Virus record (IMG/VR): IMGVR_UViG_3300029286_001586
Coordinates: 1 to 64,000 of that record
Reading direction: 5' to 3' (one strand)
Source of the DNA: a virus
Length of the DNA stretch: 64,000 nt
Both the position numbers and the translations under genes were made by a program. Positions within the stretch are counted from its first letter, which is position 1; each line of letters begins with the position of its first letter. The notes beneath the pieces are model-generated. The model ran no database searches and was not told where the DNA came from. It worked only from the letters and a program-made list of their open reading frames with translations. This document shows positions 1 through 64,000 of this stretch, in pieces.

Positions 1-585
1 ATAGGGGATATACAGCGTTCTACACTGGTAGGGATTATCTCATACAAACACACTGCATAGCGATTTTATGAGTAAATTGAACATGATGTTCAAAGTCAAT
101 TTGCATGATATCACTCTCTGTTATCGTCATTGGTTAAGTCTTGTAAGTGGTCTGGATATCGTCTATCATGTGATGATATCCGCTCTGCTATGCTCTCAGA
201 ATGACCGAGTACATAACCTATCAAACAAAATAAAAATGCCTATAATGTCAAATAATGCGCTCTGACAGCACGCTATATATAGCGGTATGTTTATCCGCTC
301 TCAGACCATGCAAAGTAAACATCTGTTTACCTAATTGATATACCCCTATGGGGTACTAAAAACACCGTAAATCATCTATGCTCATTCTTTGACATAACAT
401 GTATTATGCGACATTAATTTTGACCTATGCTATTAGAGGTCGATTTTAGGCGATTATAGGCACTTTAGGCATATAGAGCCAAAGGACACTCAAACCACTT
501 CAAACGCTTGTAAAAATAGGCAAATTTGACGGCTAATAGCATTGTAGCAAGCAACTGTAATGCCGTACCCCCCCCCCGTTTTTAA

Positions 586-605
586 TTATACACAGGTTAT
601 CCACA
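586..605 (+). promoter_or_regulatory. Tandem DnaA boxes (TTATACACA 586-594, TTATCCACA 597-605)
   Basis: Two matches to TTATNCACA with starts 11 bp apart, in non-coding DNA. Confidence 0.6.
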
Positions 606-1321
606 GGCACGACAGGGGGGCTAATCATTCTCTCGGCACACACCAAGTTGTTCAAAAATCGAGGATGCGTAAACACCCATTCTCTCCCCGCACACCAAAG
701 GTTTACTTAATCGAGATAAGTCACAAACAACATTCCTGCGCCACACAAGTTAGCATCACTTTAATCCCCTCATACGGCCTTCGATTTAACTACTACTGAT
801 GATAACTTTGGTTAGTTCTTTAAAGCGGGTTGTAATTTTTCTCTTGTATATTATGCTATACTACTAACCCCTATTACTAATCTGTTATAATATACTAGAA
901 GTGGTTGGCTATTTAAGTGGGCGATTCTTTTTTGTCTGACTAAAAAACGTAGTCATATGACTACTTTTCCGACACCGAAACGGGGTCACATGACACGCTT
1001 TTTCATGTACCCGATAGGGTACGAATACGACCTTTTAGGTATGAAATAGGTCTAAAATGGGTCCAATTATACCCGTTCGGGAACACCAATTTCGTGCCAT
1101 CACGAACATGGTTTGTGCCGAAATTTCTGTAAATATCCCCTGGAACAACTGTTGTGAAAGCGAGTACAACTGTACTCAAAACGAGCTATCTGGAAAAACG
1201 GGATAACTAAATACAACTTATAAGTTGTATATTCGGGTCCCAAATATAACCAATGTGTTATATTCGACGCTGTAAAAAACGACCGCAATACTGTTACCTT
1301 ATTTTGATGAAGAAAAAATAG

Positions 1322-1353
1322 TTATCCACAGGATATGCACAGGTTGTGGATAA
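1322..1353. promoter_or_regulatory. DnaA box cluster (TTATCCACA 1322-1330, degenerate ATATGCACA 1333-1341, inverted TGTGGATAA 1345-1353)
   Basis: Two perfect boxes in opposite orientation flanking a 2-mismatch box. Confidence 0.65.
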
Positions 1354-1400
1354 TTTATAGCGAAATATTTGGCTCAAATATAACAAAAACACAAATTGTA

Positions 1401-1430
1401 GGACACTTTTGAGCACAAATATGGTATAAT
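1401..1430 (+). promoter_or_regulatory. Conserved phage promoter, copy 1 (GGACACTT-N13-TGGTATAAT)
   Basis: Extended -10 TGnTATAAT plus an upstream motif at identical spacing in six copies. Confidence 0.7.
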
Positions 1431-1576
1431 AGAGTGTATGATATATAATAAAGCTAATATAATTAATATTATAAAGTGTGGTGCATTGTTTGTCGTAGGT
1501 CTTTGGACCTACTCTTTTTGGAAAAAGAGGAACCCTGTTCCTCACTACACCAGCTTTTCCGAAAATAGTGCGTTCT

Positions 1577-1659
1577 AATAACTTACGAAGTAAGTTATTT
1601 ATTAATTAATATTATTATTATATTAATTAATATTATATAATTAATATATTATATTAATT
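1577..1659. other. 10-bp hairpin with GAA loop adjoining a 65-bp pure A/T tract (putative DNA-unwinding element)
   Basis: AATAACTTAC-GAA-GTAAGTTATT at 1577-1599; no G or C from 1595 to 1659. Confidence 0.55.
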
Positions 1660-1896
1660 CCTTGCAAAAATAAAAAATGAAAATTTTAATTCAAATATTT
1701 AGTTTCTTCGTATTTCACCTGGCAATCTATTGTGAAGATTACAAATCGGAGTTTTTGACTTTTATTGACTATTTTGTTTTGCGGGTGGGTTTTGGTAGGG
1801 GAGTTTGTATTTACTGGAACAATGTTGCTTGCGGGATAGGTATTGGAAAATATGTTTGGTACAAAAAACTTTACAAAGAAAGAGGGTGTTTAAAAA

Positions 1897-2163
1897 ATGG
1901 CTGACGAAAGTAAGAAGTTCCTGGGATTTATAATCGCTGGAGATGTCGATAAGAAAAAGTTCATGAGTGATATCGAGTTTACAAAAAATGCCTACAAAGA
2001 CACTTACGGTGTTGCTCCTATGAGTTTGTTCATGAACTACTCAACTTCAGCAAAAATAAAATTGGTGATGGGAATAGATGGGGATGAGTTGAATGGTGTT
2101 GGGGGGTTGAAGCCTGTGTACGATTCTGCGGTTCGTGATGATTATGTTCTGGTAGGAAATTAA
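1897..2163 (+). CDS. Hypothetical protein
   Basis: ORF with SD-like AGAGGG; TAATG coupling to next ORF. Confidence 0.7.
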   Translation: MADESKKFLGFIIAGDVDKKKFMSDIEFTKNAYKDTYGVAPMSLFMNYSTSAKIKLVMGIDGDELNGVGGLKPVYDSAVRDDYVLVGN

Positions 2164-2360
2164 TGGAGAATTTAATACCCTATGATAGGGCTATTAAAAT
2201 ATTAGATAGAGCAATTTCGTGGTATTCTAGAGAGTTAATAAAAGAAGGGGCTGATATTTCGGTGGTTTGTGTAGAATTTTTTACGGAGGATTTTTATAAT
2301 AAGACTGGTTGTTTAACTTGGTATAATCTGGAAAATAAAAGGAGACAGAAAAATGGATAA
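2163..2360 (+). CDS. Hypothetical protein
   Basis: Translationally coupled ORF. Confidence 0.6.
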   Translation: MENLIPYDRAIKILDRAISWYSRELIKEGADISVVCVEFFTEDFYNKTGCLTWYNLENKRRQKNG

Positions 2361-2463
2361 GAAGAAAGTGACGAAGAAGGCAGCAAAGAAGACGGCGAAG
2401 AAAACAAAGAAGATAGTAAAGGCAGTTGTTCCGACGATTGATACGACAGCAGAGGAAATCTAA
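2353..2463 (+). CDS. 36-aa Lys/Ala/Thr-rich histone H1-like peptide (below ORF-track cutoff)
   Basis: AAGGAG SD; MDKKKVTKKAAKKTAKKTKKIVKAVVPTIDTTAEEI; stop abuts the next ATG. Confidence 0.7.
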   Translation: MDKKKVTKKAAKKTAKKTKKIVKAVVPTIDTTAEEI

Positions 2464-2766
2464 ATGCAAGTAGTAGAAGAAGGACATATTTACTTACTTG
2501 ATAGTTATGAGGACACGTTTCCACAGGAGATAAGATTTATAAGTAAGAAAGACGGACAGATGGTCCATGATGGATGCACTAACGAAGAACTTTTGAGAGT
2601 GCTTATAGACCGTATGCAGTATCTAAATTTTAAGATGCCTTGTTTGGATAATATTGTTGTGATAGGGGATTTGGTGAGCGCACTAAAAACTTTAGAACAC
2701 AGAACGCTTAAAAGAACTATGCAGGGTGTTGAAGGTCTTGATGTTCCGCATAAGGAGGAAATATAG
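2464..2766 (+). CDS. Tad1-like cyclic-nucleotide sponge (anti-Thoeris/anti-CBASS family)
   Basis: GCTNEELLRVLIDRM...CLDN...ALKTLEHRTLKR...GVEG resembles the Tad1 C-terminal helical pattern. Confidence 0.65.
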   Translation: MQVVEEGHIYLLDSYEDTFPQEIRFISKKDGQMVHDGCTNEELLRVLIDRMQYLNFKMPCLDNIVVIGDLVSALKTLEHRTLKRTMQGVEGLDVPHKEEI

Positions 2767-3086
2767 TGAAGGTCAATGTAGATTTACAGTTGATTGATTT
2801 GGATGATGAGTTGATTGAAGTCCCCACAGGAAAAGAGGACCCAAAAACAGAACCACTTCTTCTGAAGAATATTCTCATTAATGCTCTTATAACAGAGCAA
2901 CCAAATTCAGGAATAGCAGGGAATGAAAAGTTCGAGAGATATAATTTAGCTAGGACAATAAAACAGGGACATGACATTGAATTGACGGCAGAAAATATAG
3001 CCTTGCTTAAAGACCTTGTAGCAAAAAATTATACTCCGCTTGTTGTAGGTGATGTGTGGAATATCCTTGAAGGAAAACGGAAATAA
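2766..3086 (+). CDS. Conserved phage hypothetical protein
   Basis: EKFERYNLA...ELTAENIALLK...PLVVG pattern; GTG start with SD. Confidence 0.65.
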   Translation: MKVNVDLQLIDLDDELIEVPTGKEDPKTEPLLLKNILINALITEQPNSGIAGNEKFERYNLARTIKQGHDIELTAENIALLKDLVAKNYTPLVVGDVWNILEGKRK

Positions 3087-3096
3087 GGAGAAAAAG

Positions 3097-3240
3097 ATGA
3101 AAGCAAGATGCATGCGGTGTAGAGCGCAGATGGAAATGAAAGACATGATACAGACTAAGACAAAAAGAGGAGTCCCGATGATAAAAGGAATTTGTGTAAA
3201 ATGTGGATGTAAAATGGCAATTATAGGAAAGACTCTTTGA
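3097..3240 (+). CDS. DUF5679-like zinc-ribbon protein
   Basis: CxxC...TKRG.PMIKG.CxxCG; SD AAGGAG before ATG 3097. Confidence 0.65.
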   Translation: MKARCMRCRAQMEMKDMIQTKTKRGVPMIKGICVKCGCKMAIIGKTL

Positions 3241-3243
3241 TAA

Positions 3244-4518
3244 ATGAATAGACCTAAGATATTATGGATTTCCGACATCCTAGCGAAAACAGGTTTTGGG
3301 GTTGCTGCTGAAAACAATCTGAAGTATCTTCAGACTAAATATGACATAGCTGCTGCGGGTTGGAATTTCAATCCCGCAGACAAACACAGAAGACCATGGC
3401 AATGTTATTATGTTCCGAAGCAGCCAAACCCAGAACTAGGTATTACTTCCAGAAATATTTTAGAGACTCTTTATCCAATTATTGAAAAAGAAAAACCTGA
3501 CGCCATAGTAGCTTTTGCTGACCCCTGGGACTTCTTTTATGTTTCAGACGAATTCGCTGACAATGATGGTCAAGTATATTTAGGAATAAGAAAAAGATTC
3601 CCAGATATAAAAATATTTGGATATCTTACTGCTGATGCAACTCCGCTTCCAACTTATCTCAGACGCAATCTTATGTTTTATGATGCTATTGCAGTACCTA
3701 GTGAGTTCTCAAAAACAGCATTACAAATACTGCTTCCTAATACTCCAATAACAGTTATCTATCACGGCATTGACTCTGACATATTTAAAAAAATCCACCC
3801 AGAGATAGTTAATAATTGGAAAAAACAAATAGGAATTGAAGGAAAATTTGTTGTAGGATTTAATGGCAGAAATCAGTTTAGAAAAAACATACCTGGACTT
3901 TTAAGAACCTTTAAAGAATTTAGTGATAGTCACCCAGATGCAGTTCTTTTATTTCTTACTGATATTGATGCTGCTACTGCGGTGAATGATGTTAAGCGTT
4001 TAATTAATCGTATGGGTCTTACTGGTAAAGTAATTTGTCCAGAGGCGTTTGGACCGAAAGCAAATGTTGCTGATGAAAAAATGTCTTTGTATTATAACTG
4101 CATGGATGTTTATTTGACTCTTTCTTTTGCAGAAGGATTTGGATGTCCTATTCTTGAAGCTATGGCTTGCGGTGTTCCTGTTGTGACAACAGGGTATTCT
4201 GCTCCAGTTGAATTAATTGAAAAATCTGGGGGCGGAGTTCTTGTTGATGTTGCTGGTTGGGTCAATGAAAAAAGCACAGACAGAAATTTTGCGATAGCAA
4301 ATGAAACTCAGGCAGCAAACTACTTACACGCTTTATACAGCAATCCTGATTTGAGGACGAAAGTCGGAGAGAAAGCAAGGCTCTGGGCTTCTAAACAAAC
4401 ATGGTTAAAGAGCGGTAAAGAGTTCGATGCGTTCCTTGCAGAGTCGCTCAAAAAACCAAAAATAGATTTCTTTCCTATTTCGTATGGTATTGAAGTAATT
4501 GATAAGGATGTAATTTAA
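3244..4518 (+). CDS. Glycosyltransferase, GT4 (GT-B fold)
   Basis: TGFG N-terminal motif, RKN, EGFGCPILEAMACG (E-x7-E). Confidence 0.9.
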   Translation: MNRPKILWISDILAKTGFGVAAENNLKYLQTKYDIAAAGWNFNPADKHRRPWQCYYVPKQPNPELGITSRNILETLYPIIEKEKPDAIVAFADPWDFFYVSDEFADNDGQVYLGIRKRFPDIKIFGYLTADATPLPTYLRRNLMFYDAIAVPSEFSKTALQILLPNTPITVIYHGIDSDIFKKIHPEIVNNWKKQIGIEGKFVVGFNGRNQFRKNIPGLLRTFKEFSDSHPDAVLLFLTDIDAATAVNDVKRLINRMGLTGKVICPEAFGPKANVADEKMSLYYNCMDVYLTLSFAEGFGCPILEAMACGVPVVTTGYSAPVELIEKSGGGVLVDVAGWVNEKSTDRNFAIANETQAANYLHALYSNPDLRTKVGEKARLWASKQTWLKSGKEFDAFLAESLKKPKIDFFPISYGIEVIDKDVI

Positions 4519-6431
4519 TGTCACATGTCTCAATTTGCGTCCCTTATATAGACAAGATTGATATACTAAAAAACACTATTAGTTCCATAAGAAATAAGAC
4601 TGGTGATACAGCGAAGTATAAAATATTTCTCATGGATAACGGTTCAGAAAAACAAGTAGGAGCAGGTGATGGAAACTTGGTGGTTATTAATTCTCCAGAG
4701 AATCTTGGGTTTGGCAGAGCGTTAAATCTTTTAATTACAGAGGCTCTAAAAGAAAATCCAGATACACATATTTTGGTTTGTAATGATGATATAGAGATAC
4801 TTCAATTAGGATGGCTAGATAGACTTGTTGATTGTGTTGAGACCTATCCCAAAGCTGGTGTCGTAGGTCCAGTATGTCTATATCCGAATGGTACTGTTCA
4901 ACATGCAGGAGCATATATCAACAGGATTTTTACGGGGCAGCACTTTCAAGAAATTCCAAAAGAAAGAAAAGAATTTGAGTACATACCATTTGTTGTAGTG
5001 CTTCTTCATAACAATCTTGTTAAAGATTTAATTAAAGCACAGGGAAGTGTTTTTGACGACAATATTAAAAAGGCATATAGTGAGGATGTTGACGTATGTT
5101 ATAGTGCAAGGAAATATGGTTATGTTTGTGTTCTTGAACCGACGGTAAGGATTGTACATCTTGAAGGTACGTCGCAGAAAATTGGAGTTCTTGGAAATAG
5201 AGCAAATATTTCAGAACTTCAAAATACGAACAAAGAATATGTTGCGAAAAAGTGGGAAGACTATGATTCTACCGAGGATAAGAAATATAAAGTTTGTTTT
5301 GTGTCCAGGCTCGCAGGAAATTTGAGCTACCAACAAGTGCTTAAAAACATTGCCCCAAGACTAGACAAAGATAACGAATTTGATGTGTCGCTTCTTCCAG
5401 AGGAAACCGTCTATTCTCCAGAACATCTTCCTGCGGATTGGGAACTTAGAAAACTCAGACAGAAACCCTTTGATGAAAAAAGAATTTGTATCAGGTATTC
5501 AGAAGGTCAGTTTGGATATCTTGCTTATAGCAGGGATGTAATTTACACGACTCTCGAAACATGGGGAACGCATATTCCTTTTGAGTGGAAAAATAATATA
5601 AACAAATTTAAACAATGTTGGGTAACTTGTAATAGAGTGAAAGATGTGTTTCAAGCATCTGGTATTACGATACCAATTAAAGTAGTTCCGCATGGTATTG
5701 ATTTTAAACTTTGGGATTACAATGTTGAACCTTATCACAATCCTCATCTTCCAAAGTTCTTATTTTTTATGAATGACATGTATGGTTCGAGAAAGAATAT
5801 GGATATTGTTGTTAAAGCGTTCTGTGAGATTTTTAAGGACAACAAAGAAGTCGGTTTATTTATTCAGAGTTCTGGATTAGTAACTCAACTCGAACAGATT
5901 GGTTATGCAGAAGGAGTTGAAAGAAATTTAGGGACACAATACTTTAAAACAAAAGTCATAACTAGATGGCTTTCAAATAATGGATGGGATGGCAGAACTC
6001 AGATATTTGTTTTTGATGATTGGGTGTCACAGGAAACTCTTGTTAAATTGTATGCAAGAATGAGTGTTGTTATCTGTATGGGCAATGAAGGTTTTGGGCT
6101 TGTGGGTTTACAAAGCGCAGCCATGAAGAAACCACTTATACATTTGAACGAGGGCGGATTTTTAGAATACTGTCCTCCGTCTATGACATATCCCGTTGAA
6201 GTCGGTGATTATGTTCCTTCCCGTCAGATGTGGATAATGCAGCAATACATAAATGGTTTGTGGGCAGAACCTAATTACGAGAGTCTTAAAAAACAGATGC
6301 AATTTGTATATGAACAAACTTCAGCAAACGAAACTAACGCCGAATCATTATATAATTATGTCAGGGAAAATTTTACTTGGGATAAAGTAATAGAAGGAAT
6401 AAAGGAAAATATTAAATGTTTGGATTCTTAG
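4518..6431 (+). CDS. Bifunctional glycosyltransferase, GT2 plus GT4
   Basis: N-terminal DNGS, NLGF, CNDD, EDVD; C-terminal PHGID, RKN, EGFGL. Confidence 0.88.
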   Translation: MSHVSICVPYIDKIDILKNTISSIRNKTGDTAKYKIFLMDNGSEKQVGAGDGNLVVINSPENLGFGRALNLLITEALKENPDTHILVCNDDIEILQLGWLDRLVDCVETYPKAGVVGPVCLYPNGTVQHAGAYINRIFTGQHFQEIPKERKEFEYIPFVVVLLHNNLVKDLIKAQGSVFDDNIKKAYSEDVDVCYSARKYGYVCVLEPTVRIVHLEGTSQKIGVLGNRANISELQNTNKEYVAKKWEDYDSTEDKKYKVCFVSRLAGNLSYQQVLKNIAPRLDKDNEFDVSLLPEETVYSPEHLPADWELRKLRQKPFDEKRICIRYSEGQFGYLAYSRDVIYTTLETWGTHIPFEWKNNINKFKQCWVTCNRVKDVFQASGITIPIKVVPHGIDFKLWDYNVEPYHNPHLPKFLFFMNDMYGSRKNMDIVVKAFCEIFKDNKEVGLFIQSSGLVTQLEQIGYAEGVERNLGTQYFKTKVITRWLSNNGWDGRTQIFVFDDWVSQETLVKLYARMSVVICMGNEGFGLVGLQSAAMKKPLIHLNEGGFLEYCPPSMTYPVEVGDYVPSRQMWIMQQYINGLWAEPNYESLKKQMQFVYEQTSANETNAESLYNYVRENFTWDKVIEGIKENIKCLDS

Positions 6432-7072
6432 AACAGTTTAAAGAAGGAATAGAAGCATGTAGTTCTGAAATAGGATTACAGGTAATGCTATTTTCGCTGG
6501 CGGTAGCAATCCAGGCAGAGACTATTATAGAGATAGGAAGATTTAAAGGGAGTTCTACGCTTGCGCTTGCAGGAGCATTGCATTTTCTTGATACACAAAT
6601 GAAGTACGACGAAAAACATTGCGAGAGACCGTTTATAAATTATAAAAAACTGCACGAACTAAAAAATAGAAAAATATATTCGATAGACCCAGCCCCAAGA
6701 ACAGAAGCAGAACAAAAATTAGGAGCCAATGGGTTCAATGCCTATGTTGAGTTAATAAATAATCAATCGTGGAATGTGAACTTAGAAGTACAAGCCGATT
6801 TAATTCTTGTTGATGGAGACCATACACTGGCTTCTTGTGCTAAAGACACAGAAAAGTTTATAAACAACAATCTAAAAGTAGGAGGGTATTTTATTCTCCA
6901 CGATTATTATGGGTGGTTTGGAAATCATGCTGATAATAACTCGCCGATAAAAATGGTATGTGATAGACTTGTATCTATCGGTATTTTTGAACACATTCTC
7001 ATTGATACGAAGTACATGAGTTTTATGATTTTTAGAAAGAAACATGATATGGATTTTAAGGTGGGGCTATGA
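6416..7072 (+). CDS. Class I SAM-dependent methyltransferase (Methyltransf_24-like O-methyltransferase)
   Basis: EIGRFKGSS, VDGDH, LKVGG..ILHD. Confidence 0.85.
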   Translation: MFGFLEQFKEGIEACSSEIGLQVMLFSLAVAIQAETIIEIGRFKGSSTLALAGALHFLDTQMKYDEKHCERPFINYKKLHELKNRKIYSIDPAPRTEAEQKLGANGFNAYVELINNQSWNVNLEVQADLILVDGDHTLASCAKDTEKFINNNLKVGGYFILHDYYGWFGNHADNNSPIKMVCDRLVSIGIFEHILIDTKYMSFMIFRKKHDMDFKVGL

Positions 7073-8541
7073 ATACAATAGGATTTTTGTCTGTACAAAT
7101 TTTAGTTAAAGACAGCGAAGATAATATAAAACGTTGTTTGGATAGTCTTTTATGTTTGAGACAGTATATAAAAGACGTGGTTATTGTGAATGATGATTCA
7201 AAAGATAAAACCGTCGAGATAGTCAATACATATAAAGACATTTTCTGTATTGCTATTTATCACACGAAGAAAGACCATAGAGGATTTGCTGGTCTTCGTA
7301 ATGATGCCATTGGTATATGCAAAGGTGACTGGGTTCTTGTTCTTGATTCTGATGAAACAATCCATCAGGATATGTTTTGGGAAATTCTTCCTATGGTTCA
7401 GTCCGAACAAATATTAGCATATTTTTTCCCCAGAGTTTTATTGTTCCCAGATAGCGCAAATTACATAACAAACGCTTATCCTGATTATCAGATGAGATTA
7501 TTTAGGAAACTCCCAGGAGTTAGATTTACAAGAGAAGTCCATGAGTATCTTGAATTCGTCGATAAAGACGGAAAGATTTTTTCTTTGGGAATTAATCAGC
7601 CAAATACAAAGATAACTCATAAAATACATATCTACCATTTCCAGCTTCTTTCTTCAGAAGAAAAGTTAAAAGAAAAAGGACGGAGATGGATGGAGCAGTC
7701 CAAAGCAAGCAAACAAGCCGGGTTTGAGATAGTAGGGGAAGATGCCTATGTTTTTAATCAGTATCAGCATCAGTTCTCTCCGCTTCCAAACGACCTAGTA
7801 TTAGGAATGGAAGTAAAGAGAACCGAATGGGATATCTTAAATAAGATACGAGAAAAAATAGATGCAGAAGTTCAGTTCGATGAAAAAGGACAAGCAACTT
7901 CAAATATTAATACAAGAGAATATTGGAATGAGTTATTTAAAGAACACGAACTGTCTGATAGTGCGATAAATGGTCAGTTGCCAATAATTAATTTTGGATG
8001 CAAAGACGCTGCTCAGTTCTATAAAAAATTTATAGATGATTATGCGAAGATACCAGTTAAGAAGATTTTAGAAATTGGTTGCGGGACAAAAACAGAAGCA
8101 CTAGAGCTTCATAAAATGGGTTATGATATGACAGTTATCGATATATCTGATTATATGATTCAAAAGCAAAAGGAGAATTGTAATGGTCCTAAATATTTAC
8201 AAATGGATGCAAGGACTTTGGGATTCAGTGATAGTGAATTTGACTTTATTTATTCATCTGATGTATTGGAACATTTTCCTGAAACTGAAGAAACCATCAA
8301 AGAATGGTTACGTTGTCTTAAACCAGGGGGTCATATGCTCATTACAACCGTCGGACCCGACCATGAAAAGCTCGCTACGCATTGCAAACTTTTTACTAAA
8401 GAAAGCCTCACGAAAGAGTTAGGACTTGATGGAGACGGTCTTAAATATCATGTTTCTGTCATTAAATGTGGTGATTATGAAAATATGGGCAGGGGAGATA
8501 GGAATATAACCTTCTGGATTCATAAGGCAATAAATAAATGA
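7069..8541 (+). CDS. GT2 glycosyltransferase fused to a SAM methyltransferase
   Basis: DDSKDKT, LDSDE, VHE; LEIGCG, DVLEH, LKPGG. Confidence 0.88.
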   Translation: MNTIGFLSVQILVKDSEDNIKRCLDSLLCLRQYIKDVVIVNDDSKDKTVEIVNTYKDIFCIAIYHTKKDHRGFAGLRNDAIGICKGDWVLVLDSDETIHQDMFWEILPMVQSEQILAYFFPRVLLFPDSANYITNAYPDYQMRLFRKLPGVRFTREVHEYLEFVDKDGKIFSLGINQPNTKITHKIHIYHFQLLSSEEKLKEKGRRWMEQSKASKQAGFEIVGEDAYVFNQYQHQFSPLPNDLVLGMEVKRTEWDILNKIREKIDAEVQFDEKGQATSNINTREYWNELFKEHELSDSAINGQLPIINFGCKDAAQFYKKFIDDYAKIPVKKILEIGCGTKTEALELHKMGYDMTVIDISDYMIQKQKENCNGPKYLQMDARTLGFSDSEFDFIYSSDVLEHFPETEETIKEWLRCLKPGGHMLITTVGPDHEKLATHCKLFTKESLTKELGLDGDGLKYHVSVIKCGDYENMGRGDRNITFWIHKAINK

Positions 8542-9179
8542 TAGATAAAAATAAAAACAAGATAGCTCAGTTGGGATGTTGTGATAGTCTTTGGGGGAGA
8601 ACATGGTATTCTGAATGGAAGAATGACGATGATAGATTGCGTCTTAAATTTATATTAACAAATCTCAAAGGAAAGTCTGTATTGGATTTAGGTTGTAGTG
8701 ACGGAATTATTTCGATAGAAGCAGCAAGACAAGGGTTATTTTCTGTTGGTGTTAATATGAATTCTAAAGAACTTGAAATGGCACACGCTTTTCTTGAAAA
8801 AGAGGACGAGTATGTAAAGAACAGGGCAACATTTCTTACACATGATATTGAAGACTTTGAAACATCTGCGTCATTTGACAATATTATTTGTGCTGAAGTA
8901 TTAGAACATCAGGTTGACCCAGAAGTTATAGTTAGAAAGATACACGAAATTGCCGACAACAGTACGAACATAATTATAACTGTTCCAAATAGAAATGTTA
9001 AAGAAGGATATAACGCAAGATGGGAACTTGCAGGAATTCATATTCAATTTTTTAATATTGATAGTTTATCTGCGTTATTGGGAAAGTATTTTAGTAACAT
9101 AACATTTTCAAGTCTTTATGATGATGGAAAAATACACGATGCTCCTTTCCTATTGGTAGTAGTTAATGGAAAAAAATAA
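8538..9179 (+). CDS. Class I SAM-dependent methyltransferase
   Basis: VLDLGCSDG, EVLEH, ITVPN. Confidence 0.88.
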   Translation: MIDKNKNKIAQLGCCDSLWGRTWYSEWKNDDDRLRLKFILTNLKGKSVLDLGCSDGIISIEAARQGLFSVGVNMNSKELEMAHAFLEKEDEYVKNRATFLTHDIEDFETSASFDNIICAEVLEHQVDPEVIVRKIHEIADNSTNIIITVPNRNVKEGYNARWELAGIHIQFFNIDSLSALLGKYFSNITFSSLYDDGKIHDAPFLLVVVNGKK

Positions 9180-9570
9180 AATCAAAAATATTATATCAAA
9201 ATGGAAACCTGTTCTTGGTTTGAGTGATTGGGATATAAAACATAAGCTCATAAACCAAAAACAAAACGAATTTAAAGAACAGACGGCAATCGCATATATA
9301 AAATATGATTGTCTTAGGAAAATGGCTTGTATTTTTGTAGCGAAGTCAAAAAGGGTTGATAGATGCAAACTCGAAGAAGTCGTTTTACATGAAATCCTAC
9401 ATCTAAGATATTACGGGGTAAAGGAATGTTTCGATGAGATAGTTAATAACTATGTTAGAAGTAAAAAGACAAGAAAAATATATCAGGAACAATTATCTAC
9501 AAGAATAGAAATTCTTATAAATGATACTGCAAAAATGTTGATTAGTGGAGGAAAACAAAATGGTGTGTAA
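9166..9570 (+). CDS. Zincin-like HExxH metallopeptidase-family protein
   Basis: LGLSDWDI and VVLHEILHL. Confidence 0.6.
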   Translation: MEKNKIKNIISKWKPVLGLSDWDIKHKLINQKQNEFKEQTAIAYIKYDCLRKMACIFVAKSKRVDRCKLEEVVLHEILHLRYYGVKECFDEIVNNYVRSKKTRKIYQEQLSTRIEILINDTAKMLISGGKQNGV

Positions 9571-11965
9571 AGTTTGTGGAGGAGAAAACATAAAAGAAAA
9601 CATATTTTCATGGAATACAATTCAATATGACAAATGTGAGTGTGGTATTGTATTTAAACATGATATGACTCTTGAATCTCACTACACTAATGATGATTCA
9701 TATAGAGATTATATGTTCAGAGAGGCACAAATGTATGAAGATTTTGAGAGTAAGATACTTTATCTGAAAAGAATTAAAAAATCAGGAAGTCTTCTTGATG
9801 TCGGTTGCAATTATGGATTACTTATGAATGTTGCAAAGGATTATGGATATGAAGTGAATGGAATAGAGCCTTCTCTTTCTTGTGTTAGATATGGCAAAGA
9901 GCGATTTGGATTTAATATAATTTGGGGTGTTCTTGAAGAACCCACAAAACAGAAATATGATATCATAACATTTAATCATGTTTTAGAACATACAATAGAC
10001 CCTATAAAAGTTCTGAGAGCAGCAAATCTTTCTCTTAATGAAGACGGGATAGTTCTTATTGCGTTTCCAAATTTTGGATGTGAGGAAGCGCAAAAGAATC
10101 CTACTACTTGGCCAACGCTTTGTCCTCATACGCATAATTGGCAGTTTACATTGGAAACAGCTTCGGCGGTACTAATGGCAGCAGGGTTTGATGTTATAAG
10201 CAATCCAGAACTTACAGGCAATCTTGTGTTGATTGGGAGAAAAGCACAGGTGGGGGCTTATCCTGTTGTTGATATTAAGAGACACGAAAGAGACCATGTA
10301 GATATCATTCTTCCAATATATAACGGGGATTATACAAAGACCTTTGTAAAAGAATTATATGAAACCGCAGATTATCCTTTTAAACTTTACATAATAGACG
10401 ATTGTTCTAATGATGGTATTGCTGACTATATTAAAACAGAAGTTCTTCCTAAACACAAAGAAATTGTTTATATTAGGAACGAAGAAAATCTTGGATTTTT
10501 AAAAACAGTCAATGTTGGCATTAGAGCATCGGAAAATGATTTTGTATTGATAGCAAATAACGATTTAAGGTTTCTGAGAAAAGGATGGCTTTCAACAACG
10601 GTCAATACACTCAAAAATAATAAAGATATTGGAGCGGTGGGCATAGAATACTTACATAGTGACGTTGATTTTGTTACGATGTGTTATTTTATGACGAAAA
10701 GAAGCATCTTGGATAGAATTGGATATCTCGATGAGTCTTTTGCGCCTGGAGTATTTGAAGATGTAGAATTTTGCACTCGTTTGCAACTTATGGGATATGG
10801 TTGTGTTGCAATAGACATTCCTGTTGCTCATTTAAATAATAACGGACCGCAGCAAAACATTACCAAAGAAAAACTTACCGAAATAAATAGACAGAAGTTT
10901 CTTGCTAAATATAATTTTGTTCACAGAGATTTCAAAATAGTATTTCATATGAACAATCAGCTATGGGTTGGAGGCATTGAGGAAGTTATAAAAAATCTTA
11001 TAAAATACAAAGACGAAGGATATGAAGTTATTGTTGCGTCCCCTCAAGACGGTCGTATGGCAAAAGAAATGAGAGATTATGGAGCAACTGTTTTTATTGG
11101 AAATTTCACAAAAATATACAATTTAATAAATATAATAAAACCAGATATAATTCATACGCACACTTCTGGTTTGCTCACATATGGAAATCATTTGGCTAAT
11201 TTAATAGTTCCGAAACCTATTCGAGTTGAGACAATTCATTCTCCAGGAACGAACAATGCAACCGAAGATAAATTAGATGCTCTAGTTTCGGTTAGTAATG
11301 ATACATTTTTGAGACAGAACTTTAGTAGAACAGTTGAGATATTAAATGGCGTTGATTTTGATAAGTGTAAAAGAGAAGAAATAGGGAAACCTAAAGAAAC
11401 AAATAAAATAGTAATTGGAAAAACATGCAGAATGGCTAAAGATAAAAAGGTTCTTGATTTTATTTTGGCTGCATATTATCTGACAGAAAAATATAAAAAC
11501 ACAAAATATAATTTGGAGTTTCATTTGGTCGGAGACGATAGCACAAAAATTTATAGAGACAAATGTGTATTATTTGCAAAGCAGCTTGGACTCGGAAATC
11601 TTTTCTTCTATCCAGAAACCAGAGAAACTTCTTTTATGAATGGTTGGGATATAGGCTTAGCTCCGACATGGAGCGAGGGATTTGGTATATCAACGGCAGA
11701 GATGGTTGCATTTGGTTTGCCAGTAGTGACATATAATTGTTTTGCCAATCCAGAAATAGTTTTAGACGGAATTAATGGATTTTTAGTTGATGTTGATGAT
11801 ATAAATGGTTTGGTTGAAAAAACATCCAATCTAATCGAAAATAAAGAATTGAGACTTCAGATGGGAGAAAATGGGTTATCCCACATACAAAATTTTGATG
11901 CAAGAAATATGTCGAAAGAATATTACGATTTATATAATAAACTACTAGGAGAAAAAGTTGGGTAA
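9560..11965 (+). CDS. Three-domain methyltransferase-GT2-GT4 protein
   Basis: CxxC; LDVGCNYG and HVLEH; DDCS, ANND and EDVE; GGIE and EGFGISTAE; GGAGG SD before ATG 9560. Confidence 0.88.
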   Translation: MVCKVCGGENIKENIFSWNTIQYDKCECGIVFKHDMTLESHYTNDDSYRDYMFREAQMYEDFESKILYLKRIKKSGSLLDVGCNYGLLMNVAKDYGYEVNGIEPSLSCVRYGKERFGFNIIWGVLEEPTKQKYDIITFNHVLEHTIDPIKVLRAANLSLNEDGIVLIAFPNFGCEEAQKNPTTWPTLCPHTHNWQFTLETASAVLMAAGFDVISNPELTGNLVLIGRKAQVGAYPVVDIKRHERDHVDIILPIYNGDYTKTFVKELYETADYPFKLYIIDDCSNDGIADYIKTEVLPKHKEIVYIRNEENLGFLKTVNVGIRASENDFVLIANNDLRFLRKGWLSTTVNTLKNNKDIGAVGIEYLHSDVDFVTMCYFMTKRSILDRIGYLDESFAPGVFEDVEFCTRLQLMGYGCVAIDIPVAHLNNNGPQQNITKEKLTEINRQKFLAKYNFVHRDFKIVFHMNNQLWVGGIEEVIKNLIKYKDEGYEVIVASPQDGRMAKEMRDYGATVFIGNFTKIYNLINIIKPDIIHTHTSGLLTYGNHLANLIVPKPIRVETIHSPGTNNATEDKLDALVSVSNDTFLRQNFSRTVEILNGVDFDKCKREEIGKPKETNKIVIGKTCRMAKDKKVLDFILAAYYLTEKYKNTKYNLEFHLVGDDSTKIYRDKCVLFAKQLGLGNLFFYPETRETSFMNGWDIGLAPTWSEGFGISTAEMVAFGLPVVTYNCFANPEIVLDGINGFLVDVDDINGLVEKTSNLIENKELRLQMGENGLSHIQNFDARNMSKEYYDLYNKLLGEKVG

Positions 11966-12668
11966 TCAACATTTATGTACGATTTGTCATAAGCTGCTTG
12001 CTAAGAGAGATTGGGTGGGAGGGATTTGTGAAAAGTGTGCTAATCCAAGTACAGAGGTTCTTTTGTATGATTCTAAAGTAATACTTCATGTCAAGAATAA
12101 AGAAGAACGGAGTTTGTTAGAGGGGTGGGCAAAAGACTACAACGAAATCGAGTTCGATGTTCCTGACCCATATAATGATATATCAGCACTTCTTCTCTAT
12201 CGTTTAGAAACATATAGGATAGGAAAATCTCTTGTCAATGTCAAAGATGAAGCAGAAAGAAAGAAACTCCACGAATCACTTAATTATTCCACAAATCAGA
12301 TAGAAGGAATTCAGAAGAAGATAGGAATAACTAGAGACAAAATTCAAAAGAGAAAAGGTTCTGCCGAAGTAATGTTCCCCCAGCTTATGAAAGAATTCGC
12401 AAAATACAGAGCGGAGCATCAACACGTTTTTAGAGGAATGGCAGTATGCACTAAGTGTAATGAGAGGATAATCGTTAAGAGCTTTCTTCCCACATTTGAA
12501 CAGTGGTCAATAAAAAAACTGGAAGACCTGGCAGTACAACACACAGACTCACAAACACTTATTAATCAGTATAGAAAACATATTGAAGCATTTGGGAACC
12601 CAGAGCAATATAGCGAAGAAATCAGGAGATTGATTGAAAATGTCACAGATGCAGATAATCAGGAATAA
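11958..12668 (+). CDS. Hypothetical protein, possible terminase small subunit
   Basis: Directly upstream of TerL; helical with CxxC pairs; call is positional only. Confidence 0.4.
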   Translation: MGNQHLCTICHKLLAKRDWVGGICEKCANPSTEVLLYDSKVILHVKNKEERSLLEGWAKDYNEIEFDVPDPYNDISALLLYRLETYRIGKSLVNVKDEAERKKLHESLNYSTNQIEGIQKKIGITRDKIQKRKGSAEVMFPQLMKEFAKYRAEHQHVFRGMAVCTKCNERIIVKSFLPTFEQWSIKKLEDLAVQHTDSQTLINQYRKHIEAFGNPEQYSEEIRRLIENVTDADNQE

Positions 12669-12670
12669 CA

Positions 12671-15274
12671 TTGGCAAAATATAAAACGAAAATTGACGCC
12701 GATTTCCTTTATCTGTTGTCGTGTTTTTATGACCCCGCTTCTTTCTTCGAGTTCTTTAATTCGCAGGAACATACAAAAGACGGCAAGCCATATGAGCTTA
12801 TGCAGCCGTTTCTTGATTACTCATATTCTCGTCTTATAAAAAATCATAGGTGCTTGGCTTCTTCTCGTAATTGCCAAAAAACAACATTGCTAGAGAACGA
12901 AACGCTCCAAGACGCTTTAACAAGAGTTGACCAGAAGACAGGATTTATTGTTCCTTCGGAAAAGCACATGATTGAGGTAGCAGAAAATCTTGTGAGAAAA
13001 ACCCAGACATATCCTCTACTTAAACTTTTCTTCAAAGATTGGTATGTTAAAAATAGATACATGCAGTTCCATACTGGTCACATGATTGAGTTCAGGATAA
13101 TGGGACATGATTATACAGGAGAAAAATCAGCAATCGCTTTACACTGTCTTGATGGGGACCAAGAAGTGTTGTTTTATGACGGAACCAAGATGAAGATAAA
13201 GGATGTTGTTGAGAATAAAGTTTCTAAGAGGGTTGTATCATATTCGCATCATTTAGGTAAAATTGAGGCAAGTAATATTGTTAATTGGTTTAAATTCAAG
13301 AATCATAAAGACGTTTCTGAAGAAGTAATTGAAATTGTTTTAGATAATAACGAAAAAATTGTTTGTACGAATGAACACATGTTTCAAACTGCAAGAACAA
13401 GCAAGACTTTTATTCCTGCAAAATATCTTTATATTAACGACAAACTATACAAAAATATTTCATTTAATTGTAAAGTAGTCGAATGGTGGAATGACAACAA
13501 AAGAACAGATGAATATATAAGAGGCTTGCTCTTAGGAGACGGAAGCATTTCTCGTCACAAATCGACGCATAATGCAAGAATTAAAGTGTGTCATTGTTCT
13601 AAACAAAAAGAATATTTGGATTTACAGAAAAACATGTTTTCTGATGTGGGTTATAGTGAGTATAATAGCATTACAGAATACAAGTCTCATGTATTTTCGG
13701 TGCAGAGTCGATGCTCAGAGAAGTTTAATAAATATCATGATGAACTGATAATCGGCGGTAAAAAGACGGTAACACAGAAATATCTTAATAAACTTACCCC
13801 GCTTTCTATTGCTGTATGGTATATGGATGATGGGAGCCTATCTGGAGATTCTTTGAGGTTAGCCACTCACGGATTTTCAAAGGAAGAAAATGATTTAATT
13901 TCTGAATATTTCAAAGATAAATGGGATATAGATAATGCAGTAATGGAAGATAAAAGAAAAAATTTGTTTTTTATCTATTTAAAAGATATTGATAAATTTT
14001 TGAAACTCATTGGTCCGTATATACCAACATGTATGCGATATAAACTTAGCAGAATTGTTTATGTTGGAATAAAATCATTAAATCGAATAAAATATGATAA
14101 GCCAGTTTATGATATAGAAGTTGAGACAAATCATAACTATTTCATTAATGGAATTCTTTGCCATAATTGCCAAAAAAATGTAGTTGACGAATCACAGAAT
14201 ATCCCAAAAGAATATTTACAGCAGTTGACCCCAGGTTCGACACAAGGTTTTGAATATTTAATAGCGGGAGTTTCAAACAACATACGAACAACCGCTTTAT
14301 GGTATGGCGTAGCAGACCCTATGTTTGTTTATCTACGCTATGCAATGTATGAGGGACCAAACTGGTCAGATGATATGGATAAGATGATGCAAGAGCAGAC
14401 TGGTGGCAAAGAAACACAGGGATGGAAGACGCTTGTTGAGGGCAGATGGGGTGAGAGAGCCTTTAATGTGTTTCCGATGAACAAGATTTGGGAAGCATCA
14501 ATGATGTTTCAAAAAAACAAACATCTATATTCAAACCAGATATTCCATGACATGACTACAAACGAACTTCTATCTAAATTGGTTCTTCCTGCGTTAGATG
14601 GAAAATTTTGCGAATATATTTTGGGAGTTGATGTGGGAGGAAATTCAAATAATTCTCCTTCTGAAATTGAAGTTTGGGGTCTTAAAATTAGGGGAGATAA
14701 GTTGGGTTGGATTCTTGTTTATAAATTGTCATTATACAACATAGGTACTGTTATTCAGTCTGAAATAGTTGATTATATAGCATCTTATTTTAATGTAAAT
14801 GGATTAGGTATTGATGCTCAAACAGTGGGTTCTGATTTATATAGAAACCTTACTGAAGGCAAAGTAATTTCGGACCCAGCCAAAGTAGAACGATATAAGA
14901 ATATATGCAAACCATTTATCATGAACTCAATGGTAGTTGTCGATAAATTATTTAACAAGCAGAAGCAAAAAGACGAAGAACTAAAACAACCTGTTAAGAT
15001 GAAAGCGACAATACTACTTCAAGAGTTGTTCAGACAAAATCTTATAGAGCTTCCTGGCGTAAAAGAGATAATGGAGTCATTTCAGGCAGAAACATGGCAG
15101 TCTAATAGGCAAAGAATAGGCGGAATGACATATATGAACGATAAGAACGAACATTTAGTAGATGCTGCTAGAATGGCTGTTATGGCTAGATGGACAATAG
15201 AGCAAGAAGGACTGCTACCACAGGAAGCAGAAGCAAGAGATATCCCAGGACCAAATATCAGGAGAATGAAATGA
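12671..15274 (+). CDS. terL: Terminase large subunit, intein-containing
   Basis: Walker A-like SRNCQKTT, Walker B NVVDE, nuclease motifs ILGVDVG, IDAQ, HLVDA; upstream of portal. Confidence 0.8.
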   Translation: MAKYKTKIDADFLYLLSCFYDPASFFEFFNSQEHTKDGKPYELMQPFLDYSYSRLIKNHRCLASSRNCQKTTLLENETLQDALTRVDQKTGFIVPSEKHMIEVAENLVRKTQTYPLLKLFFKDWYVKNRYMQFHTGHMIEFRIMGHDYTGEKSAIALHCLDGDQEVLFYDGTKMKIKDVVENKVSKRVVSYSHHLGKIEASNIVNWFKFKNHKDVSEEVIEIVLDNNEKIVCTNEHMFQTARTSKTFIPAKYLYINDKLYKNISFNCKVVEWWNDNKRTDEYIRGLLLGDGSISRHKSTHNARIKVCHCSKQKEYLDLQKNMFSDVGYSEYNSITEYKSHVFSVQSRCSEKFNKYHDELIIGGKKTVTQKYLNKLTPLSIAVWYMDDGSLSGDSLRLATHGFSKEENDLISEYFKDKWDIDNAVMEDKRKNLFFIYLKDIDKFLKLIGPYIPTCMRYKLSRIVYVGIKSLNRIKYDKPVYDIEVETNHNYFINGILCHNCQKNVVDESQNIPKEYLQQLTPGSTQGFEYLIAGVSNNIRTTALWYGVADPMFVYLRYAMYEGPNWSDDMDKMMQEQTGGKETQGWKTLVEGRWGERAFNVFPMNKIWEASMMFQKNKHLYSNQIFHDMTTNELLSKLVLPALDGKFCEYILGVDVGGNSNNSPSEIEVWGLKIRGDKLGWILVYKLSLYNIGTVIQSEIVDYIASYFNVNGLGIDAQTVGSDLYRNLTEGKVISDPAKVERYKNICKPFIMNSMVVVDKLFNKQKQKDEELKQPVKMKATILLQELFRQNLIELPGVKEIMESFQAETWQSNRQRIGGMTYMNDKNEHLVDAARMAVMARWTIEQEGLLPQEAEARDIPGPNIRRMK
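13145..14167 (+). mobile_element. Intein (341 aa) with LAGLIDADG homing endonuclease in TerL
   Basis: Begins CLDGDQ, TNEH block B, GLLLGDG and WYMDDG, ends ILCHN followed by Cys. Confidence 0.92.
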
Positions 15275-15384
15275 TTTCGTTGTGTAAAAAGTGCTGGTGT
15301 ATGACAAAGAATAAAAAAGTAAAAGGGACAAAGAATGATTGGGTTTGCGGTAAATGCGGAGCAAAGAAAGATAGGATAAAATGA
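15271..15384 (+). CDS. Small zinc-ribbon protein (37 aa)
   Basis: MISLCKKCWC...VCGKCG; ATGA overlap with terL stop. Confidence 0.55.
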   Translation: MISLCKKCWCMTKNKKVKGTKNDWVCGKCGAKKDRIK

Positions 15385-15650
15385 GACCAAAAAGTGACTG
15401 GAGACCAGACTATGACAAGGAATTGATTGAAACATATAGAAAAGAACACCCCGAACTTATTAAACAAATGGAAAAAGAAGTTCTTCAAGAGAATAAAAAA
15501 ACAACAAAAGAACACTTAAAAATTATAATAGATAAAATGATTTTGCCACCAGTATTAGAGCGTTCAGAAAGGGATGATACATGGAATGGTCGTAATGTAA
15601 TACCTCTTTCTCAGGTTTCTGAAAATATAATAATTAATAAAATAGCGTAA
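15381..15650 (+). CDS. Hypothetical protein
   Basis: Coupled ORF in operon. Confidence 0.6.
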   Translation: MRPKSDWRPDYDKELIETYRKEHPELIKQMEKEVLQENKKTTKEHLKIIIDKMILPPVLERSERDDTWNGRNVIPLSQVSENIIINKIA

Positions 15651-15705
15651 GGACGCCAAAAATTGTAAATAAATTTGGCTTTATGTGGGCATAATATGAG
15701 AAGCA

Positions 15706-17319
15706 ATGACTAAAACAAATAACTTGAAACAAAATGGTCCAGGCTTCGTTCGTAAAACAAATTCTCAATATGATAAACAAATGGATGCTTTCCGAAGCTC
15801 CATAGGTAATCTATTTACTTCAAATGACCCCACGCTATCTTCACAAGGCAAAGTCGAAAAGCTCATGCAGCAAGGATATTGGGGAGATGTAATAAAATCT
15901 CTCAAAATATACGAATCCGACGCTGTTATTAAAAAACTAATAGATGAAAGCACTTACTGTGCAAACACAAAAGTAATGTTTTCATCTACTGATGATGAGA
16001 AAACCAAAGAAGTATATGAGGAATGGGCAAAACGAATAAACGAAGATGTCCCTAATGTAATTCCTGGTATTAATACTGTTGCTGAATGGATATTACTTTC
16101 TTTACTTAAAACAGGAATGGCTGTTCCTGATTTTGAATGGCAAGACATTGATATCAATGGCGAAATATATACGCTTCCAATGAAACTCAATGTTCATCCT
16201 ACCCTTGCAGTTAAATTAAAATCAAGTCCTCTTAAATTTGGTTATGAAGAAGTATGGCTTGGTTTAAATATTACTTCAGATGATTTCAAGAAAGAAACAG
16301 CAAATGCAGACCAATCATATTTAGTAAAATATGTCGAAATGGTCCCAGGAAATTCCCCTTATGGCGGAAAAGTTCTTAATGAAGTATGGCACGATAAAGC
16401 ACAAACAAAAAACACAATACTTTGTGTTAAGAAGCCCAACGCCTTTGCCCTAAAGTATAAATGGTCAGCACAAGACACGACATATTATCCTATTCCTCCT
16501 CTTAAAGCGTTGTTTGCTCCTATTGCAATGAAGCACAAGCTCCAAGAAGCGGATATGTCCTTACTTCAGAGAGTAATCAGTAGGATTATACATGTCAAAG
16601 TTGGCGATAAGGACAATCCTCCGAAACCAGACATCGTTGATAAAGACGGAAATGTGACTAAAAAAGGAACACTCACACTTTATTCAGAAATGTGGCAAGA
16701 AGGCGAAGGCACACAAATATTCACTACTGATTATACAGTGTCAATTGAAGATAAAATACCAGACTTGGAGTTAGTTCTAAATCAGGCAAAGTATATACCC
16801 TCTCTTATGGAAATAATGGGAGCTTTTGGTATCATGCAAGACCCAGACTCTAAAGTGGGGTCTGCTCCTCATGCACAACTTAATTTGACTAAATATGAGA
16901 AATATCTCGAAGACTTGCAAAAAATAGTTATCGGATATATTAAATGGTTATGCAAAGAAATAGATAAAAAGAATCCGAAGATAAAAAAACCGTCTAATAT
17001 AGTAATGAATCCCCCCTATATCGATACTGCAACACAGAAATCTCTAGCTGATTTATTTAAAATGGGAGCAGTAGATATTTATACCCTTCTTGAATCTATT
17101 GATTTGGACCCGACACAGATTAAAGCCAGGAAAGAAAAACAGCTTGGTGATAATATGACGAACGGAGAGAATGTTTGGAGTCCGCCAACATCTCTTGTTC
17201 AAATCGCAAAAGACAAAAATGGTTCTATGAAAGAAGAATTTTCTGAAGATTCGGAACCAGGACGCCCCACGAAAAAAGAAAAAACAGACGAAATGCAGTC
17301 AGAAGAAATAAAACAGTAG
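15706..17319 (+). CDS. Portal protein
   Basis: 537 aa, between TerL and head genes, helical, charged C-terminal tail. Confidence 0.75.
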   Translation: MTKTNNLKQNGPGFVRKTNSQYDKQMDAFRSSIGNLFTSNDPTLSSQGKVEKLMQQGYWGDVIKSLKIYESDAVIKKLIDESTYCANTKVMFSSTDDEKTKEVYEEWAKRINEDVPNVIPGINTVAEWILLSLLKTGMAVPDFEWQDIDINGEIYTLPMKLNVHPTLAVKLKSSPLKFGYEEVWLGLNITSDDFKKETANADQSYLVKYVEMVPGNSPYGGKVLNEVWHDKAQTKNTILCVKKPNAFALKYKWSAQDTTYYPIPPLKALFAPIAMKHKLQEADMSLLQRVISRIIHVKVGDKDNPPKPDIVDKDGNVTKKGTLTLYSEMWQEGEGTQIFTTDYTVSIEDKIPDLELVLNQAKYIPSLMEIMGAFGIMQDPDSKVGSAPHAQLNLTKYEKYLEDLQKIVIGYIKWLCKEIDKKNPKIKKPSNIVMNPPYIDTATQKSLADLFKMGAVDIYTLLESIDLDPTQIKARKEKQLGDNMTNGENVWSPPTSLVQIAKDKNGSMKEEFSEDSEPGRPTKKEKTDEMQSEEIKQ

Positions 17320-17329
17320 GGAGATAACA

Positions 17330-17749
17330 ATGCCAGGATATCCGAAGAATTTTTTAGCTAATTGGGTTGCACAGGCTTCACCAAAAGCCATGATTGACCA
17401 ACTGGAAGACAATATAGAAGTTGTTGTTGATGAACTCGCTTCTGGTCTGCTGGGTTACGAACCTGATATAACAACGAATAGTTTAAGTGGAAGCATGATA
17501 CTCAATGCTACTATTGGTTCATCAAAAATTGTCGTAGCAGATTGGGCGACGAAACAGAACGCAATAGCTCTCAGTTCATTGTCTGGTGTTTATTTGGCAG
17601 ATGGAAGCGTTCTTGCAAGAAAAACAGATTTTTTGACTGTTGGCGTGTCTGGGTTATCTTTAGGAAAATTCGGTCCATTAAGGGACGCTGATGGAGTAAA
17701 TGTTTATTTATATATTAGTGGAGGGGCAGTACAAACAAGTAGGACATAA
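17330..17749 (+). CDS. Putative virion protein, SG-rich
   Basis: Head module; 5 Ser-Gly dipeptides in 139 aa. Confidence 0.55.
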   Translation: MPGYPKNFLANWVAQASPKAMIDQLEDNIEVVVDELASGLLGYEPDITTNSLSGSMILNATIGSSKIVVADWATKQNAIALSSLSGVYLADGSVLARKTDFLTVGVSGLSLGKFGPLRDADGVNVYLYISGGAVQTSRT

Positions 17750-17752
17750 AAT

Positions 17753-18916
17753 ATGAAACAGATTACATATTCAAACGAAAAAATATCTAATACCTCATTT
17801 CAACTAATCAAAGAATTGGGTCGTGATGAAGTTAATGCAAGATTTCCTTATCTCGCTGGTAGAGAAAATGCAAGAGTTATAAAACTTAGTTTTCCTGTAG
17901 GTATAGAATCACATGATGGAGGAACTAAAAGAATTTTAGACGCTTCTACTGCAAAAGATAAAGCGAAATCTTTAAAAGATATGCCTATTCATTTTGCATT
18001 TGACGAAGCAGGTCTTCCGTCTTTACATCATGACGGAGACGAACAGAATAGACCAGAAGTGGGACATATATTAGAAGCGGAGATGATAGGCGATAATGTT
18101 GTTTGTTATGCTTTGCTTCATCCAGTAACACAAAAAAGAGCTACCGAACTCATACAAGCTAATAGAGCAAAACTGGGAAATTCCTGGGAAATAATAGCAA
18201 GAGACGGTATTCTTGATGAAGCAAACAATACCGAAACGATTACAGATTGGGAATGGGTTGGTTTGGCAATTTTGGATAAGGAAGCAGCAGCTTATCCTGA
18301 ATCAAAAGTTCTTGTTGCAAATAAACAGGTACAGGAGGTTAGGTCAATGGGAGAAGTAGAGGTTAAGACAGGGATTATAAAGGTAGTTGATGAGACAGTT
18401 GCTAGGGAAAACGCAGAACTTAAAGCGAAGATGGCTGAGGTGGATAAAGCGAAATTGGAAGCGGAAAAGAAAGATATCGCTGACAAGGCTGCTGAAAAGG
18501 CTACTGCCGAAGCAGAAATAAAAATAAAAGAAATAGAGAAAAAAGCCAATGAAGCGCAAGAAGCATTGGATAAAATAACTAAACAAGTTGATGAGGAGAC
18601 AAAAAAAAGAAATGACGAAACTCAAATTGCCGAAGATAAAGCTCGAAAAGATAAAGCAGTTGTTAGGACTACCGAGCTTAAAGAGTTTATGGACACGGTT
18701 AAGAAAGAAGAAGATAAAACCAAAATCTTAACAATGCTGGAGAAAATGTCAGATGAAGAATATGATATTTTCAAACTTGGTAAGATAAAGACAAAAACAA
18801 AAGATAATGAAATGCTTACATCAATGGGACCTGTAATTCCTTCGTTTGCCAGCAAAACATTGGGTGAAGTAACACCCGAAGATTTACAGAAAACATATGG
18901 TAAGTGGGCAAAATAG
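17753..18916 (+). CDS. Prohead protease-scaffold fusion
   Basis: N-terminal HK97-protease-like motifs (H...GNSWE...GLAIL...AAYP); C-terminal E/K/A coiled coil. Confidence 0.7.
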   Translation: MKQITYSNEKISNTSFQLIKELGRDEVNARFPYLAGRENARVIKLSFPVGIESHDGGTKRILDASTAKDKAKSLKDMPIHFAFDEAGLPSLHHDGDEQNRPEVGHILEAEMIGDNVVCYALLHPVTQKRATELIQANRAKLGNSWEIIARDGILDEANNTETITDWEWVGLAILDKEAAAYPESKVLVANKQVQEVRSMGEVEVKTGIIKVVDETVARENAELKAKMAEVDKAKLEAEKKDIADKAAEKATAEAEIKIKEIEKKANEAQEALDKITKQVDEETKKRNDETQIAEDKARKDKAVVRTTELKEFMDTVKKEEDKTKILTMLEKMSDEEYDIFKLGKIKTKTKDNEMLTSMGPVIPSFASKTLGEVTPEDLQKTYGKWAK

Positions 18917-18933
18917 AAGGGAGGGGAAATTAA

Positions 18934-19317
18934 ATGGTTTATAGTACGGTTTTTCAGACGAGAGCTGGTTCCAATGATAGAATCATAAATGATTTGAGGA
19001 CGGGGGTTGCTTTGTCTGGCGGTCTTGCGGTTGCTATGTCAGGTGACAGTCTGTGTCTCGCAACTATTAATGATGTTCCGCTTGGTTGGGTAGGAAACTA
19101 TTACAATTCAGGGGAAGTTGTTACGGTTATTAGAGACGGCAGAGTTACAGTTCAGTGTGCGGAAGCTGTTAGTGCTGGTGTAGATGTTTGCGCTGGTGTT
19201 AATGGAACAGTAGAAATATTTTCTGTGACTAGGCACAAAACTGGCGGAGCTACTGCTTGCGGAAAAATGATTGAAGTTACGGCATCTGGTCTGTATGGAC
19301 AGATGGAAATTATATAA
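18934..19317 (+). CDS. Capsid decoration/cement protein (DUF2190-like)
   Basis: Small G/A/V-rich protein directly before MCP; GEVVTVIRDG. Confidence 0.65.
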   Translation: MVYSTVFQTRAGSNDRIINDLRTGVALSGGLAVAMSGDSLCLATINDVPLGWVGNYYNSGEVVTVIRDGRVTVQCAEAVSAGVDVCAGVNGTVEIFSVTRHKTGGATACGKMIEVTASGLYGQMEII

Positions 19318-19336
19318 GAAGGGAAGGTGAATTCTA

Positions 19337-20230
19337 ATGGCTCAAGTTATTGATTTATCATCTTATTTAGATAATACGGCGTTACAGCCCGAATATCTAA
19401 CAGGATTGATTACAAGGATTGCACAGGGTAAAATGGTTGCTGAAACTATTATGCCCATTGAATCTGTTCCTACTCAGGATTTCGGTTATCATGTAGAAGT
19501 CGATTACGCACAGTTCGGTATTCCTACTGAAAAGGGCGAAAAAGGCGGACCTACACTGGTACAGGCAGAGTTTACGAAAGCATACGGTTCTACTGTAAAG
19601 TATTACGAGGGTGCTGAGCTTACTGCCGACTATCTCAGACAGCGTTCATATGGTTGGGTTGACAAAATTGGAGAGCTTGTAAATCGTATAGCTTCCAAAA
19701 TACAGCTTGGTGTTGAGAATGACATTCTTACCGCACTTCAGAATACCACAAGTGTTCAGATTCAGGCTGCGACTGGCTCATGGGTAAATAAATCTGCTGC
19801 AAAACCTCTCGATGATATCATAGCTGCTTCTGAAAAGATTCAGCTTGAGGAAGCAATGGACCCAGATTCTCTGCTTCTGTATGTTCAGGACTATAATCGA
19901 CTGATTATGACTGACCAGATAAGGGCAACTTCTCAGTATATCAAAAATGTTAATTCAGGTAAAGACCTGTTTATCACTGATATAGCCAATGGTATTAGAC
20001 TTATGCCGATGCTGGCAAGGTACAATGCTGCTGGTACTCTGACCCCGCTTCTGCAACATTCTGGAATTCTTCTTCCCGCAAACATGGTAGGAAAACTCTA
20101 TGAGTTTGAACCTTATGTTGGCGATTCGATAGAAGACAAAAAGAACCAGCTTATTCTGCTTACTGGTAAAAGACAAGCGAAATGCGTAATCACGAACCCT
20201 AAACGCATCACAAAAATAACGGGTATATAG
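19337..20230 (+). CDS. Major capsid protein
   Basis: 297 aa after scaffold and cement; GSW...AKPLDDI motif; strong SD; followed by hairpins. Confidence 0.8.
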   Translation: MAQVIDLSSYLDNTALQPEYLTGLITRIAQGKMVAETIMPIESVPTQDFGYHVEVDYAQFGIPTEKGEKGGPTLVQAEFTKAYGSTVKYYEGAELTADYLRQRSYGWVDKIGELVNRIASKIQLGVENDILTALQNTTSVQIQAATGSWVNKSAAKPLDDIIAASEKIQLEEAMDPDSLLLYVQDYNRLIMTDQIRATSQYIKNVNSGKDLFITDIANGIRLMPMLARYNAAGTLTPLLQHSGILLPANMVGKLYEFEPYVGDSIEDKKNQLILLTGKRQAKCVITNPKRITKITGI

Positions 20231-20240
20231 AGCAGTGAGC

Positions 20241-20299
20241 GTGTAGGTAACCCCTACACTCTCTTATGGGGGCGAAGGGTAAAACTGAGACCCCCCATA
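20241..20299 (+). terminator. Two hairpins after MCP (terminator or mRNA stabiliser)
   Basis: GTGTAGG/CCTACAC and TTATGGGG/CCCCATAA inverted repeats. Confidence 0.55.
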
Positions 20300-20312
20300 A
20301 AAGAGGAAAAAA

Positions 20313-20786
20313 ATGGAAAAAATAACATCATGTGAATTGTCTGGAGTAAGAAGGGCGATAAACGACCCTGCTGCTGTTACTTATTCTGATGCGAGTTTAT
20401 ATGGATATGTAGGAGATGCTATTTTAGAACTTAGTACAAAATACACATGTCAAGAATTTGAAATAAGTGGCGGTGTTATTAATCCTGCTCCATCATATGC
20501 CGAACAATCTATTCTTGATTTACAGACCAAAATTTGTATCATGAATAGTAATTTATTTTCTTCAAGTCTTAATGGTGGCATTTCTTATTCTGACCCCGTT
20601 AAAAAAATTGATACAACCGGGTTGTCTCAAAACATTAGTGTCGGGATAAATAAAGAAGAACAAAAACTAGAAAAACTCATTAGGTCATTAATGATGGACA
20701 AAGTTGACCCTGTTGGTAAACCTAGTTGGCAATCAAGCACTTCAAATGAAGATGATAGTATAAGTTTAAATATTTTGGAGACATAA
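20313..20786 (+). CDS. Head-tail adaptor
   Basis: VRRAINDP...YSDASL pattern; position after MCP. Confidence 0.6.
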   Translation: MEKITSCELSGVRRAINDPAAVTYSDASLYGYVGDAILELSTKYTCQEFEISGGVINPAPSYAEQSILDLQTKICIMNSNLFSSSLNGGISYSDPVKKIDTTGLSQNISVGINKEEQKLEKLIRSLMMDKVDPVGKPSWQSSTSNEDDSISLNILET

Positions 20787-21256
20787 TGAGCCAGTTACCG
20801 CTTTCTGCTACTCAATGGAATTATATAAAAGGAATAAAGGATGATATTAGAAATTATTCTTTAAATACAAGCTATGTCGTACTTAGAACCAAAACAAGGG
20901 GCGGGTTGGTTTCTGGATTTAATGCTGACATTTGGGACACAAATTATGCGTCAGATAGTATTGTTGATGAAGTCATAAGTGGTGAGTTTTTTGATACGGC
21001 AGGAAAAAATTACCAGTATGTTGAAGGCGGAAGATTTCAAGGTACTGATGCACAGTTTCTAACGCTTTTTAATTATAAAAATTCTTTTCAAAATTGTAAT
21101 GAAGTTTGGAAGAATGTTACATTTAGTGGGGGCTTGATACCAGTATATGTAAGTGGGACAAACAATTTTGTTAGTGGCGATGCTTATCAAGTATTAGGAA
21201 TTCGAGAGCTTCCTTATTCGTACGAGCTGAATTTGTATCTCAAATTAAAAATATAG
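20786..21256 (+). CDS. Head closure (stopper) protein
   Basis: Position and size; 5 SG dipeptides. Confidence 0.5.
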   Translation: MSQLPLSATQWNYIKGIKDDIRNYSLNTSYVVLRTKTRGGLVSGFNADIWDTNYASDSIVDEVISGEFFDTAGKNYQYVEGGRFQGTDAQFLTLFNYKNSFQNCNEVWKNVTFSGGLIPVYVSGTNNFVSGDAYQVLGIRELPYSYELNLYLKLKI

Positions 21257-21287
21257 CCGAAGGCAAGAAAAATAAAGGGGAACCAAA

Positions 21288-22721
21288 ATGACAGCATTTC
21301 AAGATATAAGTTCATTTAATAGTTATTACAATGTTACGAAGAAGCTAGGATTGCCTGGAGATACCGAGGTATTAGCATCTGGGATAGAAAGAATTTGGAC
21401 AAATTCGGTTTTTGCCAAACTTGATATTATAAATTCAGGTATTCAAAATATTGATTTAGCAATAGATGTCACTCTTGCTGGAGCAGTTTGGGCTGATGGC
21501 TTTGAGGTTTCTGGAAGTATGTTAGCAGCAACTGTTCCTTTTATAAGCGGTAAATTATCAACTCTCCAAACTCAAATGGGTGCGAACACTAAATCAATAA
21601 CTGACAAAATAGATGCGGTTGTATTGGGGCAGATTTGGCAAGACGGATTTGAACCTTCAGGAAGTTTGTTAAATGCGTCTATTTCTTCAAGGGCAACACA
21701 AACATCTGTTGATTTAATTTCAGGAATGATTGGAATTCTTCCTGGGGATTTGAATAGCATAAATTTGGCAGATGTTTCTACGATGTCGGGATTTATGGTT
21801 CCTAATATAAAAAGCGATATTTTACAAAATTTTAATTATTTAAGTGGTATGTTAGGAATTCTTCCTACTGAATTTAGTGTTACTTTAGATTTGTCGGGAC
21901 AAACAATTGCAGTAACTTTAGACCCAGAAGGAACATGGGATGATAGGTTCTTACCTAGTGGTTCATTGCTTCCGACAATTGACACGAAGATAGATGTTCT
22001 GTCTGGATTGATTGGTATTTTACCAGGAGACATTTCTGCATTAGCTCTTGAAAATAGTGTTGGTATTGTTTCTGGACTATTAGGAATTATTCCTACTGAT
22101 TTAAGTTCACTATCTTCTCAGTCTTCTCTTGATGATTTGTCTGGAATTGTCGGATTATTGCCAAATGATTTAACGGATATATATGATTTTGTTCAATATG
22201 TTTCAACAGACCCAGCGACAGAATCAGCAGCTACAACTAATTATGAAAACCTTTCGGGAATGATAGGGATATTACCGACAGATAATGCAGCAGTTCAGTC
22301 CTCTTTGGATTTGATATCTGGTCTTGTTTCCGCAATTCCAGCAATAGAAACACCATTGGTTCTTACTAAAGGAACATATTTTAAAACTAAGACAGCATCG
22401 GCAGCCAATTATGGTTCTGGTATATTTGTAGGGCTTTATTCTGGTCTTGCAAATGCAGATATGACAATAAATGCTTTTACTATTTCAGACGCTTCAGCAA
22501 CTATGGGTTCTAACAAAGTTAAAATATTAGATAAAGATGGGATAAGAATATTTCCTTATACAGACGGAGTTTCATATACACCAGGAACAGAAAACGTTCT
22601 TACTGACCAAATAGGTCTTGTATCTGGAATGTCTTATTTCATGCAAGTTTATTGTGAAAGTATTAGTGGTGGAACAGGAACAGCAACGCTTTCTTCGATG
22701 AAAATAATAGAAAGAATTTAA
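21288..22721 (+). CDS. Repeat-containing virion fibre/collar protein
   Basis: Repeats SG[MLI]xG[IL][LI]P and W.D.F..SGS; 19 SG in 477 aa. Confidence 0.55.
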   Translation: MTAFQDISSFNSYYNVTKKLGLPGDTEVLASGIERIWTNSVFAKLDIINSGIQNIDLAIDVTLAGAVWADGFEVSGSMLAATVPFISGKLSTLQTQMGANTKSITDKIDAVVLGQIWQDGFEPSGSLLNASISSRATQTSVDLISGMIGILPGDLNSINLADVSTMSGFMVPNIKSDILQNFNYLSGMLGILPTEFSVTLDLSGQTIAVTLDPEGTWDDRFLPSGSLLPTIDTKIDVLSGLIGILPGDISALALENSVGIVSGLLGIIPTDLSSLSSQSSLDDLSGIVGLLPNDLTDIYDFVQYVSTDPATESAATTNYENLSGMIGILPTDNAAVQSSLDLISGLVSAIPAIETPLVLTKGTYFKTKTASAANYGSGIFVGLYSGLANADMTINAFTISDASATMGSNKVKILDKDGIRIFPYTDGVSYTPGTENVLTDQIGLVSGMSYFMQVYCESISGGTGTATLSSMKIIERI

Positions 22722-22722
22722 T

Positions 22723-23001
22723 ATGTCAGAATTCTATTATAAAGTTCCGACAACAATGACGGGCGGAGAAGATGACCCCGTTGTGCGATTTCTTAAAAAG
22801 TACAACCAAGAAGGGGCAGAGGTCAGGATATCTTACGGTGACGGCGTGGCGGTTGTTCAGATAACTGCCGAGAAAGAACCTGTGATAGAGGATGCAAAAA
22901 CTTGTGAGAAGATTACTGATATTAAAACTTACTCTGATGTGAAGTTACCAGGGTTTAGTGCAACCAACTTTACTGCTGATGCTGTGCGGAAGGACAAATA
23001 A
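22723..23001 (+). CDS. Hypothetical protein
   Basis: ORF in structural operon, higher GC than neighbours. Confidence 0.65.
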   Translation: MSEFYYKVPTTMTGGEDDPVVRFLKKYNQEGAEVRISYGDGVAVVQITAEKEPVIEDAKTCEKITDIKTYSDVKLPGFSATNFTADAVRKDK

Positions 23002-24071
23002 TGGCAACAGTAACAATAGGGCATAGTAAAACATATGATTGGAGTAAAGGCGCATTAGTAAATCTTCAGCATACCAATATCACCACAAATAGTGGGGCGG
23101 ATGGCTGGATGGTTTTGGCTTTTGAAGCGTCTACCACGGAGAAAGCATGGAGTAATTTAACCGATTGGACTGTTTCTGCTAATGGGACGGCAACGGCGAC
23201 ATCTGATGGAACCGAGCTTACCCTTACTAATCCGACAGGTGTTGTGAATATTAGCAAGACATCCTTTTTGGATGCCGATGTTACCCATACTGTATTGAAT
23301 TTAATCAAGTTCGATTCGTATGGGACAACCGCAGCTCAGTGGAACGGTTTCACCTTGTATGGAGGGGACGGAACTCGCAGACGAGCCTACAACTGGCATT
23401 CAGATGGGACATATGAAGACTTATATAATTACAGTCCTCCAGTAGGCGATGCTGTAAAGTATGATACAACATACCCAATAGACACATCTAGATACCATAT
23501 AAGAGGGTATTACAATGCTGATGGTGCTGATGCAGATGTAATGGTAATTGATGGCGAAGAAATTCTCACAGGAATTGACACCTACACATCCAGTTCTGAC
23601 TCCCGTAAGTTGATGTTAGAAAATGGCGGGAATCCTGTAACCGTTAAAGTATTATGGACGAAGCATTGGAACACACCGACACCGTGGGAAACGACGGACG
23701 CAACATGGACTTCAACTTACGACGATGCCATATTTGATGCGGGTTCAGGCAATCAGTGGAAGAAGCTGGACTGGACAGCAGTAACCGCCAACTCAACTGG
23801 TTTAGTTATGAAAGTCAGATGTGCTGCAACTTCAGGAGGACTAAGCTCTGCAACTTATGAAACCGTCACAAGCGGGACAGACTTCACAACAAAAGACCGC
23901 TACATACAGATCGAGTGTACAATGAGCGACGCCTCAAGCGGGCGGTTCACCCCCGTACTGAAGGACTTAACTATGACGGATGAGGAAGGTTCAGGTCCAG
24001 TAACACCGACAGTAAATAAGTCTGGAAATATACTAAGAAAATTTATTAGGATGTGTAGGGCAACTTTATGA
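23001..24071 (+). CDS. Putative virion accessory protein (T/S/W-rich, beta-rich, possibly lectin-like)
   Basis: Composition; C-terminal RYIQ...TPVLKD motif typical of virion beta-sandwiches. Confidence 0.5.
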   Translation: MATVTIGHSKTYDWSKGALVNLQHTNITTNSGADGWMVLAFEASTTEKAWSNLTDWTVSANGTATATSDGTELTLTNPTGVVNISKTSFLDADVTHTVLNLIKFDSYGTTAAQWNGFTLYGGDGTRRRAYNWHSDGTYEDLYNYSPPVGDAVKYDTTYPIDTSRYHIRGYYNADGADADVMVIDGEEILTGIDTYTSSSDSRKLMLENGGNPVTVKVLWTKHWNTPTPWETTDATWTSTYDDAIFDAGSGNQWKKLDWTAVTANSTGLVMKVRCAATSGGLSSATYETVTSGTDFTTKDRYIQIECTMSDASSGRFTPVLKDLTMTDEEGSGPVTPTVNKSGNILRKFIRMCRATL

Positions 24072-25042
24072 GTGCAGAATTTGTATCAACAAACGACCAA
24101 GTAAAACTAATTGATAACTACGGATGGAATGTTGAATGTACTCCTATGGATGAATTAAGAACAGTAGAACCTGTTCGTTTAGTTGGTGCTACATTTGTTG
24201 GAACATCTATTGATTCAAATTTTTGGACTGCAACACTAACATATAGCGGAACTGCTACACAAGCAAATAATCAGATAATTTTAAATAACAACACTACAAT
24301 AACGGGAGGAACTGCGGTTCTTCAATCATTTAGAACAGCAAGATATATTGGAGGTTCCGCAAATAGGTATCGGGCGCAGATACAATTAGGTAATACTGGT
24401 GTGGTTAATAACGTGCGTAAATGGGGAGCATATGATGGGACAGATGGAGCATATTTTAAATTATCAGGAACAGAACTCGCTGTTTGCACTTTAAAAGGAG
24501 GGGTAGAATCTCCCGTAGCTTCGTCTTCTTGGAACAATAATCAAACAATTCCTACGGTGTCTGATGTTAATTCTTATGAAATATATTGGACAAATGCCAA
24601 AGTATATTTTGTTATTGGCGGAGTTTTAAAACACACCGCTTCATTTTTAACTACAACGTGGTCTAATACGACAAATCTTCCAGTACGGATGGAAACAATT
24701 AATACTGATATTAATAGTAATAATACTATTATGGCAAGAGTATCTACTATATATAGATTGGGGCAGTTGAAAACGCTTCCCACATATAAGCACATATCAG
24801 GAGCAGCTTATACTCAATGTAAAAATTCTCAGGGAAGTTTGCATCAAATTGTGATAAATAATCCCGCCACTGGAGACATATCAGTTTATGACAATCTGAG
24901 TGGTTTCTTTTCAAATGTTATAGCGAGAGTGAATTCTGCTAATAATACCCAGCCTTATAATTTATTATTTGATTGCCCGTTTTTTAATGGACTTATGATT
25001 GAATCGTTAGCCAATCAAGACCTAACAATTGTTTATGAGTAA
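24068..25042 (+). CDS. Putative virion protein with ConA/lectin-like core
   Basis: YEIYW...VYFVIGG..KH pattern; beta-rich. Confidence 0.5.
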   Translation: MSAEFVSTNDQVKLIDNYGWNVECTPMDELRTVEPVRLVGATFVGTSIDSNFWTATLTYSGTATQANNQIILNNNTTITGGTAVLQSFRTARYIGGSANRYRAQIQLGNTGVVNNVRKWGAYDGTDGAYFKLSGTELAVCTLKGGVESPVASSSWNNNQTIPTVSDVNSYEIYWTNAKVYFVIGGVLKHTASFLTTTWSNTTNLPVRMETINTDINSNNTIMARVSTIYRLGQLKTLPTYKHISGAAYTQCKNSQGSLHQIVINNPATGDISVYDNLSGFFSNVIARVNSANNTQPYNLLFDCPFFNGLMIESLANQDLTIVYE

Positions 25043-25045
25043 TAT

Positions 25046-25552
25046 ATGGTAAATTCAATTACAGAAGAAGATTATATAAAGAACATGACAAGTTCTTTGA
25101 TAGACTATACCAAATCTGGTGTTGGTACTACAATAACTATTAATAATGTCACTTATAATTTGACATATGATTATAACTTTCCAAAATACACAAAAGATTT
25201 TGAAAATTTATTACCAATCATTATTTTTGACCATATAGGAACTGACCAAGACACTGATTTTGGTCTGGGCAATACAAAGAAATATATGTCAACAATAAGG
25301 ATTTATGGATTTTGTGGAGGGACCAAACCAAATGACGAAAGACATGACGAAGAAATGAGAGTCAAACTTATGTCACTTATAATGAAAAATTTAAGCGACA
25401 AATATGCAATACCGTTTAAGGAGGGTGCAGTAGTAAAAGGCAGGATGGAAACAAAGGCAAGTATCAAAAAACTGGAAGCAACATCTTTGAGTGTAGTCGA
25501 TAGACACCGATGGGTTGCTGACGTTTTTGTAAAAATGGCATACAAGAGATAA
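25046..25552 (+). CDS. Tail terminator/completion protein
   Basis: Position before MTP; LPII...FGLG motif. Confidence 0.55.
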   Translation: MVNSITEEDYIKNMTSSLIDYTKSGVGTTITINNVTYNLTYDYNFPKYTKDFENLLPIIIFDHIGTDQDTDFGLGNTKKYMSTIRIYGFCGGTKPNDERHDEEMRVKLMSLIMKNLSDKYAIPFKEGAVVKGRMETKASIKKLEATSLSVVDRHRWVADVFVKMAYKR

Positions 25553-25567
25553 CAAAGGAGAAATTAA

Positions 25568-27169
25568 ATGGCGAATCTGACATACACTGACTCAATCACG
25601 CTTCCTTCCGATAGATACCAAGTTTATGCTGCAACAAAATTTGGTAGGTTTGTAAATATAGAGGCTTTGCAGAGCGTTGGTATTAATCCAACAAGACCGA
25701 ATGAAGTCAAAGACCAAATAGGAGATGTAAGTCACAGAGGAACGAGCCTTAAACAGCCCATAGTCGCTGTACCACTTAATTCTCTTTTAGTTGATGCAAC
25801 AATGCCACAGCTTTTAAGCGATAAAATGGGATGGGTGAATATAACACCCGCAGACCTGAATGGAACAACGCTTTCTGGTACGTCAAAAGTATATGCTAAA
25901 GTAGTTGCTCCTATTCTTAATTCTGGAGTATATGAAATTAGGGCGATAGCACAGGACAAAGTAAGTATTGCTGTTTCTGGTGGTGCAGTTAAAATTGCAT
26001 CTCTTATCGTAGGTGCTGGCACTGACGCAAAACAAAGTAGCGTCGGAGTTCTTGATAATGGAATTGAAGTCGCTATAACTGATTTGTCTGGACTTCTGAG
26101 AGCAGGAGATACGGCTAAATTCGGAGTGGCTACGATAAACCATTGGGACGCAGAAGTTGATTTTAAACTTGCAAGCGTTGACATGCGGGTAGTTGTGAAA
26201 GACGGTATTGGAAACATACACAAAACTTTCTATCTTCCCGATATGGCTGCTATGAATCTAAATCAGAGCTTTACTGCTGACGGTGATGCGACTGAAGCTG
26301 TTGATTTTGAGACCGAGATATTCCAGCAATATGACGGATATCTTCTAAAGAGACAGGTTGTAGTCGGAACTGCAATGGCTGCTGCGAAACAGATAACATT
26401 TGATAATATATTTCCTAGTGAGTCTGGTATTGTAACTCCACAAGTTCACAAAACAGGTTCTCCTTATGCAGGAAAATATTTTACGAGAATAACAAAGACT
26501 TCAAGTGCTAATGTTGATACGGTTTATACCGAGCAGTCTGGGCTTCAGGCAACTGCTGCTGCAACTGTAAAAGTAGATGCTCCTACAAAGAAACTTGATT
26601 TCGATGCTCTTGCTGTTGGTGACAGGATTGAACTTACATTCTTTTCTATGAAGTCGGGTTCAGCCACAGAAACATTCAATGAAACATTTCTTGATAATCC
26701 TATTTCAGTACCAGGTGATTATATCCCTGTATCAATAGGAGCCAATGCTTATGACAGGGCAACTGCACTTTCAATAAGTACGGCGTTTAAGAGAGAAAGA
26801 AAACCGTATCTGGGTCAGACTGATGTTAAATATTCTCTTGGAAAAACTCCAGACATAACTGGTTCTGTTTCGGCGAGCGATGAAGACCTAGCACTTATAA
26901 GACTGCTTTCTAAAGGTTCTACGACCGACGGTGGCGTTGAATACTATGTAAAAGAAACAGGCGATTACACGAACATGAGCGGAGTAAATCTCCAGCTTGT
27001 TGCCAATGTAAAAAGTCCTGCCGATAATACAACGACTGTTGTAAAGTACACCATACCTACGATAGTAGTAACTGGATTTGACCAGAGTATAAGCGTTAGT
27101 GCTGACACGACTAGGAATTTCAACTGGATAAATAAATACGGAACCATGGACATCGACCGTAATCTTTGA
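25568..27169 (+). CDS. Major tail (tube) protein, large, possibly with duplicated tube domains
   Basis: 533 aa, strong SD, followed by terminator and chaperone genes. Confidence 0.65.
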   Translation: MANLTYTDSITLPSDRYQVYAATKFGRFVNIEALQSVGINPTRPNEVKDQIGDVSHRGTSLKQPIVAVPLNSLLVDATMPQLLSDKMGWVNITPADLNGTTLSGTSKVYAKVVAPILNSGVYEIRAIAQDKVSIAVSGGAVKIASLIVGAGTDAKQSSVGVLDNGIEVAITDLSGLLRAGDTAKFGVATINHWDAEVDFKLASVDMRVVVKDGIGNIHKTFYLPDMAAMNLNQSFTADGDATEAVDFETEIFQQYDGYLLKRQVVVGTAMAAAKQITFDNIFPSESGIVTPQVHKTGSPYAGKYFTRITKTSSANVDTVYTEQSGLQATAAATVKVDAPTKKLDFDALAVGDRIELTFFSMKSGSATETFNETFLDNPISVPGDYIPVSIGANAYDRATALSISTAFKRERKPYLGQTDVKYSLGKTPDITGSVSASDEDLALIRLLSKGSTTDGGVEYYVKETGDYTNMSGVNLQLVANVKSPADNTTTVVKYTIPTIVVTGFDQSISVSADTTRNFNWINKYGTMDIDRNL

Positions 27170-27183
27170 TGATATAGCTTCTT

Positions 27184-27207
27184 GGGGCTGAGCTTTTAAT
27201 CAGCCCC
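27184..27207 (+). terminator. Hairpin after major tail gene
   Basis: GGGGCTGA-N8-TCAGCCCC. Confidence 0.6.
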
Positions 27208-27266
27208 TATTGACCCCTCTTTAGGAACAGGTTGGACACGGAAAAGGACAGGAAAGGATTATTTAT

Positions 27267-27692
27267 ATGAAAGAATCACTTTTAGACTCGATTGTATATA
27301 GAAACATGTTCGACATAACGGAGCTTTTGCTCGACCTTTGTAATATAAACATAGGTAATGCGGAAAAAAGGAATAGAATAAAACAAGCGTTCTTGATGAT
27401 AACCCGCAGACAGAAAAACAGAGTTATTACAGGTTTCCTTCAAATAAACAATACAAAAAGATTAGATTTTCTTACAGGCTGTTTTAGAGAAAATACAGAC
27501 CTACTTAAAAAACGAGTAGCCATAATAGAAGATTTGAGTGAAGATTTGAGAACCAAAATTTGCGAGGAGACAGATAAATACACAAACGAAGTAATCGCTA
27601 AAGTTGAAAGTATATGGAAAGAAAAAGGATTGGATTTGCTGACCGAAACACAAATGAAAGAAGAAATTTCGTGTTGGAAATCCTGGAAATAG
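27267..27692 (+). CDS. Hypothetical protein
   Basis: ORF with SD between MTP and chaperone. Confidence 0.6.
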   Translation: MKESLLDSIVYRNMFDITELLLDLCNINIGNAEKRNRIKQAFLMITRRQKNRVITGFLQINNTKRLDFLTGCFRENTDLLKKRVAIIEDLSEDLRTKICEETDKYTNEVIAKVESIWKEKGLDLLTETQMKEEISCWKSWK

Positions 27693-27707
27693 GAAAAGGA
27701 GAAGAAA

Positions 27708-28346
27708 ATGTTTAAGAAAGCCGAAAAGTTCAATTTTGAAATCATGCTCAATGGCAAGTATGATGCCGAAGGAAAAGCAGCCGTAACAAAGATATGCTTT
27801 ATTCCAAAGAGCATTAGGGTGGAGACTAATGAAAAAGAAACATACCAAAAAGAAGTAGAGAAGATACTTCCAGAAGAAAGAACCAAGATAAACAAGATGT
27901 TTTATGATGCTATTTTGGTTCTACCACAAGAAGATATCATAGCTACATATATAGCTGAGAACGAAAATAAATATGTAGAAATAGCTCGTTCTTCTGTTAT
28001 TGCTGATGGAAAAACTGATGATGAATTTAAACAAGCAATCAAAATGAAAGTTGATAAAATAAAGGAATCAGAAAAAGAAAAACTCGCTGGTAAAGATGTT
28101 ATTAAGCTCGTAGCAGAAATAGCAGACAGGCGCACAGATTTATATACTATGACTAAAGCAATAACAAAAACTTTGCTTTATGTATTTAGCGAGTGCATTA
28201 GATATCAGGACGATACCAGTAAAAAAGTATTTAAAAATGCAGATGATGTTGAGGATTCGATAACAGAGAACGATATGACCATGCTCATAGACAAGTGGAG
28301 AGAATTTCGTGAGGGTATGGAAGAAGCTGACGCAAAAAACTCGTAA
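27708..28346 (+). CDS. Tail assembly chaperone (G-like)
   Basis: Ends ...AKNS on slippery heptamer A AAA AAC. Confidence 0.7.
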   Translation: MFKKAEKFNFEIMLNGKYDAEGKAAVTKICFIPKSIRVETNEKETYQKEVEKILPEERTKINKMFYDAILVLPQEDIIATYIAENENKYVEIARSSVIADGKTDDEFKQAIKMKVDKIKESEKEKLAGKDVIKLVAEIADRRTDLYTMTKAITKTLLYVFSECIRYQDDTSKKVFKNADDVEDSITENDMTMLIDKWREFREGMEEADAKNS

Positions 28347-28639
28347 GGGAGTCTGGTTATGTTAGACAGGCTGAATTGTATGCACAAAGATATGGGATTG
28401 GACTTCAAGAACTGTTCTTTGGCAACGATTGGATTCCCGACGGCGAAATCGATGCTTTTTTCGTCCACATGGCGTATTGGTATAGGTACGCCGAATATGT
28501 TTCTGAACAAATGTCGTATAATGATATTGATGAGCTTGATGAAGATGTTAAATGGAATCCCGTTCAGTTCAACGCACTTATAGAGAAGATAAAGAAGCAA
28601 AAAGAGCAGGAAAAGAAACGTAAAAGTAAGAAAAAATGA
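28334..28639 (+). CDS. -1 frameshift extension of the tail chaperone (GT-like)
   Basis: The -1 frame from AAAAAAC (28334-28340) is open: LVRESGYVRQAELYAQRYG... to TGA 28639. Confidence 0.75.
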   Translation, partial: KKLVRESGYVRQAELYAQRYGIGLQELFFGNDWIPDGEIDAFFVHMAYWYRYAEYVSEQMSYNDIDELDEDVKWNPVQFNALIEKIKKQKEQEKKRKSKKK

Positions 28640-29274
28640 CGACACATTTTGAATTAGTAGCAACACCACAATGGGCTAAACGCTTTCAATTACTAAAAGA
28701 TAGTATAAAAGTTCGTTTAGCCGATAAAGCAACAAACGCTGTTCAAATGGCTTTAGATACTGCTGCGGGTGCTGCTCCTGAATTTAATGAAGGTGAATAC
28801 GATACTCGTATGTGGAAATGGATTTTTGAAAATAATCCAAATTACAAACCCAAAGCTGGTGCGATTAAAGGCGCACTGGTTTTTGATAGTACAAAAGACA
28901 GAAAGTATAATGCAGTTGAAGGATATATTGTAGGATATGGAAACATATCAAGATTGAATGAAGCCACTGATGGTTTCGGTGATTTTATTTATATTGGTGG
29001 TCCTCATGCAAATCAACCCGAAAAATGGGCGAGGAATATGGTAAGACCAAATCCAAATCATGGTATGGCATACCCTGGGGGGGTATTCCAGCCCAAGTCA
29101 TTATTTGATTATGGGTTTTGGTATGCAATGGAATATGGTATGCAAGGAAAAAAACACACAGTAACACCAAGAAATTTTATGGGAAAAGGCACTCAAATAA
29201 TTACAAAATTTTGGGAAATGTATATTAAAAAAGATGCTCTTAAATTAATAGCTAAAGACTGGAACGGAGTATAG
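28636..29274 (+). CDS. HK97 gp10-like neck/tail completion protein
   Basis: WYAMEYG...PRNFM C-terminal motif. Confidence 0.5.
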   Translation: MTTHFELVATPQWAKRFQLLKDSIKVRLADKATNAVQMALDTAAGAAPEFNEGEYDTRMWKWIFENNPNYKPKAGAIKGALVFDSTKDRKYNAVEGYIVGYGNISRLNEATDGFGDFIYIGGPHANQPEKWARNMVRPNPNHGMAYPGGVFQPKSLFDYGFWYAMEYGMQGKKHTVTPRNFMGKGTQIITKFWEMYIKKDALKLIAKDWNGV

Positions 29275-29276
29275 AA

Positions 29277-32200
29277 ATGGTATTCAGCGAAGATTTTTTT
29301 GTCAAACTAAGAATAGACGATACACAACTTAAAAATGATTTTAAGAAAGTAACTAATAGCATAACTGCATCCAGTTCGTCTTCGTCTGGTGCTAATGTTT
29401 TTGGTGCGCTTGATAAAGGAGCAATGTCTAATCTCGCTTCTATAAAAAATCTTGTCTCAAAAGGGTATCTTCCTCTCAATGAGGGCATTGCTCAAAGCAA
29501 AAAAATTATTGATGGAATGAATCTTGGTCTTAACACTTCTGCCGAAGTAATGAAAAGACAAGAACATAATCTTGTCAGGATGGCTGGTGGATTCAAAGCA
29601 ATGGCTTCTGACATAGTTCATGCTACTTCCAAAATGTTGCTTTGGGGTGCTGCTGCGACACTTATTTATATGCCTATTCGTGCATTTACTTCGCTAAATG
29701 AAGCTGGAGAAAAATGGGTAAATACATTAGAAGATATTCAGGCACTCACAAATCTTTCAATAGAACAAACACAAAAACTCGCTTATATTACTAAGTCACA
29801 AGGTATTGACGAACAAGCTGTTTATAAAGGCATAGCAACACTTCAATCCAAACTTCAAACTGCTGGCGGTCGTGGAAAACTAATGGATATTCTGGGAATA
29901 TCTGACCCACAAGAACTTAAAAGAGTAATGTCTGATATCCCATTACTATTTGATAAACTAAGAGAATCTGTTGCTAAAGGAGGAAACGCTGGTAATTGGA
30001 TAAAAGACCTATTTGGTATGAAGGGCTTTGAATTTGCAAAACTCTTTAAGATGAGCCAATCCGATGTTGATGAATTGATGAATAAATATAAAGAGTTTGT
30101 TGGTGTAGTTTCTCAGGAAAGGTTTGAACATCTTGATAAAATGGCAGACCAGTTAAAAGTCAATGAAGCTCTTATGTCTATTATGGCTTTGACAATGAGA
30201 GAGCAATGGCTGCCTGTGTTAATAGCATTATCAGAAGCATCTATTACTTTGATGAAAAATTCGGGATGGGCTTTAGATATATCCAAAATTGTTTATCAAA
30301 GCTCTCTCAATTCCCAGGTATTAAAATGGCAAGACGAATACAAAAACAAAACAGACGAAATGGCTGATGCTATAAAACGATTTGGACTGAATTCTGATGA
30401 AGCAAAAAAGAAACAAAAAGAACTTTTAAGTATTCAAAAAGAAATGATGGCAGCGACAAATATGGCAGACCCGAACTTTCCTTATAATAAAAAACCTTTA
30501 CTAAAACCCTCTCCCGATAAAGATATGCCCGATATAGGGACAACCTCTTATGCAGCAGCATATGTAAAACAAGTCAGAGATGAAACTACCGAAGTAGATA
30601 AATTTAACAAGATAATAGCCAAGAACACTTACTTCATGTCCCAGAACGGACTTGAATTTAATAACTCATATAAACAAGCGCAGATTTATAGAGAACAATT
30701 GCTAGGACTTACAGAAGAATATAAAAAGCTAGACGCACAATTACAAAATTTTGCAAAACCAAATAAATTTGGAAATACTACCTATCAACAAGCATTAAAG
30801 GACATAAATGCTGCCAAAGCTAGTAAGGCTGCACTCGATTTAAAAAACGAAGACAAAACACTTTCTCAGCAAGAAAAAGATGCTAATAAAGTAAAGATAA
30901 GAGAAGCCGAGTCTATGTTAGCCCATGCTTTAGAACAAAAAGAAATGGTAGAACATACTAATTCTGAATATATTAAAATGCTCGGAATTCTTTCTCAGAT
31001 AAACAAAGAACTTTATGGATATGATAGTTCTTTGATGAAGATATTTGACCAAGTAAGTGCGGGTAAAGCCGATTTTGCCGATATATTTTCTATATTAGGA
31101 AATAAGTCAGGTAATAGTATGCTTAGTAATATAGGTACTAGAATAGGTCAAACTGGAGATATTGGAAAGGGGATTGGTTCTGCTATCGGAAGCGTGTTTG
31201 GTCCGATAGGAAGTGTTGTTGGTAGTTTATTTGGCGGAATGATAGGTGGTTTATTTGGACCAGGAAAAGGTCCCGATACAAGTGCAATAGAAAAAGAAAA
31301 TACTGACAGGATTAATGCCAATACTGCTGCACTAAAAGTATTTGAAGACGCATTAAAAAATTCAAGCAATGCTTTAGATGATTTGCCCGAACAAGTAGCC
31401 TCTATCCAATCAAATTTAGATATTGCAACAGGTAAAGCGGGAAAACTTCCTACTATTGACGCAACGAGTAGGAAACTGGATGATTTCGGCGATGCCATAA
31501 CTAAAGTAACATATAATAACGGAAAAGTTGCATGGGAATATGATGGTACAATTGTAGCACTTACTAAAAGCGCAAAGGATGCCAATGATGCAGTTACGGA
31601 ATGGGCAGATAAATTAGCTGCAACAAATACATGGCTGGCAAGAGCAAACGCTTCAACAGCAACAACAGGATTTAATATTGCTATGGGCAACACGGGTGGG
31701 CTAAGTGCAGCACAATATGAAAAGAATCAAATACTCGCTATGATGGGACCAGGAGGGGAATCTTCTTCTTGGACCACAGAGTATTTAAGAAACATGCAGA
31801 TAAAGTTAAAAGAACTTGATGCAACAATGGCGGATTCCAAAGTAACGAGTTTCATGGATAGTTTCAATCAACAGTTGAATATTCAATCTAATTTATACGA
31901 TACAACTTCAGAAAAGGTTGCATTTTACAATCAACTTATAGCCGATATGGGTTCTAGTTTAGACCCTGCGAAATTAGCGGAATTTAATAATGAAATACAG
32001 AGATTACTTTCTCCTTCCCAAACTGTAACAGACCAAGAGGGGGAAATAAGACACGGCGCAGCAGCACTCAGACACAGCTTAATTGCTGGGGGAACAATGA
32101 CTCCCGCAGAAGTAGAAGAAAAAATAAGACAATACAATATAGACGCTTATAAAGTATTATATGAAATGGTTAAAGACACAAATATCTCTCAGGCTATTTT

Positions 32201-32369
32201 AGATGGGTTACAGGAAACAGTCTGGACTTTGGAAGACGCAACATTTACACAGAACAATGAGATAAATAATCAGTTCAGTGGTGATATTGCTAATAATCTC
32301 GATTTTGATTACTTTGTACGAAGAATAGCTCAGGAAATGAGCAGACAGGGGCGGTCATACGCTTTTTAA
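29277..32369 (+). CDS. Tape measure protein
   Basis: 1030 aa, helical, with GPIGSVVGSLFGG segment; after chaperones. Confidence 0.85.
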   Translation: MVFSEDFFVKLRIDDTQLKNDFKKVTNSITASSSSSSGANVFGALDKGAMSNLASIKNLVSKGYLPLNEGIAQSKKIIDGMNLGLNTSAEVMKRQEHNLVRMAGGFKAMASDIVHATSKMLLWGAAATLIYMPIRAFTSLNEAGEKWVNTLEDIQALTNLSIEQTQKLAYITKSQGIDEQAVYKGIATLQSKLQTAGGRGKLMDILGISDPQELKRVMSDIPLLFDKLRESVAKGGNAGNWIKDLFGMKGFEFAKLFKMSQSDVDELMNKYKEFVGVVSQERFEHLDKMADQLKVNEALMSIMALTMREQWLPVLIALSEASITLMKNSGWALDISKIVYQSSLNSQVLKWQDEYKNKTDEMADAIKRFGLNSDEAKKKQKELLSIQKEMMAATNMADPNFPYNKKPLLKPSPDKDMPDIGTTSYAAAYVKQVRDETTEVDKFNKIIAKNTYFMSQNGLEFNNSYKQAQIYREQLLGLTEEYKKLDAQLQNFAKPNKFGNTTYQQALKDINAAKASKAALDLKNEDKTLSQQEKDANKVKIREAESMLAHALEQKEMVEHTNSEYIKMLGILSQINKELYGYDSSLMKIFDQVSAGKADFADIFSILGNKSGNSMLSNIGTRIGQTGDIGKGIGSAIGSVFGPIGSVVGSLFGGMIGGLFGPGKGPDTSAIEKENTDRINANTAALKVFEDALKNSSNALDDLPEQVASIQSNLDIATGKAGKLPTIDATSRKLDDFGDAITKVTYNNGKVAWEYDGTIVALTKSAKDANDAVTEWADKLAATNTWLARANASTATTGFNIAMGNTGGLSAAQYEKNQILAMMGPGGESSSWTTEYLRNMQIKLKELDATMADSKVTSFMDSFNQQLNIQSNLYDTTSEKVAFYNQLIADMGSSLDPAKLAEFNNEIQRLLSPSQTVTDQEGEIRHGAAALRHSLIAGGTMTPAEVEEKIRQYNIDAYKVLYEMVKDTNISQAILDGLQETVWTLEDATFTQNNEINNQFSGDIANNLDFDYFVRRIAQEMSRQGRSYAF

Positions 32370-32372
32370 ACT

Positions 32373-33239
32373 ATGGCAGACATAATAAGACTTAGAAATC
32401 CTTTAGATACAAGTAAATACATAGACATTAATAACTCGACTTTAAGTGGGTGTTTTCTTGGGGTGGAACAATGTGATTTTGGAAAGTTCACTGGTTATCG
32501 AAAAGCAATACACGAATTCCCAGGACAGGATATTGCTAAGTATCAGAAGATAGGGCTTAATCCAAGAGACGGAAAGATAAACTTTTATCTCATGGCTCAA
32601 AATTCCGCAACTACTTATAGAACTGACCTACACAACGCTTTAAATGATTTATATAATTACATGTTCATTCAAGATGTTCAATTATATCTTAATCCCCCAA
32701 ATAGATACGTGGTCGTGAATTGTGTTGGTGCAAATGTAACTGATGACGTTAAAGACGATAGTGTATTGAATATTGAAACTAATTTTATTGCAGTTGACCC
32801 ATTTTCATATGAGGACTCTCTTACAGTGCAGTCTTCTTATATGGGGAGTGTGTCGGGAAAGAACCAATCTTTTCATGTTTCTGGTATGTTATATGTTGAC
32901 CCGATAATTAAATGGAGTAATTATGGTGGAGGACTTGCAAGTGGTTTCTATCGCCAGGAAAATTTCATGATTTACAACGACACTAACGGGACATATTATG
33001 AATTCAATAGCCAGACCCCCCTTGTAAGCGGTTGGTATCTTGAAATAGATTGCACTAATGCAACTGTGATAAGCAATAATATAGCCGATTCATTAACAGA
33101 TATCAATAAAATTGGTTATACAAATAGTCCGTCATTCATGCGTCTTGAAGGCAATAGGTCTAATAATTTGAGAGTTATCGATTCATTACAGAATAGTGGA
33201 AAACTTGAAATTACATATAGGAATAGGTGGTTTGTATAA
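32373..33239 (+). CDS. Distal tail protein (Dit-like)
   Basis: F.A.DPF, LEIDC...V, ends ITYRNRW; follows TMP. Confidence 0.75.
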   Translation: MADIIRLRNPLDTSKYIDINNSTLSGCFLGVEQCDFGKFTGYRKAIHEFPGQDIAKYQKIGLNPRDGKINFYLMAQNSATTYRTDLHNALNDLYNYMFIQDVQLYLNPPNRYVVVNCVGANVTDDVKDDSVLNIETNFIAVDPFSYEDSLTVQSSYMGSVSGKNQSFHVSGMLYVDPIIKWSNYGGGLASGFYRQENFMIYNDTNGTYYEFNSQTPLVSGWYLEIDCTNATVISNNIADSLTDINKIGYTNSPSFMRLEGNRSNNLRVIDSLQNSGKLEITYRNRWFV

Positions 33240-34475
33240 ATGCTTGATTTAAGCAAAATAACAGTACATATTTTTAAGAACTTACTTCTTACTGAAATAT
33301 TTACAACATTAGTTTCTGTTGAATGGACGCTTACTAAAGGTAATGAGGCGGGAACATTCAAGGTTGTATTAAATAAATCATCAAACAATATTGAAAACAT
33401 TCATTATAATGATGAAATAAAAATTTATTATGATAACTCGCTTAAATTCGGGGGTAGAATACAAACCAAAGACATAGATGACGATAATGATACCATTACA
33501 ATAGGAGGATATTCATACACATTTGAATTATTGAATAAGCAAGTAAACTGGAAATATACAAATGAATATGCACATAAAATAGTCGAGTCTCTTGTGGACT
33601 TGCATAACAGTGACGGTGAAATAAGTTATGTGTCAGGATTAGGAGTTGATACTTTTAGTGTATTTATAGATGAAGTTCTTTTTCAGCAAGACATGCTCAG
33701 TAATGCAGTTCAAAAAATGGCAGATGTAACAAATGCTTCTTATTGGGTAGATGCTAATAAAAAATTATATTTCAAAAAAGACGAATATGTTAGTGGTGAT
33801 ATTACAAACATGTACATGAAGAATGTTAATGTTTCTAATATGAGGGTTACCAAAGATTCGTCTACAATAAAAAATAGAGGATTTCTTTTCGGAGGGGCTT
33901 ATTCTGGTCAGGCAGTTCAGGTAGTTGAAACCATACAAAACTCGAATTCTGTTGATTTATTTGGTCCCAGAGATTTTTGTATATATGATACATCGGTAAC
34001 TACCAGCGGGTATGCCCAATATAAATTAATATCCGAAATAACAAAATATTCGGACCCTAAAGTGTACGGAAGTTTTGATGTTCCTGGTGGTGATATAAAT
34101 CTGAATTATGACAGTTATATAAATCTTAAAAATTTCGGCAATGAAATCGATGATATATATCTTACTAAATCAGTCGGATATAAAATCGATTTAAAGGGAG
34201 CTACTACAAGCATTAATTTTGAAAGCAGAGTCCCGAATATTGAAAAAATTACAAAAGAACTAGATGAGCGAATATCACGGCTTGAAAAATCGCAGATAAC
34301 AGCGAATTTTATATTTAATATTTTGGATAGATTTGGATTAAGCGATTTTAACCCAGGCAATCAACCAGAGAATATTTGTTTGTATGATAGCGGAGTATTT
34401 GATAATCAAGTCTTTTGTTATGAACCATATTTGTTTTTGTACAATTCCGATACATTAGAATATTGGATTAATTAG
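33240..34475 (+). CDS. Baseplate hub/Tal-like protein
   Basis: FGGRI, YWVDANKKLYF, IKNR patterns; follows Dit. Confidence 0.7.
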   Translation: MLDLSKITVHIFKNLLLTEIFTTLVSVEWTLTKGNEAGTFKVVLNKSSNNIENIHYNDEIKIYYDNSLKFGGRIQTKDIDDDNDTITIGGYSYTFELLNKQVNWKYTNEYAHKIVESLVDLHNSDGEISYVSGLGVDTFSVFIDEVLFQQDMLSNAVQKMADVTNASYWVDANKKLYFKKDEYVSGDITNMYMKNVNVSNMRVTKDSSTIKNRGFLFGGAYSGQAVQVVETIQNSNSVDLFGPRDFCIYDTSVTTSGYAQYKLISEITKYSDPKVYGSFDVPGGDINLNYDSYINLKNFGNEIDDIYLTKSVGYKIDLKGATTSINFESRVPNIEKITKELDERISRLEKSQITANFIFNILDRFGLSDFNPGNQPENICLYDSGVFDNQVFCYEPYLFLYNSDTLEYWIN

Positions 34476-34484
34476 GAGAAATAA

Positions 34485-34874
34485 ATGAACGAAAATCTGC
34501 AACGCTTACGAGAACTGACGCACAAATTAACAACATATAAAGAAATACCTCAATTTGTTTATGATAAAAGTGTAGAAGTTGATTTAGAAAAGGGGCACTG
34601 CACTGGTTGGAAAGTTCTGGTTGAAGAAGATATGGGAGTCCATAAATGGTTTATGACCGCTGGTTCGGAATTCCCAAATCATAAACACGAATGTATGGAA
34701 CTTTTGGTAGTATATAAAGGTCATATGAGCGTAATTGTGGACGGAGAAAGATACAAACTCGGCAGAGGCGATAGCTTAAAAATAGAAGCTGGGAAAGAAC
34801 ATGCTCTTATATATGAGGAAGATACATGGGCATTGACAATAACTATTCCTTTGGAAGAAGGTTTTCCTAAATGA
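34485..34874 (+). CDS. Cupin-domain protein
   Basis: HKH...E...YKG...GD...I.AG.EH. Confidence 0.8.
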   Translation: MNENLQRLRELTHKLTTYKEIPQFVYDKSVEVDLEKGHCTGWKVLVEEDMGVHKWFMTAGSEFPNHKHECMELLVVYKGHMSVIVDGERYKLGRGDSLKIEAGKEHALIYEEDTWALTITIPLEEGFPK

Positions 34875-35209
34875 TGGTAGAATTAAAAGAACCCAATACT
34901 TCGGGATGGGATGCGTGGGCAAATTATGTGTTAAAGGAACTAGAAAGACTTAATCATTGTATTGAAGAACTCACACGAACACTAACAGAATTAAGAGAAT
35001 CCATTAATAAATATACGGGAGACTTAAAAGCAGATACAAAAGACCTCTCTCAAAATTTAAAAGTTGACCATGCCAAAGAAATAGGACGAGTGTGGGCAGA
35101 AATAAAATTACTCAATTTCAAATCTGGGTTGTGGGGTCTTGTCGGCGGACTTATTCCCGCAGCAGTTGTTGCATTTTATTTTATAGCTAGATGGTTTTTG
35201 AGTAATTAG
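34871..35209 (+). CDS. Coiled-coil protein with C-terminal TM helix (XhlA-like or holin-like)
   Basis: WANYVLKELERL; hydrophobic C-terminus. Confidence 0.5.
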   Translation: MMVELKEPNTSGWDAWANYVLKELERLNHCIEELTRTLTELRESINKYTGDLKADTKDLSQNLKVDHAKEIGRVWAEIKLLNFKSGLWGLVGGLIPAAVVAFYFIARWFLSN

Positions 35210-35218
35210 GAGAGAAAT

Positions 35219-35662
35219 ATGCAAGAAGGATTTGTTTTAAAGGGGCAGGTAGAATTAGAAATCATACGGGAAGATGGCAGCATTGAAATAATAAAGAATA
35301 ATAATACTATTATGGATGTATCAAGACAAAATGTAGCGAATATTCTTTTAGGAAATGATACTTCTGGGGTAATACCCATGTTTTTTGGAGTTGGCACAGA
35401 CCCAACAATATCAAATGTAAATATGTCAGAATTAGTCGTTCCTCTTGGTGCAAGAAAGTTTTTGGTATCAAAAGACAAGTCTTATTCTTCATTAGTGTAT
35501 CAATTTCAAAGTGCTGCTGGAGAGCACACAGGAACTTGGAAAGAGGCTGGGCTGTTTTCGTCATATAATGACACAGGAACTCTTTTTTGTAGGGCAAATA
35601 TTTCTCCAGTCAATAAAGCTGCGGGCGATACAATAAATGGAACATGGAGGATTATATTCTAA
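35219..35662 (+). CDS. Tail tip/fibre attachment protein
   Basis: GVGT, EAGLF, LFCR, K...D....W.I motifs. Confidence 0.65.
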   Translation: MQEGFVLKGQVELEIIREDGSIEIIKNNNTIMDVSRQNVANILLGNDTSGVIPMFFGVGTDPTISNVNMSELVVPLGARKFLVSKDKSYSSLVYQFQSAAGEHTGTWKEAGLFSSYNDTGTLFCRANISPVNKAAGDTINGTWRIIF

Positions 35663-36681
35663 TGGCTACTTATGTAAATCTTATAACATCAACGATGCAA
35701 CCGATACAACCCGTATCGAGTTCTGATATGAAAAATAATTTTTTGCAAATAAAATCTGCTCTTGTTGATGGAACTTTGGATTTAAATACAAAATCGGTAA
35801 CAATAAACGGAACTAATACTACTGTATTATCTAACGAAGTAACTGGTGGAGGACTCAGATTAAAAACTGATAGTGCATGTACAGGCGGATTTGAATTACA
35901 GACATATAATGCAGGACCAGGATATACAAACAAATTAACACTTTCTAATGATGGAGATTTAAACATTCTTTCATCTGCTGCGGTATCTGCATTTTCTGTT
36001 ACAAACGCAACAAGGGCTGTTTCTACTGGAACACTGTCTTTGACTGGACCAAGTGTTGATAGTCTTGGTGGGAATATATTTTCTGGGTCTTCATCAGGGG
36101 CATTATCAATAACTGCTGGTGCAACTAATCAAGGCGGAAGAATAGAACTTTATGGCGGAACTCATGCAACACTTCCAGGTCAAATCCTTATTAAAACAGG
36201 AACAACTGGAGGAGCAACTACCGCAATCACAATAGCGAATACAGGAGTAGTAACCTTTGCTCAACCAATCGTAGCAACAATTACTACGGCAGCGCAAACA
36301 AACATAACATCTGTTGGAACTTTAGTGTCCCTTACTGTCTCAGGAGCAGTAACAGCAGGGACTTCTTCTACTGGCGTTATGTGGAAAGTATTAAATATTG
36401 GGGATTGGGATATGGTAGCAAGTGATAATTGTGCAGTTGCTCACGGATTAGGAGATAGTTTTAAAAAGATTGTGAGTGTTTTTGCAGTAATTAGAACAGA
36501 TAATGATGCTGCTTATTATAATTTGTCTTCGTATATTGGCGGAGTAGCTATGGGAGGAGTTTATTCGTTTTCTAATACAAATATTAATTTGGCAAGGGAA
36601 ACGGGAGGAATTTTTAATCATACGGATTTTAATGCAACTTCTTTCAATAGAGGATTTGTTTATGTCGCTTATACAGCATAG
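35662..36681 (+). CDS. Tail fibre/receptor-binding protein
   Basis: T/G/S-rich; TTAAQTNITSVGTL repeat unit; C-terminal IGDWDM...AHGL...NRG domain. Confidence 0.7.
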   Translation: MATYVNLITSTMQPIQPVSSSDMKNNFLQIKSALVDGTLDLNTKSVTINGTNTTVLSNEVTGGGLRLKTDSACTGGFELQTYNAGPGYTNKLTLSNDGDLNILSSAAVSAFSVTNATRAVSTGTLSLTGPSVDSLGGNIFSGSSSGALSITAGATNQGGRIELYGGTHATLPGQILIKTGTTGGATTAITIANTGVVTFAQPIVATITTAAQTNITSVGTLVSLTVSGAVTAGTSSTGVMWKVLNIGDWDMVASDNCAVAHGLGDSFKKIVSVFAVIRTDNDAAYYNLSSYIGGVAMGGVYSFSNTNINLARETGGIFNHTDFNATSFNRGFVYVAYTA

Positions 36682-36690
36682 GAGAAAACA

Positions 36691-36930
36691 ATGAAAAAAA
36701 TAATTGAATGGATTTCGGCTCATAATGATAAAGTATTACATTTTTTATTTGGGTACTTAATTTGTACTGTATTTCCTGTTTATTGGACATATGGTTTAGT
36801 GTTAAGTATTGTAGCGGGTTCTGTTAAAGAATATTGGGATAGTAAAGGAAATGGTTGCGTTGATACTTGGGATTTCGTAGCAACTGTTTGTGGAGGTATT
36901 GTAGGAGCAATTGCTCTTTCAATAAAATAA
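36691..36930 (+). CDS. Small membrane protein
   Basis: DKVLHF..G, KEYWD, D..AT..GG. Confidence 0.6.
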   Translation: MKKIIEWISAHNDKVLHFLFGYLICTVFPVYWTYGLVLSIVAGSVKEYWDSKGNGCVDTWDFVATVCGGIVGAIALSIK

Positions 36931-36931
36931 T

Positions 36932-37162
36932 ATGAAAAAACGATTTAGTTTTGGGTTAAATATATTTCTTACATCAACAAAATTTGCTGGTTATATGTGT
37001 ATTATATATTCAATGTTAATGCCTTTATTTAAAGTCATTGATGTAACAGCGTTTCTTGCAGCGGGGGTGACGCTTCTGGTAGGAAAAACTGCCGTCGATG
37101 CAGGAAAAGAAGCATTTGAAACTAAAAAGAAAGATGGTAAACCAAATAGTGATTCAATATGA
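36932..37162 (+). CDS. Putative holin
   Basis: Two TM segments, basic C-terminal tail, upstream of endolysin. Confidence 0.5.
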   Translation: MKKRFSFGLNIFLTSTKFAGYMCIIYSMLMPLFKVIDVTAFLAAGVTLLVGKTAVDAGKEAFETKKKDGKPNSDSI

Positions 37163-37698
37163 TTAATCAGATAAAGACTTATATAATTTATTTTCTTTCT
37201 GCTCTTGTTGTTGCAATGGGATTATGGATGTATATTACTAAACCCATTGCTCCTGAGAAACCTCTAACACTAAAACCAGATGAAATAACTAAGACAGTTA
37301 TTTCTGGAACAAAGATACAAACGCTTAATAAAATATCAAGTAATGAAGCAAGTTATGTCAGCAAAGATATTAGTCCTAGAGATAAAGATATCAAGATAAT
37401 AGTTAAAGATAATGGAAGTGTTGTTGTAGAAAATCATGACCTTGTTTTTCTGCCATTGAATATTTCCATCGGGCTTCAATATCCCCAAGAACCGACTCCA
37501 GTTATAGAGATTTCTCTTTTAAGATATAAACAGTATTCTCTACATGCGGGAGTGAGTCAACTAGGACTTTCTTTATCAGCTAACAGGGATTTATATGATA
37601 TATTTTCTTTTGCGCCGAATACTTATATAGGAATTTTCATAAGAAAGAACTACAATGCTTCTACGAATTACGGTTTACAGGGAGGCATTTATTTTTAA
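37159..37698 (+). CDS. Putative spanin-like protein (N-terminal TM, C-terminal amphipathic beta strands ending in Phe)
   Basis: Lysis cassette position and topology. Confidence 0.4.
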   Translation: MINQIKTYIIYFLSALVVAMGLWMYITKPIAPEKPLTLKPDEITKTVISGTKIQTLNKISSNEASYVSKDISPRDKDIKIIVKDNGSVVVENHDLVFLPLNISIGLQYPQEPTPVIEISLLRYKQYSLHAGVSQLGLSLSANRDLYDIFSFAPNTYIGIFIRKNYNASTNYGLQGGIYF

Positions 37699-38246
37699 TG
37701 CAAATTATAGATGTGAGAAAAACACTTAAAACAAATACAAAAGTGAAATGGCCAGATTTTAATGCTCCCCGTCATATTAGTTCAATTAAACTTGGTGTAA
37801 TCCATCACACCAGTGATTATATTGTAGATTTGAACAAACTTAATGATATAGAAATTCGGGAAACCCGAATATACAAAGATGGTTGCGAGAGAGTTCCATA
37901 TCATTATTGGATAAATTTGCAGGGCGTAATTTATTGGTGCAACGATTTGGAGCAAATCACATGGACATGTAATAACGCTAACCCCATTGCGCTAAGCATT
38001 GCTTTATGTGGTAATTTTCAACAAAACGGACCCCGCCCAAATCAAGTCAAAGCACTTAAAGAACTTTTGGATTGGCTGTGTAAAAAGCGTCCAGACATAC
38101 CTAATTTGACCCAGGAGACAGTTTACGGTCATGGAGAAGAATATATGCGGAGTTTTGGGAATCGAACAAGTTGCCCTGGCAAATACCTTCAACCTTTGAT
38201 AACGAATTACCGAAAATTTGGCGATTTTAATGCAAAAACTGCCTAG
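37698..38246 (+). CDS. Endolysin, N-acetylmuramoyl-L-alanine amidase (Amidase_2/PGRP-like)
   Basis: VIHHT, YHY, IALCGNF, YGH, TSCPG. Confidence 0.88.
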   Translation: MQIIDVRKTLKTNTKVKWPDFNAPRHISSIKLGVIHHTSDYIVDLNKLNDIEIRETRIYKDGCERVPYHYWINLQGVIYWCNDLEQITWTCNNANPIALSIALCGNFQQNGPRPNQVKALKELLDWLCKKRPDIPNLTQETVYGHGEEYMRSFGNRTSCPGKYLQPLITNYRKFGDFNAKTA

Positions 38247-38392
38247 TAAAGAGTATATATTGGATTTAAAGAAGCGTTATGAGCTTAATTATCCGCTTTC
38301 AAAAGAGGAATGGATAGCACTATGTGGGGCATATAAAACACTGTGTAGTGACCATTTTAATGCTGATGGGAGCCTAAAGACAGTAAAAGAGC

Positions 38393-38770
38393 TTGAAAAA
38401 TATGAGTAGACATTATAAAAGGAAACTAATACTAAAAACAACTTCTGCCACAGGTTGGAAAAAAGCCAAAGATATTTATATATATGGAAAAGATATCTCC
38501 GAAAAATATAGAGCAACAAAATGGGGAGCTAAAACGAGAAATCTAAAATTCAATATAACTTTGGACGAGTTTGCTGATATTATAAGACTTCCTTGTTTCT
38601 ATTGTGCGACAACAGTTTACAAACGAGGACTTGATAGATTAGATAATAATGATGGTTATTATCTAAGTAATGTTGTTTCGTGCTGTTGGACATGTAATCG
38701 TATGAAAAGCGACATGTCATTAGATGATTTCTGGTATCATATTAGAAAAATAGCTCGTATTTTGGAATAG
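38393..38770 (+). CDS. HNH-type (His-Me finger) endonuclease-like protein
   Basis: CFYC, GLDRLDN..GY...NVVSCC..CN.MK. Confidence 0.75.
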   Translation: MKNMSRHYKRKLILKTTSATGWKKAKDIYIYGKDISEKYRATKWGAKTRNLKFNITLDEFADIIRLPCFYCATTVYKRGLDRLDNNDGYYLSNVVSCCWTCNRMKSDMSLDDFWYHIRKIARILE

Positions 38771-38814
38771 TTTGTCGCTAGAATAGCCTGTAAGCTCGAA
38801 ATCTATTGTATTAT

Positions 38815-39048
38815 TCAATGAGTTTTCTTGGAACGAGCCTTATGTAGTCTATCTGCCACTGCCTTCTTTTCGGCTTCGGAAAACGCCCTTTTTTTACGAG
38901 CAGAAGTAGGATTGGTCCCAAATCTGAGTAAGTATAGTGGACAGGTAGGAATAGGACATTCAGTTACTTCTTTTCTTTGACCCCCACCACACTCCAAACA
39001 ATGCTTTTTAATCTGCTTTAACGGACTTATTTTTTCGTGTTTAATCAT
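38815..39048 (-). CDS. Cys-rich conserved phage protein
   Basis: CLECGGG..EV..C....CPLY..R.G. Confidence 0.65.
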   Translation of the reverse strand: MIKHEKISPLKQIKKHCLECGGGQRKEVTECPIPTCPLYLLRFGTNPTSARKKRAFSEAEKKAVADRLHKARSKKTH

Positions 39049-39542
39049 AGTAAATCCTTTTTCACCTCCTTTATAATCGACCTTGACATATAGGACTTAT
39101 TCCTGACATCAATTTTCCACACTCCATGCAATTATGTAATTCTGCATGACACTCAGGACACTTCATATTCACCTTCCCCCTTTCTGTGGTTTGTTGGCTA
39201 CTTCATCGGCTTTGGCGAGGATGGCAGAACGGCAAGCGTTCCAATAGTGTAAGCCACAAGCGCAAGACGCTCTTGACCTGTGTATTCTTCCGTCTGCGAA
39301 CTTCTTAAATGCCTGACAAGGGTAATAGTGGTCATCCCTCTCATCAGGCACACACTCCCTTATCTTCTGCGCTGTGTAGAGGGAGAGGTCGGCTTCAAAT
39401 TCTTTCTTCATATCGACGATGCTATTCACACGCTTATCAGTAGCTTTTTCATACGCTCTTGCCTTTTTAACAAGCTCATAAAACATCTTGAAACCTCTTG
39501 TCTTAGCCGTCATCGCTTTGTTATCTGTCATTTGTTCTGTCA

Positions 39543-39884
39543 TTATTTTTGCTCCGTAGGTAGCGCGTGTTTCCACGGGCAGAAGTCAGTAACTGTTTCC
39601 ATGTTAAGGAACATCTGCCCTACCGGTTCTACCTCGTTTAGTTTTCCTTCTTTAATGGCGTTCATAAACCTTCCGCTATCTGCAATCCATGCAGCTTTTT
39701 CAAGTTCCAATACTCTACCAATAACATTCTTTACTTTGCCTGTAAAATGATAGGTTACGGTGCGGAAGTAAAAGCTCTTGCCTATCAAGTCTTCGTAGCT
39801 CCCTATCTCGACTTTTTCATCTTCAAGCAACTGATTTTTAATCTTCTCATAGGTTTCGTCAGATATTTCAAGCGTCTTTACCAT
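39543..39884 (-). CDS. Small beta-barrel (SH3/Sm-like, possibly DUF6948-related) protein
   Basis: IGK...RTVTYHFTG.V...LE.AAWIADSGRF; AAGGAG SD. Confidence 0.6.
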   Translation of the reverse strand: MVKTLEISDETYEKIKNQLLEDEKVEIGSYEDLIGKSFYFRTVTYHFTGKVKNVIGRVLELEKAAWIADSGRFMNAIKEGKLNEVEPVGQMFLNMETVTDFCPWKHALPTEQK

Positions 39885-39902
39885 TGTTTTCTCCTTGTTT
39901 TT

Positions 39903-40070
<168 letters not shown>

Positions 40071-40278
40071 ATTGCTTGACCTCCTTTTGCAGTTCTGTCA
40101 TTTGGTTCGCTTCTTTCCTAATTCAAAAATCGCTTGCTCGTATTCGGTGTGCATCAAAATAAGATACTCGTCTAATCCTCTTGCAATAATTTCCATATCT
40201 GGAACGGTATTGTTTTTATCTGCTTCTGTCTGCTCTATTTCCTGCAATATCCACCACAACTCACTCCAACTCAGCTCG

Positions 40279-40539
40279 TTAGGGTTTGTCATTGAGGGAG
40301 TCCTCCCCATAAGTGGCTTCAAAGATGTCTGGTTTGCAGGGGTAAAGTTCACCCTTAACCCCACGAATAATATAATCATCGAGATTAGCAGTATGATTTC
40401 CTTCGAGCGTATAAATAGTCAGGGTCAGGTCTTGATTTAGACAGAATCCGTTACCAAGTTCGGAAATCTCTTGAACATTATCTCCTATCCACTGAACAGC
40501 GTCGATAACAACAGGCAATTTTCTAAATTTGCTCATCAA
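40279..40539 (-). CDS. Conserved phage protein (TLEG/PCKPDIF family)
   Basis: FRKLPVVIDAVQW...TLEG...GELYPCKPDIF. Confidence 0.8.
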   Translation of the reverse strand: MMSKFRKLPVVIDAVQWIGDNVQEISELGNGFCLNQDLTLTIYTLEGNHTANLDDYIIRGVKGELYPCKPDIFEATYGEDSLNDKP

Positions 40540-42513
40540 ACCCCCTCCTTTAGTAGCGACGGATTTTCGTGGGCATAAACTACTTGTAAATCTGACCCGA
40601 CAAGCCCTCTGTAATAATCCATTTTTTCAGGTGTGTATCGCCGTAGCGTTGTGAAAAGATTGTCGGCAGATATCCCCGTTCCTTCTTTCGGCTTCTTAAA
40701 CACCAACATTAAATATTTGCCCTTCGGGGGAAGGATAAATTTTCCTCCGTCCGTATCGTAGTCAAGGAACGCCCTTGAACACTCCGACAATTCAACGGGA
40801 ATAACATCGAGAAGCGTTGCTGTGTCAATCATGTCGTTATGCTCGTCCAAGAGCTTTTGATACAGGTGCGAAAACTTTATCTCTCTCATCTTCAGTCCTC
40901 CTTTACTTCAACGAGCTTAAATTTGCGACATTCGCCTTTTTTGAGACGAATTTGGTCTGAGGTTATCTCTGTCCAATTTCCGCTCCTATTGAACCATCTA
41001 CCCTCACCATCCATATAAGGTTTCTGACTAAAGAATATAAATGTTCTATCCTCAAACTCGTTCGCTTTATCCCTCGCCACCCATACAAACACGTCTTTCT
41101 TAGCCATTAGCGGATTCCTTTCAGGAGCGGTTTCAATGCCAGATACAAATCCTTGACGAACTGCTGAAATTCTTTGTGGTCGAAGCTGAATAGATAGTCT
41201 CCGTTTCCTGGCTTGGAATACAAGTGATACCGCATTTCTCTTTCTGCTAAAATCGTCTCGCAGACCTCATGAAGTAGCACTTCCCAGATGCCTTCTTTGG
41301 TTATAGGGGGCTTTGTCCCCAGAACAATAGTCTGGTCAAGGTTACGGAACCATCCTCCCGTGAGTTTATCGTCAAACTTTATTTTGTAGGTCTTGCCAGA
41401 AATAATAAGCGTGTCTTTAATTTTCTTATTCATTCCCGTCCTCCTTCACTTCTCCAAGCAATGCGGTGCGGAGGGCTTTATATTCGCCTACCACATTGTA
41501 AAAAGTCGCTTCGATTTCCGTAAAAAACCCATAACGCCAAACCATTGCCTTATCAAACGCTTCCTCACGGGTGATGTAGTCTGATAACGCTACTTTTGCA
41601 AGGGCAAGTTTATCTCGTTCTCTCTCCCTATCAATCACCTTCTCGATGGCTGTGAGGGCAGATGATTTCCTGTTGGACAACTTAGAATCTTCCGGAAAGT
41701 GCATTGATATAATTTCGTCAAGCCTACCCCTCACGCTGTTAGTCATGGGTGCGGGTTCCTTTCTTTACTAAAAACCTTTCACGGTCAAAACCTCCCTTGC
41801 CTAGTTGTTTGGCGGTTTCTATCTGTTCCTTGTAAAAAGAATACTGACCCCTACTTCTTCTAAGTGCTATCTCGGCTTCTTGCACTCTAATCATTTCCCT
41901 ATCAATGGTTGCTTTCATGTTTTCTATGCAACCTTCATGCCACTTTATGTTCATTACACTCATTTCCCTATTCTCCTTTGCCGATTAGATTGATGAGGGC
42001 GTCTGCTTGTTTCCTCCACCATTCCTTGCAGTCTGGGTGAAGTTCACATACTTCTTCCCATGAAGCGTGGTCTTCATCACTATCACGCTTAAACAGCCAT
42101 TTCGCCACTCGCTCCCTCAACCCTCCATCCGCTTTTAAGATATCGGATAGGGTGAGGGTTTCGCTTTCTTTGAACACCCCTTCGTCGCCAGTAATCCACA
42201 GGTCTTGATTTCCGCTATTTAACACACTTTCCTTTGGTAGAAACTCAACCTCTATATACCGCTTTGTCATTATGATACCTCCTTAATTTGATTCATGATA
42301 TGTTTCCTCTTTATATAAATAACCACAACTAGGACAGTAAAAATTTGTATCGTATTCACTGTTTATTTCTGAACCTGTTCTTATATGACTATTACAATAG
42401 ATACATTTTCTTTCTTCATAATAAGTCTCTTGATTGTCTTTTGGGCTTTGGTCGCAAGCATCTCTGTACTCATCATATCTCCAATCGAACATCATCTGTT
42501 CTTCATTTGTCAT
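40536..42513 (-). CDS. Run of short coupled accessory hypothetical genes (40536-40889, 40892-41107, 41107-41433 HExxE peptidase-like, 41426-41746, 41739-41963, 41968-42270, 42283-42513)
   Basis: Overlapping starts/stops and GGAG SDs; mostly higher GC. Confidence 0.65.
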
Positions 42514-42890
42514 AAATTATTTCTCCCCATTTGTGTGACGAATCAATTTCCTTACTTTGGTTTCCAGAATTGGTCATGGCTCTACACCATAGTTCTTTCG
42601 GCAAATGAACATCGGTTCTAAAATTAGAACTTATCGTGGGCATTACCAGTTTATCATTGGATTTTTTGCCCCATAGTTCTTGTATTTGGGCTTCATTTAG
42701 ATTTCTATATTGCGACACTTTGTAATCAAAAAATATGCAGTCTTTAGTGAGTTCTCTATTGATTAATTGAAAGCGATATATCTTAGGGATTTGAAATTTA
42801 GTTCCCAGACCTTTTTCGTACTTGATTTCTTTCGTATAATAGAGGTCGAATTTGGAACTGGTATAAATGCGTGTGTATCTCATATAACAT

Positions 42891-42920
42891 ATTATACCAT
42901 TTGTGAGGTTAAAAGTTGAC
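42891..42920 (-). promoter_or_regulatory. Conserved phage promoter, copy 2
   Basis: GTCAACTT-N13-TGGTATAAT; ATG 7 nt downstream. Confidence 0.7.
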
Positions 42921-43314
42921 CTATTTTTCTTGTAATTTAAGCGTGAGCGTATCGGGGCAAATATATAGAGTGTATTGATTAAATGGCACATAAATACCGT
43001 GTCTATTCGTCCATATATACCATAAAAATTTAAGTGTGTTGAACAATGGTTTCATTTCTGCGTTTTCTTTGCTATTTCTTTTTCTACGGGACTTGTTTTA
43101 CTGGTCCTGAATTTTGTCTTTATTATTTCGAGTGATTTATGATTACAAATAGGGCATTTTATATCACCAATTCCCGTGACCTTTTCTATTTTAAAAGACT
43201 CAAAATATCTGTGGCATTTCTTGCAATTCACCTGGGCAACGATAGCTTTCTTCATATAATCCACTTTCTCATATAGTTTTTTCAGTTCTCTATATTTTTT
43301 AAGTAATCTAATTT

Positions 43315-44025
43315 TCATACGGAATACTGCGATTCCCAGCACGTTTCTTCATATGGACAGAAATTACAATCCATGCTACCCTTCTTGCACTCCCTTTTAG
43401 GAAGTTTGTTGGTCTTATTACATTTTTCTATATACTTTATTTTGCTTTTTATTTCATTGAATACTTCTTCAGTTAGTTCAAAATGGAACTCATATTGGTC
43501 ATGTGTATTTTTATTTTCATAAATCAGACATCCATTTGGAACACCCTTGATATAACAATAAATAAGAACCTGTTTCATATGACCTTCGTATGGAATATGG
43601 GACTTTCCATAATCACTATCTTTCATGGATTTGATATCGGTAAGATATTTAATTCCATTGACTTCTATTATTTTATCGAGTTCGCCTTTGACATCGAGTT
43701 CTTTATCTGACAAGAATGTATTCTTTTCAATCAGCTTAAAGCCGTTGAATGTTCCTGGTTTTTTCTTTTCCCAAGCATCCATTGCGTCAAACCAATCATC
43801 ATACATGCCTTCAATAGCATGACCAGTTTTAAACTTGCGCTCATCTATTGCAGTGGGAAATTTATTTGGCAAATACTGTTGCATAGCAAATGCAATCCTG
43901 CGAGAACAATATCCGATAGAAGACGGATGAAATCCTTTACTTCGCTTATGTTCGGGTTTAGTAATTAAGTATTGGTCAATTAAACTCGTTATGATAGGGT
44001 CTTTTCTTACTTTTATGGCTGACAT
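43315..44025 (-). CDS. Cas4-like PD-(D/E)XK exonuclease with Fe-S cysteines
   Basis: HPSSIGYC, GELD, DIKS, QxxxY, CxxCPY...C. Confidence 0.8.
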   Translation of the reverse strand: MSAIKVRKDPIITSLIDQYLITKPEHKRSKGFHPSSIGYCSRRIAFAMQQYLPNKFPTAIDERKFKTGHAIEGMYDDWFDAMDAWEKKKPGTFNGFKLIEKNTFLSDKELDVKGELDKIIEVNGIKYLTDIKSMKDSDYGKSHIPYEGHMKQVLIYCYIKGVPNGCLIYENKNTHDQYEFHFELTEEVFNEIKSKIKYIEKCNKTNKLPKRECKKGSMDCNFCPYEETCWESQYSV

Positions 44026-44565
44026 TCGTTGTTTTTATTCTCCAGTTCTGTTATTTTCTTTTTAAGTGTCTTGATTATCATGGTCTTGCCTTTTATGTTT
44101 CCTTTTCTCTTTTCTTCCTTTTCAAAAAGAGTAGTAAGTCTTTTTATCTCGTCGAGTGTTGAAATTGATGTCTGTTGTTTCAGGAATGGATATTTCTTTG
44201 ACAGCCATATTGTAAACGGGGCTTCAAAAGGCGAAGCCAAAACAACAGCAACCCAAACAGCCAACACTTCTAATGGTATAATTATAGCATACTTTATCAT
44301 TTCTACAACAACTTCGGGTAATGTAATTAGCATTAATGTTCCTCAGTTTCCATATCTATTTGTACTTGAAGCATGAGTTTTCTGTTTGATTTCAGTATAC
44401 ATTCGTCCATTTCTTCATTAGATACATTATTTAAATAGTCCAAAGAAAAGACTGTAATATATTTTAAATCATTACTATAAGAAATAACATGTTTATAAAG
44501 TCCTGATTTTGGGATATCTTCAGTCAATCCATATTTTTCTATTAGTTTCTGTGCGTGTTTTGTTA

Positions 44566-44904
44566 TCATATAATGTTATTCTTTATGAAACGATAGCATT
44601 TATCATCCCAAGCCAAATTTTTGTTGTCTGGTATTTTCTTATACTTAATCACAAGCAAAAGCAAAAAGAAATTAAACATGAAAGTTAATACAGCAAGAAC
44701 AATCAATATCCATTTCTGAATAGCAATCGCATAAAAAAGAGCAGCACTTTCACGGACCAAAGACAATACAAAGAACTTCCTGGCAATTACATCGGTTTTT
44801 TTCTTTTTGAATATGGTTTTCATTTGGAACAGATATTTACTCATAGAGATAATATCAGCAGTAAAGTAAACTATTCCAGCAATATATTCAAGGTCGTATA
44901 TCAA
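44566..44904 (-). CDS. PQ-loop/SemiSWEET-like membrane protein
   Basis: Three TM helices; YLFQMKTIFKKKKTDVI resembles PQxxKxxKxKxTxDIS. Confidence 0.45.
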   Translation of the reverse strand: MIYDLEYIAGIVYFTADIISMSKYLFQMKTIFKKKKTDVIARKFFVLSLVRESAALFYAIAIQKWILIVLAVLTFMFNFFLLLLVIKYKKIPDNKNLAWDDKCYRFIKNNII

Positions 44905-45260
44905 TTTATTGCCCTATCTGAATAGTAGTCATATAAAGCATCTGTATATCCTTGTTTGGCTCCTGCGGTATAACCGTCTCTAAACGAAATTCTTCTGACT
45001 TCTTCAATTAAGACAACATTCATATCAGTATATTTATCGTGCCAAATAAGTTTAGCTACCATCCATATATGTTTGAGTTTTTTAATCATTTTTGAGCATT
45101 TTCTTTAGATATTTTATTCTTGTATTAACAAGGTCCAAGTCGCATTTATAGCTAAGTTTTTCGGCTTCGGTTGTCGGTTTATATTTAATTATTCGTTTTT
45201 TCCATTCGGTAGCCCTGACTAAATCTTCCATTATGAATTTTTTGTCAAATTTTAATACTT

Positions 45261-46109
45261 TCATTTCTTTTTCTTTTCTTTCTTTGGTTCTTCTTTTGTA
45301 GTAGTAAGTCCTTCGCTGAAATTAAGTATTATCTCTGCTTTTTTAAATGGGGGAAATGTTTTATTCTTCTTGGTTTCGAGTTTAGTCTTTTGTCCTGTAA
45401 CAATATCTTTACCTGATTTGGTATGTTTTTCTTTTCCCAGATAAGTAACTTCAAGTCGAATCGAAGAATAAAATTTTAAAGCGTTTCCCCCTGGGGTAAC
45501 TGAAGTTGGACCGAACATAACACCTACTTTTTGTCTCAACTGATTTATAAATATAACTATTGTTCCTGTTTTGGATGTTATAGCAACCAGTTTTCTCAAT
45601 GCTTGCCCCATCATGCGGGCTTGTCTTCCTATGTGTTGGGATTCCATTTCTCCTTCTATTTCGGCTTTAGGAGTTAAAGCAGCGACACTATCTACAATAA
45701 CGACACTAACGTCCCCGCTTCTTATAAATTCCTCAACTATATCCAAAGTTTGTTCTCCGTAATCGGGCTGAGCAATTAGCATTTCATCTAGATTAATACC
45801 AACAACTTTTTTGGCGAAATCTGGATTAAGGCTGTGTTCTGCGTCCGCAAACAAAACTTTTTTGTTTTTAAAATATTTCTGAGCAGCTTTGGCAATATAG
45901 AGCGATATTGTAGTTTTTCCTCCACCAGCAACTCCATATATTTCTATTATTCTTCCAAATGGAATTCCGCCACCCAGAATTTCATCGAGTTCAGGAATAT
46001 CTGTTTTGAGTCTTCCCATTTCAAGAGGTTTATCAGAGAGTTTCATCACACTACCAACGCCGTATTTTTTATTTACGTTGCTCCAGGCTTGATTTAATCC
46101 TTCACTCAT
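45261..46109 (-). CDS. recA: RecA recombinase
   Basis: GRIIEIYG..GGGKTT, DAEH, QPDYGEQ, VDSVAAL, GRQARMM, GGNALKFYSS. Confidence 0.95.
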   Translation of the reverse strand: MSEGLNQAWSNVNKKYGVGSVMKLSDKPLEMGRLKTDIPELDEILGGGIPFGRIIEIYGVAGGGKTTISLYIAKAAQKYFKNKKVLFADAEHSLNPDFAKKVVGINLDEMLIAQPDYGEQTLDIVEEFIRSGDVSVVIVDSVAALTPKAEIEGEMESQHIGRQARMMGQALRKLVAITSKTGTIVIFINQLRQKVGVMFGPTSVTPGGNALKFYSSIRLEVTYLGKEKHTKSGKDIVTGQKTKLETKKNKTFPPFKKAEIILNFSEGLTTTKEEPKKEKKKK

Positions 46110-46793
46110 TTTAACACCTCATGATTATATTTTGATTCTAATTCGTTGTCTTTCCATTGTTCTATTCTTATAATAGGAGAAAGCATTTTTTCTAGTTGTT
46201 TTTCTGCGCTTTCTAAATCTATCTTTAAGCATGTTATGCGTAATTTTAGTTTCTCTGCTTGTTCTCTTTTCATGCGCTGTACTTCATTAATCAAAGTGTC
46301 TAAATTTTTAGAGCATGTTTTGGAATCTATTTGCCCCAAAACTGTGGTATAATAACTACCATTATTCATATCATAATCATCCCCGTAGGGTTCACTTTTG
46401 AATACCGCCAAATCGTATAGTTTTATTTCTGGAGTGTATTCCAAAATTCTATGATGTAATACTCGTTGTTCAATTTTCATTTTTGTTTCCCTTCAACTCC
46501 ATCATATGTTCTATTGATATCTGAAGGATTCCATAATTCGGACATATAGGATTATCACAAACCGACGCAATAGCTAAACTAGCAAGTTTATTTCCTGCAT
46601 AAATTGTCATTTGTTCTTTACATTGATTACATGTATTGCTCATTATATTACCTCAACTTTCTCTAAATCTATTTCAAATTTTTTAAGTAGGTCCTGGGCT
46701 TCCCTACTATCCTTTTTCATATAAGCATAGTAATAGTTCTTCCCTCTTTGATAGCAAGCAATAAGTTCTTCTTTGGTCTTATCATATTCGAGT

Positions 46794-47186
46794 TTATATA
46801 TCTTCATTTATAATACAACCCCATTTCTTTTCTTCTAATTTATTAAATATAATCATTAAATCATCAAATGGAATCGCAGCCCATTTTTCGTTGTTGCTAT
46901 CGAATGAAATAATCCTGCCTTTATTCGGAACCACGGACCTTGCTTGTGTATTGATTTTCTTAATCCATTTATGGAGTAAAAGAACTTTATACCCATGCTT
47001 GTTTTCAATTATAAAATTATCTAACTCAAAATCTCCGTCATTATTAACCGCACCAGAATTAAGTGTTGGTTTAAGTTTGTATTTCTTTGCCAAAGATTTT
47101 TCTTCCTTGCGCCCCTTGTTTGGGAGATTAGAATTGAGTTGTTGTGATTTACTAATGTATTTCATTTTACTGCTGTTGTTGTCCAA
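46794..47186 (-). CDS. PD-(D/E)XK nuclease, Holliday junction resolvase-like
   Basis: G..EEK..AK, SGA...DGD, IENK. Confidence 0.6.
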   Translation of the reverse strand: MDNNSSKMKYISKSQQLNSNLPNKGRKEEKSLAKKYKLKPTLNSGAVNNDGDFELDNFIIENKHGYKVLLLHKWIKKINTQARSVVPNKGRIISFDSNNEKWAAIPFDDLMIIFNKLEEKKWGCIINEDI

Positions 47187-47612
47187 TCTTCTATTGTTGC
47201 GTAGTTGAGCTTTTTGAGTATAAGTGCTAACAACCTAGCTTTAACGCTGTAATCAGTAGTAGTTGAACCATCATATTCAACGATTTCAACACAGTTTTCA
47301 CATAGTTTTATTTTCATTTTGTAAATCCACATCCTTTCTTACAACACAATTTTCCGTTATCTTTTCCGTAATACTTTTTCAATCTAAAAAATCCATGGTC
47401 ATGCTTACAACAAAATTCACATATCTTGCTATGATTATGGTCGTATTGATACCAACCAGTTCCATTACATTTAGGACAAAAATTAACTTCTGAACCATGC
47501 ACAAAAAATCTCTTTTTATCGCAACGATAACAGAACATCACTATAATATGTTCTTCTTTGGGATAACTAAAATACCAATCACAAGAAAATAATCTGCATA
47601 TTATACGATTTA

Positions 47613-47912
47613 TTAGTCCTTTAATCTTTTCCATATATTTCCCTTCTTAACGACCTTACCATTATGTACATCTTTCCAGAATTGTGGTGTAGGAAGTTCT
47701 TCGCTATAATTAGCATCTTTAAGAACTTGTGTTTGTTTTTTTGTCATGCCTGGGTTCATAAGATTGTCAATGTATTCGGGAACAGAAAAAATCCTACCAG
47801 CTTCACTGCCACATACAGGACAAATAGCTGTACTTAAATTCTCAGAAGTCATGGGTCTTTCTTCGTCAAAATATATATCACACATCTTACAACCAAACTC
47901 ATATGTAACCAT
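47613..47912 (-). CDS. FmdB-like zinc-ribbon protein
   Basis: YEFGCxxC...CPVCG...RIFS. Confidence 0.7.
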   Translation of the reverse strand: MVTYEFGCKMCDIYFDEERPMTSENLSTAICPVCGSEAGRIFSVPEYIDNLMNPGMTKKQTQVLKDANYSEELPTPQFWKDVHNGKVVKKGNIWKRLKD

Positions 47913-48325
47913 TATTCAATGATTTCCTTTGTTTTCTTTTGGTCATTATAAGTTTGTAAGCGGGTTTCGTGGGTTCTTATATCATCAAGTATGCTAGGCA
48001 GAAACTCAGTAAAAATTTTTCTGAATGTTCTGAGGTCAGTTATTACCAAACTGTCTTCATATGTTTGCCCTGGAAGCCCGAATACAATCAGCCCTGGTTT
48101 TTTAGAAAGCTCGGCTTCGTAAAGCAGTTTTGGCAGTATGTCTTCAATAATTGCATTGAGTGATGGCGGTGATTTCCATTTTTTCATTTCTAAACAGAAA
48201 GGGCTGCCAATAGCATCTCCATATCCCCCGCCCTGAGATATGCCCGATAATGGTCTGCGTCTTATTCCCCACAAAAGCAAGGAAATTTTTCGCTCAAAAT
48301 TCTTCCAACAGGACGAACTAACCAT
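47912..48325 (-). CDS. Second PD-(D/E)XK resolvase-like nuclease
   Basis: WKNFERK, R.PLSG, GD....LEMK. Confidence 0.6.
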   Translation of the reverse strand: MVSSSCWKNFERKISLLLWGIRRRPLSGISQGGGYGDAIGSPFCLEMKKWKSPPSLNAIIEDILPKLLYEAELSKKPGLIVFGLPGQTYEDSLVITDLRTFRKIFTEFLPSILDDIRTHETRLQTYNDQKKTKEIIE

Positions 48326-49088
48326 TGTATTTCCTCATTTTTTCAATTTGGTAATGACTTACCAAACTTGCAACAAACACCCCTGGTAATAGGCAAAAAC
48401 TTACGAACAATATCACAAACAAAATATCTGTTATCATTTATTCCTCTGTTCTTTTGGTTTTATCTTTAGTAAATATCCCCTTCAAATCGGTATAGATATT
48501 ACTAATAACTTGATTGAGTCTATCTATTTCACTAACAAGTTCATTAGTGCAGTTCTCGCAGCAAACATAATCAAGAACCTCCCCCTGACATCTCATACAC
48601 TTTACTTCTTTAATTTCTTTCATAGAAGCGGGTTTCCTTCCTTATCGGCTTTTTCAATCAATTTAGTTATTTCGGAGAAAGTATCTTCGTCACCAATCCA
48701 CGGACCGAGAGGATTTCCGTCTTCATCTAATCTACAATCTGGATTAAGTTGAATTTCGAATTCTTTATCTTCGGTAGTAACAGCAACAACATTATACCGT
48801 CTTTGTTCACACCATTCAATAAACGCTTCAAGGTCGTGAGTAAATGATTTAATCTTTCTTCTTAGTCCTTCTTCAAGGTCAGAACAATTAATTCTTATGA
48901 TACTAAGTTCATATTTTAGGTCGGTCAAATCCAGAGCATGATACCTTCCAAACAAACAAGCATGATTAACTTTATAGTCATTCAAATCTGTCAACAACCA
49001 ATTCGGTATTTCAATTGTTTTAATCGGTGTCTGTGTAGAATCCGTCATTGCGTTCCAAACTAATTTCATTTTCTTGCCCTCCATATAT

Positions 49089-49118
49089 ATTATACCATTT
49101 ATCTGCACCAAAGTTTAC
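49089..49118 (-). promoter_or_regulatory. Conserved phage promoter, copy 3
   Basis: GTAAACTT-N13-TGGTATAAT. Confidence 0.7.
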
Positions 49119-49567
49119 CTCAATTTTTCATGTTTAAGCATATAGACTGTTGCTCGTTTAAGTCCTCCTATCTTACTGTTCTTTTTAACAAGCAAATCAA
49201 TAATAGCGACATTATTGTAACGACTATTTAAGCGGTCTCGGCATGTCCACACAATAGTGGGACTTATATCAGGAATAATAATTTGCGTACCAAAATCCAT
49301 TTGATTATTTGCAAACCAATATCCAGTGGGAACTCCATTGATAGCCACCCTGCCTCCCGCTCCGAAATCAGGACTGGCATCGGTCTCGGCAGGAACAGCA
49401 TGATAAGTTGTGACCCTGTACTTACCAATGTTGACTTTGATTATTTTGTCATAATTAAATGCAGTAACTTTTACTATCGTTGTTCCTATAATAATTCCTA
49501 CAATTAATCCCAAAATAAAAGACCCAAACCAAGTACCTAGAAAAAACTGCTTAATTTCTGTTACCAT
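49115..49567 (-). CDS. Membrane-anchored 3D/RlpA-like domain protein
   Basis: N-terminal TM; VTTYHAVPAETDASP, FGT.I, DR, IDL. Confidence 0.65.
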   Translation of the reverse strand: MVTEIKQFFLGTWFGSFILGLIVGIIIGTTIVKVTAFNYDKIIKVNIGKYRVTTYHAVPAETDASPDFGAGGRVAINGVPTGYWFANNQMDFGTQIIIPDISPTIVWTCRDRLNSRYNNVAIIDLLVKKNSKIGGLKRATVYMLKHEKLR

Positions 49568-50048
49568 TATTTATGCTCGAAGGTAAAGCAACGGCAACTC
49601 CTACAAGAATATATAGTCCATTCACTTCGTTTTATTTTATACCAGTCCTCCATTGCGGAATATATACTATCAAATACTTCATACTTATCTGGATATTCGC
49701 AACACGGTTTCTGTGGTTGCTTTAATTTTTCGCTGAAATGAAACTTAACTATCGGTTCTTCTGTTTTAGATATTGTTTTAACTGCTACTTTCTTTTTCAT
49801 TGTAATTTGCCCTTTCTAAATTATTTAGCCATGTTAATTCGTTAGGAAATTTTTTCCTTGTTAGTTGCATTTATTTCCTCTCATCCTATAAATAACACTG
49901 GCTTGTTCTTCTAATTCAACAAGATATTTGCTTTGCTGCTTGTTAAATCCAATGCTCTCAAGAAAATTTCTCCTTTTAACAACAACTTTTTGATGCCTTC
50001 TGTCGCTTTCGATTCTATCAGATTCGTAGCAACTATCATAATGTCCCA

Positions 50049-52742
50049 TTATTTTCCTCCTTTTAATTTGCATTTATCACTACACTTAATTTTCCATCCC
50101 AAACTTTTTATGAACGGACAAGCAAAGTGGTAAGCATCTCCGCTATAAACGGTTTTTACACAACTTTCAAGACCAAGTAAAAGATTTCCGTTCCTAGTAG
50201 ATGTTAATTTGGGGTCAATATTCTGGGTCCACTTAGTCAATAATTCAACACAGTCTTCTTCAGATACTTCCTGGTCTTTGTAGTACCCCGCCAAAACAAG
50301 AGTTGCCCTGTTTCTCGAACCCTTGACTTTTATTCCGTTCTCCAGTAAGTCCTTGACACAAACAGGAACGTAATCAGGTACGATTTTAAGCGTTGTTCTT
50401 TTATATTCTTTGGTCTTGTAATCTCTGAGCATATCATTAGCCCACTTTTCAGCCACGTCTATTTTAGACGCTACTCCAATTTTCTCCTTTTTCTTGGGCG
50501 AAACTGCGAGAGCCAAAATGTTGGTAATGTCTTCTCCTATCATTTTAATAGGAATAGTTATTTTAAATAGCCCCGATTTCATATTGGGGGTATTTTGAAT
50601 CCTGAGCATCTTTCTATTACCTGTTGCATTACAAAGGGTCTGTAACTTGAATTTGGTTCTTAATTTATTGTGGATATGTTCTATTTTCTTATGAAGGTCT
50701 GAAGATGGCTTAAAACCAAACACAGCTTCATCAACTATAATATGGAAACCCTTTGAATTTCCGCACCACATAGGTTTTCCGTTTCTTCTAACAAATATTA
50801 CACCAGTAGAAACTTCGCAACAATATACATTGTCATTATAAGGAACAAGTCCATATCCCCATCCAGTTCCAAGCGTGTTTTTTATATTATATTGATGTTT
50901 TGTTGATTTATTATAGGTTACTAACCACATATTTCCATCTTTTGTGACATTAGAAGCATATCCTAATCGCAAACATAGTTCATTTATATTATCAGCTAGT
51001 TCTTTTTGTATTCCTGGATATAAAACATTTTTGTTTTTGTCTCCATCCCCTAAATAAAAAGCATCGAAAAGTATTTTGAGCTGTCTTTTGGAAAGATTTA
51101 ATATATTTCTATCTATTTTTTTACACAAAACATTACAAAGCTGTTTATCATAAATCATTAAATAATTACAACCATTCGGATGCTTACTATATTTTACTTT
51201 ACTTCCAAAAATTCTTTTGGCTGAATTCCAAATTTTTTTAAAATTTTTCGTGTCTTTTTGACATATTGTTATTTCACAACTTCCTGCGTTTTTCCCTCTC
51301 TTACTTTTTCTCTTTCTGCTATATCCTTCGGATAACCAATATCCCAAAAATTCAAGCCAATCATCCATTTTAATTTTTTTGGCTGGTATTTTATATTTAA
51401 TTTTTCCTCCCCCGCATATTTTATAAGTTTCGGGCAAAACAAAATATTTTTGTTCTTTCCCTGTATGTTCTATTCCTCTATTAAAAATTAAATTAGACCT
51501 ATTTATTAGTTCTTTTATTGGTCGAAGTTCAAATTCTTTTTTATTATCTTTTTGGATTTGATGGTACATATTATGGTCTGGAGTAACTAGAATATCTATA
51601 AAACTAGATTTAAGATTATATAAATGTCCTTTGTATGGGAATTTTTGTATTGTTTGGGGGTATTCGTATTTTGTTGTGTTTTTGTGTTTAACAGCAACTT
51701 TATCTGTCGTTTGTAAATCTTTAAAATATTTCCACCCATTTTGAGTTAAAATTTCTGTGTCTTTGCTATAACATCCAGAAAATGATAGGTGTATCATATT
51801 ATCGGGAATATTGAGTCTAAACAGTTCATCTAGTATGTAGATAGCTTCTGCTTGTGCCTGACTTAAATCATCGACATCATCAACATCGAGGTCAAAGAAC
51901 AAGGGCATGAGGAAATCTTCGCCATATACTTTTTCAGCGTTCCTGAATTTCTGGACTGACATATATAACTCAGACCCACTATGTTCCCTAACAAAATGAG
52001 GAATTTGATTAGTCTTTAGTCTTAACCATTTACTCCACTTTTTCTCATTTTCAGAGTTCATGTAGGAGAAACATACTTCTTTATACATATAGTCTTTATT
52101 GTCTATTTCGTCCTGGGGCTTAGAAAACAGAGTATAAAACAAATCATCACTAAGAAGCGGTTTAATCCTGTCAGTGAACGCTTTTAGTCTTTCAAGCAAG
52201 TATTCAATATCGTAGTCTTCGGCATAGTCTTCCTTCAATTTGCATATCTTTTTCTTCTCGGTCGGCTTTGCAAAGTAGTAACCAACTTTGTTCCCAATCG
52301 GCACATTCTTATTTTTAGCAAGCAATACTTCATAAACTTGGTCTGATTTTATCTTATTAGCCTGATATGCGTTTAGTGAGCGATTTATTTCCCTGTGCTG
52401 AATGAATTCATTGAGTTCCATTTTACCACTCATGATAAGTTCTCTGAGAGTGAGATATCGTTCTCTTATTTTGTCATATTCCTTATTAAGAATGTCCCAA
52501 ATAGAGTCCCTGATAAAATCTTTACCAAACTTTTCAATCCCCCTGCTTCTAAAACTTACACCAGACATTTTAATCTTATTATCTTCAGTAACACGAATGT
52601 AATTCTTAGGCAAAATATTACAAAAGAATTTATAGTAAGCTAGGTCACAGTCTATTCCTTTTGGTAAAAAAGCGTTTATCTCTTTAAGCAAAGATTCGCC
52701 CTCTAGTTTATACTTTTTTATGTTTTTTTCTGTATTCAGCAT
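50049..52742 (-). CDS. PolB C-terminal part (KNY motif and thumb) fused to AEP primase and a PriL-like domain; intein-containing
   Basis: PKNY, SGVSFRSRG, YLLERL; FFDLDVD, FSG|SKGFH, RMLR-like KMLRI, GSRNRA, C-terminal Cys cluster. Confidence 0.75.
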   Translation of the reverse strand: MLNTEKNIKKYKLEGESLLKEINAFLPKGIDCDLAYYKFFCNILPKNYIRVTEDNKIKMSGVSFRSRGIEKFGKDFIRDSIWDILNKEYDKIRERYLTLRELIMSGKMELNEFIQHREINRSLNAYQANKIKSDQVYEVLLAKNKNVPIGNKVGYYFAKPTEKKKICKLKEDYAEDYDIEYLLERLKAFTDRIKPLLSDDLFYTLFSKPQDEIDNKDYMYKEVCFSYMNSENEKKWSKWLRLKTNQIPHFVREHSGSELYMSVQKFRNAEKVYGEDFLMPLFFDLDVDDVDDLSQAQAEAIYILDELFRLNIPDNMIHLSFSGCYSKDTEILTQNGWKYFKDLQTTDKVAVKHKNTTKYEYPQTIQKFPYKGHLYNLKSSFIDILVTPDHNMYHQIQKDNKKEFELRPIKELINRSNLIFNRGIEHTGKEQKYFVLPETYKICGGGKIKYKIPAKKIKMDDWLEFLGYWLSEGYSRKRKSKRGKNAGSCEITICQKDTKNFKKIWNSAKRIFGSKVKYSKHPNGCNYLMIYDKQLCNVLCKKIDRNILNLSKRQLKILFDAFYLGDGDKNKNVLYPGIQKELADNINELCLRLGYASNVTKDGNMWLVTYNKSTKHQYNIKNTLGTGWGYGLVPYNDNVYCCEVSTGVIFVRRNGKPMWCGNSKGFHIIVDEAVFGFKPSSDLHKKIEHIHNKLRTKFKLQTLCNATGNRKMLRIQNTPNMKSGLFKITIPIKMIGEDITNILALAVSPKKKEKIGVASKIDVAEKWANDMLRDYKTKEYKRTTLKIVPDYVPVCVKDLLENGIKVKGSRNRATLVLAGYYKDQEVSEEDCVELLTKWTQNIDPKLTSTRNGNLLLGLESCVKTVYSGDAYHFACPFIKSLGWKIKCSDKCKLKGGK
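50757..51773 (-). mobile_element. Intein (339 aa) with LAGLIDADG endonuclease, inserted in the primase SGxKGFH motif
   Basis: Begins CYSKDTEILT, VTPDH block B, FLGYWLSEG and FYLGDG, ends WCGN followed by Ser. Confidence 0.9.
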
Positions 52743-52781
52743 GATATTGCTTATACCTTTTAAGTTGTTTTTTATTTGGAA

Positions 52782-54308
52782 CTATTTTTCCTGTGATTGC
52801 CATGATTCTTTTGTTATATATACCCCGTCCGTGTCCCGCTCCAGTGTTATATATCCTTTCTTTGTTAGAAAATCGCACATTGTTTGCAGCGTTTCTCGTC
52901 CTATCTTTGTGACTCTGCTTGCTTCTTCCATGTCGTTCCATTGAAACACATTACTGCCCAACAGTCCATAGAGTGAGTTGATTAATATTTTAGTTGATTG
53001 TTCCTCTGCTTTATATCTCTCTAGTCCTGTTTCTTTGGCTTGCGCTTTCATACTGAATCTTAGGTCTGTAAGAGTTTTAAGCAGTTTAGGAAACACTTTG
53101 AATTTGTCTGATTTGGGACAGACATTATAATTCAACATGACTGATGGATAAAGCGAATTAACATCTAAATGATAGACATGTTCAAATATTCCTCTCTGTT
53201 CGGCTCCGACCATAGCACCTTCAAAATCTATTTTTTCCTGCTTGATAGGGATTGCATGTCCTTGTCTGTAATATTCCCTGACAAACATTCCTGTCATTTT
53301 CGTGGAAGAACTAGCAATACACACTTTCTCATAGTTCATAGGAAGCATTTGTGTCTGGTAGAAGTCTTTTTGTGTCAGTAATTTTGATAGATGGTCAACT
53401 GCCAAACAATCGTCCATACAATGCTTTATAATCAACTGCTTATCTGTTTTAAGAAATTCTGCTATCTTAGTTTTATCAATATTCATATCCTCGAACTTCT
53501 TACCAAATCGCTCTGATACATCATCGAGTTTATATGTTTCAAGTTCTCTGTAAATAGCATCCCAGGCACGAACAGAATAATATAGGTCAACACAATGCCG
53601 ACCCCAAATCTTAGGGACCATTATTTCCACGCTTTGATTATCACCCATACGAATATGGGTCTGGAACATATACATGTCGGAATTATTGCGTCCGATATTC
53701 GGTCTGATATCATGAACTGCTGCTCTATTCATGAGTAATTGAAAGTCGAAACTGAATCCATTATAGCTTTCAATAACATCAGGATTCAATCTCTTAATAA
53801 CTTCAAAAAAATGCTCGATGATAAAATTCTCATCACCGATTATGTAATCGCTTTTATCTCCGCAAGTATAACAGATAATTAATATCTCTGAATCAGTAAG
53901 CGATAGACCCGTTGACTCAATATTGAATTGTAAGCGTTTCAGGTCTTCATATTCCATTCCCTTGAATAGAGTCTTTCCTGTTTGAATCATGTACTGAGTA
54001 TTCATATCCGAAATTGTAAAGTGTTGGGGTTGTGCCAAACCATTGTTCTGTCTCAATGTTTTCATCAGGGGAAAAAACAATCGGGGTTCAATATAAGCCA
54101 AGATGTTATATCCGTCTCCCTGAAGTTCTTCATATTCTTTTTGTCCAATACGACTTAGCTGATTTTTAGAAGAAAGATAAAGAAATGGCTTAAACGCTTC
54201 TTTAAAAGTTTTACCATTCCTAAAGATAGTAGTTGCAGTTCCATTATTTACTTCAATAGATACTATATCCGTGGTCTCATTTTTTCCGTATATTAAAATA
54301 TCGTTCAG
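52782..54308 (-). CDS. polB: Family B DNA polymerase, N-terminal part (exonuclease plus motifs A, B, C); probable CTG start at 54308
   Basis: YNGFSFD, DVNSLYPS, KILINSLYG, DTDG; frame is open 69 codons upstream of the tracked start. Confidence 0.85.
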   Translation of the reverse strand: MNDILIYGKNETTDIVSIEVNNGTATTIFRNGKTFKEAFKPFLYLSSKNQLSRIGQKEYEELQGDGYNILAYIEPRLFFPLMKTLRQNNGLAQPQHFTISDMNTQYMIQTGKTLFKGMEYEDLKRLQFNIESTGLSLTDSEILIICYTCGDKSDYIIGDENFIIEHFFEVIKRLNPDVIESYNGFSFDFQLLMNRAAVHDIRPNIGRNNSDMYMFQTHIRMGDNQSVEIMVPKIWGRHCVDLYYSVRAWDAIYRELETYKLDDVSERFGKKFEDMNIDKTKIAEFLKTDKQLIIKHCMDDCLAVDHLSKLLTQKDFYQTQMLPMNYEKVCIASSSTKMTGMFVREYYRQGHAIPIKQEKIDFEGAMVGAEQRGIFEHVYHLDVNSLYPSVMLNYNVCPKSDKFKVFPKLLKTLTDLRFSMKAQAKETGLERYKAEEQSTKILINSLYGLLGSNVFQWNDMEEASRVTKIGRETLQTMCDFLTKKGYITLERDTDGVYITKESWQSQEK

Positions 54309-54598
54309 AATTTTACTCCATAACTTATTAAAGATTTTGTGTAATTATTTCGTGGATTGGAATCAACTCGATGGAAACACTCATGATAAAAATTTAGATT
54401 ATCAGAACCCAAATATATAGAATAAAGAACTTTATCTGGATTAAAACCTTGTAATGATGCTCTGCTTATATAAGACATTACATCGCATTTTATCTTTATA
54501 TCAGAACCAACTTCACCACGAACTCCAGATATGAACTGACCATTATCTTCCCCAATATAAAGGGCTATTAAGAATATAATCAATAGTATGTGCTTCAT
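54305..54598 (-). CDS. Hypothetical protein with signal peptide
   Basis: Hydrophobic N-terminus; directly downstream of promoter copy 4. Confidence 0.6.
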   Translation of the reverse strand: MKHILLIIFLIALYIGEDNGQFISGVRGEVGSDIKIKCDVMSYISRASLQGFNPDKVLYSIYLGSDNLNFYHECFHRVDSNPRNNYTKSLISYGVKF

Positions 54599-54603
54599 AT
54601 ATC

Positions 54604-54633
54604 ATTATACCACATAATAGCCCCAAAGTTGAC
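54604..54633 (-). promoter_or_regulatory. Conserved phage promoter, copy 4
   Basis: GTCAACTT-N13-TGGTATAAT; ATG 5 nt downstream. Confidence 0.7.
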
Positions 54634-55403
54634 TACAAATTAGTCGATGGTTTTAATATCTGGAGATTTTTACCGACTTTGCACCAACCACCACAGTCCT
54701 GACATTGCGCTCTCTTATATTTCGTGGTGGCATTAATTGAAAATCCTCTTGATTGCATATTACCAGACCCGCACTTGGGACATACTAATTTATTAGTGTA
54801 CATTCCTAAATTTGGGTGAGTATTCATCCAGGGAAGAAGTCTGAGATATATCTTTTCAAGAAGAATAACATCATTTGCGTTATACTGCTTCATCTTTTTC
54901 CACGCTTCGAGTTTTCCAGCCATACAATCCAGCCATAACTTAAATCCGCCAGTTTCGACTTTAACTCCCAAATCTAAATACTTGCCGAGGTCATTTAAGC
55001 TGTTGCTATTAAAAGCAAAGTTTTTTTTTGCTACTATCTTAGTATCAACTGTTTTGAATGGGGCTGGAGGTTTCATTTTATGAAATGAAAATCTTGAATT
55101 ACTTTTTTTAATATCAAAATCTGCCCCGTTATGAGCAACTACAATATCTGCTTCATCAAAGAGCTTCCAAATGTCCTCTACCAACGCTTTATCGCTTTCT
55201 TTGTCTTTTTTATAAAGCGGATAATCACAGAGTCCTTTGGAAAACACTTTCTCTCCCAACCACTTCGCACTGAAACTCAAAATATGCCATTCGTCTTTAT
55301 TCTCAATAATATGGGTTTCCCAGGGATGCGACCACCAATAGCCGAGATTAGGACTGGTCTCAATATCGAATATCAATATTTTGGACTCATTATCTTTCTT
55401 CAT
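54633..55403 (-). CDS. DEDDy 3'-5' exonuclease (RNase_H_2/YprB-like) with C-terminal zinc ribbon
   Basis: FDIETSP, HNGADFD, YNAND, CPKCG...CQDCG. Confidence 0.85.
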   Translation of the reverse strand: MKKDNESKILIFDIETSPNLGYWWSHPWETHIIENKDEWHILSFSAKWLGEKVFSKGLCDYPLYKKDKESDKALVEDIWKLFDEADIVVAHNGADFDIKKSNSRFSFHKMKPPAPFKTVDTKIVAKKNFAFNSNSLNDLGKYLDLGVKVETGGFKLWLDCMAGKLEAWKKMKQYNANDVILLEKIYLRLLPWMNTHPNLGMYTNKLVCPKCGSGNMQSRGFSINATTKYKRAQCQDCGGWCKVGKNLQILKPSTNL

Positions 55404-55961
55404 TTATTCCTCCTCTTTATTTAATCTAACTGAAACAATAGTGTCTTCATAAATCTCGACACCAGGAATTTTTGTATTCGGGTCCTGAAGTATTGCTCCT
55501 TGTATTTTCTTTGGGTCAATGACTTCCGAATAAAAAATATGAGGCACTTTTTCTTCATCAACAATGTTATATTTTATTTTACTTGACCTAGATATTCCTT
55601 CTATATATTCAGGCACGAATTCTATGCCGTTCTTTTTAGCTTCCGCTTTTTCCATATTATCAAATTGAACAATGGCATTTTTAATGACAGTCTCGGCTAT
55701 TTCTCCCTTTTCAATCAAAGGTTTAAATATTTTCTGCGCTGCTTTTATTGCTACTTTTGAGGGTTGAATAATGCTATCAAGAGCATCTTCTGCATCTTTT
55801 GCATACTGTTTAGCTTTCTTTACTAAATCCGCTCCTTCAAATAACTGTTTTACCGTAGTTATTTTATATTCTTTTATGGGGAACTGTATTTCTTGCGCTC
55901 TTTTTATTAGAGCAATTGCTTGCGGATTTACTACTGCGACTTCTTCTTTCTTTTTAGCCAT
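55404..55961 (-). CDS. Coiled-coil phage protein (Gp157/Gam-like)
   Basis: IVDEEKVP...IPGVEIYE C-terminus. Confidence 0.5.
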   Translation of the reverse strand: MAKKKEEVAVVNPQAIALIKRAQEIQFPIKEYKITTVKQLFEGADLVKKAKQYAKDAEDALDSIIQPSKVAIKAAQKIFKPLIEKGEIAETVIKNAIVQFDNMEKAEAKKNGIEFVPEYIEGISRSSKIKYNIVDEEKVPHIFYSEVIDPKKIQGAILQDPNTKIPGVEIYEDTIVSVRLNKEEE

Positions 55962-56135
55962 TATTTATCTCCTTGTTAAACGCATATAAAAATAATCCTA
56001 TTATTACGGTCCAACTTCCAATCAAAGCCCAAAATGCACACCATAACCAAAATATTACATCATGATTCGTCATTCATTTGTCCTTTCTAATTCGTCGTCA
56101 TAAAAATAGCCAAATTTTATTCAGTTTAATCATTT

Positions 56136-56735
56136 TCATTTGTATTTTTCTTTCAAAAAGTCTATCAATTGTCCGACGCATTTAAAAACTCCTCCCCCAC
56201 TTGGTCTAACCATTCCATGAATCATTGAACCGTTTATTCTTGTCTTTGAAGCTGTTATTAGGTACACTGGTTTTGTCCTGAAACCAAGTTTTTTTAGTCC
56301 TGGTCTGACTGTTGTTTCATAAAATTCTCTATCTTCTCCGCACCAATTATCTTTTATCAAATCAAACGATGTCAATACTGTTGCAATAGTTATCTCTCTT
56401 GTAGTACCAACATAATGTGTTCCTGGCGGAATATTTGCTATTATAATATCAGCTTTTCTTACGTTCTCAATATCGACTTCCCAAATATTCCGATAAATAT
56501 TATCAACTTCATCATCTTTTCCAAGCATACGCAGTTTTTTAATTTGCTTATTGCTATCTATAACATCGAATCCTGTTTTCTTTGTTTCTTGTTTACATGG
56601 ATTAAATATTTGCACAATTGGAATTCCTGAAGCGATTAAAGCGTTTTCAATCTTAATGAATTCTGAGTCTGCTTCATCGTCGCCTTCCATCGGACCGACA
56701 ATATAAACAGTTAAATTTTCATATTTTTTGTTCAT
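56136..56735 (-). CDS. Nucleoside 2-deoxyribosyltransferase-like protein
   Basis: VYIVGPM, NP, D...V.KAD, GT..E. Confidence 0.65.
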   Translation of the reverse strand: MNKKYENLTVYIVGPMEGDDEADSEFIKIENALIASGIPIVQIFNPCKQETKKTGFDVIDSNKQIKKLRMLGKDDEVDNIYRNIWEVDIENVRKADIIIANIPPGTHYVGTTREITIATVLTSFDLIKDNWCGEDREFYETTVRPGLKKLGFRTKPVYLITASKTRINGSMIHGMVRPSGGGVFKCVGQLIDFLKEKYK

Positions 56736-57125
56736 ATTTTAACTCTATTATTCCTGTTTCGTCATTTATATCTTCTGGGTCATCAAGACCATCGCCTATC
56801 ATTTCTTCTGGACCGACTTTAGATACAATAATATTCTTATCTGACATATGTATCTCCTTCAATTTTTGTTCGTTCTATTCTTTGAAGTAAATTCTGTCAT
56901 TAATCTATCCATAAAATTTGCCATTCTATCTCTTGCCCATTCAACGGGAACTTTTTCATCAAGCTGTCCTGCCATATACATTCTCAGTCCTACCATATCA
57001 ATCCAATGCATAAAATCACTAATATTATCAATCATTTTGTCTAAATCTTTGCCCATTATTTTCTCCTAATGAGTTATTGCGACAAGAATCATGAATATGG
57101 CTGTACCTATGAATAATGCTTCCAT

Positions 57126-57947
57126 TTATAAATCCTTTATTAGATGATATTGTTTCTGGAAATTATGTTCCATTTGCAGTCCTGATGGTCCGTTCCTATT
57201 CTTTTTAACATCAACAGTAAGCACATCATCAACACTCCAGATAAAAAAGACTCTATGTGCGTCATATTCTTTGCTCCCACTTCCCTTTAGGTCCGATAGT
57301 TTGAAGTTCAATATAGTACGTTTTGATGCTTCTCTATTCATTGCAGTAACTGCGACAACAGGAATATTATATGTTTTTGTTATTTGCAACAAACCTCTCA
57401 TAATAGACGACAGTGCTTCATGAGTATTTTCTGAAGAACTCATTTCGGGCATAATATCAATATAATCTAACATTAATATGTTTGGTTTAAGTTCTTCAAT
57501 GACGAGTTCTATCTTTTCCATAGGAATATTTTCGTCAATAACAAACAGAGGAAGCTCTATTAGTTCAGCTTTCGCTTTTTTTATTTTGGCTTTATCTATA
57601 TCTTTAGTTATTTTTTTCGTCTTAAATATCATTGAATTGAGTTGTGTTTTATTTGAGAGCATATTAATACCAATTTCGTCCTGAAACACTTCATAAGTAA
57701 TTAAAAGAACTTTTTTGTTCTGCTCGGCGATATTCATAGCGAGTTGCAATAAAAACGTCGATTTTCCGCTGCCAGGCGAACCCGCAATTAACGTCAATTC
57801 TCTATTACCAAATCCTCCCAGCATGGTATCAATCTGTTTAAACCCGCTTTTAAGACCGACTTCTCCTGACTCAACACGTTTCATAACTCCTTCAGCAGAA
57901 GTTAATATCGAATTCATATTTTTTAGATAATTTGGTTCCTTGTTCAT
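57126..57947 (-). CDS. dnaB: DnaB-like SF4 helicase (RecA domain only)
   Basis: GSPGSGKST, LDYI, NRE, SDLKGSG..E.DA, KKNRNG. Confidence 0.85.
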   Translation of the reverse strand: MNKEPNYLKNMNSILTSAEGVMKRVESGEVGLKSGFKQIDTMLGGFGNRELTLIAGSPGSGKSTFLLQLAMNIAEQNKKVLLITYEVFQDEIGINMLSNKTQLNSMIFKTKKITKDIDKAKIKKAKAELIELPLFVIDENIPMEKIELVIEELKPNILMLDYIDIMPEMSSSENTHEALSSIMRGLLQITKTYNIPVVAVTAMNREASKRTILNFKLSDLKGSGSKEYDAHRVFFIWSVDDVLTVDVKKNRNGPSGLQMEHNFQKQYHLIKDL

Positions 57948-57953
57948 TACTCT

Positions 57954-57983
57954 ATTATACCACTTTCAAGAGGAAAAGTTTAC
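57954..57983 (-). promoter_or_regulatory. Conserved phage promoter, copy 5
   Basis: GTAAACTT-N13-TGGTATAAT; helicase ATG 6 nt downstream. Confidence 0.7.
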
Positions 57984-58477
57984 TCATAATCTATAAAATC
58001 CTGTATAAGTGTTTGATTGGTCTTTTTTTGTTTGACAACTTCTTTGACTTCCCGCTCTGTCTTGTCTCTTATTTTTTTAAGAACCGCTTTGACATAACGA
58101 ACATCATAAACTCCATTATCTAATGCAACTCCAATGGCTTCGCTCTTTTGTTCTTCGTTGCCTTCCAGAGCATCGAGTTCTTCCAGTGCCATAAACTGAC
58201 ACTTTGCAGAGCGATTCATTTTGGTAATAAAATAAGTAATGTATTGATTTCTTCCGTCCAATAATTCTTTCAGTCTTTTGACCCAATCAACTTTTTCATG
58301 TCCCTTGCTTTTAATCGAGAGATGAAAATTCCTGCGCTTTTGAAAAAGAGCTTTTACCAACGCTTCCTGAATATCAGCTTTAATATACTTCTCTTTATTC
58401 ATTTCATAGATTTCTTCTTCGGAATACTCTTTATCTATTATAATCGTACAGCTTGGTATTTTACAACTTAGCTTCAC
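57980..58477 (-). CDS. DnaD-domain-like replication protein
   Basis: AIGVALDNGVYDVRYVKAVL resembles the DnaD YIxxIL motif; adjacent to helicase. Confidence 0.45.
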   Translation of the reverse strand: MKLSCKIPSCTIIIDKEYSEEEIYEMNKEKYIKADIQEALVKALFQKRRNFHLSIKSKGHEKVDWVKRLKELLDGRNQYITYFITKMNRSAKCQFMALEELDALEGNEEQKSEAIGVALDNGVYDVRYVKAVLKKIRDKTEREVKEVVKQKKTNQTLIQDFIDYE

Positions 58478-58942
58478 TGATTAGGACTCCTTGACCATCT
58501 TTGTTCTGAAGGTACATTTGCAAATTTAATTTCAATTTGAGAAAATGTATCAGGAATTGAATTACTATCCATAACACTTGCCCATGTTATTGCTGGCATT
58601 ATTGCAATTTTATGTCGTTCTGATGGTGTCATAACTCTATAATGGTCATGATTGCAATTTGGGCAAAAGAACACTTGTTTTCCTTCTAATTCCATATCCC
58701 ATTCAAATGTTTGATATGAGTCACAATTATGACAATAAAGCTGTTCTTTAATTGTTCTTGACATTAATCATCTTCCTTTTCTTCGTCTTTGTACATAACT
58801 ATTAAAGCTACTGTTTCTCCCTTTAGTCCCAAAAATGTTTTTATTTCAAGCAATTTCCACCCATATTCAACATCGTTATTGATGTCCTTATCAATAAAAC
58901 TCATATTTGAAACCTTCGTCTTATAAACTCGTCTTGATTCTG

Positions 58943-59497
58943 TCATTTCTTTCTCCCTTTTAATAGTGTAGCAAGTTTTACTGGCTGATAATTATTTAGT
59001 TCTGGACTAATCAAAATATGTCTATCATCTGTCGGAACGTATTCATCTGGATATGATTTGAGTATGTCCCTGTCCAGATTATGCAAGTGTCCGTGTATAT
59101 TTATCTCATCGTCTTTAACTGGTATTGGTCTATGCGAGAACACTATTTTATGACCCATGAATCGCATTGAAATTGTATCGGCAACAAAATCCCAACCATG
59201 CTTCATATACCACTCATTCGATTTGGTATCATGGTTTCCTCTTATGAGCCATCTTTTTTTTGCGACAGAAAAACTATTTAACGATTCGTGTGTTTTTTCG
59301 TCATTTCCCATAGATACATCACCAAGATGAAGTAATATAGAGTCTCTAGGAAGAAGGTGCAATGCTTTCCATTGTAGTTCTTCGTGGTCCAATGGTCTAT
59401 GACAATACTTTATTATTGCATCATGATTAAAATGTGTATCACTAACTATCCAAAGATTGTTCATAGTGTTCTCCAATCTCCGTGAACATGGTAGCAC
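58943..59497 (-). CDS. Calcineurin-like metallophosphoesterase
   Basis: SDTHF.H, HLGD, GNHD, SH.P, HGHLH. Confidence 0.9.
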   Translation of the reverse strand: MLPCSRRLENTMNNLWIVSDTHFNHDAIIKYCHRPLDHEELQWKALHLLPRDSILLHLGDVSMGNDEKTHESLNSFSVAKKRWLIRGNHDTKSNEWYMKHGWDFVADTISMRFMGHKIVFSHRPIPVKDDEINIHGHLHNLDRDILKSYPDEYVPTDDRHILISPELNNYQPVKLATLLKGRKK

Positions 59498-59798
59498 GAA
59501 TGGTTGGTATTATAAGCATGTGCGATAGTATAAATATCAGATATAGATTGCGATAAAGCAACTAGCTTTTTATCATATCTTTCGGGATGTATTAAATAAG
59601 TTTCGTTATCAGATTGGTAACAAAGTTCTTCAATTTTATCTAGTATTTGATTTGTTGTGGGTTCCATATTATCCTTTCATAAATATAAATGTAATTATAT
59701 TTGCCACTAAATAAAGAGAAGCTAGTAAAGTTTTTAGTAGGCTTGCTTCTCGAATACATCCAACAAAAATCAATAAACAACCTCCAATAATTAAAGTG

Positions 59799-60200
59799 TT
59801 ATTGAGATAGTTCATTAGATTTCCCTTTTTTAATAATAGATTGTGCCAAAGAAATTCGTTGACCGATGGCTTTAGCCATGTTCTCCATCATATCCCTGAG
59901 TTCCCTGTATTCACTTGCCTTGTCATTGATATAAATTTCTTTTTCATAGTCAGTTCCTTTAAGTCCTTTTGAAACAGCTTCTTTTTTATAAGACTCTAAA
60001 AGTTTTGCTTGTTCTTTTCGATAATATTTCTCAGCAATGGGAAGTAGATAAAGAACATTACTATACCATGCTTCTATCTCTTTTGCCTGTGCTTCAACTA
60101 CATCAGCTTCTTCAGCAAGGGGACACTGAAAAAGTGTACCAATAGCTGTCAACACTTCTTTTGCTTGTGTTTCTAGGTCTTTATATGAAAGTAATATCAT
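59799..60200 (-). CDS. Helical hypothetical protein (possibly a UvsY-like mediator)
   Basis: Coiled coil ending RISLAQSIIK. Confidence 0.4.
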   Translation of the reverse strand: MILLSYKDLETQAKEVLTAIGTLFQCPLAEEADVVEAQAKEIEAWYSNVLYLLPIAEKYYRKEQAKLLESYKKEAVSKGLKGTDYEKEIYINDKASEYRELRDMMENMAKAIGQRISLAQSIIKKGKSNELSQ

Positions 60201-60329
60201 GCAATTCTCCTTATATTTCGTTTACTTCTGGGACCAAAAAATAATGAATATTGCAACTCATTCCATAACTACTTGTCAATGTTGTCATATATATGCTTCC
60301 AAGAGGAACAATTTCATTGATATGTTCTC

Positions 60330-60512
60330 CTAATGTTTATTATTATCAGACGAATAAAATCCTGGGCTATTGAACTGAATACCTCCTAATTTATAAACTC
60401 TTGAAGCGGGTTTACCGCATTTTTTACAAAGTATAATCGGCAGCTCATTCATAGAATGAAACTCCTCCCAAACTATTTTACAATCCTTACATTCATAATC
60501 ATATGCTGGCAT
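60330..60512 (-). CDS. FmdB-family zinc-ribbon protein
   Basis: MPAYDYECKDC...CKKCG...GIQF..PGFY..D; true start 60512. Confidence 0.8.
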   Translation of the reverse strand: MPAYDYECKDCKIVWEEFHSMNELPIILCKKCGKPASRVYKLGGIQFNSPGFYSSDNNKH

Positions 60513-60514
60513 AA

Positions 60515-60640
60515 ATTTTAGAGAGCGTCTATGGCTTTGCAAAGTTGCGTCTCTGTGGAGTCGAACCACTGAAACTGCTTTGATAGCCCCCAAAACAACC
60601 CAGACCTTGCTGAGTCCTCACCATAAACGCTCTTTAAAAT
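60515..60640 (-). ncRNA. Putative structured RNA with a 20-bp closing stem and tRNA-like T-loop
   Basis: Inverted repeat 60515-60534/60621-60640; internal GTGG-TTCGACT-CCAC hairpin. Confidence 0.5.
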
Positions 60641-60645
60641 TGTCG

Positions 60646-60716
60646 AAGCGGAGGGCGGATTTGCACCGCCGTCTCAGGGATATGAACCCCGCAAGGAACT
60701 ACTCCTCCACTCCGCT
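60646..60716 (-). tRNA. tRNA-Met (CAT), initiator-like
   Basis: AGCGGAG/CTCCGCT acceptor stem, CGGGG-TTCATAT-CCCTG anticodon arm, GGCGG-TGCAAAT-CCGCC T arm; no encoded CCA. Confidence 0.8.
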
Positions 60717-60766
60717 ATGGTGCTTGGATTTTTTAAAAGAACCCTAGCATAAAACTTTAATAGAGC

Positions 60767-61048
60767 ATTGATACAAGACCAACACAACTTTTAAGACCCC
60801 CCTCTACTCAGAGACCCTCGTTGTCTCATATCAAGATGGCTGCCGATACTTGTCTTTTACTGTCCTTTAGGCACAAGTCCTATCAGAAGGGCTAAGTATC
60901 ATACCTCACATTTTTAAATCATGTCTGTCACATGTGGGTTTAATTCTCACAGGAGTAATTACTTCCTGCCTAACAAGTTCCCCGACACCAGACACAAATA
61001 AATGCTGTCTTGGTTGCATTTAAGGAGCCACCCCACCACAGCATCAAC
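60767..61048 (-). ncRNA. Putative ~280-nt multibranch structured RNA
   Basis: ORF-free; closing helix GTTGATGC/GTATCAAT plus several internal stems. Confidence 0.45.
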
Positions 61049-61623
61049 TAACCTTCAAACGAATTGTCCCACCAGTTGTTGCCGTCCTTCGGACATGTAA
61101 CTACTCTTTTGGTCCCATTTGAAACTTCTTTTGCAAACATCTTGGACCCGCAATCAGGACAAACTGTTGGCTCCTCATCTCCGAGTTCTTTGTTAAGCGT
61201 TCTTCCTTTTTTGTACTTGGAAGCTCCTCCCGCAGATTTCTTCGCACCTGACCATGCTTTCTTCGCTGGGGGCGGTGGAGGCGTCGGTTCCTCGTCTTCA
61301 ACTGGTTCTTGTTCAACAGGAGTTGCTACAACAGCACCAAGACCCTCTATTGCGTCATTGAGAACCTTTATTACCTCTTTAACGCTGCTACCTCTGATAA
61401 CAACTCTTGTTCTTGCCTTTGCCGTATCATCAACATCCAACCATTTCTCTATCTCAACTGCGTTTGTTTCTACCACTTCTACACCTTCTTTCTTTGTTAT
61501 TTTAGCTCCAGGGTCGGCAAAAAATTCCTTGCTCTCTTTTTCCATTTCCTCATCAAATTTCGCTTGGTCCTCAACATTTACTTCTTTCTTGGTCTTCTTT
61601 TTCGTGCTAAATCCTTCAGCCAT
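61048..61623 (-). CDS. Acidic, Pro-rich protein with C-terminal zinc ribbon
   Basis: Strong SD; CPDCG...CP. Confidence 0.7.
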   Translation of the reverse strand: MAEGFSTKKKTKKEVNVEDQAKFDEEMEKESKEFFADPGAKITKKEGVEVVETNAVEIEKWLDVDDTAKARTRVVIRGSSVKEVIKVLNDAIEGLGAVVATPVEQEPVEDEEPTPPPPPAKKAWSGAKKSAGGASKYKKGRTLNKELGDEEPTVCPDCGSKMFAKEVSNGTKRVVTCPKDGNNWWDNSFEG

Positions 61624-61683
61624 ATTTCACCTTCTTTCTTAAATTATCTTACACCCAATATAAATTGTTCAACTACCTGTAAT

Positions 61684-61713
61684 ATTATACCATTTAATGT
61701 CTTATAAGTGTCC
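61684..61713 (-). promoter_or_regulatory. Conserved phage promoter, copy 6
   Basis: GGACACTT-N13-TGGTATAAT, inside the upstream ORF. Confidence 0.65.
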
Positions 61714-61855
61714 TTATCTTTAAAGAATTTTTGGTAAGTCCTGGGCGGGACTATTAAAATCGTCGGGTCTTTTTCTTCAAGAATAATATAGGTATGAACC
61801 AATTTATCTATTGTTGATTGTAAATAACATTTGTGCATATCTTTAAGTATATCTG

Positions 61856-62200
61856 TCATATTTTTGTTATTTCAACATTTTCAGAATAGTAGCCATTTGA
61901 AGCTCCGTACCATGATATTGTGACTGCTCCTTTTATCGTTGCAAATTTATAAAATGTCCATGTGTTCGTTCCATCATCTTCATCAAATTTGTTGGATGTT
62001 TCTTCCGCCATAAGCAAAGGTGACCCGATTAAATCTGCCAAATCACCAACTATTTCTTTTATATAAACACTCTCACAACACTCCTGGTCATGATACATTT
62101 TCCATGATGGTCCATTGACTTCTTGAAAAACAATCTCGTCATTTTCTTTATTTACTGTTATGTTTTCTAATATTTTTTCTGCCAATGCTTCAATTTTCAT
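61856..62200 (-). CDS. Conserved phage protein (HxQxCCE family)
   Basis: HDQECCESVYI...TWTFYK..T.KG....W.G.SNGYYSE. Confidence 0.75.
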   Translation of the reverse strand: MKIEALAEKILENITVNKENDEIVFQEVNGPSWKMYHDQECCESVYIKEIVGDLADLIGSPLLMAEETSNKFDEDDGTNTWTFYKFATIKGAVTISWYGASNGYYSENVEITKI

Positions 62201-62209
62201 AATTTCCTC

Positions 62210-63436
62210 CTATCCTTTTATTACTGCCATTGGAATTAATTCGTGCAAAATATCGACCAAATCTTCTTGTTCTTTCATAACAACATCAATATCTTTATAT
62301 GCACTTGCAGATTCGTCCAAATCTTTTTTATGTCTCATTCCATGTATTATTCCTTGTTCATTCATTTTATTTATTTCGTCTTCAAGATTAAGTTCTGCAA
62401 TAGCTTTTGTTCTGCCCATCCTTCTTCCTGCACCATGAGAACAACTCATAAAGCTATCTGGGTTTCCTTTCCCACTAACAATATAACTTTTTGTTCCTTG
62501 TGAACCAGGAATTATTCCTATCGTATTCTCTCTCGCAAGCGTTGCTCCTTTTCTATGAATCATTACGTTCTTTCCAAAATGATTTTCTAAAGAAGCATAA
62601 TTATGGGCTATATTTATCATATTTGTTGAATATGCCACAGGTTTGTACTTATCTGGATTATCATCATTAAAACAATCTATAATTCTATCCATCATCAATC
62701 TTCTGTTAGCAAACGCAAAATCCACACAATACTGCATTTCTCGTAAATATGATTGCCCTTCTTCGCTATCTAATGGTAAAAATGCAAGTTCCCATTTCTT
62801 AGGTACTGATGTATGCCATTTTGTGTTTAAATCAACAGCAAGTTTATTATAATGATTTGCAACTTTGAATCCCAGATTTCTGCTTCCGCTATGTATCATT
62901 ATCCAGACATATCCGTCTTGGTCTTTCTGGATTTCTATGAAGTGATTGCCCCCACCAAGCGTACCTATCTGTTTTAATGCGGATTCGTATTCTTGTTTTA
63001 CAATAGGAAAATATTTTTCGTCCCGTTCATCGTGATACATACTAGGCATCAAACTTTCACCCTGTTTTTTCGAGTGGTGACTAAAACCAACAGGAACAAC
63101 GCTTCTAATGCCCCCGTGATAATCTTTTGAACCCCCGAATATCTTCTTAATGGTTTCTTTGTCTAACATTTCTGCTTCGAGCGATGTCTTGACCGCACAC
63201 ATGCCACAGCCTATATCAACTCCAACAGCATTAGGAATAACAACACCTTCGGTAGCTATAACGCCCCCTATTGGCATCCCATATCCTTGATGAGTATCGG
63301 GCATAAGACATACTTGCTTAAACACAAAAGGAAGTCTTGCAAGATTTTTCGCTTGCTCCCACGCTCCTGCTTCTGGTTCATTACACCAAGACTTTATAAC
63401 AACACCGTTTTCCACTTGTTCATATTTCATTACCAC
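62210..63436 (-). CDS. rtcB: RtcB RNA ligase
   Basis: MPDTH.GYG.PIG, VGVDIGCG, GTLGGGNHF, HSGSR, HRKGA, SHGAGR, AYKDI. Confidence 0.95.
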   Translation of the reverse strand: MVMKYEQVENGVVIKSWCNEPEAGAWEQAKNLARLPFVFKQVCLMPDTHQGYGMPIGGVIATEGVVIPNAVGVDIGCGMCAVKTSLEAEMLDKETIKKIFGGSKDYHGGIRSVVPVGFSHHSKKQGESLMPSMYHDERDEKYFPIVKQEYESALKQIGTLGGGNHFIEIQKDQDGYVWIMIHSGSRNLGFKVANHYNKLAVDLNTKWHTSVPKKWELAFLPLDSEEGQSYLREMQYCVDFAFANRRLMMDRIIDCFNDDNPDKYKPVAYSTNMINIAHNYASLENHFGKNVMIHRKGATLARENTIGIIPGSQGTKSYIVSGKGNPDSFMSCSHGAGRRMGRTKAIAELNLEDEINKMNEQGIIHGMRHKKDLDESASAYKDIDVVMKEQEDLVDILHELIPMAVIKG

Positions 63437-63678
63437 ACATCTCCATTTTCGTTTATTTTTTTATCCTCGTAATTCCCTATCTTGCGTCTCTCTAATTCCA
63501 TTATAGCACAGTTTCCTGCGCCGACAATATCATTGTATGTTTGATATGATTCTCCTTTTACTCCAAGATATTGCTGAAATAAGCGGGTGATTTTATAGTT
63601 GAGTTCTCCACAATTTACAGCCAAAGCTTCGTTATCAAGTTCTAATCGTCTATTATTATCGTCTTTTATATATGGCAT
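63430..63678 (-). CDS. Conserved phage protein (DUF6899-like)
   Basis: MPYI...GELNY.IT...YED.KI.ENGDV. Confidence 0.7.
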   Translation of the reverse strand: MPYIKDDNNRRLELDNEALAVNCGELNYKITRLFQQYLGVKGESYQTYNDIVGAGNCAIMELERRKIGNYEDKKINENGDVW

Positions 63679-64000
63679 TATTTTATCTCCCTTGTATAAG
63701 TTTCATCATAATCTTGCATTTCTTCCCAACGAACAATTTTTGAAAATGAATATAATCCAATATCATTTTTTGATAAATAATAATCTGTCCAAAATCTTCT
63801 TGCTGGTCTTGAACAAAGTGATTTTCCGCCTGCTGATATCTCAATTAATGCTCTATACCAAATTGTAGGTTTAATAATATTAAAACAGTTCTTGCATCGT
63901 ACTGTTCCAGAAGACCAGTAACGAAAATAACTACTACAATTAGGACATTCTTTATTACAACTAAAAATATTACACATAATTATTATCCCTCCTTTTCAAT

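Follow-up and report, generated by a model that had tools for sequence, protein, structure and literature searches.

A glycosyltransferase-methyltransferase cassette in the late operon of an uncultured lake phage, and a probably structural Ser-Gly surplus in its virion proteins

Results

We found that an uncultured phage of lake origin (IMGVR_UViG_3300029286_001586) carries, directly ahead of its terminase genes, a cassette of glycosyltransferase (GT) and SAM-methyltransferase (MTase) genes for which glycosylation of virion proteins is the best reading of the sequence, with about an even chance of being right. The virion proteins also hold a marked surplus of the dipeptide Ser-Gly (SG), and this surplus is mainly a structural trait of beta-rich virion proteins. 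The two-part explanation, in which a virion-glycosylating cassette and a separate, mainly structural SG surplus stand side by side, we regard as an even bet. The analysed window is positions 1 to 64,000 of the record; the completeness of the record is estimated at only 53%, so absent genes might alter the overall interpretation of the cassette. Deposited phage genomes showed no detectable relatedness in sequence.

Organization of the cassette

The cassette (3244-11965) consists of seven ORFs in 8.7 kb. Pfam assigns to it six GT domains (three GT4, three GT2) and four SAM-MTase domains, in agreement with the initial annotation, which had placed these domains in six genes; the seventh ORF is small and lies among them.

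3244..4518, + strand: GT4 glycosyltransferase, 424 aa (Pfam Glycos_transf_1, E 1.6e-17)
4518..6431, + strand: GT2-GT4 fusion, 637 aa (Pfam GT2 at residues 5-134; GT4 signal at 497-551, slightly under curated Pfam cut-offs)
6416..7072, + strand: SAM methyltransferase (Pfam Methyltransf_24, E 8.7e-11)
7069..8541, + strand: GT2-methyltransferase fusion, 490 aa (Pfam GT2 at 8-117, Methyltransf_11 at 334-425)
8538..9179, + strand: SAM methyltransferase (Pfam Methyltransf_23, E 3.5e-16)
9166..9570, + strand: small unassigned ORF with an HExxH motif (sequence inspection; no match in Pfam and PHROG searches)
9545..11965, + strand: MTase-GT2-GT4 triple fusion, 806 aa (Pfam Methyltransf_23, GT2 and GT4)
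11958..12668, + strand: TerS-like gene (by position only; kept 5' of TerL in all relatives; no match in the Pfam search)
12671..15274, + strand: putative large terminase, TerL, with a LAGLIDADG intein (by position and conservation)

Every junction between cassette genes overlaps, by 1-26 nt, and the final GT gene shares 8 nt with the TerS-like gene, which bears out the tight coupling to the terminase genes described earlier. No convincing + strand terminator was found between 3244 and 15650. Judged by this gene arrangement, the cassette is part of a late operon and is translationally coupled to the terminase genes. In the putative TerL, Pfam matched only Intein_splicing (168-499) and LAGLIDADG_2 (283-438), and the intein-free homologues in two relatives (L002 and L017) are ~527 aa long.

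The cassette enzymes look soluble from their sequences. The strongest 19-residue Kyte-Doolittle windows reach at most 1.67, the top one being the SAM-binding strand of an MTase, and by this measure no membrane span is apparent in any of the enzymes; nor was a hydrophobic segment resembling one seen in the 3244 GT4. Flippase, export or lipid-carrier genes were not found in the window cassette. Among solved structures, the 4518 protein has a weak match to chlorovirus B736L, and a sequence search of the PDB gave no relative of the 6416 methyltransferase.

Conservation of the cassette in related phages

Using the portal as an anchor (85 portal homologues), we located cassette orthologues directly 5' of TerS in L002, L017 and L024, so that the order is kept in three other uncultured phage lineages with portal identity down to 35%. 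The triple fusion has 57-59% homologues immediately 5' of TerS in L002 and L017 and corresponds to separate GT2 and GT4 genes in L024; only three close homologues of it occur among 5.8 billion proteins. The L024 cassette is headed by a full-length orthologue (31%) of the 3244 GT4, has a full-length GT2-GT4 orthologue (33% over 634 aa) and retains the 7069 GT2, while a homologue of the 8538 methyltransferase was found in L002. The gene order in L024 is GT4, GT2-GT4, NrdD, thioredoxin, three GT2, MT, UGM-like flavoprotein, RmlD, RmlC, MT, M15 peptidase, GT2, GT4 and TerS, with the NrdD/thioredoxin insert interrupting the cassette genes and the M15 peptidase occupying the position equivalent to the 9166 ORF, for which L002 has no space, the genes on either side overlapping there.

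Four cassette components of L024 are 30-33% identical to the window versions, about equal to the portal (35%) and the major capsid protein (MCP, 33%). From these identities and the shared order, the cassette is co-inherited with the morphogenesis genes since before the lineages split (~35% portal identity). The 17-kb L024 cassette region lacks flippase, polymerase, ABC-transporter and phosphoglycosyl transferase genes, and the cassettes of the three relatives have no export gene.

The Ser-Gly surplus in the window

The virion proteins that bear on the SG question are listed below; the stopper, tail tube, cement and Dit labels rest on weak evidence only.

15706..17319, + strand: putative portal, 0 SG (position and size; no match in the Pfam search)
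17330..17749, + strand: post-portal SG-rich protein, candidate acceptor, 5 SG in 139 aa (SG contexts like the 21288 motifs)
18934..19317, + strand: cement/decoration-like protein, 4 SG in 127 aa (Pfam Phage_cement and XM1_gp53, below cut-offs)
19337..20230, + strand: putative MCP, 2 SG in 297 aa (position; homologues in all relatives)
20786..21256, + strand: neck/stopper-like protein, 5 SG in 156 aa (weak Foldseek match, E ~3e-3, of an AF2 model of pLDDT 54 to phage neck proteins)
21288..22721, + strand: SG-centred, fibre-like repeat protein, candidate acceptor, 19 SG in 477 aa (repeat analysis)
25568..27169, + strand: putative tail tube protein, 8 SG in 533 aa (ESM Atlas lead to Phage_tube_2 clusters)
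32373..33239, + strand: Dit-like distal tail protein, 6 SG and 1 GS in 288 aa (Pfam SPP1_Dit, 23.7 bits, slightly under cut-off)
33240..34475, + strand: putative tail hub, 5 SG in 411 aa (position after Dit; very weak Sipho_Gp37, E 0.0065)

Further counts are 7 SG in 356 aa (23001 protein), 4 in 324 aa (24068 protein), 4 in 1030 aa (tape measure) and none in the 17753 protein. All earlier hand counts proved exact, including no GS against five SG in the stopper and one against six in Dit, and the low or zero counts of the portal, the 17753 protein, the tape measure and the MCP.

Across the 23 virion-module ORFs we observed 78 SG where 38.8 are expected from within-protein composition (O/E 2.01, z 6.3), SG ranking first of all dipeptides, and a GS O/E of 0.80, whereas non-structural ORFs give 1.10 for SG and 1.07 for GS; composition does not account for the surplus, as had been argued. 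Likewise upheld is the preference for a hydrophobic residue before Ser, with LIVMF at -1 in 42 of the 78 sites against 21.9 expected. About a quarter of these SGs come from the single repeat protein at 21288, in which at least 10 of 19 sit in two internal repeat motifs and are therefore not independent observations; without this protein SG still ranks first (59 against 33.2 expected, 1.78).

The Ser-Gly surplus in other phages

The initial annotation had proposed that hydrophobic-Ser-Gly is a true O-glycosylation sequon whose Ser residues are decorated by the cassette across head, neck and tail, a reading that we now consider very unlikely. SG as top dipeptide with GS depleted and the hydrophobic -1 position speak for it, the more so as the -1 preference is absent from pooled control phages. 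Additionally, over whole modules the four cassette-bearing phages reach hydrophobic-SG O/E values of 2.7-6.5, against at most 2.84 in 24 others, and in a set of 11 larger records SG O/E is higher where any GT is present (one-sided rank test, p ~0.012). However, the whole-module difference arises largely from repeat proteins, and three of the four cassette-bearing phages form one clade, so that the samples are not independent.

The proposal fails the comparisons of specificity, protein class and cassette-less relatives. In 17 other phage virion modules pooled, SG also ranks first, of 384 dipeptides (O/E 1.41), and among model phages its O/E is 1.68 in lambda, 1.14 in HK97, 1.04 in SPP1 and 0.97 in T7, lambda reaching a hydrophobic-SG O/E of 2.17 without such enzymes. 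When separating proteins of model phages and relatives by class, portals (0.63) and tape measures (0.84) are low and tail tubes (1.77) and MCPs (1.66) high; the contrast between portal or tape measure and outer proteins, taken earlier as a sign of glycosylation, is thus generic across the phages examined. SG was further expected to be absent from homologues in GT-less phages; instead, in five orthologous outer proteins, L014 (SG 2.03, hydrophobic-SG 3.78) and L009 (1.86 and 3.82), which have no cassette at the locus, equal the cassette-bearing L024 (1.93 and 3.96), the cassette-less relatives being contig fragments of at most 25 kb that may carry GTs elsewhere.

Cassette-less relatives also retain individual SG sites of the stopper, MCP and tube: four of five stopper sites in L009 and two of five in L014, one SG loop of the MCP in all relatives, and three of eight tube sites in L014, the cassette-bearing L024 keeping four of eight. 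Those of the cement-like protein are common to L004, L024 and L006 and mostly missing in L009, L013 and L014. The relatives' substitutes for SG are AG, GG and DG, as is usual for tight turns, and an SG site probably marks the point where a strand ends and a tight turn begins. Since the surplus is common to cassette-less relatives and unrelated phages, it is not a diagnostic sequon.

Candidate acceptor proteins

Two repeat proteins of different kinds are SG-centred in cassette-bearing phages, a point in favor of the sequon reading. The 21288 protein has seven SG-x-x-G-x-x-P-type units and three W.D.F..SGS.L units; the repeat is kept in four homologues with varying copy number, and its AF2 model is uninformative (pLDDT 34). 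In L024 the post-portal protein is 746 aa long, with 27 SG within its own repeat. The post-portal gene is present in all four cassette-bearing phages and in none of three cassette-less relatives, a co-variation that may reflect one evolutionary loss and be effectively n = 1. Should the cassette act on specific acceptors, the 17330 and 21288 proteins, whose presence co-varies with it, are the best candidates.

Discussion

A cassette that is late, soluble-looking, devoid of export and lipid-carrier genes and co-inherited with morphogenesis genes most likely serves virion-protein glycosylation. The enzymes would assemble a short O-methylated oligosaccharide stepwise, in the cytoplasm while particles assemble, attaching it directly to one or a few structural proteins of the phage; in the L024 relative the sugars would probably include 6-deoxyhexose or rhamnose. 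The earlier proposal of a methylated glycan on virion proteins thus holds as the most likely role of the cassette, and falls for SG as its sites.

Rather unlikely, in our assessment, is that the cassette makes or modifies another late glycoconjugate, such as a soluble methylated glycan or, on the inner membrane face, a host polysaccharide that is lipid-linked, and leaves virion proteins untouched. Peripheral GT4/MTase enzymes without membrane spans also make lipid-linked O-polysaccharides, so apparent solubility would fit an envelope target too; the model is ABC-transporter-dependent O-antigen assembly with terminal methylation, and span-free GT4/GT2 enzymes fused to methyltransferases, such as E. 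coli O9a WbdA/WbdD, are typical of such pathways too. The PDB relatives of the cassette GT4 domains (PglA, PimA, TarM, BshA, MshA) use lipid-linked or small-molecule acceptors, and JGI labels one cassette homologue 'glycosyltransferase involved in cell wall biosynthesis'. Against this stand the coupling to terminase and head genes, kept over deep divergence, and the absence, both from the window and from the 17-kb L024 region, of genes for an initiating phosphoglycosyl transferase, a transporter, a flippase or a ligase; additionally, the ORFs scanned showed neither an integrase nor any further hint of lysogeny, which makes seroconversion unlikely. DNA modification is the classical role of phage GTs, and hypermodification of the phage DNA, for instance through glycosylated hydroxymethylated bases, would evade restriction; we hold it the least probable of the readings. 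A weak nucleoside 2-deoxyribosyltransferase-like match lies at 56136-56735, and DNA glycans of diverse kinds have been described (Pyle 2024, as cited in PMC12619734). However, no thymidylate-synthase-like hydroxymethylase was found within the possibly incomplete record, the scanned replication-module genes show no base-modification pathway, and six GT and four MTase domains in a late packaging operon are unlike known DNA-glycosylation modules.

The preferred reading, glycosylation of virion proteins, has several partial precedents. Mycobacteriophages Che8, Corndog and Myrna glycosylate their virions (Freeman et al. 2023, Cell Host Microbe; summarised in PMC12619734), their own GTs, as in this phage, presumably acting on their own structural proteins in the cytoplasm. 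In that summary the glycans lie on capsid and tail-tube C-terminal regions, whereas no comparable Ser/Thr tract or C-terminal extension was found in the virion proteins here; the present candidate cassette is also far larger than the systems summarised there, with multidomain fusions and a place directly 5' of terminase. In PBCV-1, A064R (GT-GT-MTase), A061L and A111/114R are capsid glycosylation enzymes (PMC9614988). The present cassette resembles these soluble enzymes in its soluble-looking multidomain proteins, one of which joins two GT domains to a SAM methyltransferase, and in its stand-alone MTases. It may likewise assemble a methylated glycan on a virion protein; the PBCV-1 glycan contains rhamnose and is made without ER or Golgi, and the L024 cassette carries RmlC and RmlD. 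PBCV-1 differs in being a eukaryotic giant virus with N-linked glycans and early expression, unlike this late-operon phage cassette, and in domain order and GT families (here GT2/GT4); A064R gave no sequence match in PDB searches, B736L being the only, weak, chlorovirus match.

The solved glycosyltransferase closest to the 7069 GT2 domain is GmaR of Listeria monocytogenes (PDB 22ao, E 2.6e-11, ~165 residues), a cytoplasmic GT2 enzyme whose target, flagellin, is a structural protein that self-assembles and is O-glycosylated on Ser/Thr. GmaR is described as a bifunctional O-GlcNAc transferase (Shen et al. 2006, as cited in PMC9638930). The likeness is confined to the generic GT-A catalytic core of the 7069 protein, in which Pfam detected no TPR or other substrate-recognition domain. 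With animal proteoglycan xylosyltransferases, invoked earlier as an analogy, the phage has only the dipeptide Ser-Gly in common: animal sites have acidic flanking residues and are modified in the lumen, whereas here the -1 residue is hydrophobic, the setting cytoplasmic, and no GT14/Branch-type domain was found by Pfam in the cassette. Overall, the SG dipeptide is no marker of glycosylation sites.

Genomic setting and organisation of the glycan cassette

The window covers the opening 64 kb of a virus record that consists of one contig of 74,052 bp, with a completeness of 53% (CheckV) and a GC content of about 35%. The + strand block at about 1.9-38.8 kb holds the glycan cassette, terminase, head, neck and tail genes and an amidase endolysin, and the − strand block is of replication and repair type (RecA, a DnaB-type helicase, a PD-(D/E)XK nuclease and RtcB). 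We found no exact terminal overlap of at least 12 nt between the contig ends, and the contig is therefore not shown to be circular or complete. Further features of this setting are:

257-300, and 73853-73900 of the record: palindromic motif (CGCTATATATAGCG then GTATGTTTAT) close to both contig ends
12671-15274 (+): putative large terminase split by an intein (Intein_splicing, residues 168-499; LAGLIDADG_2, a homing endonuclease domain, residues 283-438); relatives L002 and L017 carry intein-free versions of ~527 aa
58943-59497 (−): calcineurin-like phosphoesterase
62210-63436 (−): RtcB RNA ligase, which together with the phosphoesterase, near a tRNA region, may form a tRNA-repair module

The initial annotation had read three GT4, three GT2 and four SAM-MTase domains in six genes (3244-11965, + strand), and this content holds gene by gene in Pfam, in the order GT4; GT2+GT4; MTase; GT2+MTase; MTase; MTase+GT2+GT4. 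Five of the six glycosyltransferase (GT) domains exceed the Pfam cut-offs; the GT4 part of the protein starting at 4518 lies slightly under the curated cut-offs, which both domains exceed in a full-length orthologue from a relative. Three products are fused multidomain proteins, named here by start coordinate: 4518 (GT2-GT4), 7069 (GT2-MT) and 9545 (MT-GT2-GT4). A membrane-span-like hydrophobic segment is absent from every cassette enzyme of the window. The proposed tight coupling to the terminase was likewise borne out, with neighbouring cassette genes overlapping by 1-26 nt, the last GT gene running 8 nt into the TerS-like gene, which TerL follows after 2 nt. One small ORF also lies inside the cassette:

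9166-9570 (+): 134-aa ORF with an HExxH motif and without a family match

Inheritance of the cassette among related phages

Relatives were fetched from metagenomes and IMG/VR with a profile of the window portal and its four nearest homologues; in IMG/VR, the single portal, the repeat protein 21288 and an alignment of 21288 gave no loci and the portal alignment alone did, and wider portal alignments were too divergent to yield a larger unbiased sample. No close relative was found among GenBank phages by DNA, portal protein or triple-fusion GT (three marginal matches), and GTDB genomes contain no portal relative and hence give no host clue. Just three close homologues of the triple fusion 9545 were found among 5.8 billion proteins, one 9545 homologue lying on an 18.8-kb contig, and nothing comparable occurs in 50,697 deposited phage genomes. 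Homologues of 9545 sit directly upstream of TerS in the relatives L002/L003, L017+L004 and L024, whose portals are 57%, 67% and 35% identical to that of the window, respectively, the last being a 101-kb IMG/VR contig.

The glycan genes of L024 span about 17 kb around an NrdD/thioredoxin insert, in the order GT4, GT2-GT4, NrdD with inteins, thioredoxin, three GT2, MTase, UGM-like flavoprotein, RmlD, RmlC, MTase, M15 peptidase, GT2, GT4 and TerS. Four of these cassette components have window counterparts, as full-length or domain orthologues, with 30-33% identity, and the portal and the major capsid protein (MCP) show similar values. The cassette is thus ancient and has been co-inherited with the morphogenesis genes. 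RmlC and RmlD in this relative point to a 6-deoxyhexose. The M15 peptidase (L024:4050-4508) sits where the window has the 9166-9570 ORF, and L002 has no space there.

A second clade (L009/L023, L013 and L014/L015), with portals 36-37% identical to the window and 36-40% to L024, is cassette-less at the terminase/portal locus: no GT was found over the 10 kb that precede the portal, in 15-17 kb fetched per relative from contig fragments of at most 25 kb. Between TerS and TerL these phages carry NrdD, a radical-SAM activase (NrdG), dUTPase, Cpn10-like genes, homing endonucleases and, in one member, a DNA methylase, and TerS is preceded by a divergent − strand gene. The phage NrdD genes suggest anaerobic hosts. 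Those of related phages are intein-interrupted:

L052:3156-7952 (−): NrdD of the L024 phage, located mid-cassette, a 1598-aa ORF with two intein-splicing stretches and LAGLIDADG domains
L013:2648-5338: NrdD of a cassette-less relative

Three unrelated IMG/VR contigs (L028, L042 and L034) have a GT4 gene within the virion module, following the portal match at a distance of 5-9 kb; upstream of it, at 4-15 kb, L028 also has three GT2 matches, two of them above the Pfam cut-off. GT genes inside morphogenesis modules seem common in environmental phages.

Ser-Gly excess in virion proteins

Next, we examined the proposal that a Ser-Gly dipeptide (SG), mostly preceded by a hydrophobic residue, serves as an O-glycosylation acceptor on virion proteins. 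The hand counts of SG and GS were exact on recount. Across the 23 virion-module ORFs of the window, SG is the top-ranked dipeptide (78 observed vs 38.8 expected from within-protein composition; z = 6.3; observed/expected, O/E, 2.01), GS occurs 31 times vs 38.8 expected, and 42 of the 78 SG sites have a hydrophobic residue before Ser vs 21.9 expected, a preference that the initial annotation had described. Nineteen of the 78 lie in 21288, so that the counts are not fully independent, and the O/E without this protein is 1.78. The 21288 protein consists of seven SG-x-x-G-x-x-P units spaced about 21-23 residues apart and three W.D.F..SGS.L units, a repeat that its four database homologues keep in varying copy number. 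Composition as a cause of the excess is ruled out by the within-protein expected counts, and a nucleotide-level cause was rejected by reasoning, with SG and GS both near expectation in the non-structural ORFs of the window (O/E of 1.10 and 1.07, respectively).

We observe that an SG excess is generic to phage virion proteins. In a background of virion modules downstream of the portal (16 IMG/VR loci retrieved by the portal alignment, and SPP1; 166 ORFs, 46,578 aa), SG is again the top dipeptide (O/E 1.41, rank 1 of 384; GS 0.96). Among model phages without virion glycosylation genes, taken as annotated CDSs, SG reaches 1.68 in lambda (GS 0.91), 1.14 in HK97, 1.04 in SPP1 and 0.97 in T7. Against these controls, the window falls into the high part of a generic range. 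The contrast between SG-poor inner and SG-rich outer proteins is present, as described in the initial annotation, but it is equally generic across model phages and relatives (portals 0.63, tape measures 0.84, tail tubes 1.77, capsid proteins 1.66), and it probably reflects helical versus beta-rich folds.

The co-occurrence of SG enrichment with GT cassettes holds over whole modules, in which hydrophobic-SG O/E is 3.8 in the window, 4.0 in L004, 2.7 in L002 and 6.5 in L024, with 24 others at or below 2.84; similarly, among 11 larger records, SG O/E tends to be higher in those with any GT2/GT4. However, the difference vanishes among orthologous proteins (cement, MCP, stopper, the 25046 family and tube).

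Ser-Gly enrichment in shared orthologues (phage; cassette at the locus; SG O/E; hydrophobic-SG O/E)
Window; yes; 2.79; 5.27
L024; yes; 1.93; 3.96
L014; no; 2.03; 3.78
L009; no; 1.86; 3.82 (four of the five orthologues, the tube gene being truncated where the contig stops)

At 25-35% identity, the compared phages still share individual SG positions in the stopper, MCP and tube, and where replaced these turn into AG, GG or DG, which is the behaviour expected of a structural turn motif. In a poor AF2 model of the stopper (pLDDT 54), which has weak matches to phage neck proteins, four of the five SGs lie within or beside loops, three of them right after a beta strand. The putative tail tube protein 25568 resembles Phage_tube_2 clusters; the AF2 model of 21288 is uninformative (pLDDT 34), and the protein has no match in the ESM Atlas. 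SG sites are not specific to glycosylating lineages, with orthologues equally SG-rich in the cassette-less relatives (from contig fragments of at most 25 kb) and lambda at 1.68, and equal conservation of the sites in phages without GTs is what the initial annotation had named as speaking against its own proposal. Overall, SG mostly reflects the general background of phage virion proteins, plus one repeat protein, and as a sequon it is improbable. Two features belong to this background, the surplus of SG over GS and the pairing of an SG-rich tube and capsid with a portal and tape measure poor in SG, and dipeptide counts alone should not count as sequon evidence.

A short tandem repeat was also observed in the window:

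39909-40039: 21.8-copy hexamer repeat CGACCC, overlapped by an ORF at 39903-40070 (−)

In one − strand frame it could encode a putative 55-aa stretch of Ser-(Gly/Arg/Trp) dipeptide repeats, and in other frames GV/EV, PR, TP or DP repeats; if the sequon idea were true, the putative peptide would be a concentrated SG acceptor.

Candidate acceptors

Each of the four cassette phages has an additional SG-rich gene, placed after the portal and before the protease/scaffold homologue, whereas in the three cassette-less relatives the protease homologue directly follows the portal.

Extra post-portal genes of the cassette phages
Window: 17330, 139 aa, 5 SG
L004: 118 aa, 4 SG
L002: 208 aa, 4 SG
L024: 105 aa, and a 746-aa protein with 27 SG in its own repeat and a ConA-like lectin domain

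Around its SG sites, 17330 resembles the repeat units of 21288. It is these extra SG-rich proteins, not the shared virion proteins, that account for the higher whole-module SG in cassette phages, and they are the most plausible acceptor candidates. Since L024 stands marginally closer to the cassette-less clade than it does to the window, the co-variation of the extra gene with the cassette may represent a single joint loss and is therefore suggestive only.

Comparison with known systems and alternative targets

To our knowledge, virion glycosylation by phage enzymes has been shown experimentally in mycobacteriophages only. Together with the soluble GT-GT-MTase enzymes of chloroviruses (PMC9614988), that mycobacteriophage system, as summarised in PMC12619734, is the closest functional analogue of the cassette. 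The window shares with it phage-encoded GT genes (three GT2 and three GT4 domains), but the mycobacteriophage acceptors lie at the C-termini of capsid and tail-tube subunits, whereas the window MCP and tube are without such an extension, aligning to their ends with cassette-less homologues, and a Ser/Thr-rich tract is found in no virion ORF of the window. The likeness to chlorovirus A064R lies in the fusion of several transferase domains, a SAM-MTase among them, into a single soluble-looking polypeptide; no A064R chain is among the PDB matches of the four cassette GT proteins, and homology to A064R or A111/114R was not found, on the assumption that the PDB set searched includes an A064R-D1 structure, one being listed in the review PMC9614988. 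The 4518 protein weakly matches chlorovirus B736L (E = 9e-4), and the GT4 domains resemble PglA, BshA, MshA, PimA and TarM in PDB sequence searches.

The flagellin glycosyltransferase GmaR of Listeria (22ao) is the closest solved glycosyltransferase to the GT2 domain of 7069 (E = 2.6e-11; residues 6-170 vs 10-165). The likeness to GmaR-type GT2 protein O-glycosyltransferases resides in the GT-A catalytic domain; GmaR also has a TPR substrate-recognition module, but no TPR or other recognition domain was found by Pfam in the window cassette. PMC9638930 cites GmaR as a bifunctional O-GlcNAc transferase. None of these PDB matches settles which acceptor the cassette GTs use. The analogy with proteoglycan O-xylosylation drawn earlier falls away, because Pfam finds only GT2 and GT4 families and no GT14-type xylosyltransferase domain.

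Hypermodification of phage DNA by the cassette GTs through glycosylation is unlikely, as no hydroxymethylase-type gene was found in the record and the cassette sits in the late packaging operon. It is conceivable that the cassette acts on the envelope or another non-protein target, since peripheral GT4/MTase enzymes of O-antigen pathways likewise have no membrane spans. However, the window cassette and the ~17-kb L024 cassette region contain no transporter (including Wzm/Wzt), flippase, polymerase, ligase or initiating phosphoglycosyl transferase, so that both cassettes differ from ABC-transporter-dependent (WbdA/WbdD-like) O-polysaccharide assembly in its transporter, initiating transferase and ligase, although host-encoded partners could serve. 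Besides this absence of an export function, the tight coupling to the terminase and the deep co-inheritance with virion genes argue against an envelope target. With about even confidence, we read the cassette as a credible new form of virion glycosylation machinery encoded by viruses. A more specific scheme is very doubtful, in which an initiating GmaR-like GT2 would read hydrophobic-Ser-Gly, the cassette would extend and O-methylate a deoxyhexose-containing oligosaccharide on the SG repeats of 21288 and 17330 and possibly on exposed turns in other virion proteins, and cassette-less relatives would keep a relic motif or carry GTs elsewhere.

Implications

The proteins 17330 and 21288 are concrete candidate substrates, testable by co-expression without culturing the phage, and a genuine hydrophobic-Ser-Gly acceptor, if true, would give phage virion glycosylation its first defined sequon. 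Virion glycosylation would reach a different phage group and enzyme architecture through a ten-domain GT/MTase assembly line of ancient origin, passed on jointly with the packaging and head genes of low-GC aquatic phages.

Follow-up and report, generated by a model that had tools for sequence, protein, structure and literature searches.

Layout of the interrupted polymerase gene

How can a family B DNA polymerase (PolB) be made from a gene that carries a stop codon shortly behind its catalytic motif? This question is raised by a locus of an uncultured lake-water phage, whose 74-kb record (IMG/VR IMGVR_UViG_3300029286_001586) is estimated to be only 53% complete and of which positions 1 to 64,000 (64,000 nt, referred to as the window) were used for numbering. 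On the minus strand, the PolB gene is interrupted by an insert with a stop. As claimed in a preliminary description of the sequence, two PolB ORFs share a common frame and are parted by one TAG (52784-52782). Piece A (52782..54308, minus strand; 508 aa plus TAG) comprises the N-terminal domain, the 3'-5' exonuclease, palm motif A (DVNSLYPS), fingers motif B (KILINSLYG), and palm motif C (RDTDG, 52838-52824). Piece B (50049..52742, minus strand; 897 aa counted from ATG 52742) continues with the end of the palm (LPKGI, KNY) and the thumb, followed by an archaeo-eukaryotic-type primase with a PriL-like Cys-rich tail; its 897 codons are open in a genome of 35% GC, and all motifs are retained. Together, both ORFs make up one complete and non-redundant set of PolB domains and motifs, with the exonuclease and motifs A, B, and C in piece A and LPxGI, KxY, and the thumb in piece B. 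An AlphaFold model of the read-through protein folded as one PolB (pLDDT 89.3), the insert being the sole low-confidence stretch within the polymerase core (pLDDT 48-65).

Inside the primase domain, piece B harbors an intein of 339 aa (50757..51773, minus strand; SFSG/CYSKDTEIL...MWCGN/SKGFHI, slashes marking the junctions), which revealed a weak LAGLIDADG match and kept its junction residues, while homologue P0001 lacks it. With regard to the beginning of the gene, neither ATG, GTG, nor TTG was present at the homologous start position of piece A. Starts at TTG 54101 or ATG 54065 were considered and rejected, and piece A runs from about 54308. A Shine-Dalgarno sequence GGAG (54316..54319, minus strand) with -5.9 kcal/mol, the median for genes of this genome, is located 7 nt ahead of CTG 54308 and 4 nt ahead of ATT 54311. 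The candidate start CTG 54308 overlaps the TGA stop of the upstream 97-aa ORF (CTGA).

Reproducibility of the interruption and use of TAG

Contigs of four lake-water metagenome runs, two of which may themselves be the source of the record, revealed identical letters with no differences, indels, or joints, so that the TAG seen in the sequence (52782..52784, minus strand) was reproduced and the assemblies of all four samples have this allele as their consensus, with a depth of up to 15x. Since the contigs agree letter for letter, the interruption is not an assembly error, and sequence error, one of the explanations initially listed, was rejected based on these four concordant assemblies.

In the two modules of the genome, TAG serves as terminator of no fewer than 17 long ORFs, including the gene for the RNA ligase RtcB, which, when ending at TAG, has what we take to be a C-terminus typical of the family. 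The sole tRNA in the 74 kb is a tRNA-Met, and no suppressor tRNA was found in this 53% complete record. Gene calls with code 11 were dense and complete, reading TAG as Gln merely ran genes into their neighbours, and the TAG in the polymerase gene is the only one located in frame within a gene. Since TAG ends other genes and a suppressor tRNA is absent from the 74-kb record, the phage is not recoded, and genome-wide TAG recoding was rejected.

Size and composition of the insertion

The stretch between DTDG and LPKGI had been suspected to be too long for a PolB, and the alignment of homologues confirmed this and sized the excess at 31 codons. The spacing from DTD to KNY amounts to 73 residues, whereas 44 homologues range from 32 to 65 (median 47), with 42-43 for the three that are closest. 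The lineage-specific insertion thus delimited comprises 93 nt (52710..52802, minus strand; boundaries +/-3 nt), begins 8 codons past DTD, and reads WQSQEK(stop)FQ...NIKKY (52802-52710), holding one in-frame TAG. An interruption had originally been placed at 52803-52708 with 96 nt; it was retained at this site, but with the extent refined as given. Its removal leaves the homologue-like DTDGVYITKES-(K)LEGESLL, in agreement with the earlier view that excision yields a plausible polymerase.

The insert consists of 55% A and is more A-rich than 99.8% of the coding windows of this gene; its length is a multiple of three, and it is single-copy in the 74-kb genome. An origin as tandem duplication of its flanks was rejected, as local alignment scored no better than with shuffles. 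No Rfam match was detected within or beside it up to E = 10, its region showed no excess RNA folding (z = -1.08, no better than shuffles), and a consensus scan revealed neither a sigma-70 promoter nor a terminator. The sequence GGTATAAG (52750..52757, minus strand), located 7 nt before ATG 52742, matches the phage -10 box GGTATAAT in 7 of 8 positions and lacks the TG and the final T, with a nearby CAACTT being mis-spaced. Judged by its letters, it might at best be a degenerate promoter, and the match was considered too weak to use.

In the preliminary description, a basic 31-aa mini-ORF in another frame (52803-52708) was highlighted. This off-frame reading does exist, but it is merely the tail of a 77-codon ORF opening at ATG 52941, which has no Shine-Dalgarno site (-0.9 kcal/mol). 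The peptide revealed no Pfam or PHROG match at E <= 10, its Atlas neighbours were all unnamed, and this gene by itself contains five off-frame ORFs that reach 31 codons or more. Since it is the tail of a longer ORF without ribosome site or relatives, the mini-ORF appears to be due to chance, and it was rejected as a gene. The insert itself may derive from foreign non-coding DNA or from an in-frame loop expansion that later gained an amber codon, the latter being suggested by the multiple-of-three length and the presence of only one in-frame stop.

Related polymerases

The three nearest homologues, P0001, P0002, and P0123 (57-62% identical), are continuous and harbor neither the insertion nor the TAG. 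Two others, P0124 and P0125, end 8-10 residues past DTD (DTD-region sequences DTDGVFVTREEWQ and DTDGIYVCKEQ, respectively), but on contigs of only 2.6 and 4.5 kb. Searches of the shorter and the near length ranges revealed no C-terminal half-proteins of relatives. At the DNA level, the phage collection, IMG/VR, and JGI metagenomes contained no close relatives, and GTDB genomes yielded nothing but cellular PolBs with 30% identity, from Armatimonadota MAGs. The missing half-proteins count against a two-cistron gene, as does the absence of the split from the closest relatives, which leaves no comparative sign of its upkeep by selection.

Proposed expression as two cistrons

Based on the sequence, the best reading of this locus, and in our opinion one slightly more probable than not, is a two-cistron split polymerase, in which a PolB-primase fusion gene would have been turned into two cistrons. 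About 93 A-rich extra bases would sit in a surface loop after the beta-hairpin bearing the catalytic DTD, and ribosomes translating piece A would terminate at TAG 52784-52782. Piece B would be initiated separately at ATG 52742, either via reinitiation or via fresh initiation on the unstructured A-rich leader, or alternatively at TTG 52691, which is preceded by the Shine-Dalgarno sequence GAGGG. Both chains would then join non-covalently into one polymerase fold, and the intein would splice out of piece B. Separate translation, assembly, and activity of the pieces are inferred.

The putative restart codon ATG 52742 lies in frame, 13 codons or 39 nt past the TAG, in an essentially unstructured A-rich stretch; its Shine-Dalgarno sequence is weak and distant (-3.9 kcal/mol) and is matched by 18% of random ATGs. 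At the alternative start (52689..52703, minus strand), GAGGG (52703-52699) is followed after 7 nt by TTG (52691-52689), and its -6.3 kcal/mol corresponds to the median for this genome and is equally strong in only 6% of random ATGs. A split polymerase restarting at ATG 52742 had already been proposed as the product of a homing-endonuclease remnant. The restart remains the best supported of the options then listed, but the remnant does not, since no homing-endonuclease domain or fragment was recognisable in or beside the insert.

Comparison with known split polymerases

That a split PolB reassembles from two proteins is already known for this enzyme family. The closest parallel in position is the split PolB of Methanothermobacter thermautotrophicus (Kelman, Pietrokovski and Hurwitz 1999, as cited in PMC3061061 and PMC7776575), whose break is described as lying about 83 residues past Pfu 467/468, i.e., at Pfu ~550 (PMC3061061), while the insertion point of the phage gene aligns to Pfu residue ~551. 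Thus, the palm appears to be broken a few residues past motif C in both enzymes, a likeness that is based on a figure description and our own alignment and not on a direct alignment of the Methanothermobacter protein. As far as described there, the N-terminal piece likewise contains the exonuclease and motifs A-C, and the C-terminal piece the remaining palm and the thumb. In contrast, the archaeal pieces are reported to be encoded 85 kb apart, while those of the phage follow each other in the same frame with a distance of 39 nt, and the enzyme is that of a phage with its C-terminal piece fused to an intein-bearing primase.

Among phages, T4-like ones with a bicistronic gp43 (Petrov et al. 2006, 2010, as cited in PMC3061061) are described as possessing active split PolBs (PMC3061061). 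According to the same account, the cistrons are adjacent as in our phage (2 bp to 3 kb apart there) and arose from insertions in a phage PolB gene; several of these splits have identifiable insertion elements, whereas none was identifiable here. An engineered split Pfu polymerase, produced as two pieces by termination-reinitiation (coupled translation), had wild-type activity (PMC3061061). The gp43 and engineered Pfu splits are, however, described as located in the fingertip, and that of our phage after motif C (PMC3061061). The split PhiKZ/chimallivirus polymerase is also active; its two parts are separated within an insertion of the palm domain and associate stably in a 1:1 ratio (bioRxiv 10.64898/2026.09.30.755723, PMC13648687). 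Though it is likewise a phage B-family polymerase split within a palm-domain insertion, it belongs to an unrelated lineage, its genes are far apart (gp82 and gp50), and its fingers are on the C-terminal piece, while here they are on piece A.

If the two-cistron reading is true, the locus would provide an example from phages of a PolB that is broken in the loop following motif C, a natural split site previously known only in one archaeon, and would combine the split with a primase fusion and an intein. It would also add support to the modular nature of B-family polymerases, with breaks tolerated at a few surface loops. In automated annotation, the locus will turn up as a pseudogene or as two or three polymerase fragments, and the true non-ATG start will be overlooked.

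Alternative explanations

Compared to the split polymerase, a dead gene, read-through, a ribosome hop, and RNA excision all appear less likely. The first of them, which we consider rather unlikely, assumes that a coding loop specific to this lineage recently acquired an amber codon, which left the polymerase impaired or dead; the phage would then depend on some remaining restart or read-through, or else on a polymerase encoded in the unseen half of its genome. This would be consistent with an in-frame insert whose length is divisible by three and which contains just one stop, with a loop length varying between 32 and 65 residues among homologues, with uninterrupted close relatives, and with a record that is 53% complete. 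A recent loss is, however, at odds with an allele forming the consensus of four samples at up to 15x depth, with the fully intact piece B, and with an insert whose richness in A exceeds nearly all coding windows of this gene. Moreover, no other DNA polymerase was found in the replication module or the rest of the 74 kb (no PolA, no Pol III alpha).

Read-through or suppression of the TAG, by which a single protein of about 1,400 aa would be produced with 31 residues forming a flexible loop, is unlikely. Frame and length are kept across the insert, the AlphaFold model tolerates the loop, and a suppressor tRNA could be encoded in the unseen half of the genome. On the other hand, none is present in the 74 kb, the long ORFs ending in TAG in both modules, RtcB included, would be extended as well, and no read-through-promoting structure was found. 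Amber read-through as previously suggested therefore found little favour, TAG being an ordinary stop in this genome.

A programmed bypass is quite unlikely. It would require that peptidyl-tRNA-Lys detaches at AAA 52787-52785, which adjoins the TAG, and pairs again with an AAA further downstream, at a distance of either 57 nt (after a repeated GAAAAA) or 75 nt (just before CTA 52706). The defining features of such an event were taken from T4 gene 60, in which 50 nt are bypassed within a MobA element (bioRxiv 10.1101/2022.08.31.505936). As in gene 60, a stop-containing insert is situated in an essential replication gene with identical codons on both sides; the stop directly follows the take-off codon, matching AAA or GAAAAA sequences are present, and a small hairpin spans the take-off site. 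This GGAA/TTCC hairpin, noticed earlier, does exist but is not significant, with 4 bp, -3.0 kcal/mol, and 28 of 200 shuffles folding as well. Since AAA is abundant throughout the 55%-A gap, the match between AAA-TAG and a downstream AAA is not specific; many AAA triplets compete, the first of which precedes TAA. Unlike in gene 60, the landing codon is not unique, and the gap exceeds the 50 nt bypassed there. In further contrast to gene 60, neither AAA landing site is directly preceded by an SD-like sequence (GAG or GGAG), no MobA-like cassette or gene was found, and the nascent peptide is unlike the gene 60 signal. Overall, the suggested gene 60-like bypass comes down to trivial features, namely AAA in an A-rich tract and a stop.

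Least probable is the removal of 93-96 nt from the mRNA, either as an unknown small intron or by an endonuclease cut and ligation by the phage RtcB: though the phage encodes this ligase and exact removal would restore a homologue-like sequence, the lack of an Rfam match and of folding beyond that of shuffles, the absence of a flanking helix bringing the junctions together, and a length too short for group I or II introns speak against it and left the earlier proposal of RNA-level excision without structural or RNA-family support, a group I/II intron or known ribozyme having been rejected on the same grounds. RtcB in phages is usually explained by tRNA repair, which also counts against it. Even combined, a long bypass of a new type (57-75 nt) and an excision of RNA followed by religation through RtcB are quite unlikely. 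Either would mean that the interrupted gene gives rise to a single PolB-primase chain in the absence of all gene 60 signals known so far, and a single chain across the gap, if shown, would matter much more than a split.

Operon and genome context

The DnaB helicase was considered as a second split gene and dropped, as the upstream ORF revealed no match to the DnaB N-terminal domain. Upstream of piece A, the 97-aa ORF (54305..54598, minus strand) has a hydrophobic N-terminus and no family match. Its ATG is located 5 nt past the -10 box of a phage promoter (AGTCAACTTT, N12, TGGTATAAT; 54604..54634, minus strand), which heads the polymerase operon; in total, the genome contains seven in-register copies of it.

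Genome Organization and Early Promoters

The window covers the first 64 kb of an IMG/VR virus record that is linear and 74,052 bp long with an estimated completeness of 53%; the sequence occurs in runs from lake-water and freshwater metagenomes, and the window has a GC content of 35%. Up to about 38 kb the plus strand carries the virion genes; past this point the replication genes occupy the minus strand. Clear AGGAG-type Shine-Dalgarno (SD) sites precede most genes. A phage promoter, (t)AGGtCAACTTT(t)-N12-TGGTATAAT, heads early transcription units in seven in-register copies (+1423, -64795, -61691, -57961, -54611, -49096, and -42898; the sign gives the strand, and all are window coordinates except 64795). 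At several copies, those of the genes that start at 57947, 54598, and 49084, the ATG follows the -10 box by only 4-6 nt, pointing to leaderless early mRNAs. The ORF at 57947-57126 (minus strand), whose start lies 6 nt past the -10 box of a promoter, encodes only the C-terminal ATPase domain of a DnaB-like helicase; the 165-aa ORF just upstream (58477-57980, minus strand) has no family match that would mark it as a detached N-terminal domain. An RtcB-type RNA ligase gene (63436-62210, minus strand) ends in a genuine TAG, beyond which the same frame holds an unrelated ORF of 114 aa.

An Interrupted Family B DNA Polymerase Gene

One minus-strand frame encodes a family B polymerase (PolB) with an exonuclease domain and the motifs DVNSLYPS, KILINSLYG, and RDTDG (52838-52824). 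As the preliminary description had stated, this frame is broken just after DTD by an in-frame TAG (52784-52782, fourteen codons past DTD). The nearest homologues (P0001, P0002, and P0123; 57-62% identity) are continuous through the region. Beyond the stop, the frame is open for 897 codons from ATG 52742, covering LPKGI, KNY, the thumb, and an archaeo-eukaryotic-type primase domain. Alignment with the three uninterrupted homologues revealed an excess of 31 codons, WQSQEK*FQIKNNLKGISNIMLNTEKNIKKY, between DTDGVYITKES and KLEGESLL. The distance from DTD to KNY amounts to 73 residues, compared with 32-65 (median 47) in 44 homologues and 42-43 in the three closest, so that the insert size proposed beforehand was right within one codon. 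The primase domain is itself split by a 339-residue intein (51773-50757, minus strand; Cys1 ... GN|Ser+1) between SFSG and SKGFHI, with a weak LAGLIDADG match; P0001 lacks this intein and reads SFSGNKGFHI.

Neither PolA nor Pol III alpha was found, leaving PolB as the only DNA polymerase detectable in 74 kb, and the part downstream of the TAG is intact across 2.7 kb; on these grounds, the gene is very probably in use.

The Stop Codon Is Present in Four Samples and Is Not Recoded

A sequence error, one of the explanations considered at first, is contradicted by Logan contigs from four runs (four samples), which cover the insert and the TAG identically, without differences, indels, or joints; as contigs hide rare variants, this concordance refers to the assembled consensus. 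Two of them, X1 (depth 11) and X2 (depth 15.5), extend over the entire stretch but are possible sources of the record; the contigs X4 (52646-52906) and X5 (52673-52954) are independent and short.

Recoding of TAG was rejected as well, since code 11 gives dense and sensible coding across the window and reading TAG as Gln mostly just makes genes run into their neighbours. Seventeen long ORFs end with TAG, including that of RtcB, whose C-terminus we take to be typical of the family and whose stop is immediately followed by the ATG of the next gene. No suppressor tRNA was found in the 74 kb, ARAGORN detecting tRNA-Met only. TAG is not recoded in this phage.

Nature of the Insert

The insert (52802-52710) consists of 55% A, with 26% GC, is richer in A than 99.8% of windows of equal size within the gene, and contains 1, 5, and 0 stops in its three frames. 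It has no second copy in the 74-kb genome, does not duplicate its flanks, matches no Rfam family, and is not more stably folded than shuffled sequences. Both GGTATAAG, 7 nt before ATG 52742, and CAACTT recall the phage promoter, but they were not counted as a promoter here, the -10 box lacking TG and the last T and the upstream motif lying 10 nt out of register.

A complete 31-aa out-of-frame ORF had also been pointed out. Its peptide (MAITGK...HKKV) is indeed encoded, but the ORF is not complete, being the tail of a 77-codon off-frame ORF that is open from ATG 52941. Its own ATG has no SD site, no Pfam, PHROG, or meaningful Atlas neighbour was found for it, and the polymerase gene alone contains five off-frame ORFs of this size. 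We therefore treat it as a chance product, favoured by the low T content of the insert.

The insert could be foreign non-coding DNA, or else a lineage-specific in-frame loop expansion that gained its amber codon later; the loop holding it varies in length among family members, and the length of the insert is divisible by three, with only one stop in frame.

A Putative Two-Cistron Polymerase and Alternative Readings

The interruption is real, and most likely PolB is naturally split into two cistrons. The downstream part would be started by reinitiation or fresh initiation at one of two codons: ATG 52742, 39 nt past the TAG across an A-rich and almost unstructured stretch, has a weak SD site (-3.9 kcal/mol), and TTG 52691, five codons into conserved sequence, has GAGGG 7 nt upstream (-6.3 kcal/mol), a strength equal to the median of this genome's genes and reached by no more than 6% of random ATGs. 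This two-cistron reading grades into that of a recent amber mutation from which restart rescues the gene.

Other explanations rank lower. Read-through of the TAG, yielding a single chain, would need a suppressor, of which none was seen, and would damage the many TAG-terminated genes. The features that define gene 60-type hopping are take-off structures, an SD ahead of the landing site, a signal in the nascent peptide, and location within a MobA element (bioRxiv 10.1101/2022.08.31.505936). Here, the hairpin is insignificant, the gap offers many competing AAA triplets, with TAA directly after the first of them, and no endonuclease lies close by. Excision of the insert from the RNA finds a suggestive hint in the phage's RtcB, but is without structural support. 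A dead gene hardly fits an allele that is dominant, occurs in multiple samples, and lies in the sole polymerase.

Position of the Break and Known Split Polymerases

In an alignment to Pfu polymerase, DTD corresponds to Pfu 541-543 and the insertion point follows G551. AlphaFold modelled the read-through polymerase domain with confidence (pLDDT 89.3, pTM 0.81) except for the insert (pLDDT 48-65), which comes after the second strand of the motif C hairpin and before the following palm helix. For Methanothermobacter PolB, a natural split within the palm has been described some 83 residues past Pfu 467/468, near Pfu 550 (PMC3061061); by that description, it falls into the same loop. Bicistronic gp43 genes of T4-like phages have cistrons 2 bp to 3 kb apart, and Pfu polymerase split through translational termination-reinitiation behaved like the wild type (PMC3061061). 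The pol-c intein site (YGD|TDS) and the Nanoarchaeum split, about nine residues upstream, are close to the break without coinciding with it, and in PhiKZ a palm insertion is the site of a stable split of PolB into two genes. A split PolB is already a known kind, and interest is modest unless experiments show a single chain across the gap.

Two relatives 41% identical to the upstream part, P0124 (ending ...DTDGVFVTREEWQ, i.e., ...TREEWQ) and P0125 (...DTDGIYVCKEQ), both end in the same loop, 8-10 residues past DTD. They are located on contigs of 2.6 and 4.5 kb, and their ends may be contig ends; alternatively, the loop may be a place where breaks recur or a hot spot for insertions. The motif E-(S/E)-W-Q shared by P0124 and the window (...TKESWQ) is intriguing.

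Start of the Polymerase Gene

The PolB frame is also open upstream of TTG 54101 (54329-54100, minus strand), where it encodes an N-terminal domain (NDILIYGKNETTDIVSIE...) aligning with Met1 of the homologues. At the homologous start position no ATG, GTG, or TTG is available, and the likely start is CTG 54308-54306 or ATT 54311-54309, behind GGAG 54319-54316. As CTGA, the CTG shares bases with the TGA that ends the ORF upstream, pointing to translational coupling with initiation at a non-canonical codon. Immediately ahead of the polymerase operon, a gene at 55403-54633 (minus strand) encodes a 256-aa stand-alone DnaQ/RNase T-like exonuclease (phrog_403, 'DNA polymerase exonuclease subunit', E = 2.6e-83), though the upstream part of PolB carries an exonuclease domain of its own.

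What the first reader, a model, noticed from the sequence alone, without database searches (positions are those of the whole stretch)
50049..54308. Family B polymerase fused to an AEP primase with a PriL-like tail
The PolB KNY motif and thumb continue without a stop into an AEP domain (FDLD, SG-SKGFH after intein removal) and a GSRN/Cys-rich PriL/PriCT-like domain. This gives either a roughly 1080-aa mature Pol-primase chain or a thumb-primase subunit that completes the polymerase in trans. Phage primases are usually fused to helicases. Here the helicase lacks the DnaB N-terminal domain that normally binds primase, which fits primase being recruited through the polymerase.
Basis: partly seen in the sequence, partly recalled or inferred. 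Interest (0 to 1): 0.7.

Follow-up and report, generated by a model that had tools for sequence, protein, structure and literature searches.

The report
Split phage polymerase carrying a primase
A lake-water phage encodes its family B DNA polymerase in two pieces, and the second piece joins the polymerase thumb to an archaeal/eukaryotic-type primase interrupted by an intein; this rare arrangement resembles a compact version of eukaryotic DNA polymerase alpha-primase.

Summary
On the minus strand, 52785-54308 encodes the PolB N-terminal, exonuclease-like, fingers and palm regions, with motifs A, B and C. One in-frame TAG (52782-52784) ends it. ORF 50049-52742 continues in the same frame. It encodes the KxY strand and thumb, an AEP primase, a 339-aa LAGLIDADG intein inside primase motif II, and a four-cysteine PriL-CTD/PriX-like domain.

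Structure predictions and fold searches support each part. Uninterrupted fusions of about 1000-1240 aa exist in metagenomes. Other relatives have separate thumb-primase genes that begin at the same seam; one of them has no PolB N-part within 3 kb upstream.

The TAG is identical in contigs from four lake metagenome runs, and TAG is an ordinary stop in this phage. My best reading (0.6) is a two-subunit polymerase-primase that assembles across the palm. Read-through to a 1080-aa chain remains possible.

The main caveat is that the primase motif III aspartate is a cysteine in this clade, so primase activity is unproven.

This scan already found C-terminal PolB-primase fusions on other DNA (e1-3361237, e1-5951743). 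The published GP55 fusion has the opposite domain order. I rate this a new variant of a known kind, with moderate interest.

The parts
52782..54308 (-). ORF-A: PolB N-terminal domain, exonuclease-like domain (ExoI reads NIE, not DIE), fingers and palm with motifs A (53142-53165), B (52965-52991) and C (52824-52838). 508 aa from CTG 54308, ending in TAG.
   Evidence: Pfam PF00136 E 5e-17 and PF03104 E 6e-10. 31% identity over 96% of its length to the Salinibacter phage PolB. The CTG aligns with Met1 of homologues and has GGAG 7 nt upstream.
52782..52784 (-). In-frame TAG separating the two polymerase ORFs.
   Evidence: Sequence. Identical in contigs of 4 metagenome runs. TAG ends 14 of 55 genes in this phage. 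No suppressor tRNA was found.
52710..52802 (-). 31 extra codons relative to the closest homologues, between motif C and the LPKG/KxY strand. They contain the TAG and the ORF-B ATG (52742).
   Evidence: Alignment A1. RNA fold z-score -1.3. No Rfam match. No flanking target-site duplication. Unique in the window and absent from IMG/VR.
52098..52742 (-). ORF-B residues 1-215: N-terminal helix, palm strands with KxY (52590-52610) and the PolB thumb.
   Evidence: Pfam PF00136 profile positions 247-423. AF2 pLDDT 82; Foldseek to KOD, 9N and Pol alpha at E 8e-9. In the complex model it docks on the motif A strand of ORF-A.
51774..52097 (-). AEP primase N-half: motif I FFDLD (51885-51899) and the first half of motif II, SFSG (51774-51785).
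   Evidence: Alignments A2-A4. Model of homologue P0056 matches PriS and Prim-PolC at Z 12-13.
50757..51773 (-). 339-aa intein with a LAGLIDADG homing endonuclease (Cys324 to Asn662, +1 Ser663).
   Evidence: Precisely absent from P0002, P0055-P0059 at SG|xKGFH. Related to inteins in unrelated host proteins and in Lak phages. Endonuclease domain matches PI-PkoII at E 5e-8. Pfam LAGLIDADG_3 is weak.
50415..50756 (-). AEP primase C-half: SKGFH (50736-50756), the motif III position reading TLC instead of TLD (50598-50639), and KSGLFKI (50559-50579).
   Evidence: Exhaustive search found 407 relatives. The motif III column is D in 67 of 73 rows and C in 5 rows, including four of this clade (P0002, P0055-P0057); the window's own sequence also has Cys.
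50049..50414 (-). PriL-CTD / PriX / PriCT-like helical domain with four family-invariant cysteines and GSRN.
   Evidence: Pfam PF04104 scores 16-18 bits here (below cut-off) but 24.1 and 25.6 bits in homologues P0057 and P0058 (above cut-off). Four Cys are invariant in 73 sequences. VIA matches PriX at Z 7.5 and the PriL Fe-S domain at Z 5.1.
54633..55403 (-). Neighbouring stand-alone DEDD exonuclease ('DNA polymerase exonuclease subunit'), a possible trans proofreader.
   Evidence: PHROG 403 at E 3e-83; Pfam RNase_H_2.
57126..57947 (-). DnaB-type helicase consisting of the C-terminal RecA-like domain only (273 aa).
   Evidence: Pfam DnaB_C at E 7e-42 covering residues 31-269; PHROG 19.

Best explanation
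The locus encodes a two-subunit replicative polymerase-primase.

Subunit 1 (ORF-A, 508 aa, probably started at CTG 54308) holds the N-terminal and exonuclease-like domains, the fingers, and the palm with motifs A, B and C.

Subunit 2 (ORF-B) is made as an 897-aa precursor from ATG 52742. Its intein (residues 324-662) splices itself out and rebuilds primase motif II (SG-SKGFH), giving a 558-aa protein. This protein consists of the last palm strands with KxY, the thumb, an AEP (PriS-like) primase and a four-cysteine PriL-CTD-like domain.

The N-terminal strands of subunit 2 slot into the palm sheet beside the motif A strand of subunit 1 and complete the PolB. The primase hangs from the thumb. 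A primer made on DNA unwound by the DnaB_C-only helicase could then be passed directly to the polymerase active site, as in eukaryotic Pol alpha-primase.

Shown by computation: domain identities, intein boundaries, existence of the fusion family, the recurrent seam, and stability of the TAG in the population.

Inferred: independent translation of ORF-B, assembly, splicing, primase activity and primer hand-off.
For: - Domain identities.
- Natural uninterrupted PolB-AEP-PriCT proteins exist: P0002 (1050 aa, about 55-60% identical), P0058 (1009 aa, contig L091), P0074, P0096, P0111 and P0103.
- Independent thumb-primase ORFs begin at the same seam, just before LPxG...KxY: P0057, P0059, P0083 and P0084.
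- On P0057's contig L089, a 400-nt spacer, a DNA methylase gene and an epimerase gene precede the gene. No PolB N-part lies within 3 kb upstream or 7 kb downstream.
- In another relative (L090) the same fusion is cut at a different place, inside the thumb, by two inserted genes; one reads by its motifs as a cytosine-5 methylase, though no family search was run on it. Fragmented forms therefore persist.
- The TAG and its surroundings are letter-identical in contigs of four lake-water runs, with depth up to 25 and no variants or joints.
- TAG is a normal stop here: 14 of 55 genes end in it, read-through tails are short, and there is no global recoding.
- All PolB catalytic motifs are intact on both pieces.
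- Complex prediction of ORF-A with ORF-B residues 1-225 gave ipSAE 0.61 against a best control of 0.02. That mark was reached by 58 of 80 solved complexes and 2 of 110 mismatched pairs. The runs agree in at least 71% of contacts and partner pLDDT is at least 79. The interface joins ORF-A 368-393 to ORF-B 25-45. Because these are halves of a fold that has been solved many times, this pass shows likeness to PolB rather than proof of binding.
- Split PolBs that work as complexes are documented: PhiKZ DNAP N+C (PMC13648687) and Methanobacteriales PolB (PMC4104785).
- No DnaG/Toprim or second AEP was found in the 74-kb contig.
Against: - The two ORFs share a frame with only one stop and 13 sense codons between them. 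This also fits a recent nonsense mutation or selected read-through.
- The ORF-B ATG has only a weak, distant SD-like AAAGG 13 nt upstream, whereas most genes here have GGAG or AGGA at 6-10 nt.
- ORF-A lacks an ATG, GTG or TTG start at its homologous N-terminus and needs CTG or ATT initiation.
- The closest relatives (P0002, P0003, P0007) are continuous across this seam.
- AEP motif III Asp, which is D in 67 of 73 aligned relatives, is Cys here and in the nearest clade, with no obvious compensating acidic residue. Primase catalysis is therefore uncertain.
- The intein's penultimate residue is Gly, not His.
- The contig is only about 53% complete by CheckV, so another primase could lie elsewhere.
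- There are no expression data or biochemistry.
Confidence: 0.6

Rival explanations
1. The functional product is a single chain of about 1080 aa (after splicing) made by read-through or suppression of the TAG. In this reading the stop tunes the ratio of a truncated core to the full polymerase-primase, or is simply leaky.
For: ORF-A and ORF-B are in the same frame with no other stop. The closest homologues are continuous single chains. The SD before the ORF-B ATG is weak.
Against: TAG is used as a genuine stop by about a quarter of the genes. No suppressor tRNA was found in the 74-kb contig; the only tRNA is tRNA-Met. There is no significant RNA structure (z -1.3) or Rfam element around the stop. 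Relatives have truly separate thumb-primase genes.
Confidence: 0.15
2. The polymerase gene is freshly broken. On this view the nonsense mutation and the lost ATG start are decay in a defective or host-dependent phage, and the pieces do not form a working polymerase.
For: Two irregularities sit in one essential gene: a CTG at the position of the homologues' Met1 and an internal TAG. ExoI has Asn for Asp. Motif III of the primase is Cys.
Against: More than 1400 codons are otherwise open in a 35% GC genome. All PolB polymerase motifs, the AEP DxD and SGxKGFH motifs, the four Cys and the intein splice residues are intact. The ExoI Asn and motif III Cys are shared by diverged relatives, so they are old and conserved rather than decay. 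The same sequence is fixed at depth 11-25 in several samples. The CTG has a good SD and a CTGA overlap with the upstream stop.
Confidence: 0.1
3. The AEP module is no longer a catalytic primase. This rival is not exclusive of the split-subunit model. With motif III Asp changed to Cys, the module would serve as a DNA- or primer-binding or recruitment domain on the thumb, and primers would come from another enzyme or mechanism.
For: Motif III is D in 67 of 73 aligned relatives but C in this clade (ours, P0002, P0055, P0056, P0057). From established knowledge of AEPs, this Asp is a metal ligand needed for catalysis in characterised enzymes. The contig is incomplete.
Against: The Cys is conserved across members that are 37-60% identical. 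DxD, SGxKGFH, the Arg/Lys of the KSG region and the four-Cys domain are all conserved. The intein sits in motif II; from general knowledge, inteins usually persist in functionally constrained sites. No other primase was found in 74 kb.
Confidence: 0.3

Closest known systems
GP55 of Lactococcus phage 1706 ('four-in-one replicase', PolB group HelPrimPolB; PMC12205980, PMC4889955, PMC7544198)
   Same: A phage protein that covalently joins an AEP primase to a proofreading-type family B polymerase. De novo DNA synthesis has been shown experimentally for GP55.
   Different: GP55 has the order SF3 helicase - PrimPol-type AEP - PolB, with the primase N-terminal. Here there is no helicase domain. The AEP is PriS-like, sits C-terminal to the thumb, and is followed by a four-Cys PriL-CTD-like domain. 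The polymerase is split, and the primase carries an intein.
Eukaryotic DNA polymerase alpha-primase (PolB Pol1 + PriS + PriL with Fe-S CTD)
   Same: The same three functional modules are present: a family B polymerase, a PriS-fold catalytic primase and a PriL-CTD-like domain. Fold matches are to human and yeast PriS (Z 12-13) and to the PriL Fe-S domain (Z 5.1). The thumb model also matches Pol alpha.
   Different: Here the modules are joined in one or two polypeptides instead of four subunits. There is no PriL N-terminal domain and no B subunit. Motif III is Cys. Hand-off is inferred only.
AEP-PriCT-MCM primase-helicases of Bacillus phages/prophages (phBC6A51 type; McGeoch and Bell 2005, cited in PMC5862659) and Thermus phage P23-45/P74-26 primases
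   Same: These are the nearest sequence relatives of the primase module: 28-34% identity over 93% of it, with the same DxD, SGxKGFH, KSG and four-Cys pattern.
   Different: In those proteins the module is N-terminal to an MCM (or DnaB) helicase, or stands alone. Here it is C-terminal to a PolB thumb.
Split family B polymerases: PhiKZ DNAP-N/DNAP-C (PMC13648687) and Methanobacteriales PolB (Kelman 1999, via PMC4104785)
   Same: A PolB is encoded as two polypeptides that form one enzyme. For the archaeal case, an origin by faulty excision of a mobile element has been proposed.
   Different: PhiKZ is split within a palm insertion: motif A lies on DNAP-N, while the fingers, motif C and thumb lie on DNAP-C. 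Here the seam lies after motif C and before KxY, and the small subunit carries a primase.
PolpTN2 of Thermococcus plasmid pTN2 (PriS-PriL fusion; PMC3973330, PMC5862659)
   Same: A single chain joins a PriS-like AEP to a PriL-related C-terminal domain in a mobile element.
   Different: It has no PolB part, comes from an archaeal plasmid, and belongs to a different AEP family.

Membership tests
Family B DNA polymerase (PF00136/PF03104) | Polymerase motifs A (DxxSLYPS), B (KxxxNSxYG), C (DTD) and KxY | tested here: met
   DVNSLYPS, KILINSLYG and DTDG lie on ORF-A; KNY lies on ORF-B. Pfam PF00136 at E 5e-17 on ORF-A.
Family B DNA polymerase (PF00136/PF03104) | Thumb/C-terminal palm fold | tested here: met
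   AF2 model of ORF-B residues 1-225 has pLDDT 82. Foldseek top hits are KOD, 9N, Tgo and Pol alpha at E 8e-9, TM 0.61-0.64. Pfam on ORF-B gives 22.1 bits, just under the 23-bit cut-off.
Family B DNA polymerase (PF00136/PF03104) | ExoI DxE metal ligands of the 3'-5' exonuclease | tested here: not met
   ExoI reads FNIES, with Asn for Asp. This is shared with P0002, P0003 and P0007, while more distant relatives have FDIET.
Family B DNA polymerase (PF00136/PF03104) | One continuous polypeptide | tested here: not met
   An in-frame TAG at 52782-52784 is confirmed in contigs of four runs.
Archaeo-eukaryotic primase superfamily (PriS-like, PF01896) | Motif I DxD and motif II SGxGxH | tested here: met
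   FFDLD is present, and SFSG|SKGFH forms across the intein. Both are invariant or nearly invariant in 73 relatives.
Archaeo-eukaryotic primase superfamily (PriS-like, PF01896) | Motif III catalytic Asp | tested here: not met
   The column is D in 67 of 73 relatives. It is Cys in this protein and in P0002, P0055, P0056 and P0057.
Archaeo-eukaryotic primase superfamily (PriS-like, PF01896) | AEP catalytic fold | tested here: met
   Tested on the 52%-identical intein-free homologue P0056 (pLDDT 91). VIA gives Z 13.0 to Prim-PolC (rmsd 3.2, 203 aligned), 13.0 to human PriS and 12.4 to Sso PriS. Foldseek to PriS gives E 2e-5. The family profile hits PriS 1zt2 at E 9e-15.
Archaeo-eukaryotic primase superfamily (PriS-like, PF01896) | Pfam PF01896 above gathering score | tested here: inconclusive
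   There is no hit on the window's protein, because the intein splits the domain. P0002 scores 21.5 bits and P0059 23.9 bits against a cut-off of 26.8. The AEP-MCM relatives carry PF01896.
PriL C-terminal (Fe-S) domain / PriX / PriCT | Sequence match to PF04104 or PF08708 | tested here: inconclusive
   The window scores 16.3-18.3 bits against a cut-off of 22.4, and PriCT_1 scores 13.3 bits. Homologues P0057 (24.1) and P0058 (25.6) pass the cut-off.
PriL C-terminal (Fe-S) domain / PriX / PriCT | Helical fold related to PriL-CTD/PriX | tested here: inconclusive
   The best matches for model residues 274-394 are PriX 5of3_C (Z 7.5, rmsd 5.0, 96 aligned) and yeast PriL Fe-S domain 6di2 (Z 5.1, 98 aligned). 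Fe-S photolyases score about 4.5. For a helical domain these Z values are suggestive, not decisive.
PriL C-terminal (Fe-S) domain / PriX / PriCT | Four cysteine ligands / bound 4Fe-4S cluster | not testable with these tools
   Four Cys are invariant in 73 relatives. The spacing is C-x79-C-x11-C-x3-C here. Metal or cluster binding needs spectroscopy.
Intein with LAGLIDADG homing endonuclease | Cys1, block B TxxH, C-terminal Asn and +1 Ser/Thr/Cys; precise absence from orthologues | tested here: met
   Cys324, TPDH, Asn662 and Ser663 are present. The insert is absent exactly at SG|xKGFH in P0002 and P0055-P0059. Two LAGLIDADG motifs are present. The endonuclease domain matches PI-PkoII at E 5e-8, and there are relatives in many unrelated host proteins.
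Intein with LAGLIDADG homing endonuclease | Penultimate His of block G | tested here: not met
   The intein ends in Gly-Asn. From general knowledge, inteins without this His are known, so splicing is not excluded.
HelPrimPolB / GP55-type replicase | SF3 helicase and PrimPol domains N-terminal to PolB | tested here: not met
   No helicase domain was found on either ORF, and the primase is C-terminal to the thumb. This protein is not a member.

The most novel reading that the evidence does not exclude
This phage lineage has independently built a minimal analogue of eukaryotic Pol alpha-primase. A PriS-like primase and a PriL-CTD-like Fe-S domain are tethered to the PolB thumb, so primers are made and handed to the polymerase within one particle.

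The seam between motif C and KxY would act as a natural module boundary. Across it, a 'thumb-primase' cassette can exist as a separate, exchangeable subunit. An unusual Cys would replace the third catalytic carboxylate of the primase.
Probability: 0.4. Interest if true: 0.7.

Novelty: new variant of a known kind. Interest (0 to 1): 0.55.

Why it matters
Primase-to-polymerase hand-off is a central and still actively studied step of replication. In eukaryotes it needs the four-subunit Pol alpha-primase.

This locus offers a bacterial-virus enzyme with the same three modules (PolB, PriS and PriL-CTD-like) in only one or two chains. That would be a small, tractable model for hand-off. It could also be useful as a self-priming, possibly proofreading DNA synthesis enzyme.

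The family also shows how an essential replicase tolerates repeated fragmentation. Examples are a split after motif C, a split in the thumb by inserted genes, and inteins in the primase and in the polymerase. This bears on how multi-subunit replicases arise from single-chain ones, or the reverse.

The conserved Asp-to-Cys change at a catalytic metal site of the primase is a testable oddity.

Tried and rejected
Contigs of P0002, P0059, P0083 and P0084 could not be fetched, so whether those split forms have an adjacent PolB N-part is unknown.
- IMG/VR scans with P0001, P0002 and alignment A1 found no other fused locus. A2 was too divergent to use as a query.
- Among 160 AEP-PriCT loci fetched, only L089, L090 and L091 are PolB-linked. 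About ten IMG/VR phages have a related PolB gene 2-4 kb downstream of a separate AEP gene.
- Global TAG recoding is rejected.
- No suppressor tRNA was found in the contig.
- Explanations of the 93-nt extra segment as a group I intron, a structured read-through signal or a bypass element are rejected as unsupported. Fold z-score is -1.3, there is only a 4-bp hairpin around the UAG, and there is no Rfam hit.
- A mobile mini-element origin is unsupported. There are no flanking direct repeats and no second copy in the window or in IMG/VR.
- The 31-aa basic out-of-frame mini-ORF noted by another first-stage note has no SD. I regard it as incidental, but did not test it further.
- No RNA holder was listed for this stretch, so nothing can be said about expression.
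- No intein-less or insert-less allele appeared as a joint in the four runs laid. These were contigs only, and contigs drop rare variants.
- The last protein search showed no other ~500-aa N-half among the best 120 PolB relatives. The list was saturated by ~736-aa bacterial PolBs.
- The tree of the primase module (quick method) places PolB-linked forms in two or three groups. One origin versus several is not resolved.
- PHROG searches of the structural genes gave almost nothing, so phage taxonomy and host remain unknown.

Full report
**Source and layout.** The window is the first 64 kb of a 74-kb linear IMG/VR phage contig from lake-water metagenomes, estimated at about 53% complete. The finding lies in the leftward replication module. 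That module also holds the following genes:
- a DnaB_C-only helicase (57126-57947)
- a stand-alone DEDD exonuclease subunit (54633-55403)
- a UvsX-like recombinase
- a Cas4-like nuclease
- RtcB
- further out on the contig, a clamp-loader-like ATPase and a sigma factor

**Observation.** A stop-to-stop frame at 52785-54344 on the minus strand encodes a family B polymerase up to and including motif C. Pfam gives PF00136 at E 5e-17 and PF03104 at E 6e-10. Identity to Salinibacter phage PolBs is 31% over 96% of the length.

The frame ends at a TAG (52782-52784). The next ORF (ATG 52742 to 50049, 897 aa, P0001) is in the same frame, 13 codons further on.

No ATG, GTG or TTG stands at the homologous N-terminus of ORF-A. 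The CTG at 54308 aligns exactly with Met1 of the relatives. It has GGAG 7 nt upstream and overlaps the upstream stop as CTGA.

P0001 contains the following features:
- KNY at residues 47-49
- FFDLD at 282-286
- SFSG followed directly by Cys324
- a 339-aa insert ending at Asn662
- SKGFH from residue 663
- a Cys-rich tail

Spliced ORF-B alone would be 558 aa.

**Is the N-terminus of ORF-B a PolB thumb?** Yes.
- Pfam PF00136 aligns profile positions 247-423 to residues 14-173.
- tblastn links the region to the C-terminus of the continuous 801-aa Salinibacter phage PolB.
- Three closer homologues run straight through this region.
- An AF2 model of residues 1-225 (pLDDT 82) finds only family B polymerases at the top of a PDB Foldseek search: KOD, 9N, Tgo and Pol alpha, at E 8e-9 and TM 0.61-0.64 over about 200 columns.

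**Is the rest an AEP with a PriL-like tail?** Yes, with one caveat described in the next section.
- An exhaustive HMMER search with the post-intein part found 407 relatives. Most are AEP-PriCT modules N-terminal to MCM helicases (about 1000 aa, carrying PF01896 and PF00493) or stand-alone proteins of about 340 aa.
- The family profile hits S. solfataricus PriS at E 9e-15.
- The AF2 model of the 52%-identical, intein-free homologue P0056 (pLDDT 91, pTM 0.81) matches Prim-PolC at Z 13.0, human PriS at Z 13.0 and Sso PriS at Z 12.4 over residues 50-275.
- The tail of that model (residues 274-394) matches PriX best (Z 7.5, 96 aligned) and then the yeast PriL Fe-S domain (Z 5.1).
- Pfam PF04104 is below cut-off in the window's protein but above it in P0057 and P0058.
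- Four cysteines are invariant across 73 relatives.
- PriCT, PriX and PriL-CTD are regarded as homologous (PMC5862659).

**Caveat on the primase active site.** The motif III aspartate is D in 67 of 73 aligned relatives. It is Cys in the window's protein and in its nearest clade (P0002, P0055, P0056, P0057). More distant PolB-linked members keep Asp. I found no conserved compensating acidic residue. The substitution is old and conserved rather than decay, but whether the domain still makes primers cannot be decided here.

**Intein.** The 339-aa insert (50757-51773) is absent exactly between SG and xKGFH in all intein-free relatives. It starts with Cys, has TPDH, and ends in Asn followed by Ser. 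It carries two LAGLIDADG motifs. It resembles inteins in ribonucleotide reductases, dehydratases, RNA polymerase and terminases, in Lak phages, and the PI-PkoII endonuclease (E 5e-8). The penultimate residue is Gly rather than His.

**The fusion family.** Continuous PolB-AEP-PriCT proteins exist:
- P0002 (1050 aa)
- P0003 (cut by its contig end inside FFDLD)
- P0058 (1009 aa, contig L091)
- P0074, P0096 and P0111 (1194-1241 aa)
- P0103 (1585 aa, with an intein in the polymerase)

The family is rare. No other fused locus was found in IMG/VR, and only three of 160 fetched AEP loci are PolB-linked.

The nearest plain PolBs are bacterial and phage enzymes of about 736 aa, at 32-37% identity.

A quick tree of the primase module puts PolB-linked forms in two or three groups. 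One versus several origins is unresolved.

This scan has already reported such C-terminal fusions on other DNA (e1-3361237, e1-5951743).

**The split.** Relative to P0002, P0003 and P0007, the window has 31 extra codons (52710-52802) between motif C and the LPKG strand. They contain the TAG and the ORF-B ATG.

The stop is not an assembly error. Two runs hold the whole 4.4-kb stretch without a difference, at depths 11 and 25. Two further runs hold short contigs across the TAG, again identical.

TAG is an ordinary stop in this phage (14 of 55 genes). There is no global recoding and no suppressor tRNA.

The segment has no significant RNA structure, no Rfam match, no flanking repeats and no second copy.

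Four diverged relatives (P0057, P0059, P0083, P0084) are thumb-AEP-PriCT proteins whose N-termini fall at this same seam. On P0057's contig the gene is preceded by a 400-nt spacer, a DNA methylase gene and an epimerase gene, with no PolB N-part within 3 kb upstream or 7 kb downstream.

In L090 the fusion is cut elsewhere, inside the thumb, by two inserted genes. One encodes a small signal-peptide-like protein; the other reads by its motifs as a cytosine-5 methylase, though no family search was run on it.

The gene family is therefore repeatedly fragmented, and the site after motif C is a recurrent seam.

**Assembly.** A complex prediction of ORF-A with ORF-B residues 1-225 scored ipSAE 0.61 against a best control of 0.02. 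That mark was reached by 58 of 80 solved complexes and 2 of 110 mismatched pairs. Runs agree in at least 71% of contacts and partner pLDDT is at least 79.

In the model, the ORF-B strands at residues 25-45 pair with the motif A strand of ORF-A (residues 368-393). These are halves of a fold solved many times, so the pass reflects likeness to PolB and is not independent proof of binding.

Working split PolBs are documented in PhiKZ (PMC13648687) and Methanobacteriales (PMC4104785).

**Mechanism proposed.**
1. ORF-A is translated from CTG 54308 and stops at the TAG.
2. ORF-B is translated from ATG 52742, possibly by re-initiation since its SD is weak.
3. The intein splices out and restores motif II.
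4. ORF-B completes the palm of ORF-A and supplies the thumb.
5. The tethered primase and its PriL-CTD-like domain make a primer and pass it to the polymerase.
6. The neighbouring DEDD exonuclease may proofread, because ExoI of the PolB reads NIE.

All of these steps are inferred. Only the domain identities and gene structures are shown.

**Rivals.**
- Read-through to a single chain (0.15).
- Recent inactivation of the gene (0.1).
- A catalytically silent primase module (0.3). This is not exclusive of the split model.

**Comparison with known systems.** The published phage primase-PolB fusion (GP55, HelPrimPolB) has helicase and PrimPol domains N-terminal to PolB (PMC12205980, PMC4889955, PMC7544198). 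This protein fails that architecture and is not a member.

Functionally it resembles Pol alpha-primase. By descent, its primase belongs with the phage AEP-PriCT(-MCM) group.

Searches of the held literature for a PolB with a C-terminal AEP found nothing. That is not proof that none exists.

**Verdict.** It is a new variant of a known kind, already seen elsewhere by this scan in its unsplit form. What this window adds is the two-piece form, the primase intein and the motif III Cys.

Noticed in passing
window 53907-53927 and 54633-55403 (- strand): PolB ExoI reads FNIES (Asn for the first metal-binding Asp), as in the nearest relatives P0002, P0003 and P0007; more distant relatives keep FDIET. 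A complete stand-alone DEDD exonuclease (PHROG 403, 'DNA polymerase exonuclease subunit') is encoded two genes upstream and may proofread in trans.
   Followed up: partly
window 54305-54311 (- strand): ORF-A has no ATG, GTG or TTG at its homologous N-terminus. The CTG at 54308 aligns with Met1 of homologues, has GGAG 7 nt upstream, and overlaps the upstream gene's stop as CTGA.
   Followed up: partly
L090:6055-6971: In a related phage contig (Ga0209777_10001869) the same PolB-primase gene is split inside the thumb by two inserted genes. One is a 101-aa signal-peptide-like ORF. The other is a 204-aa protein whose motifs (FCG, PPC, ENP) read as a cytosine-5 DNA methyltransferase; no family search was run on it.
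   Followed up: partly
window 27267-28346 (+ strand): A second gene pair is separated only by an in-frame TAG: 27267-27692 and 27708-28346 would read through as one 378-aa frame. It lies upstream of a 1030-aa gene that I guess, from its size and position only, to be the tape measure. It could be a chance arrangement or a read-through chaperone-like pair. PHROGs gave no hits for any of these genes.
   Followed up: no
window 60514-63436 (- strand): RtcB RNA ligase (62210-63436, Pfam E 2e-111) lies near the only tRNA (tRNA-Met, 60645-60716), with ORF-free stretches around it that other first-stage notes flag as structured RNAs. This suggests a tRNA-repair module.
   Followed up: no
P0074 versus P0083/P0084 and window 52700-52745: The continuous 1194-aa homologue P0074 has a long linker after motif C. 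Its sequence (IMLNYKE...) resembles the N-termini of the split forms P0083 and P0084 and the start of ORF-B (MLNTEK...). The long linker may therefore be ancestral rather than an insertion. The similarity covers only a few residues.
   Followed up: no
window 52708-52803 (- strand, other frame): A 31-aa highly basic mini-ORF overlaps the seam in another frame. It has no SD and is probably incidental.
   Followed up: no
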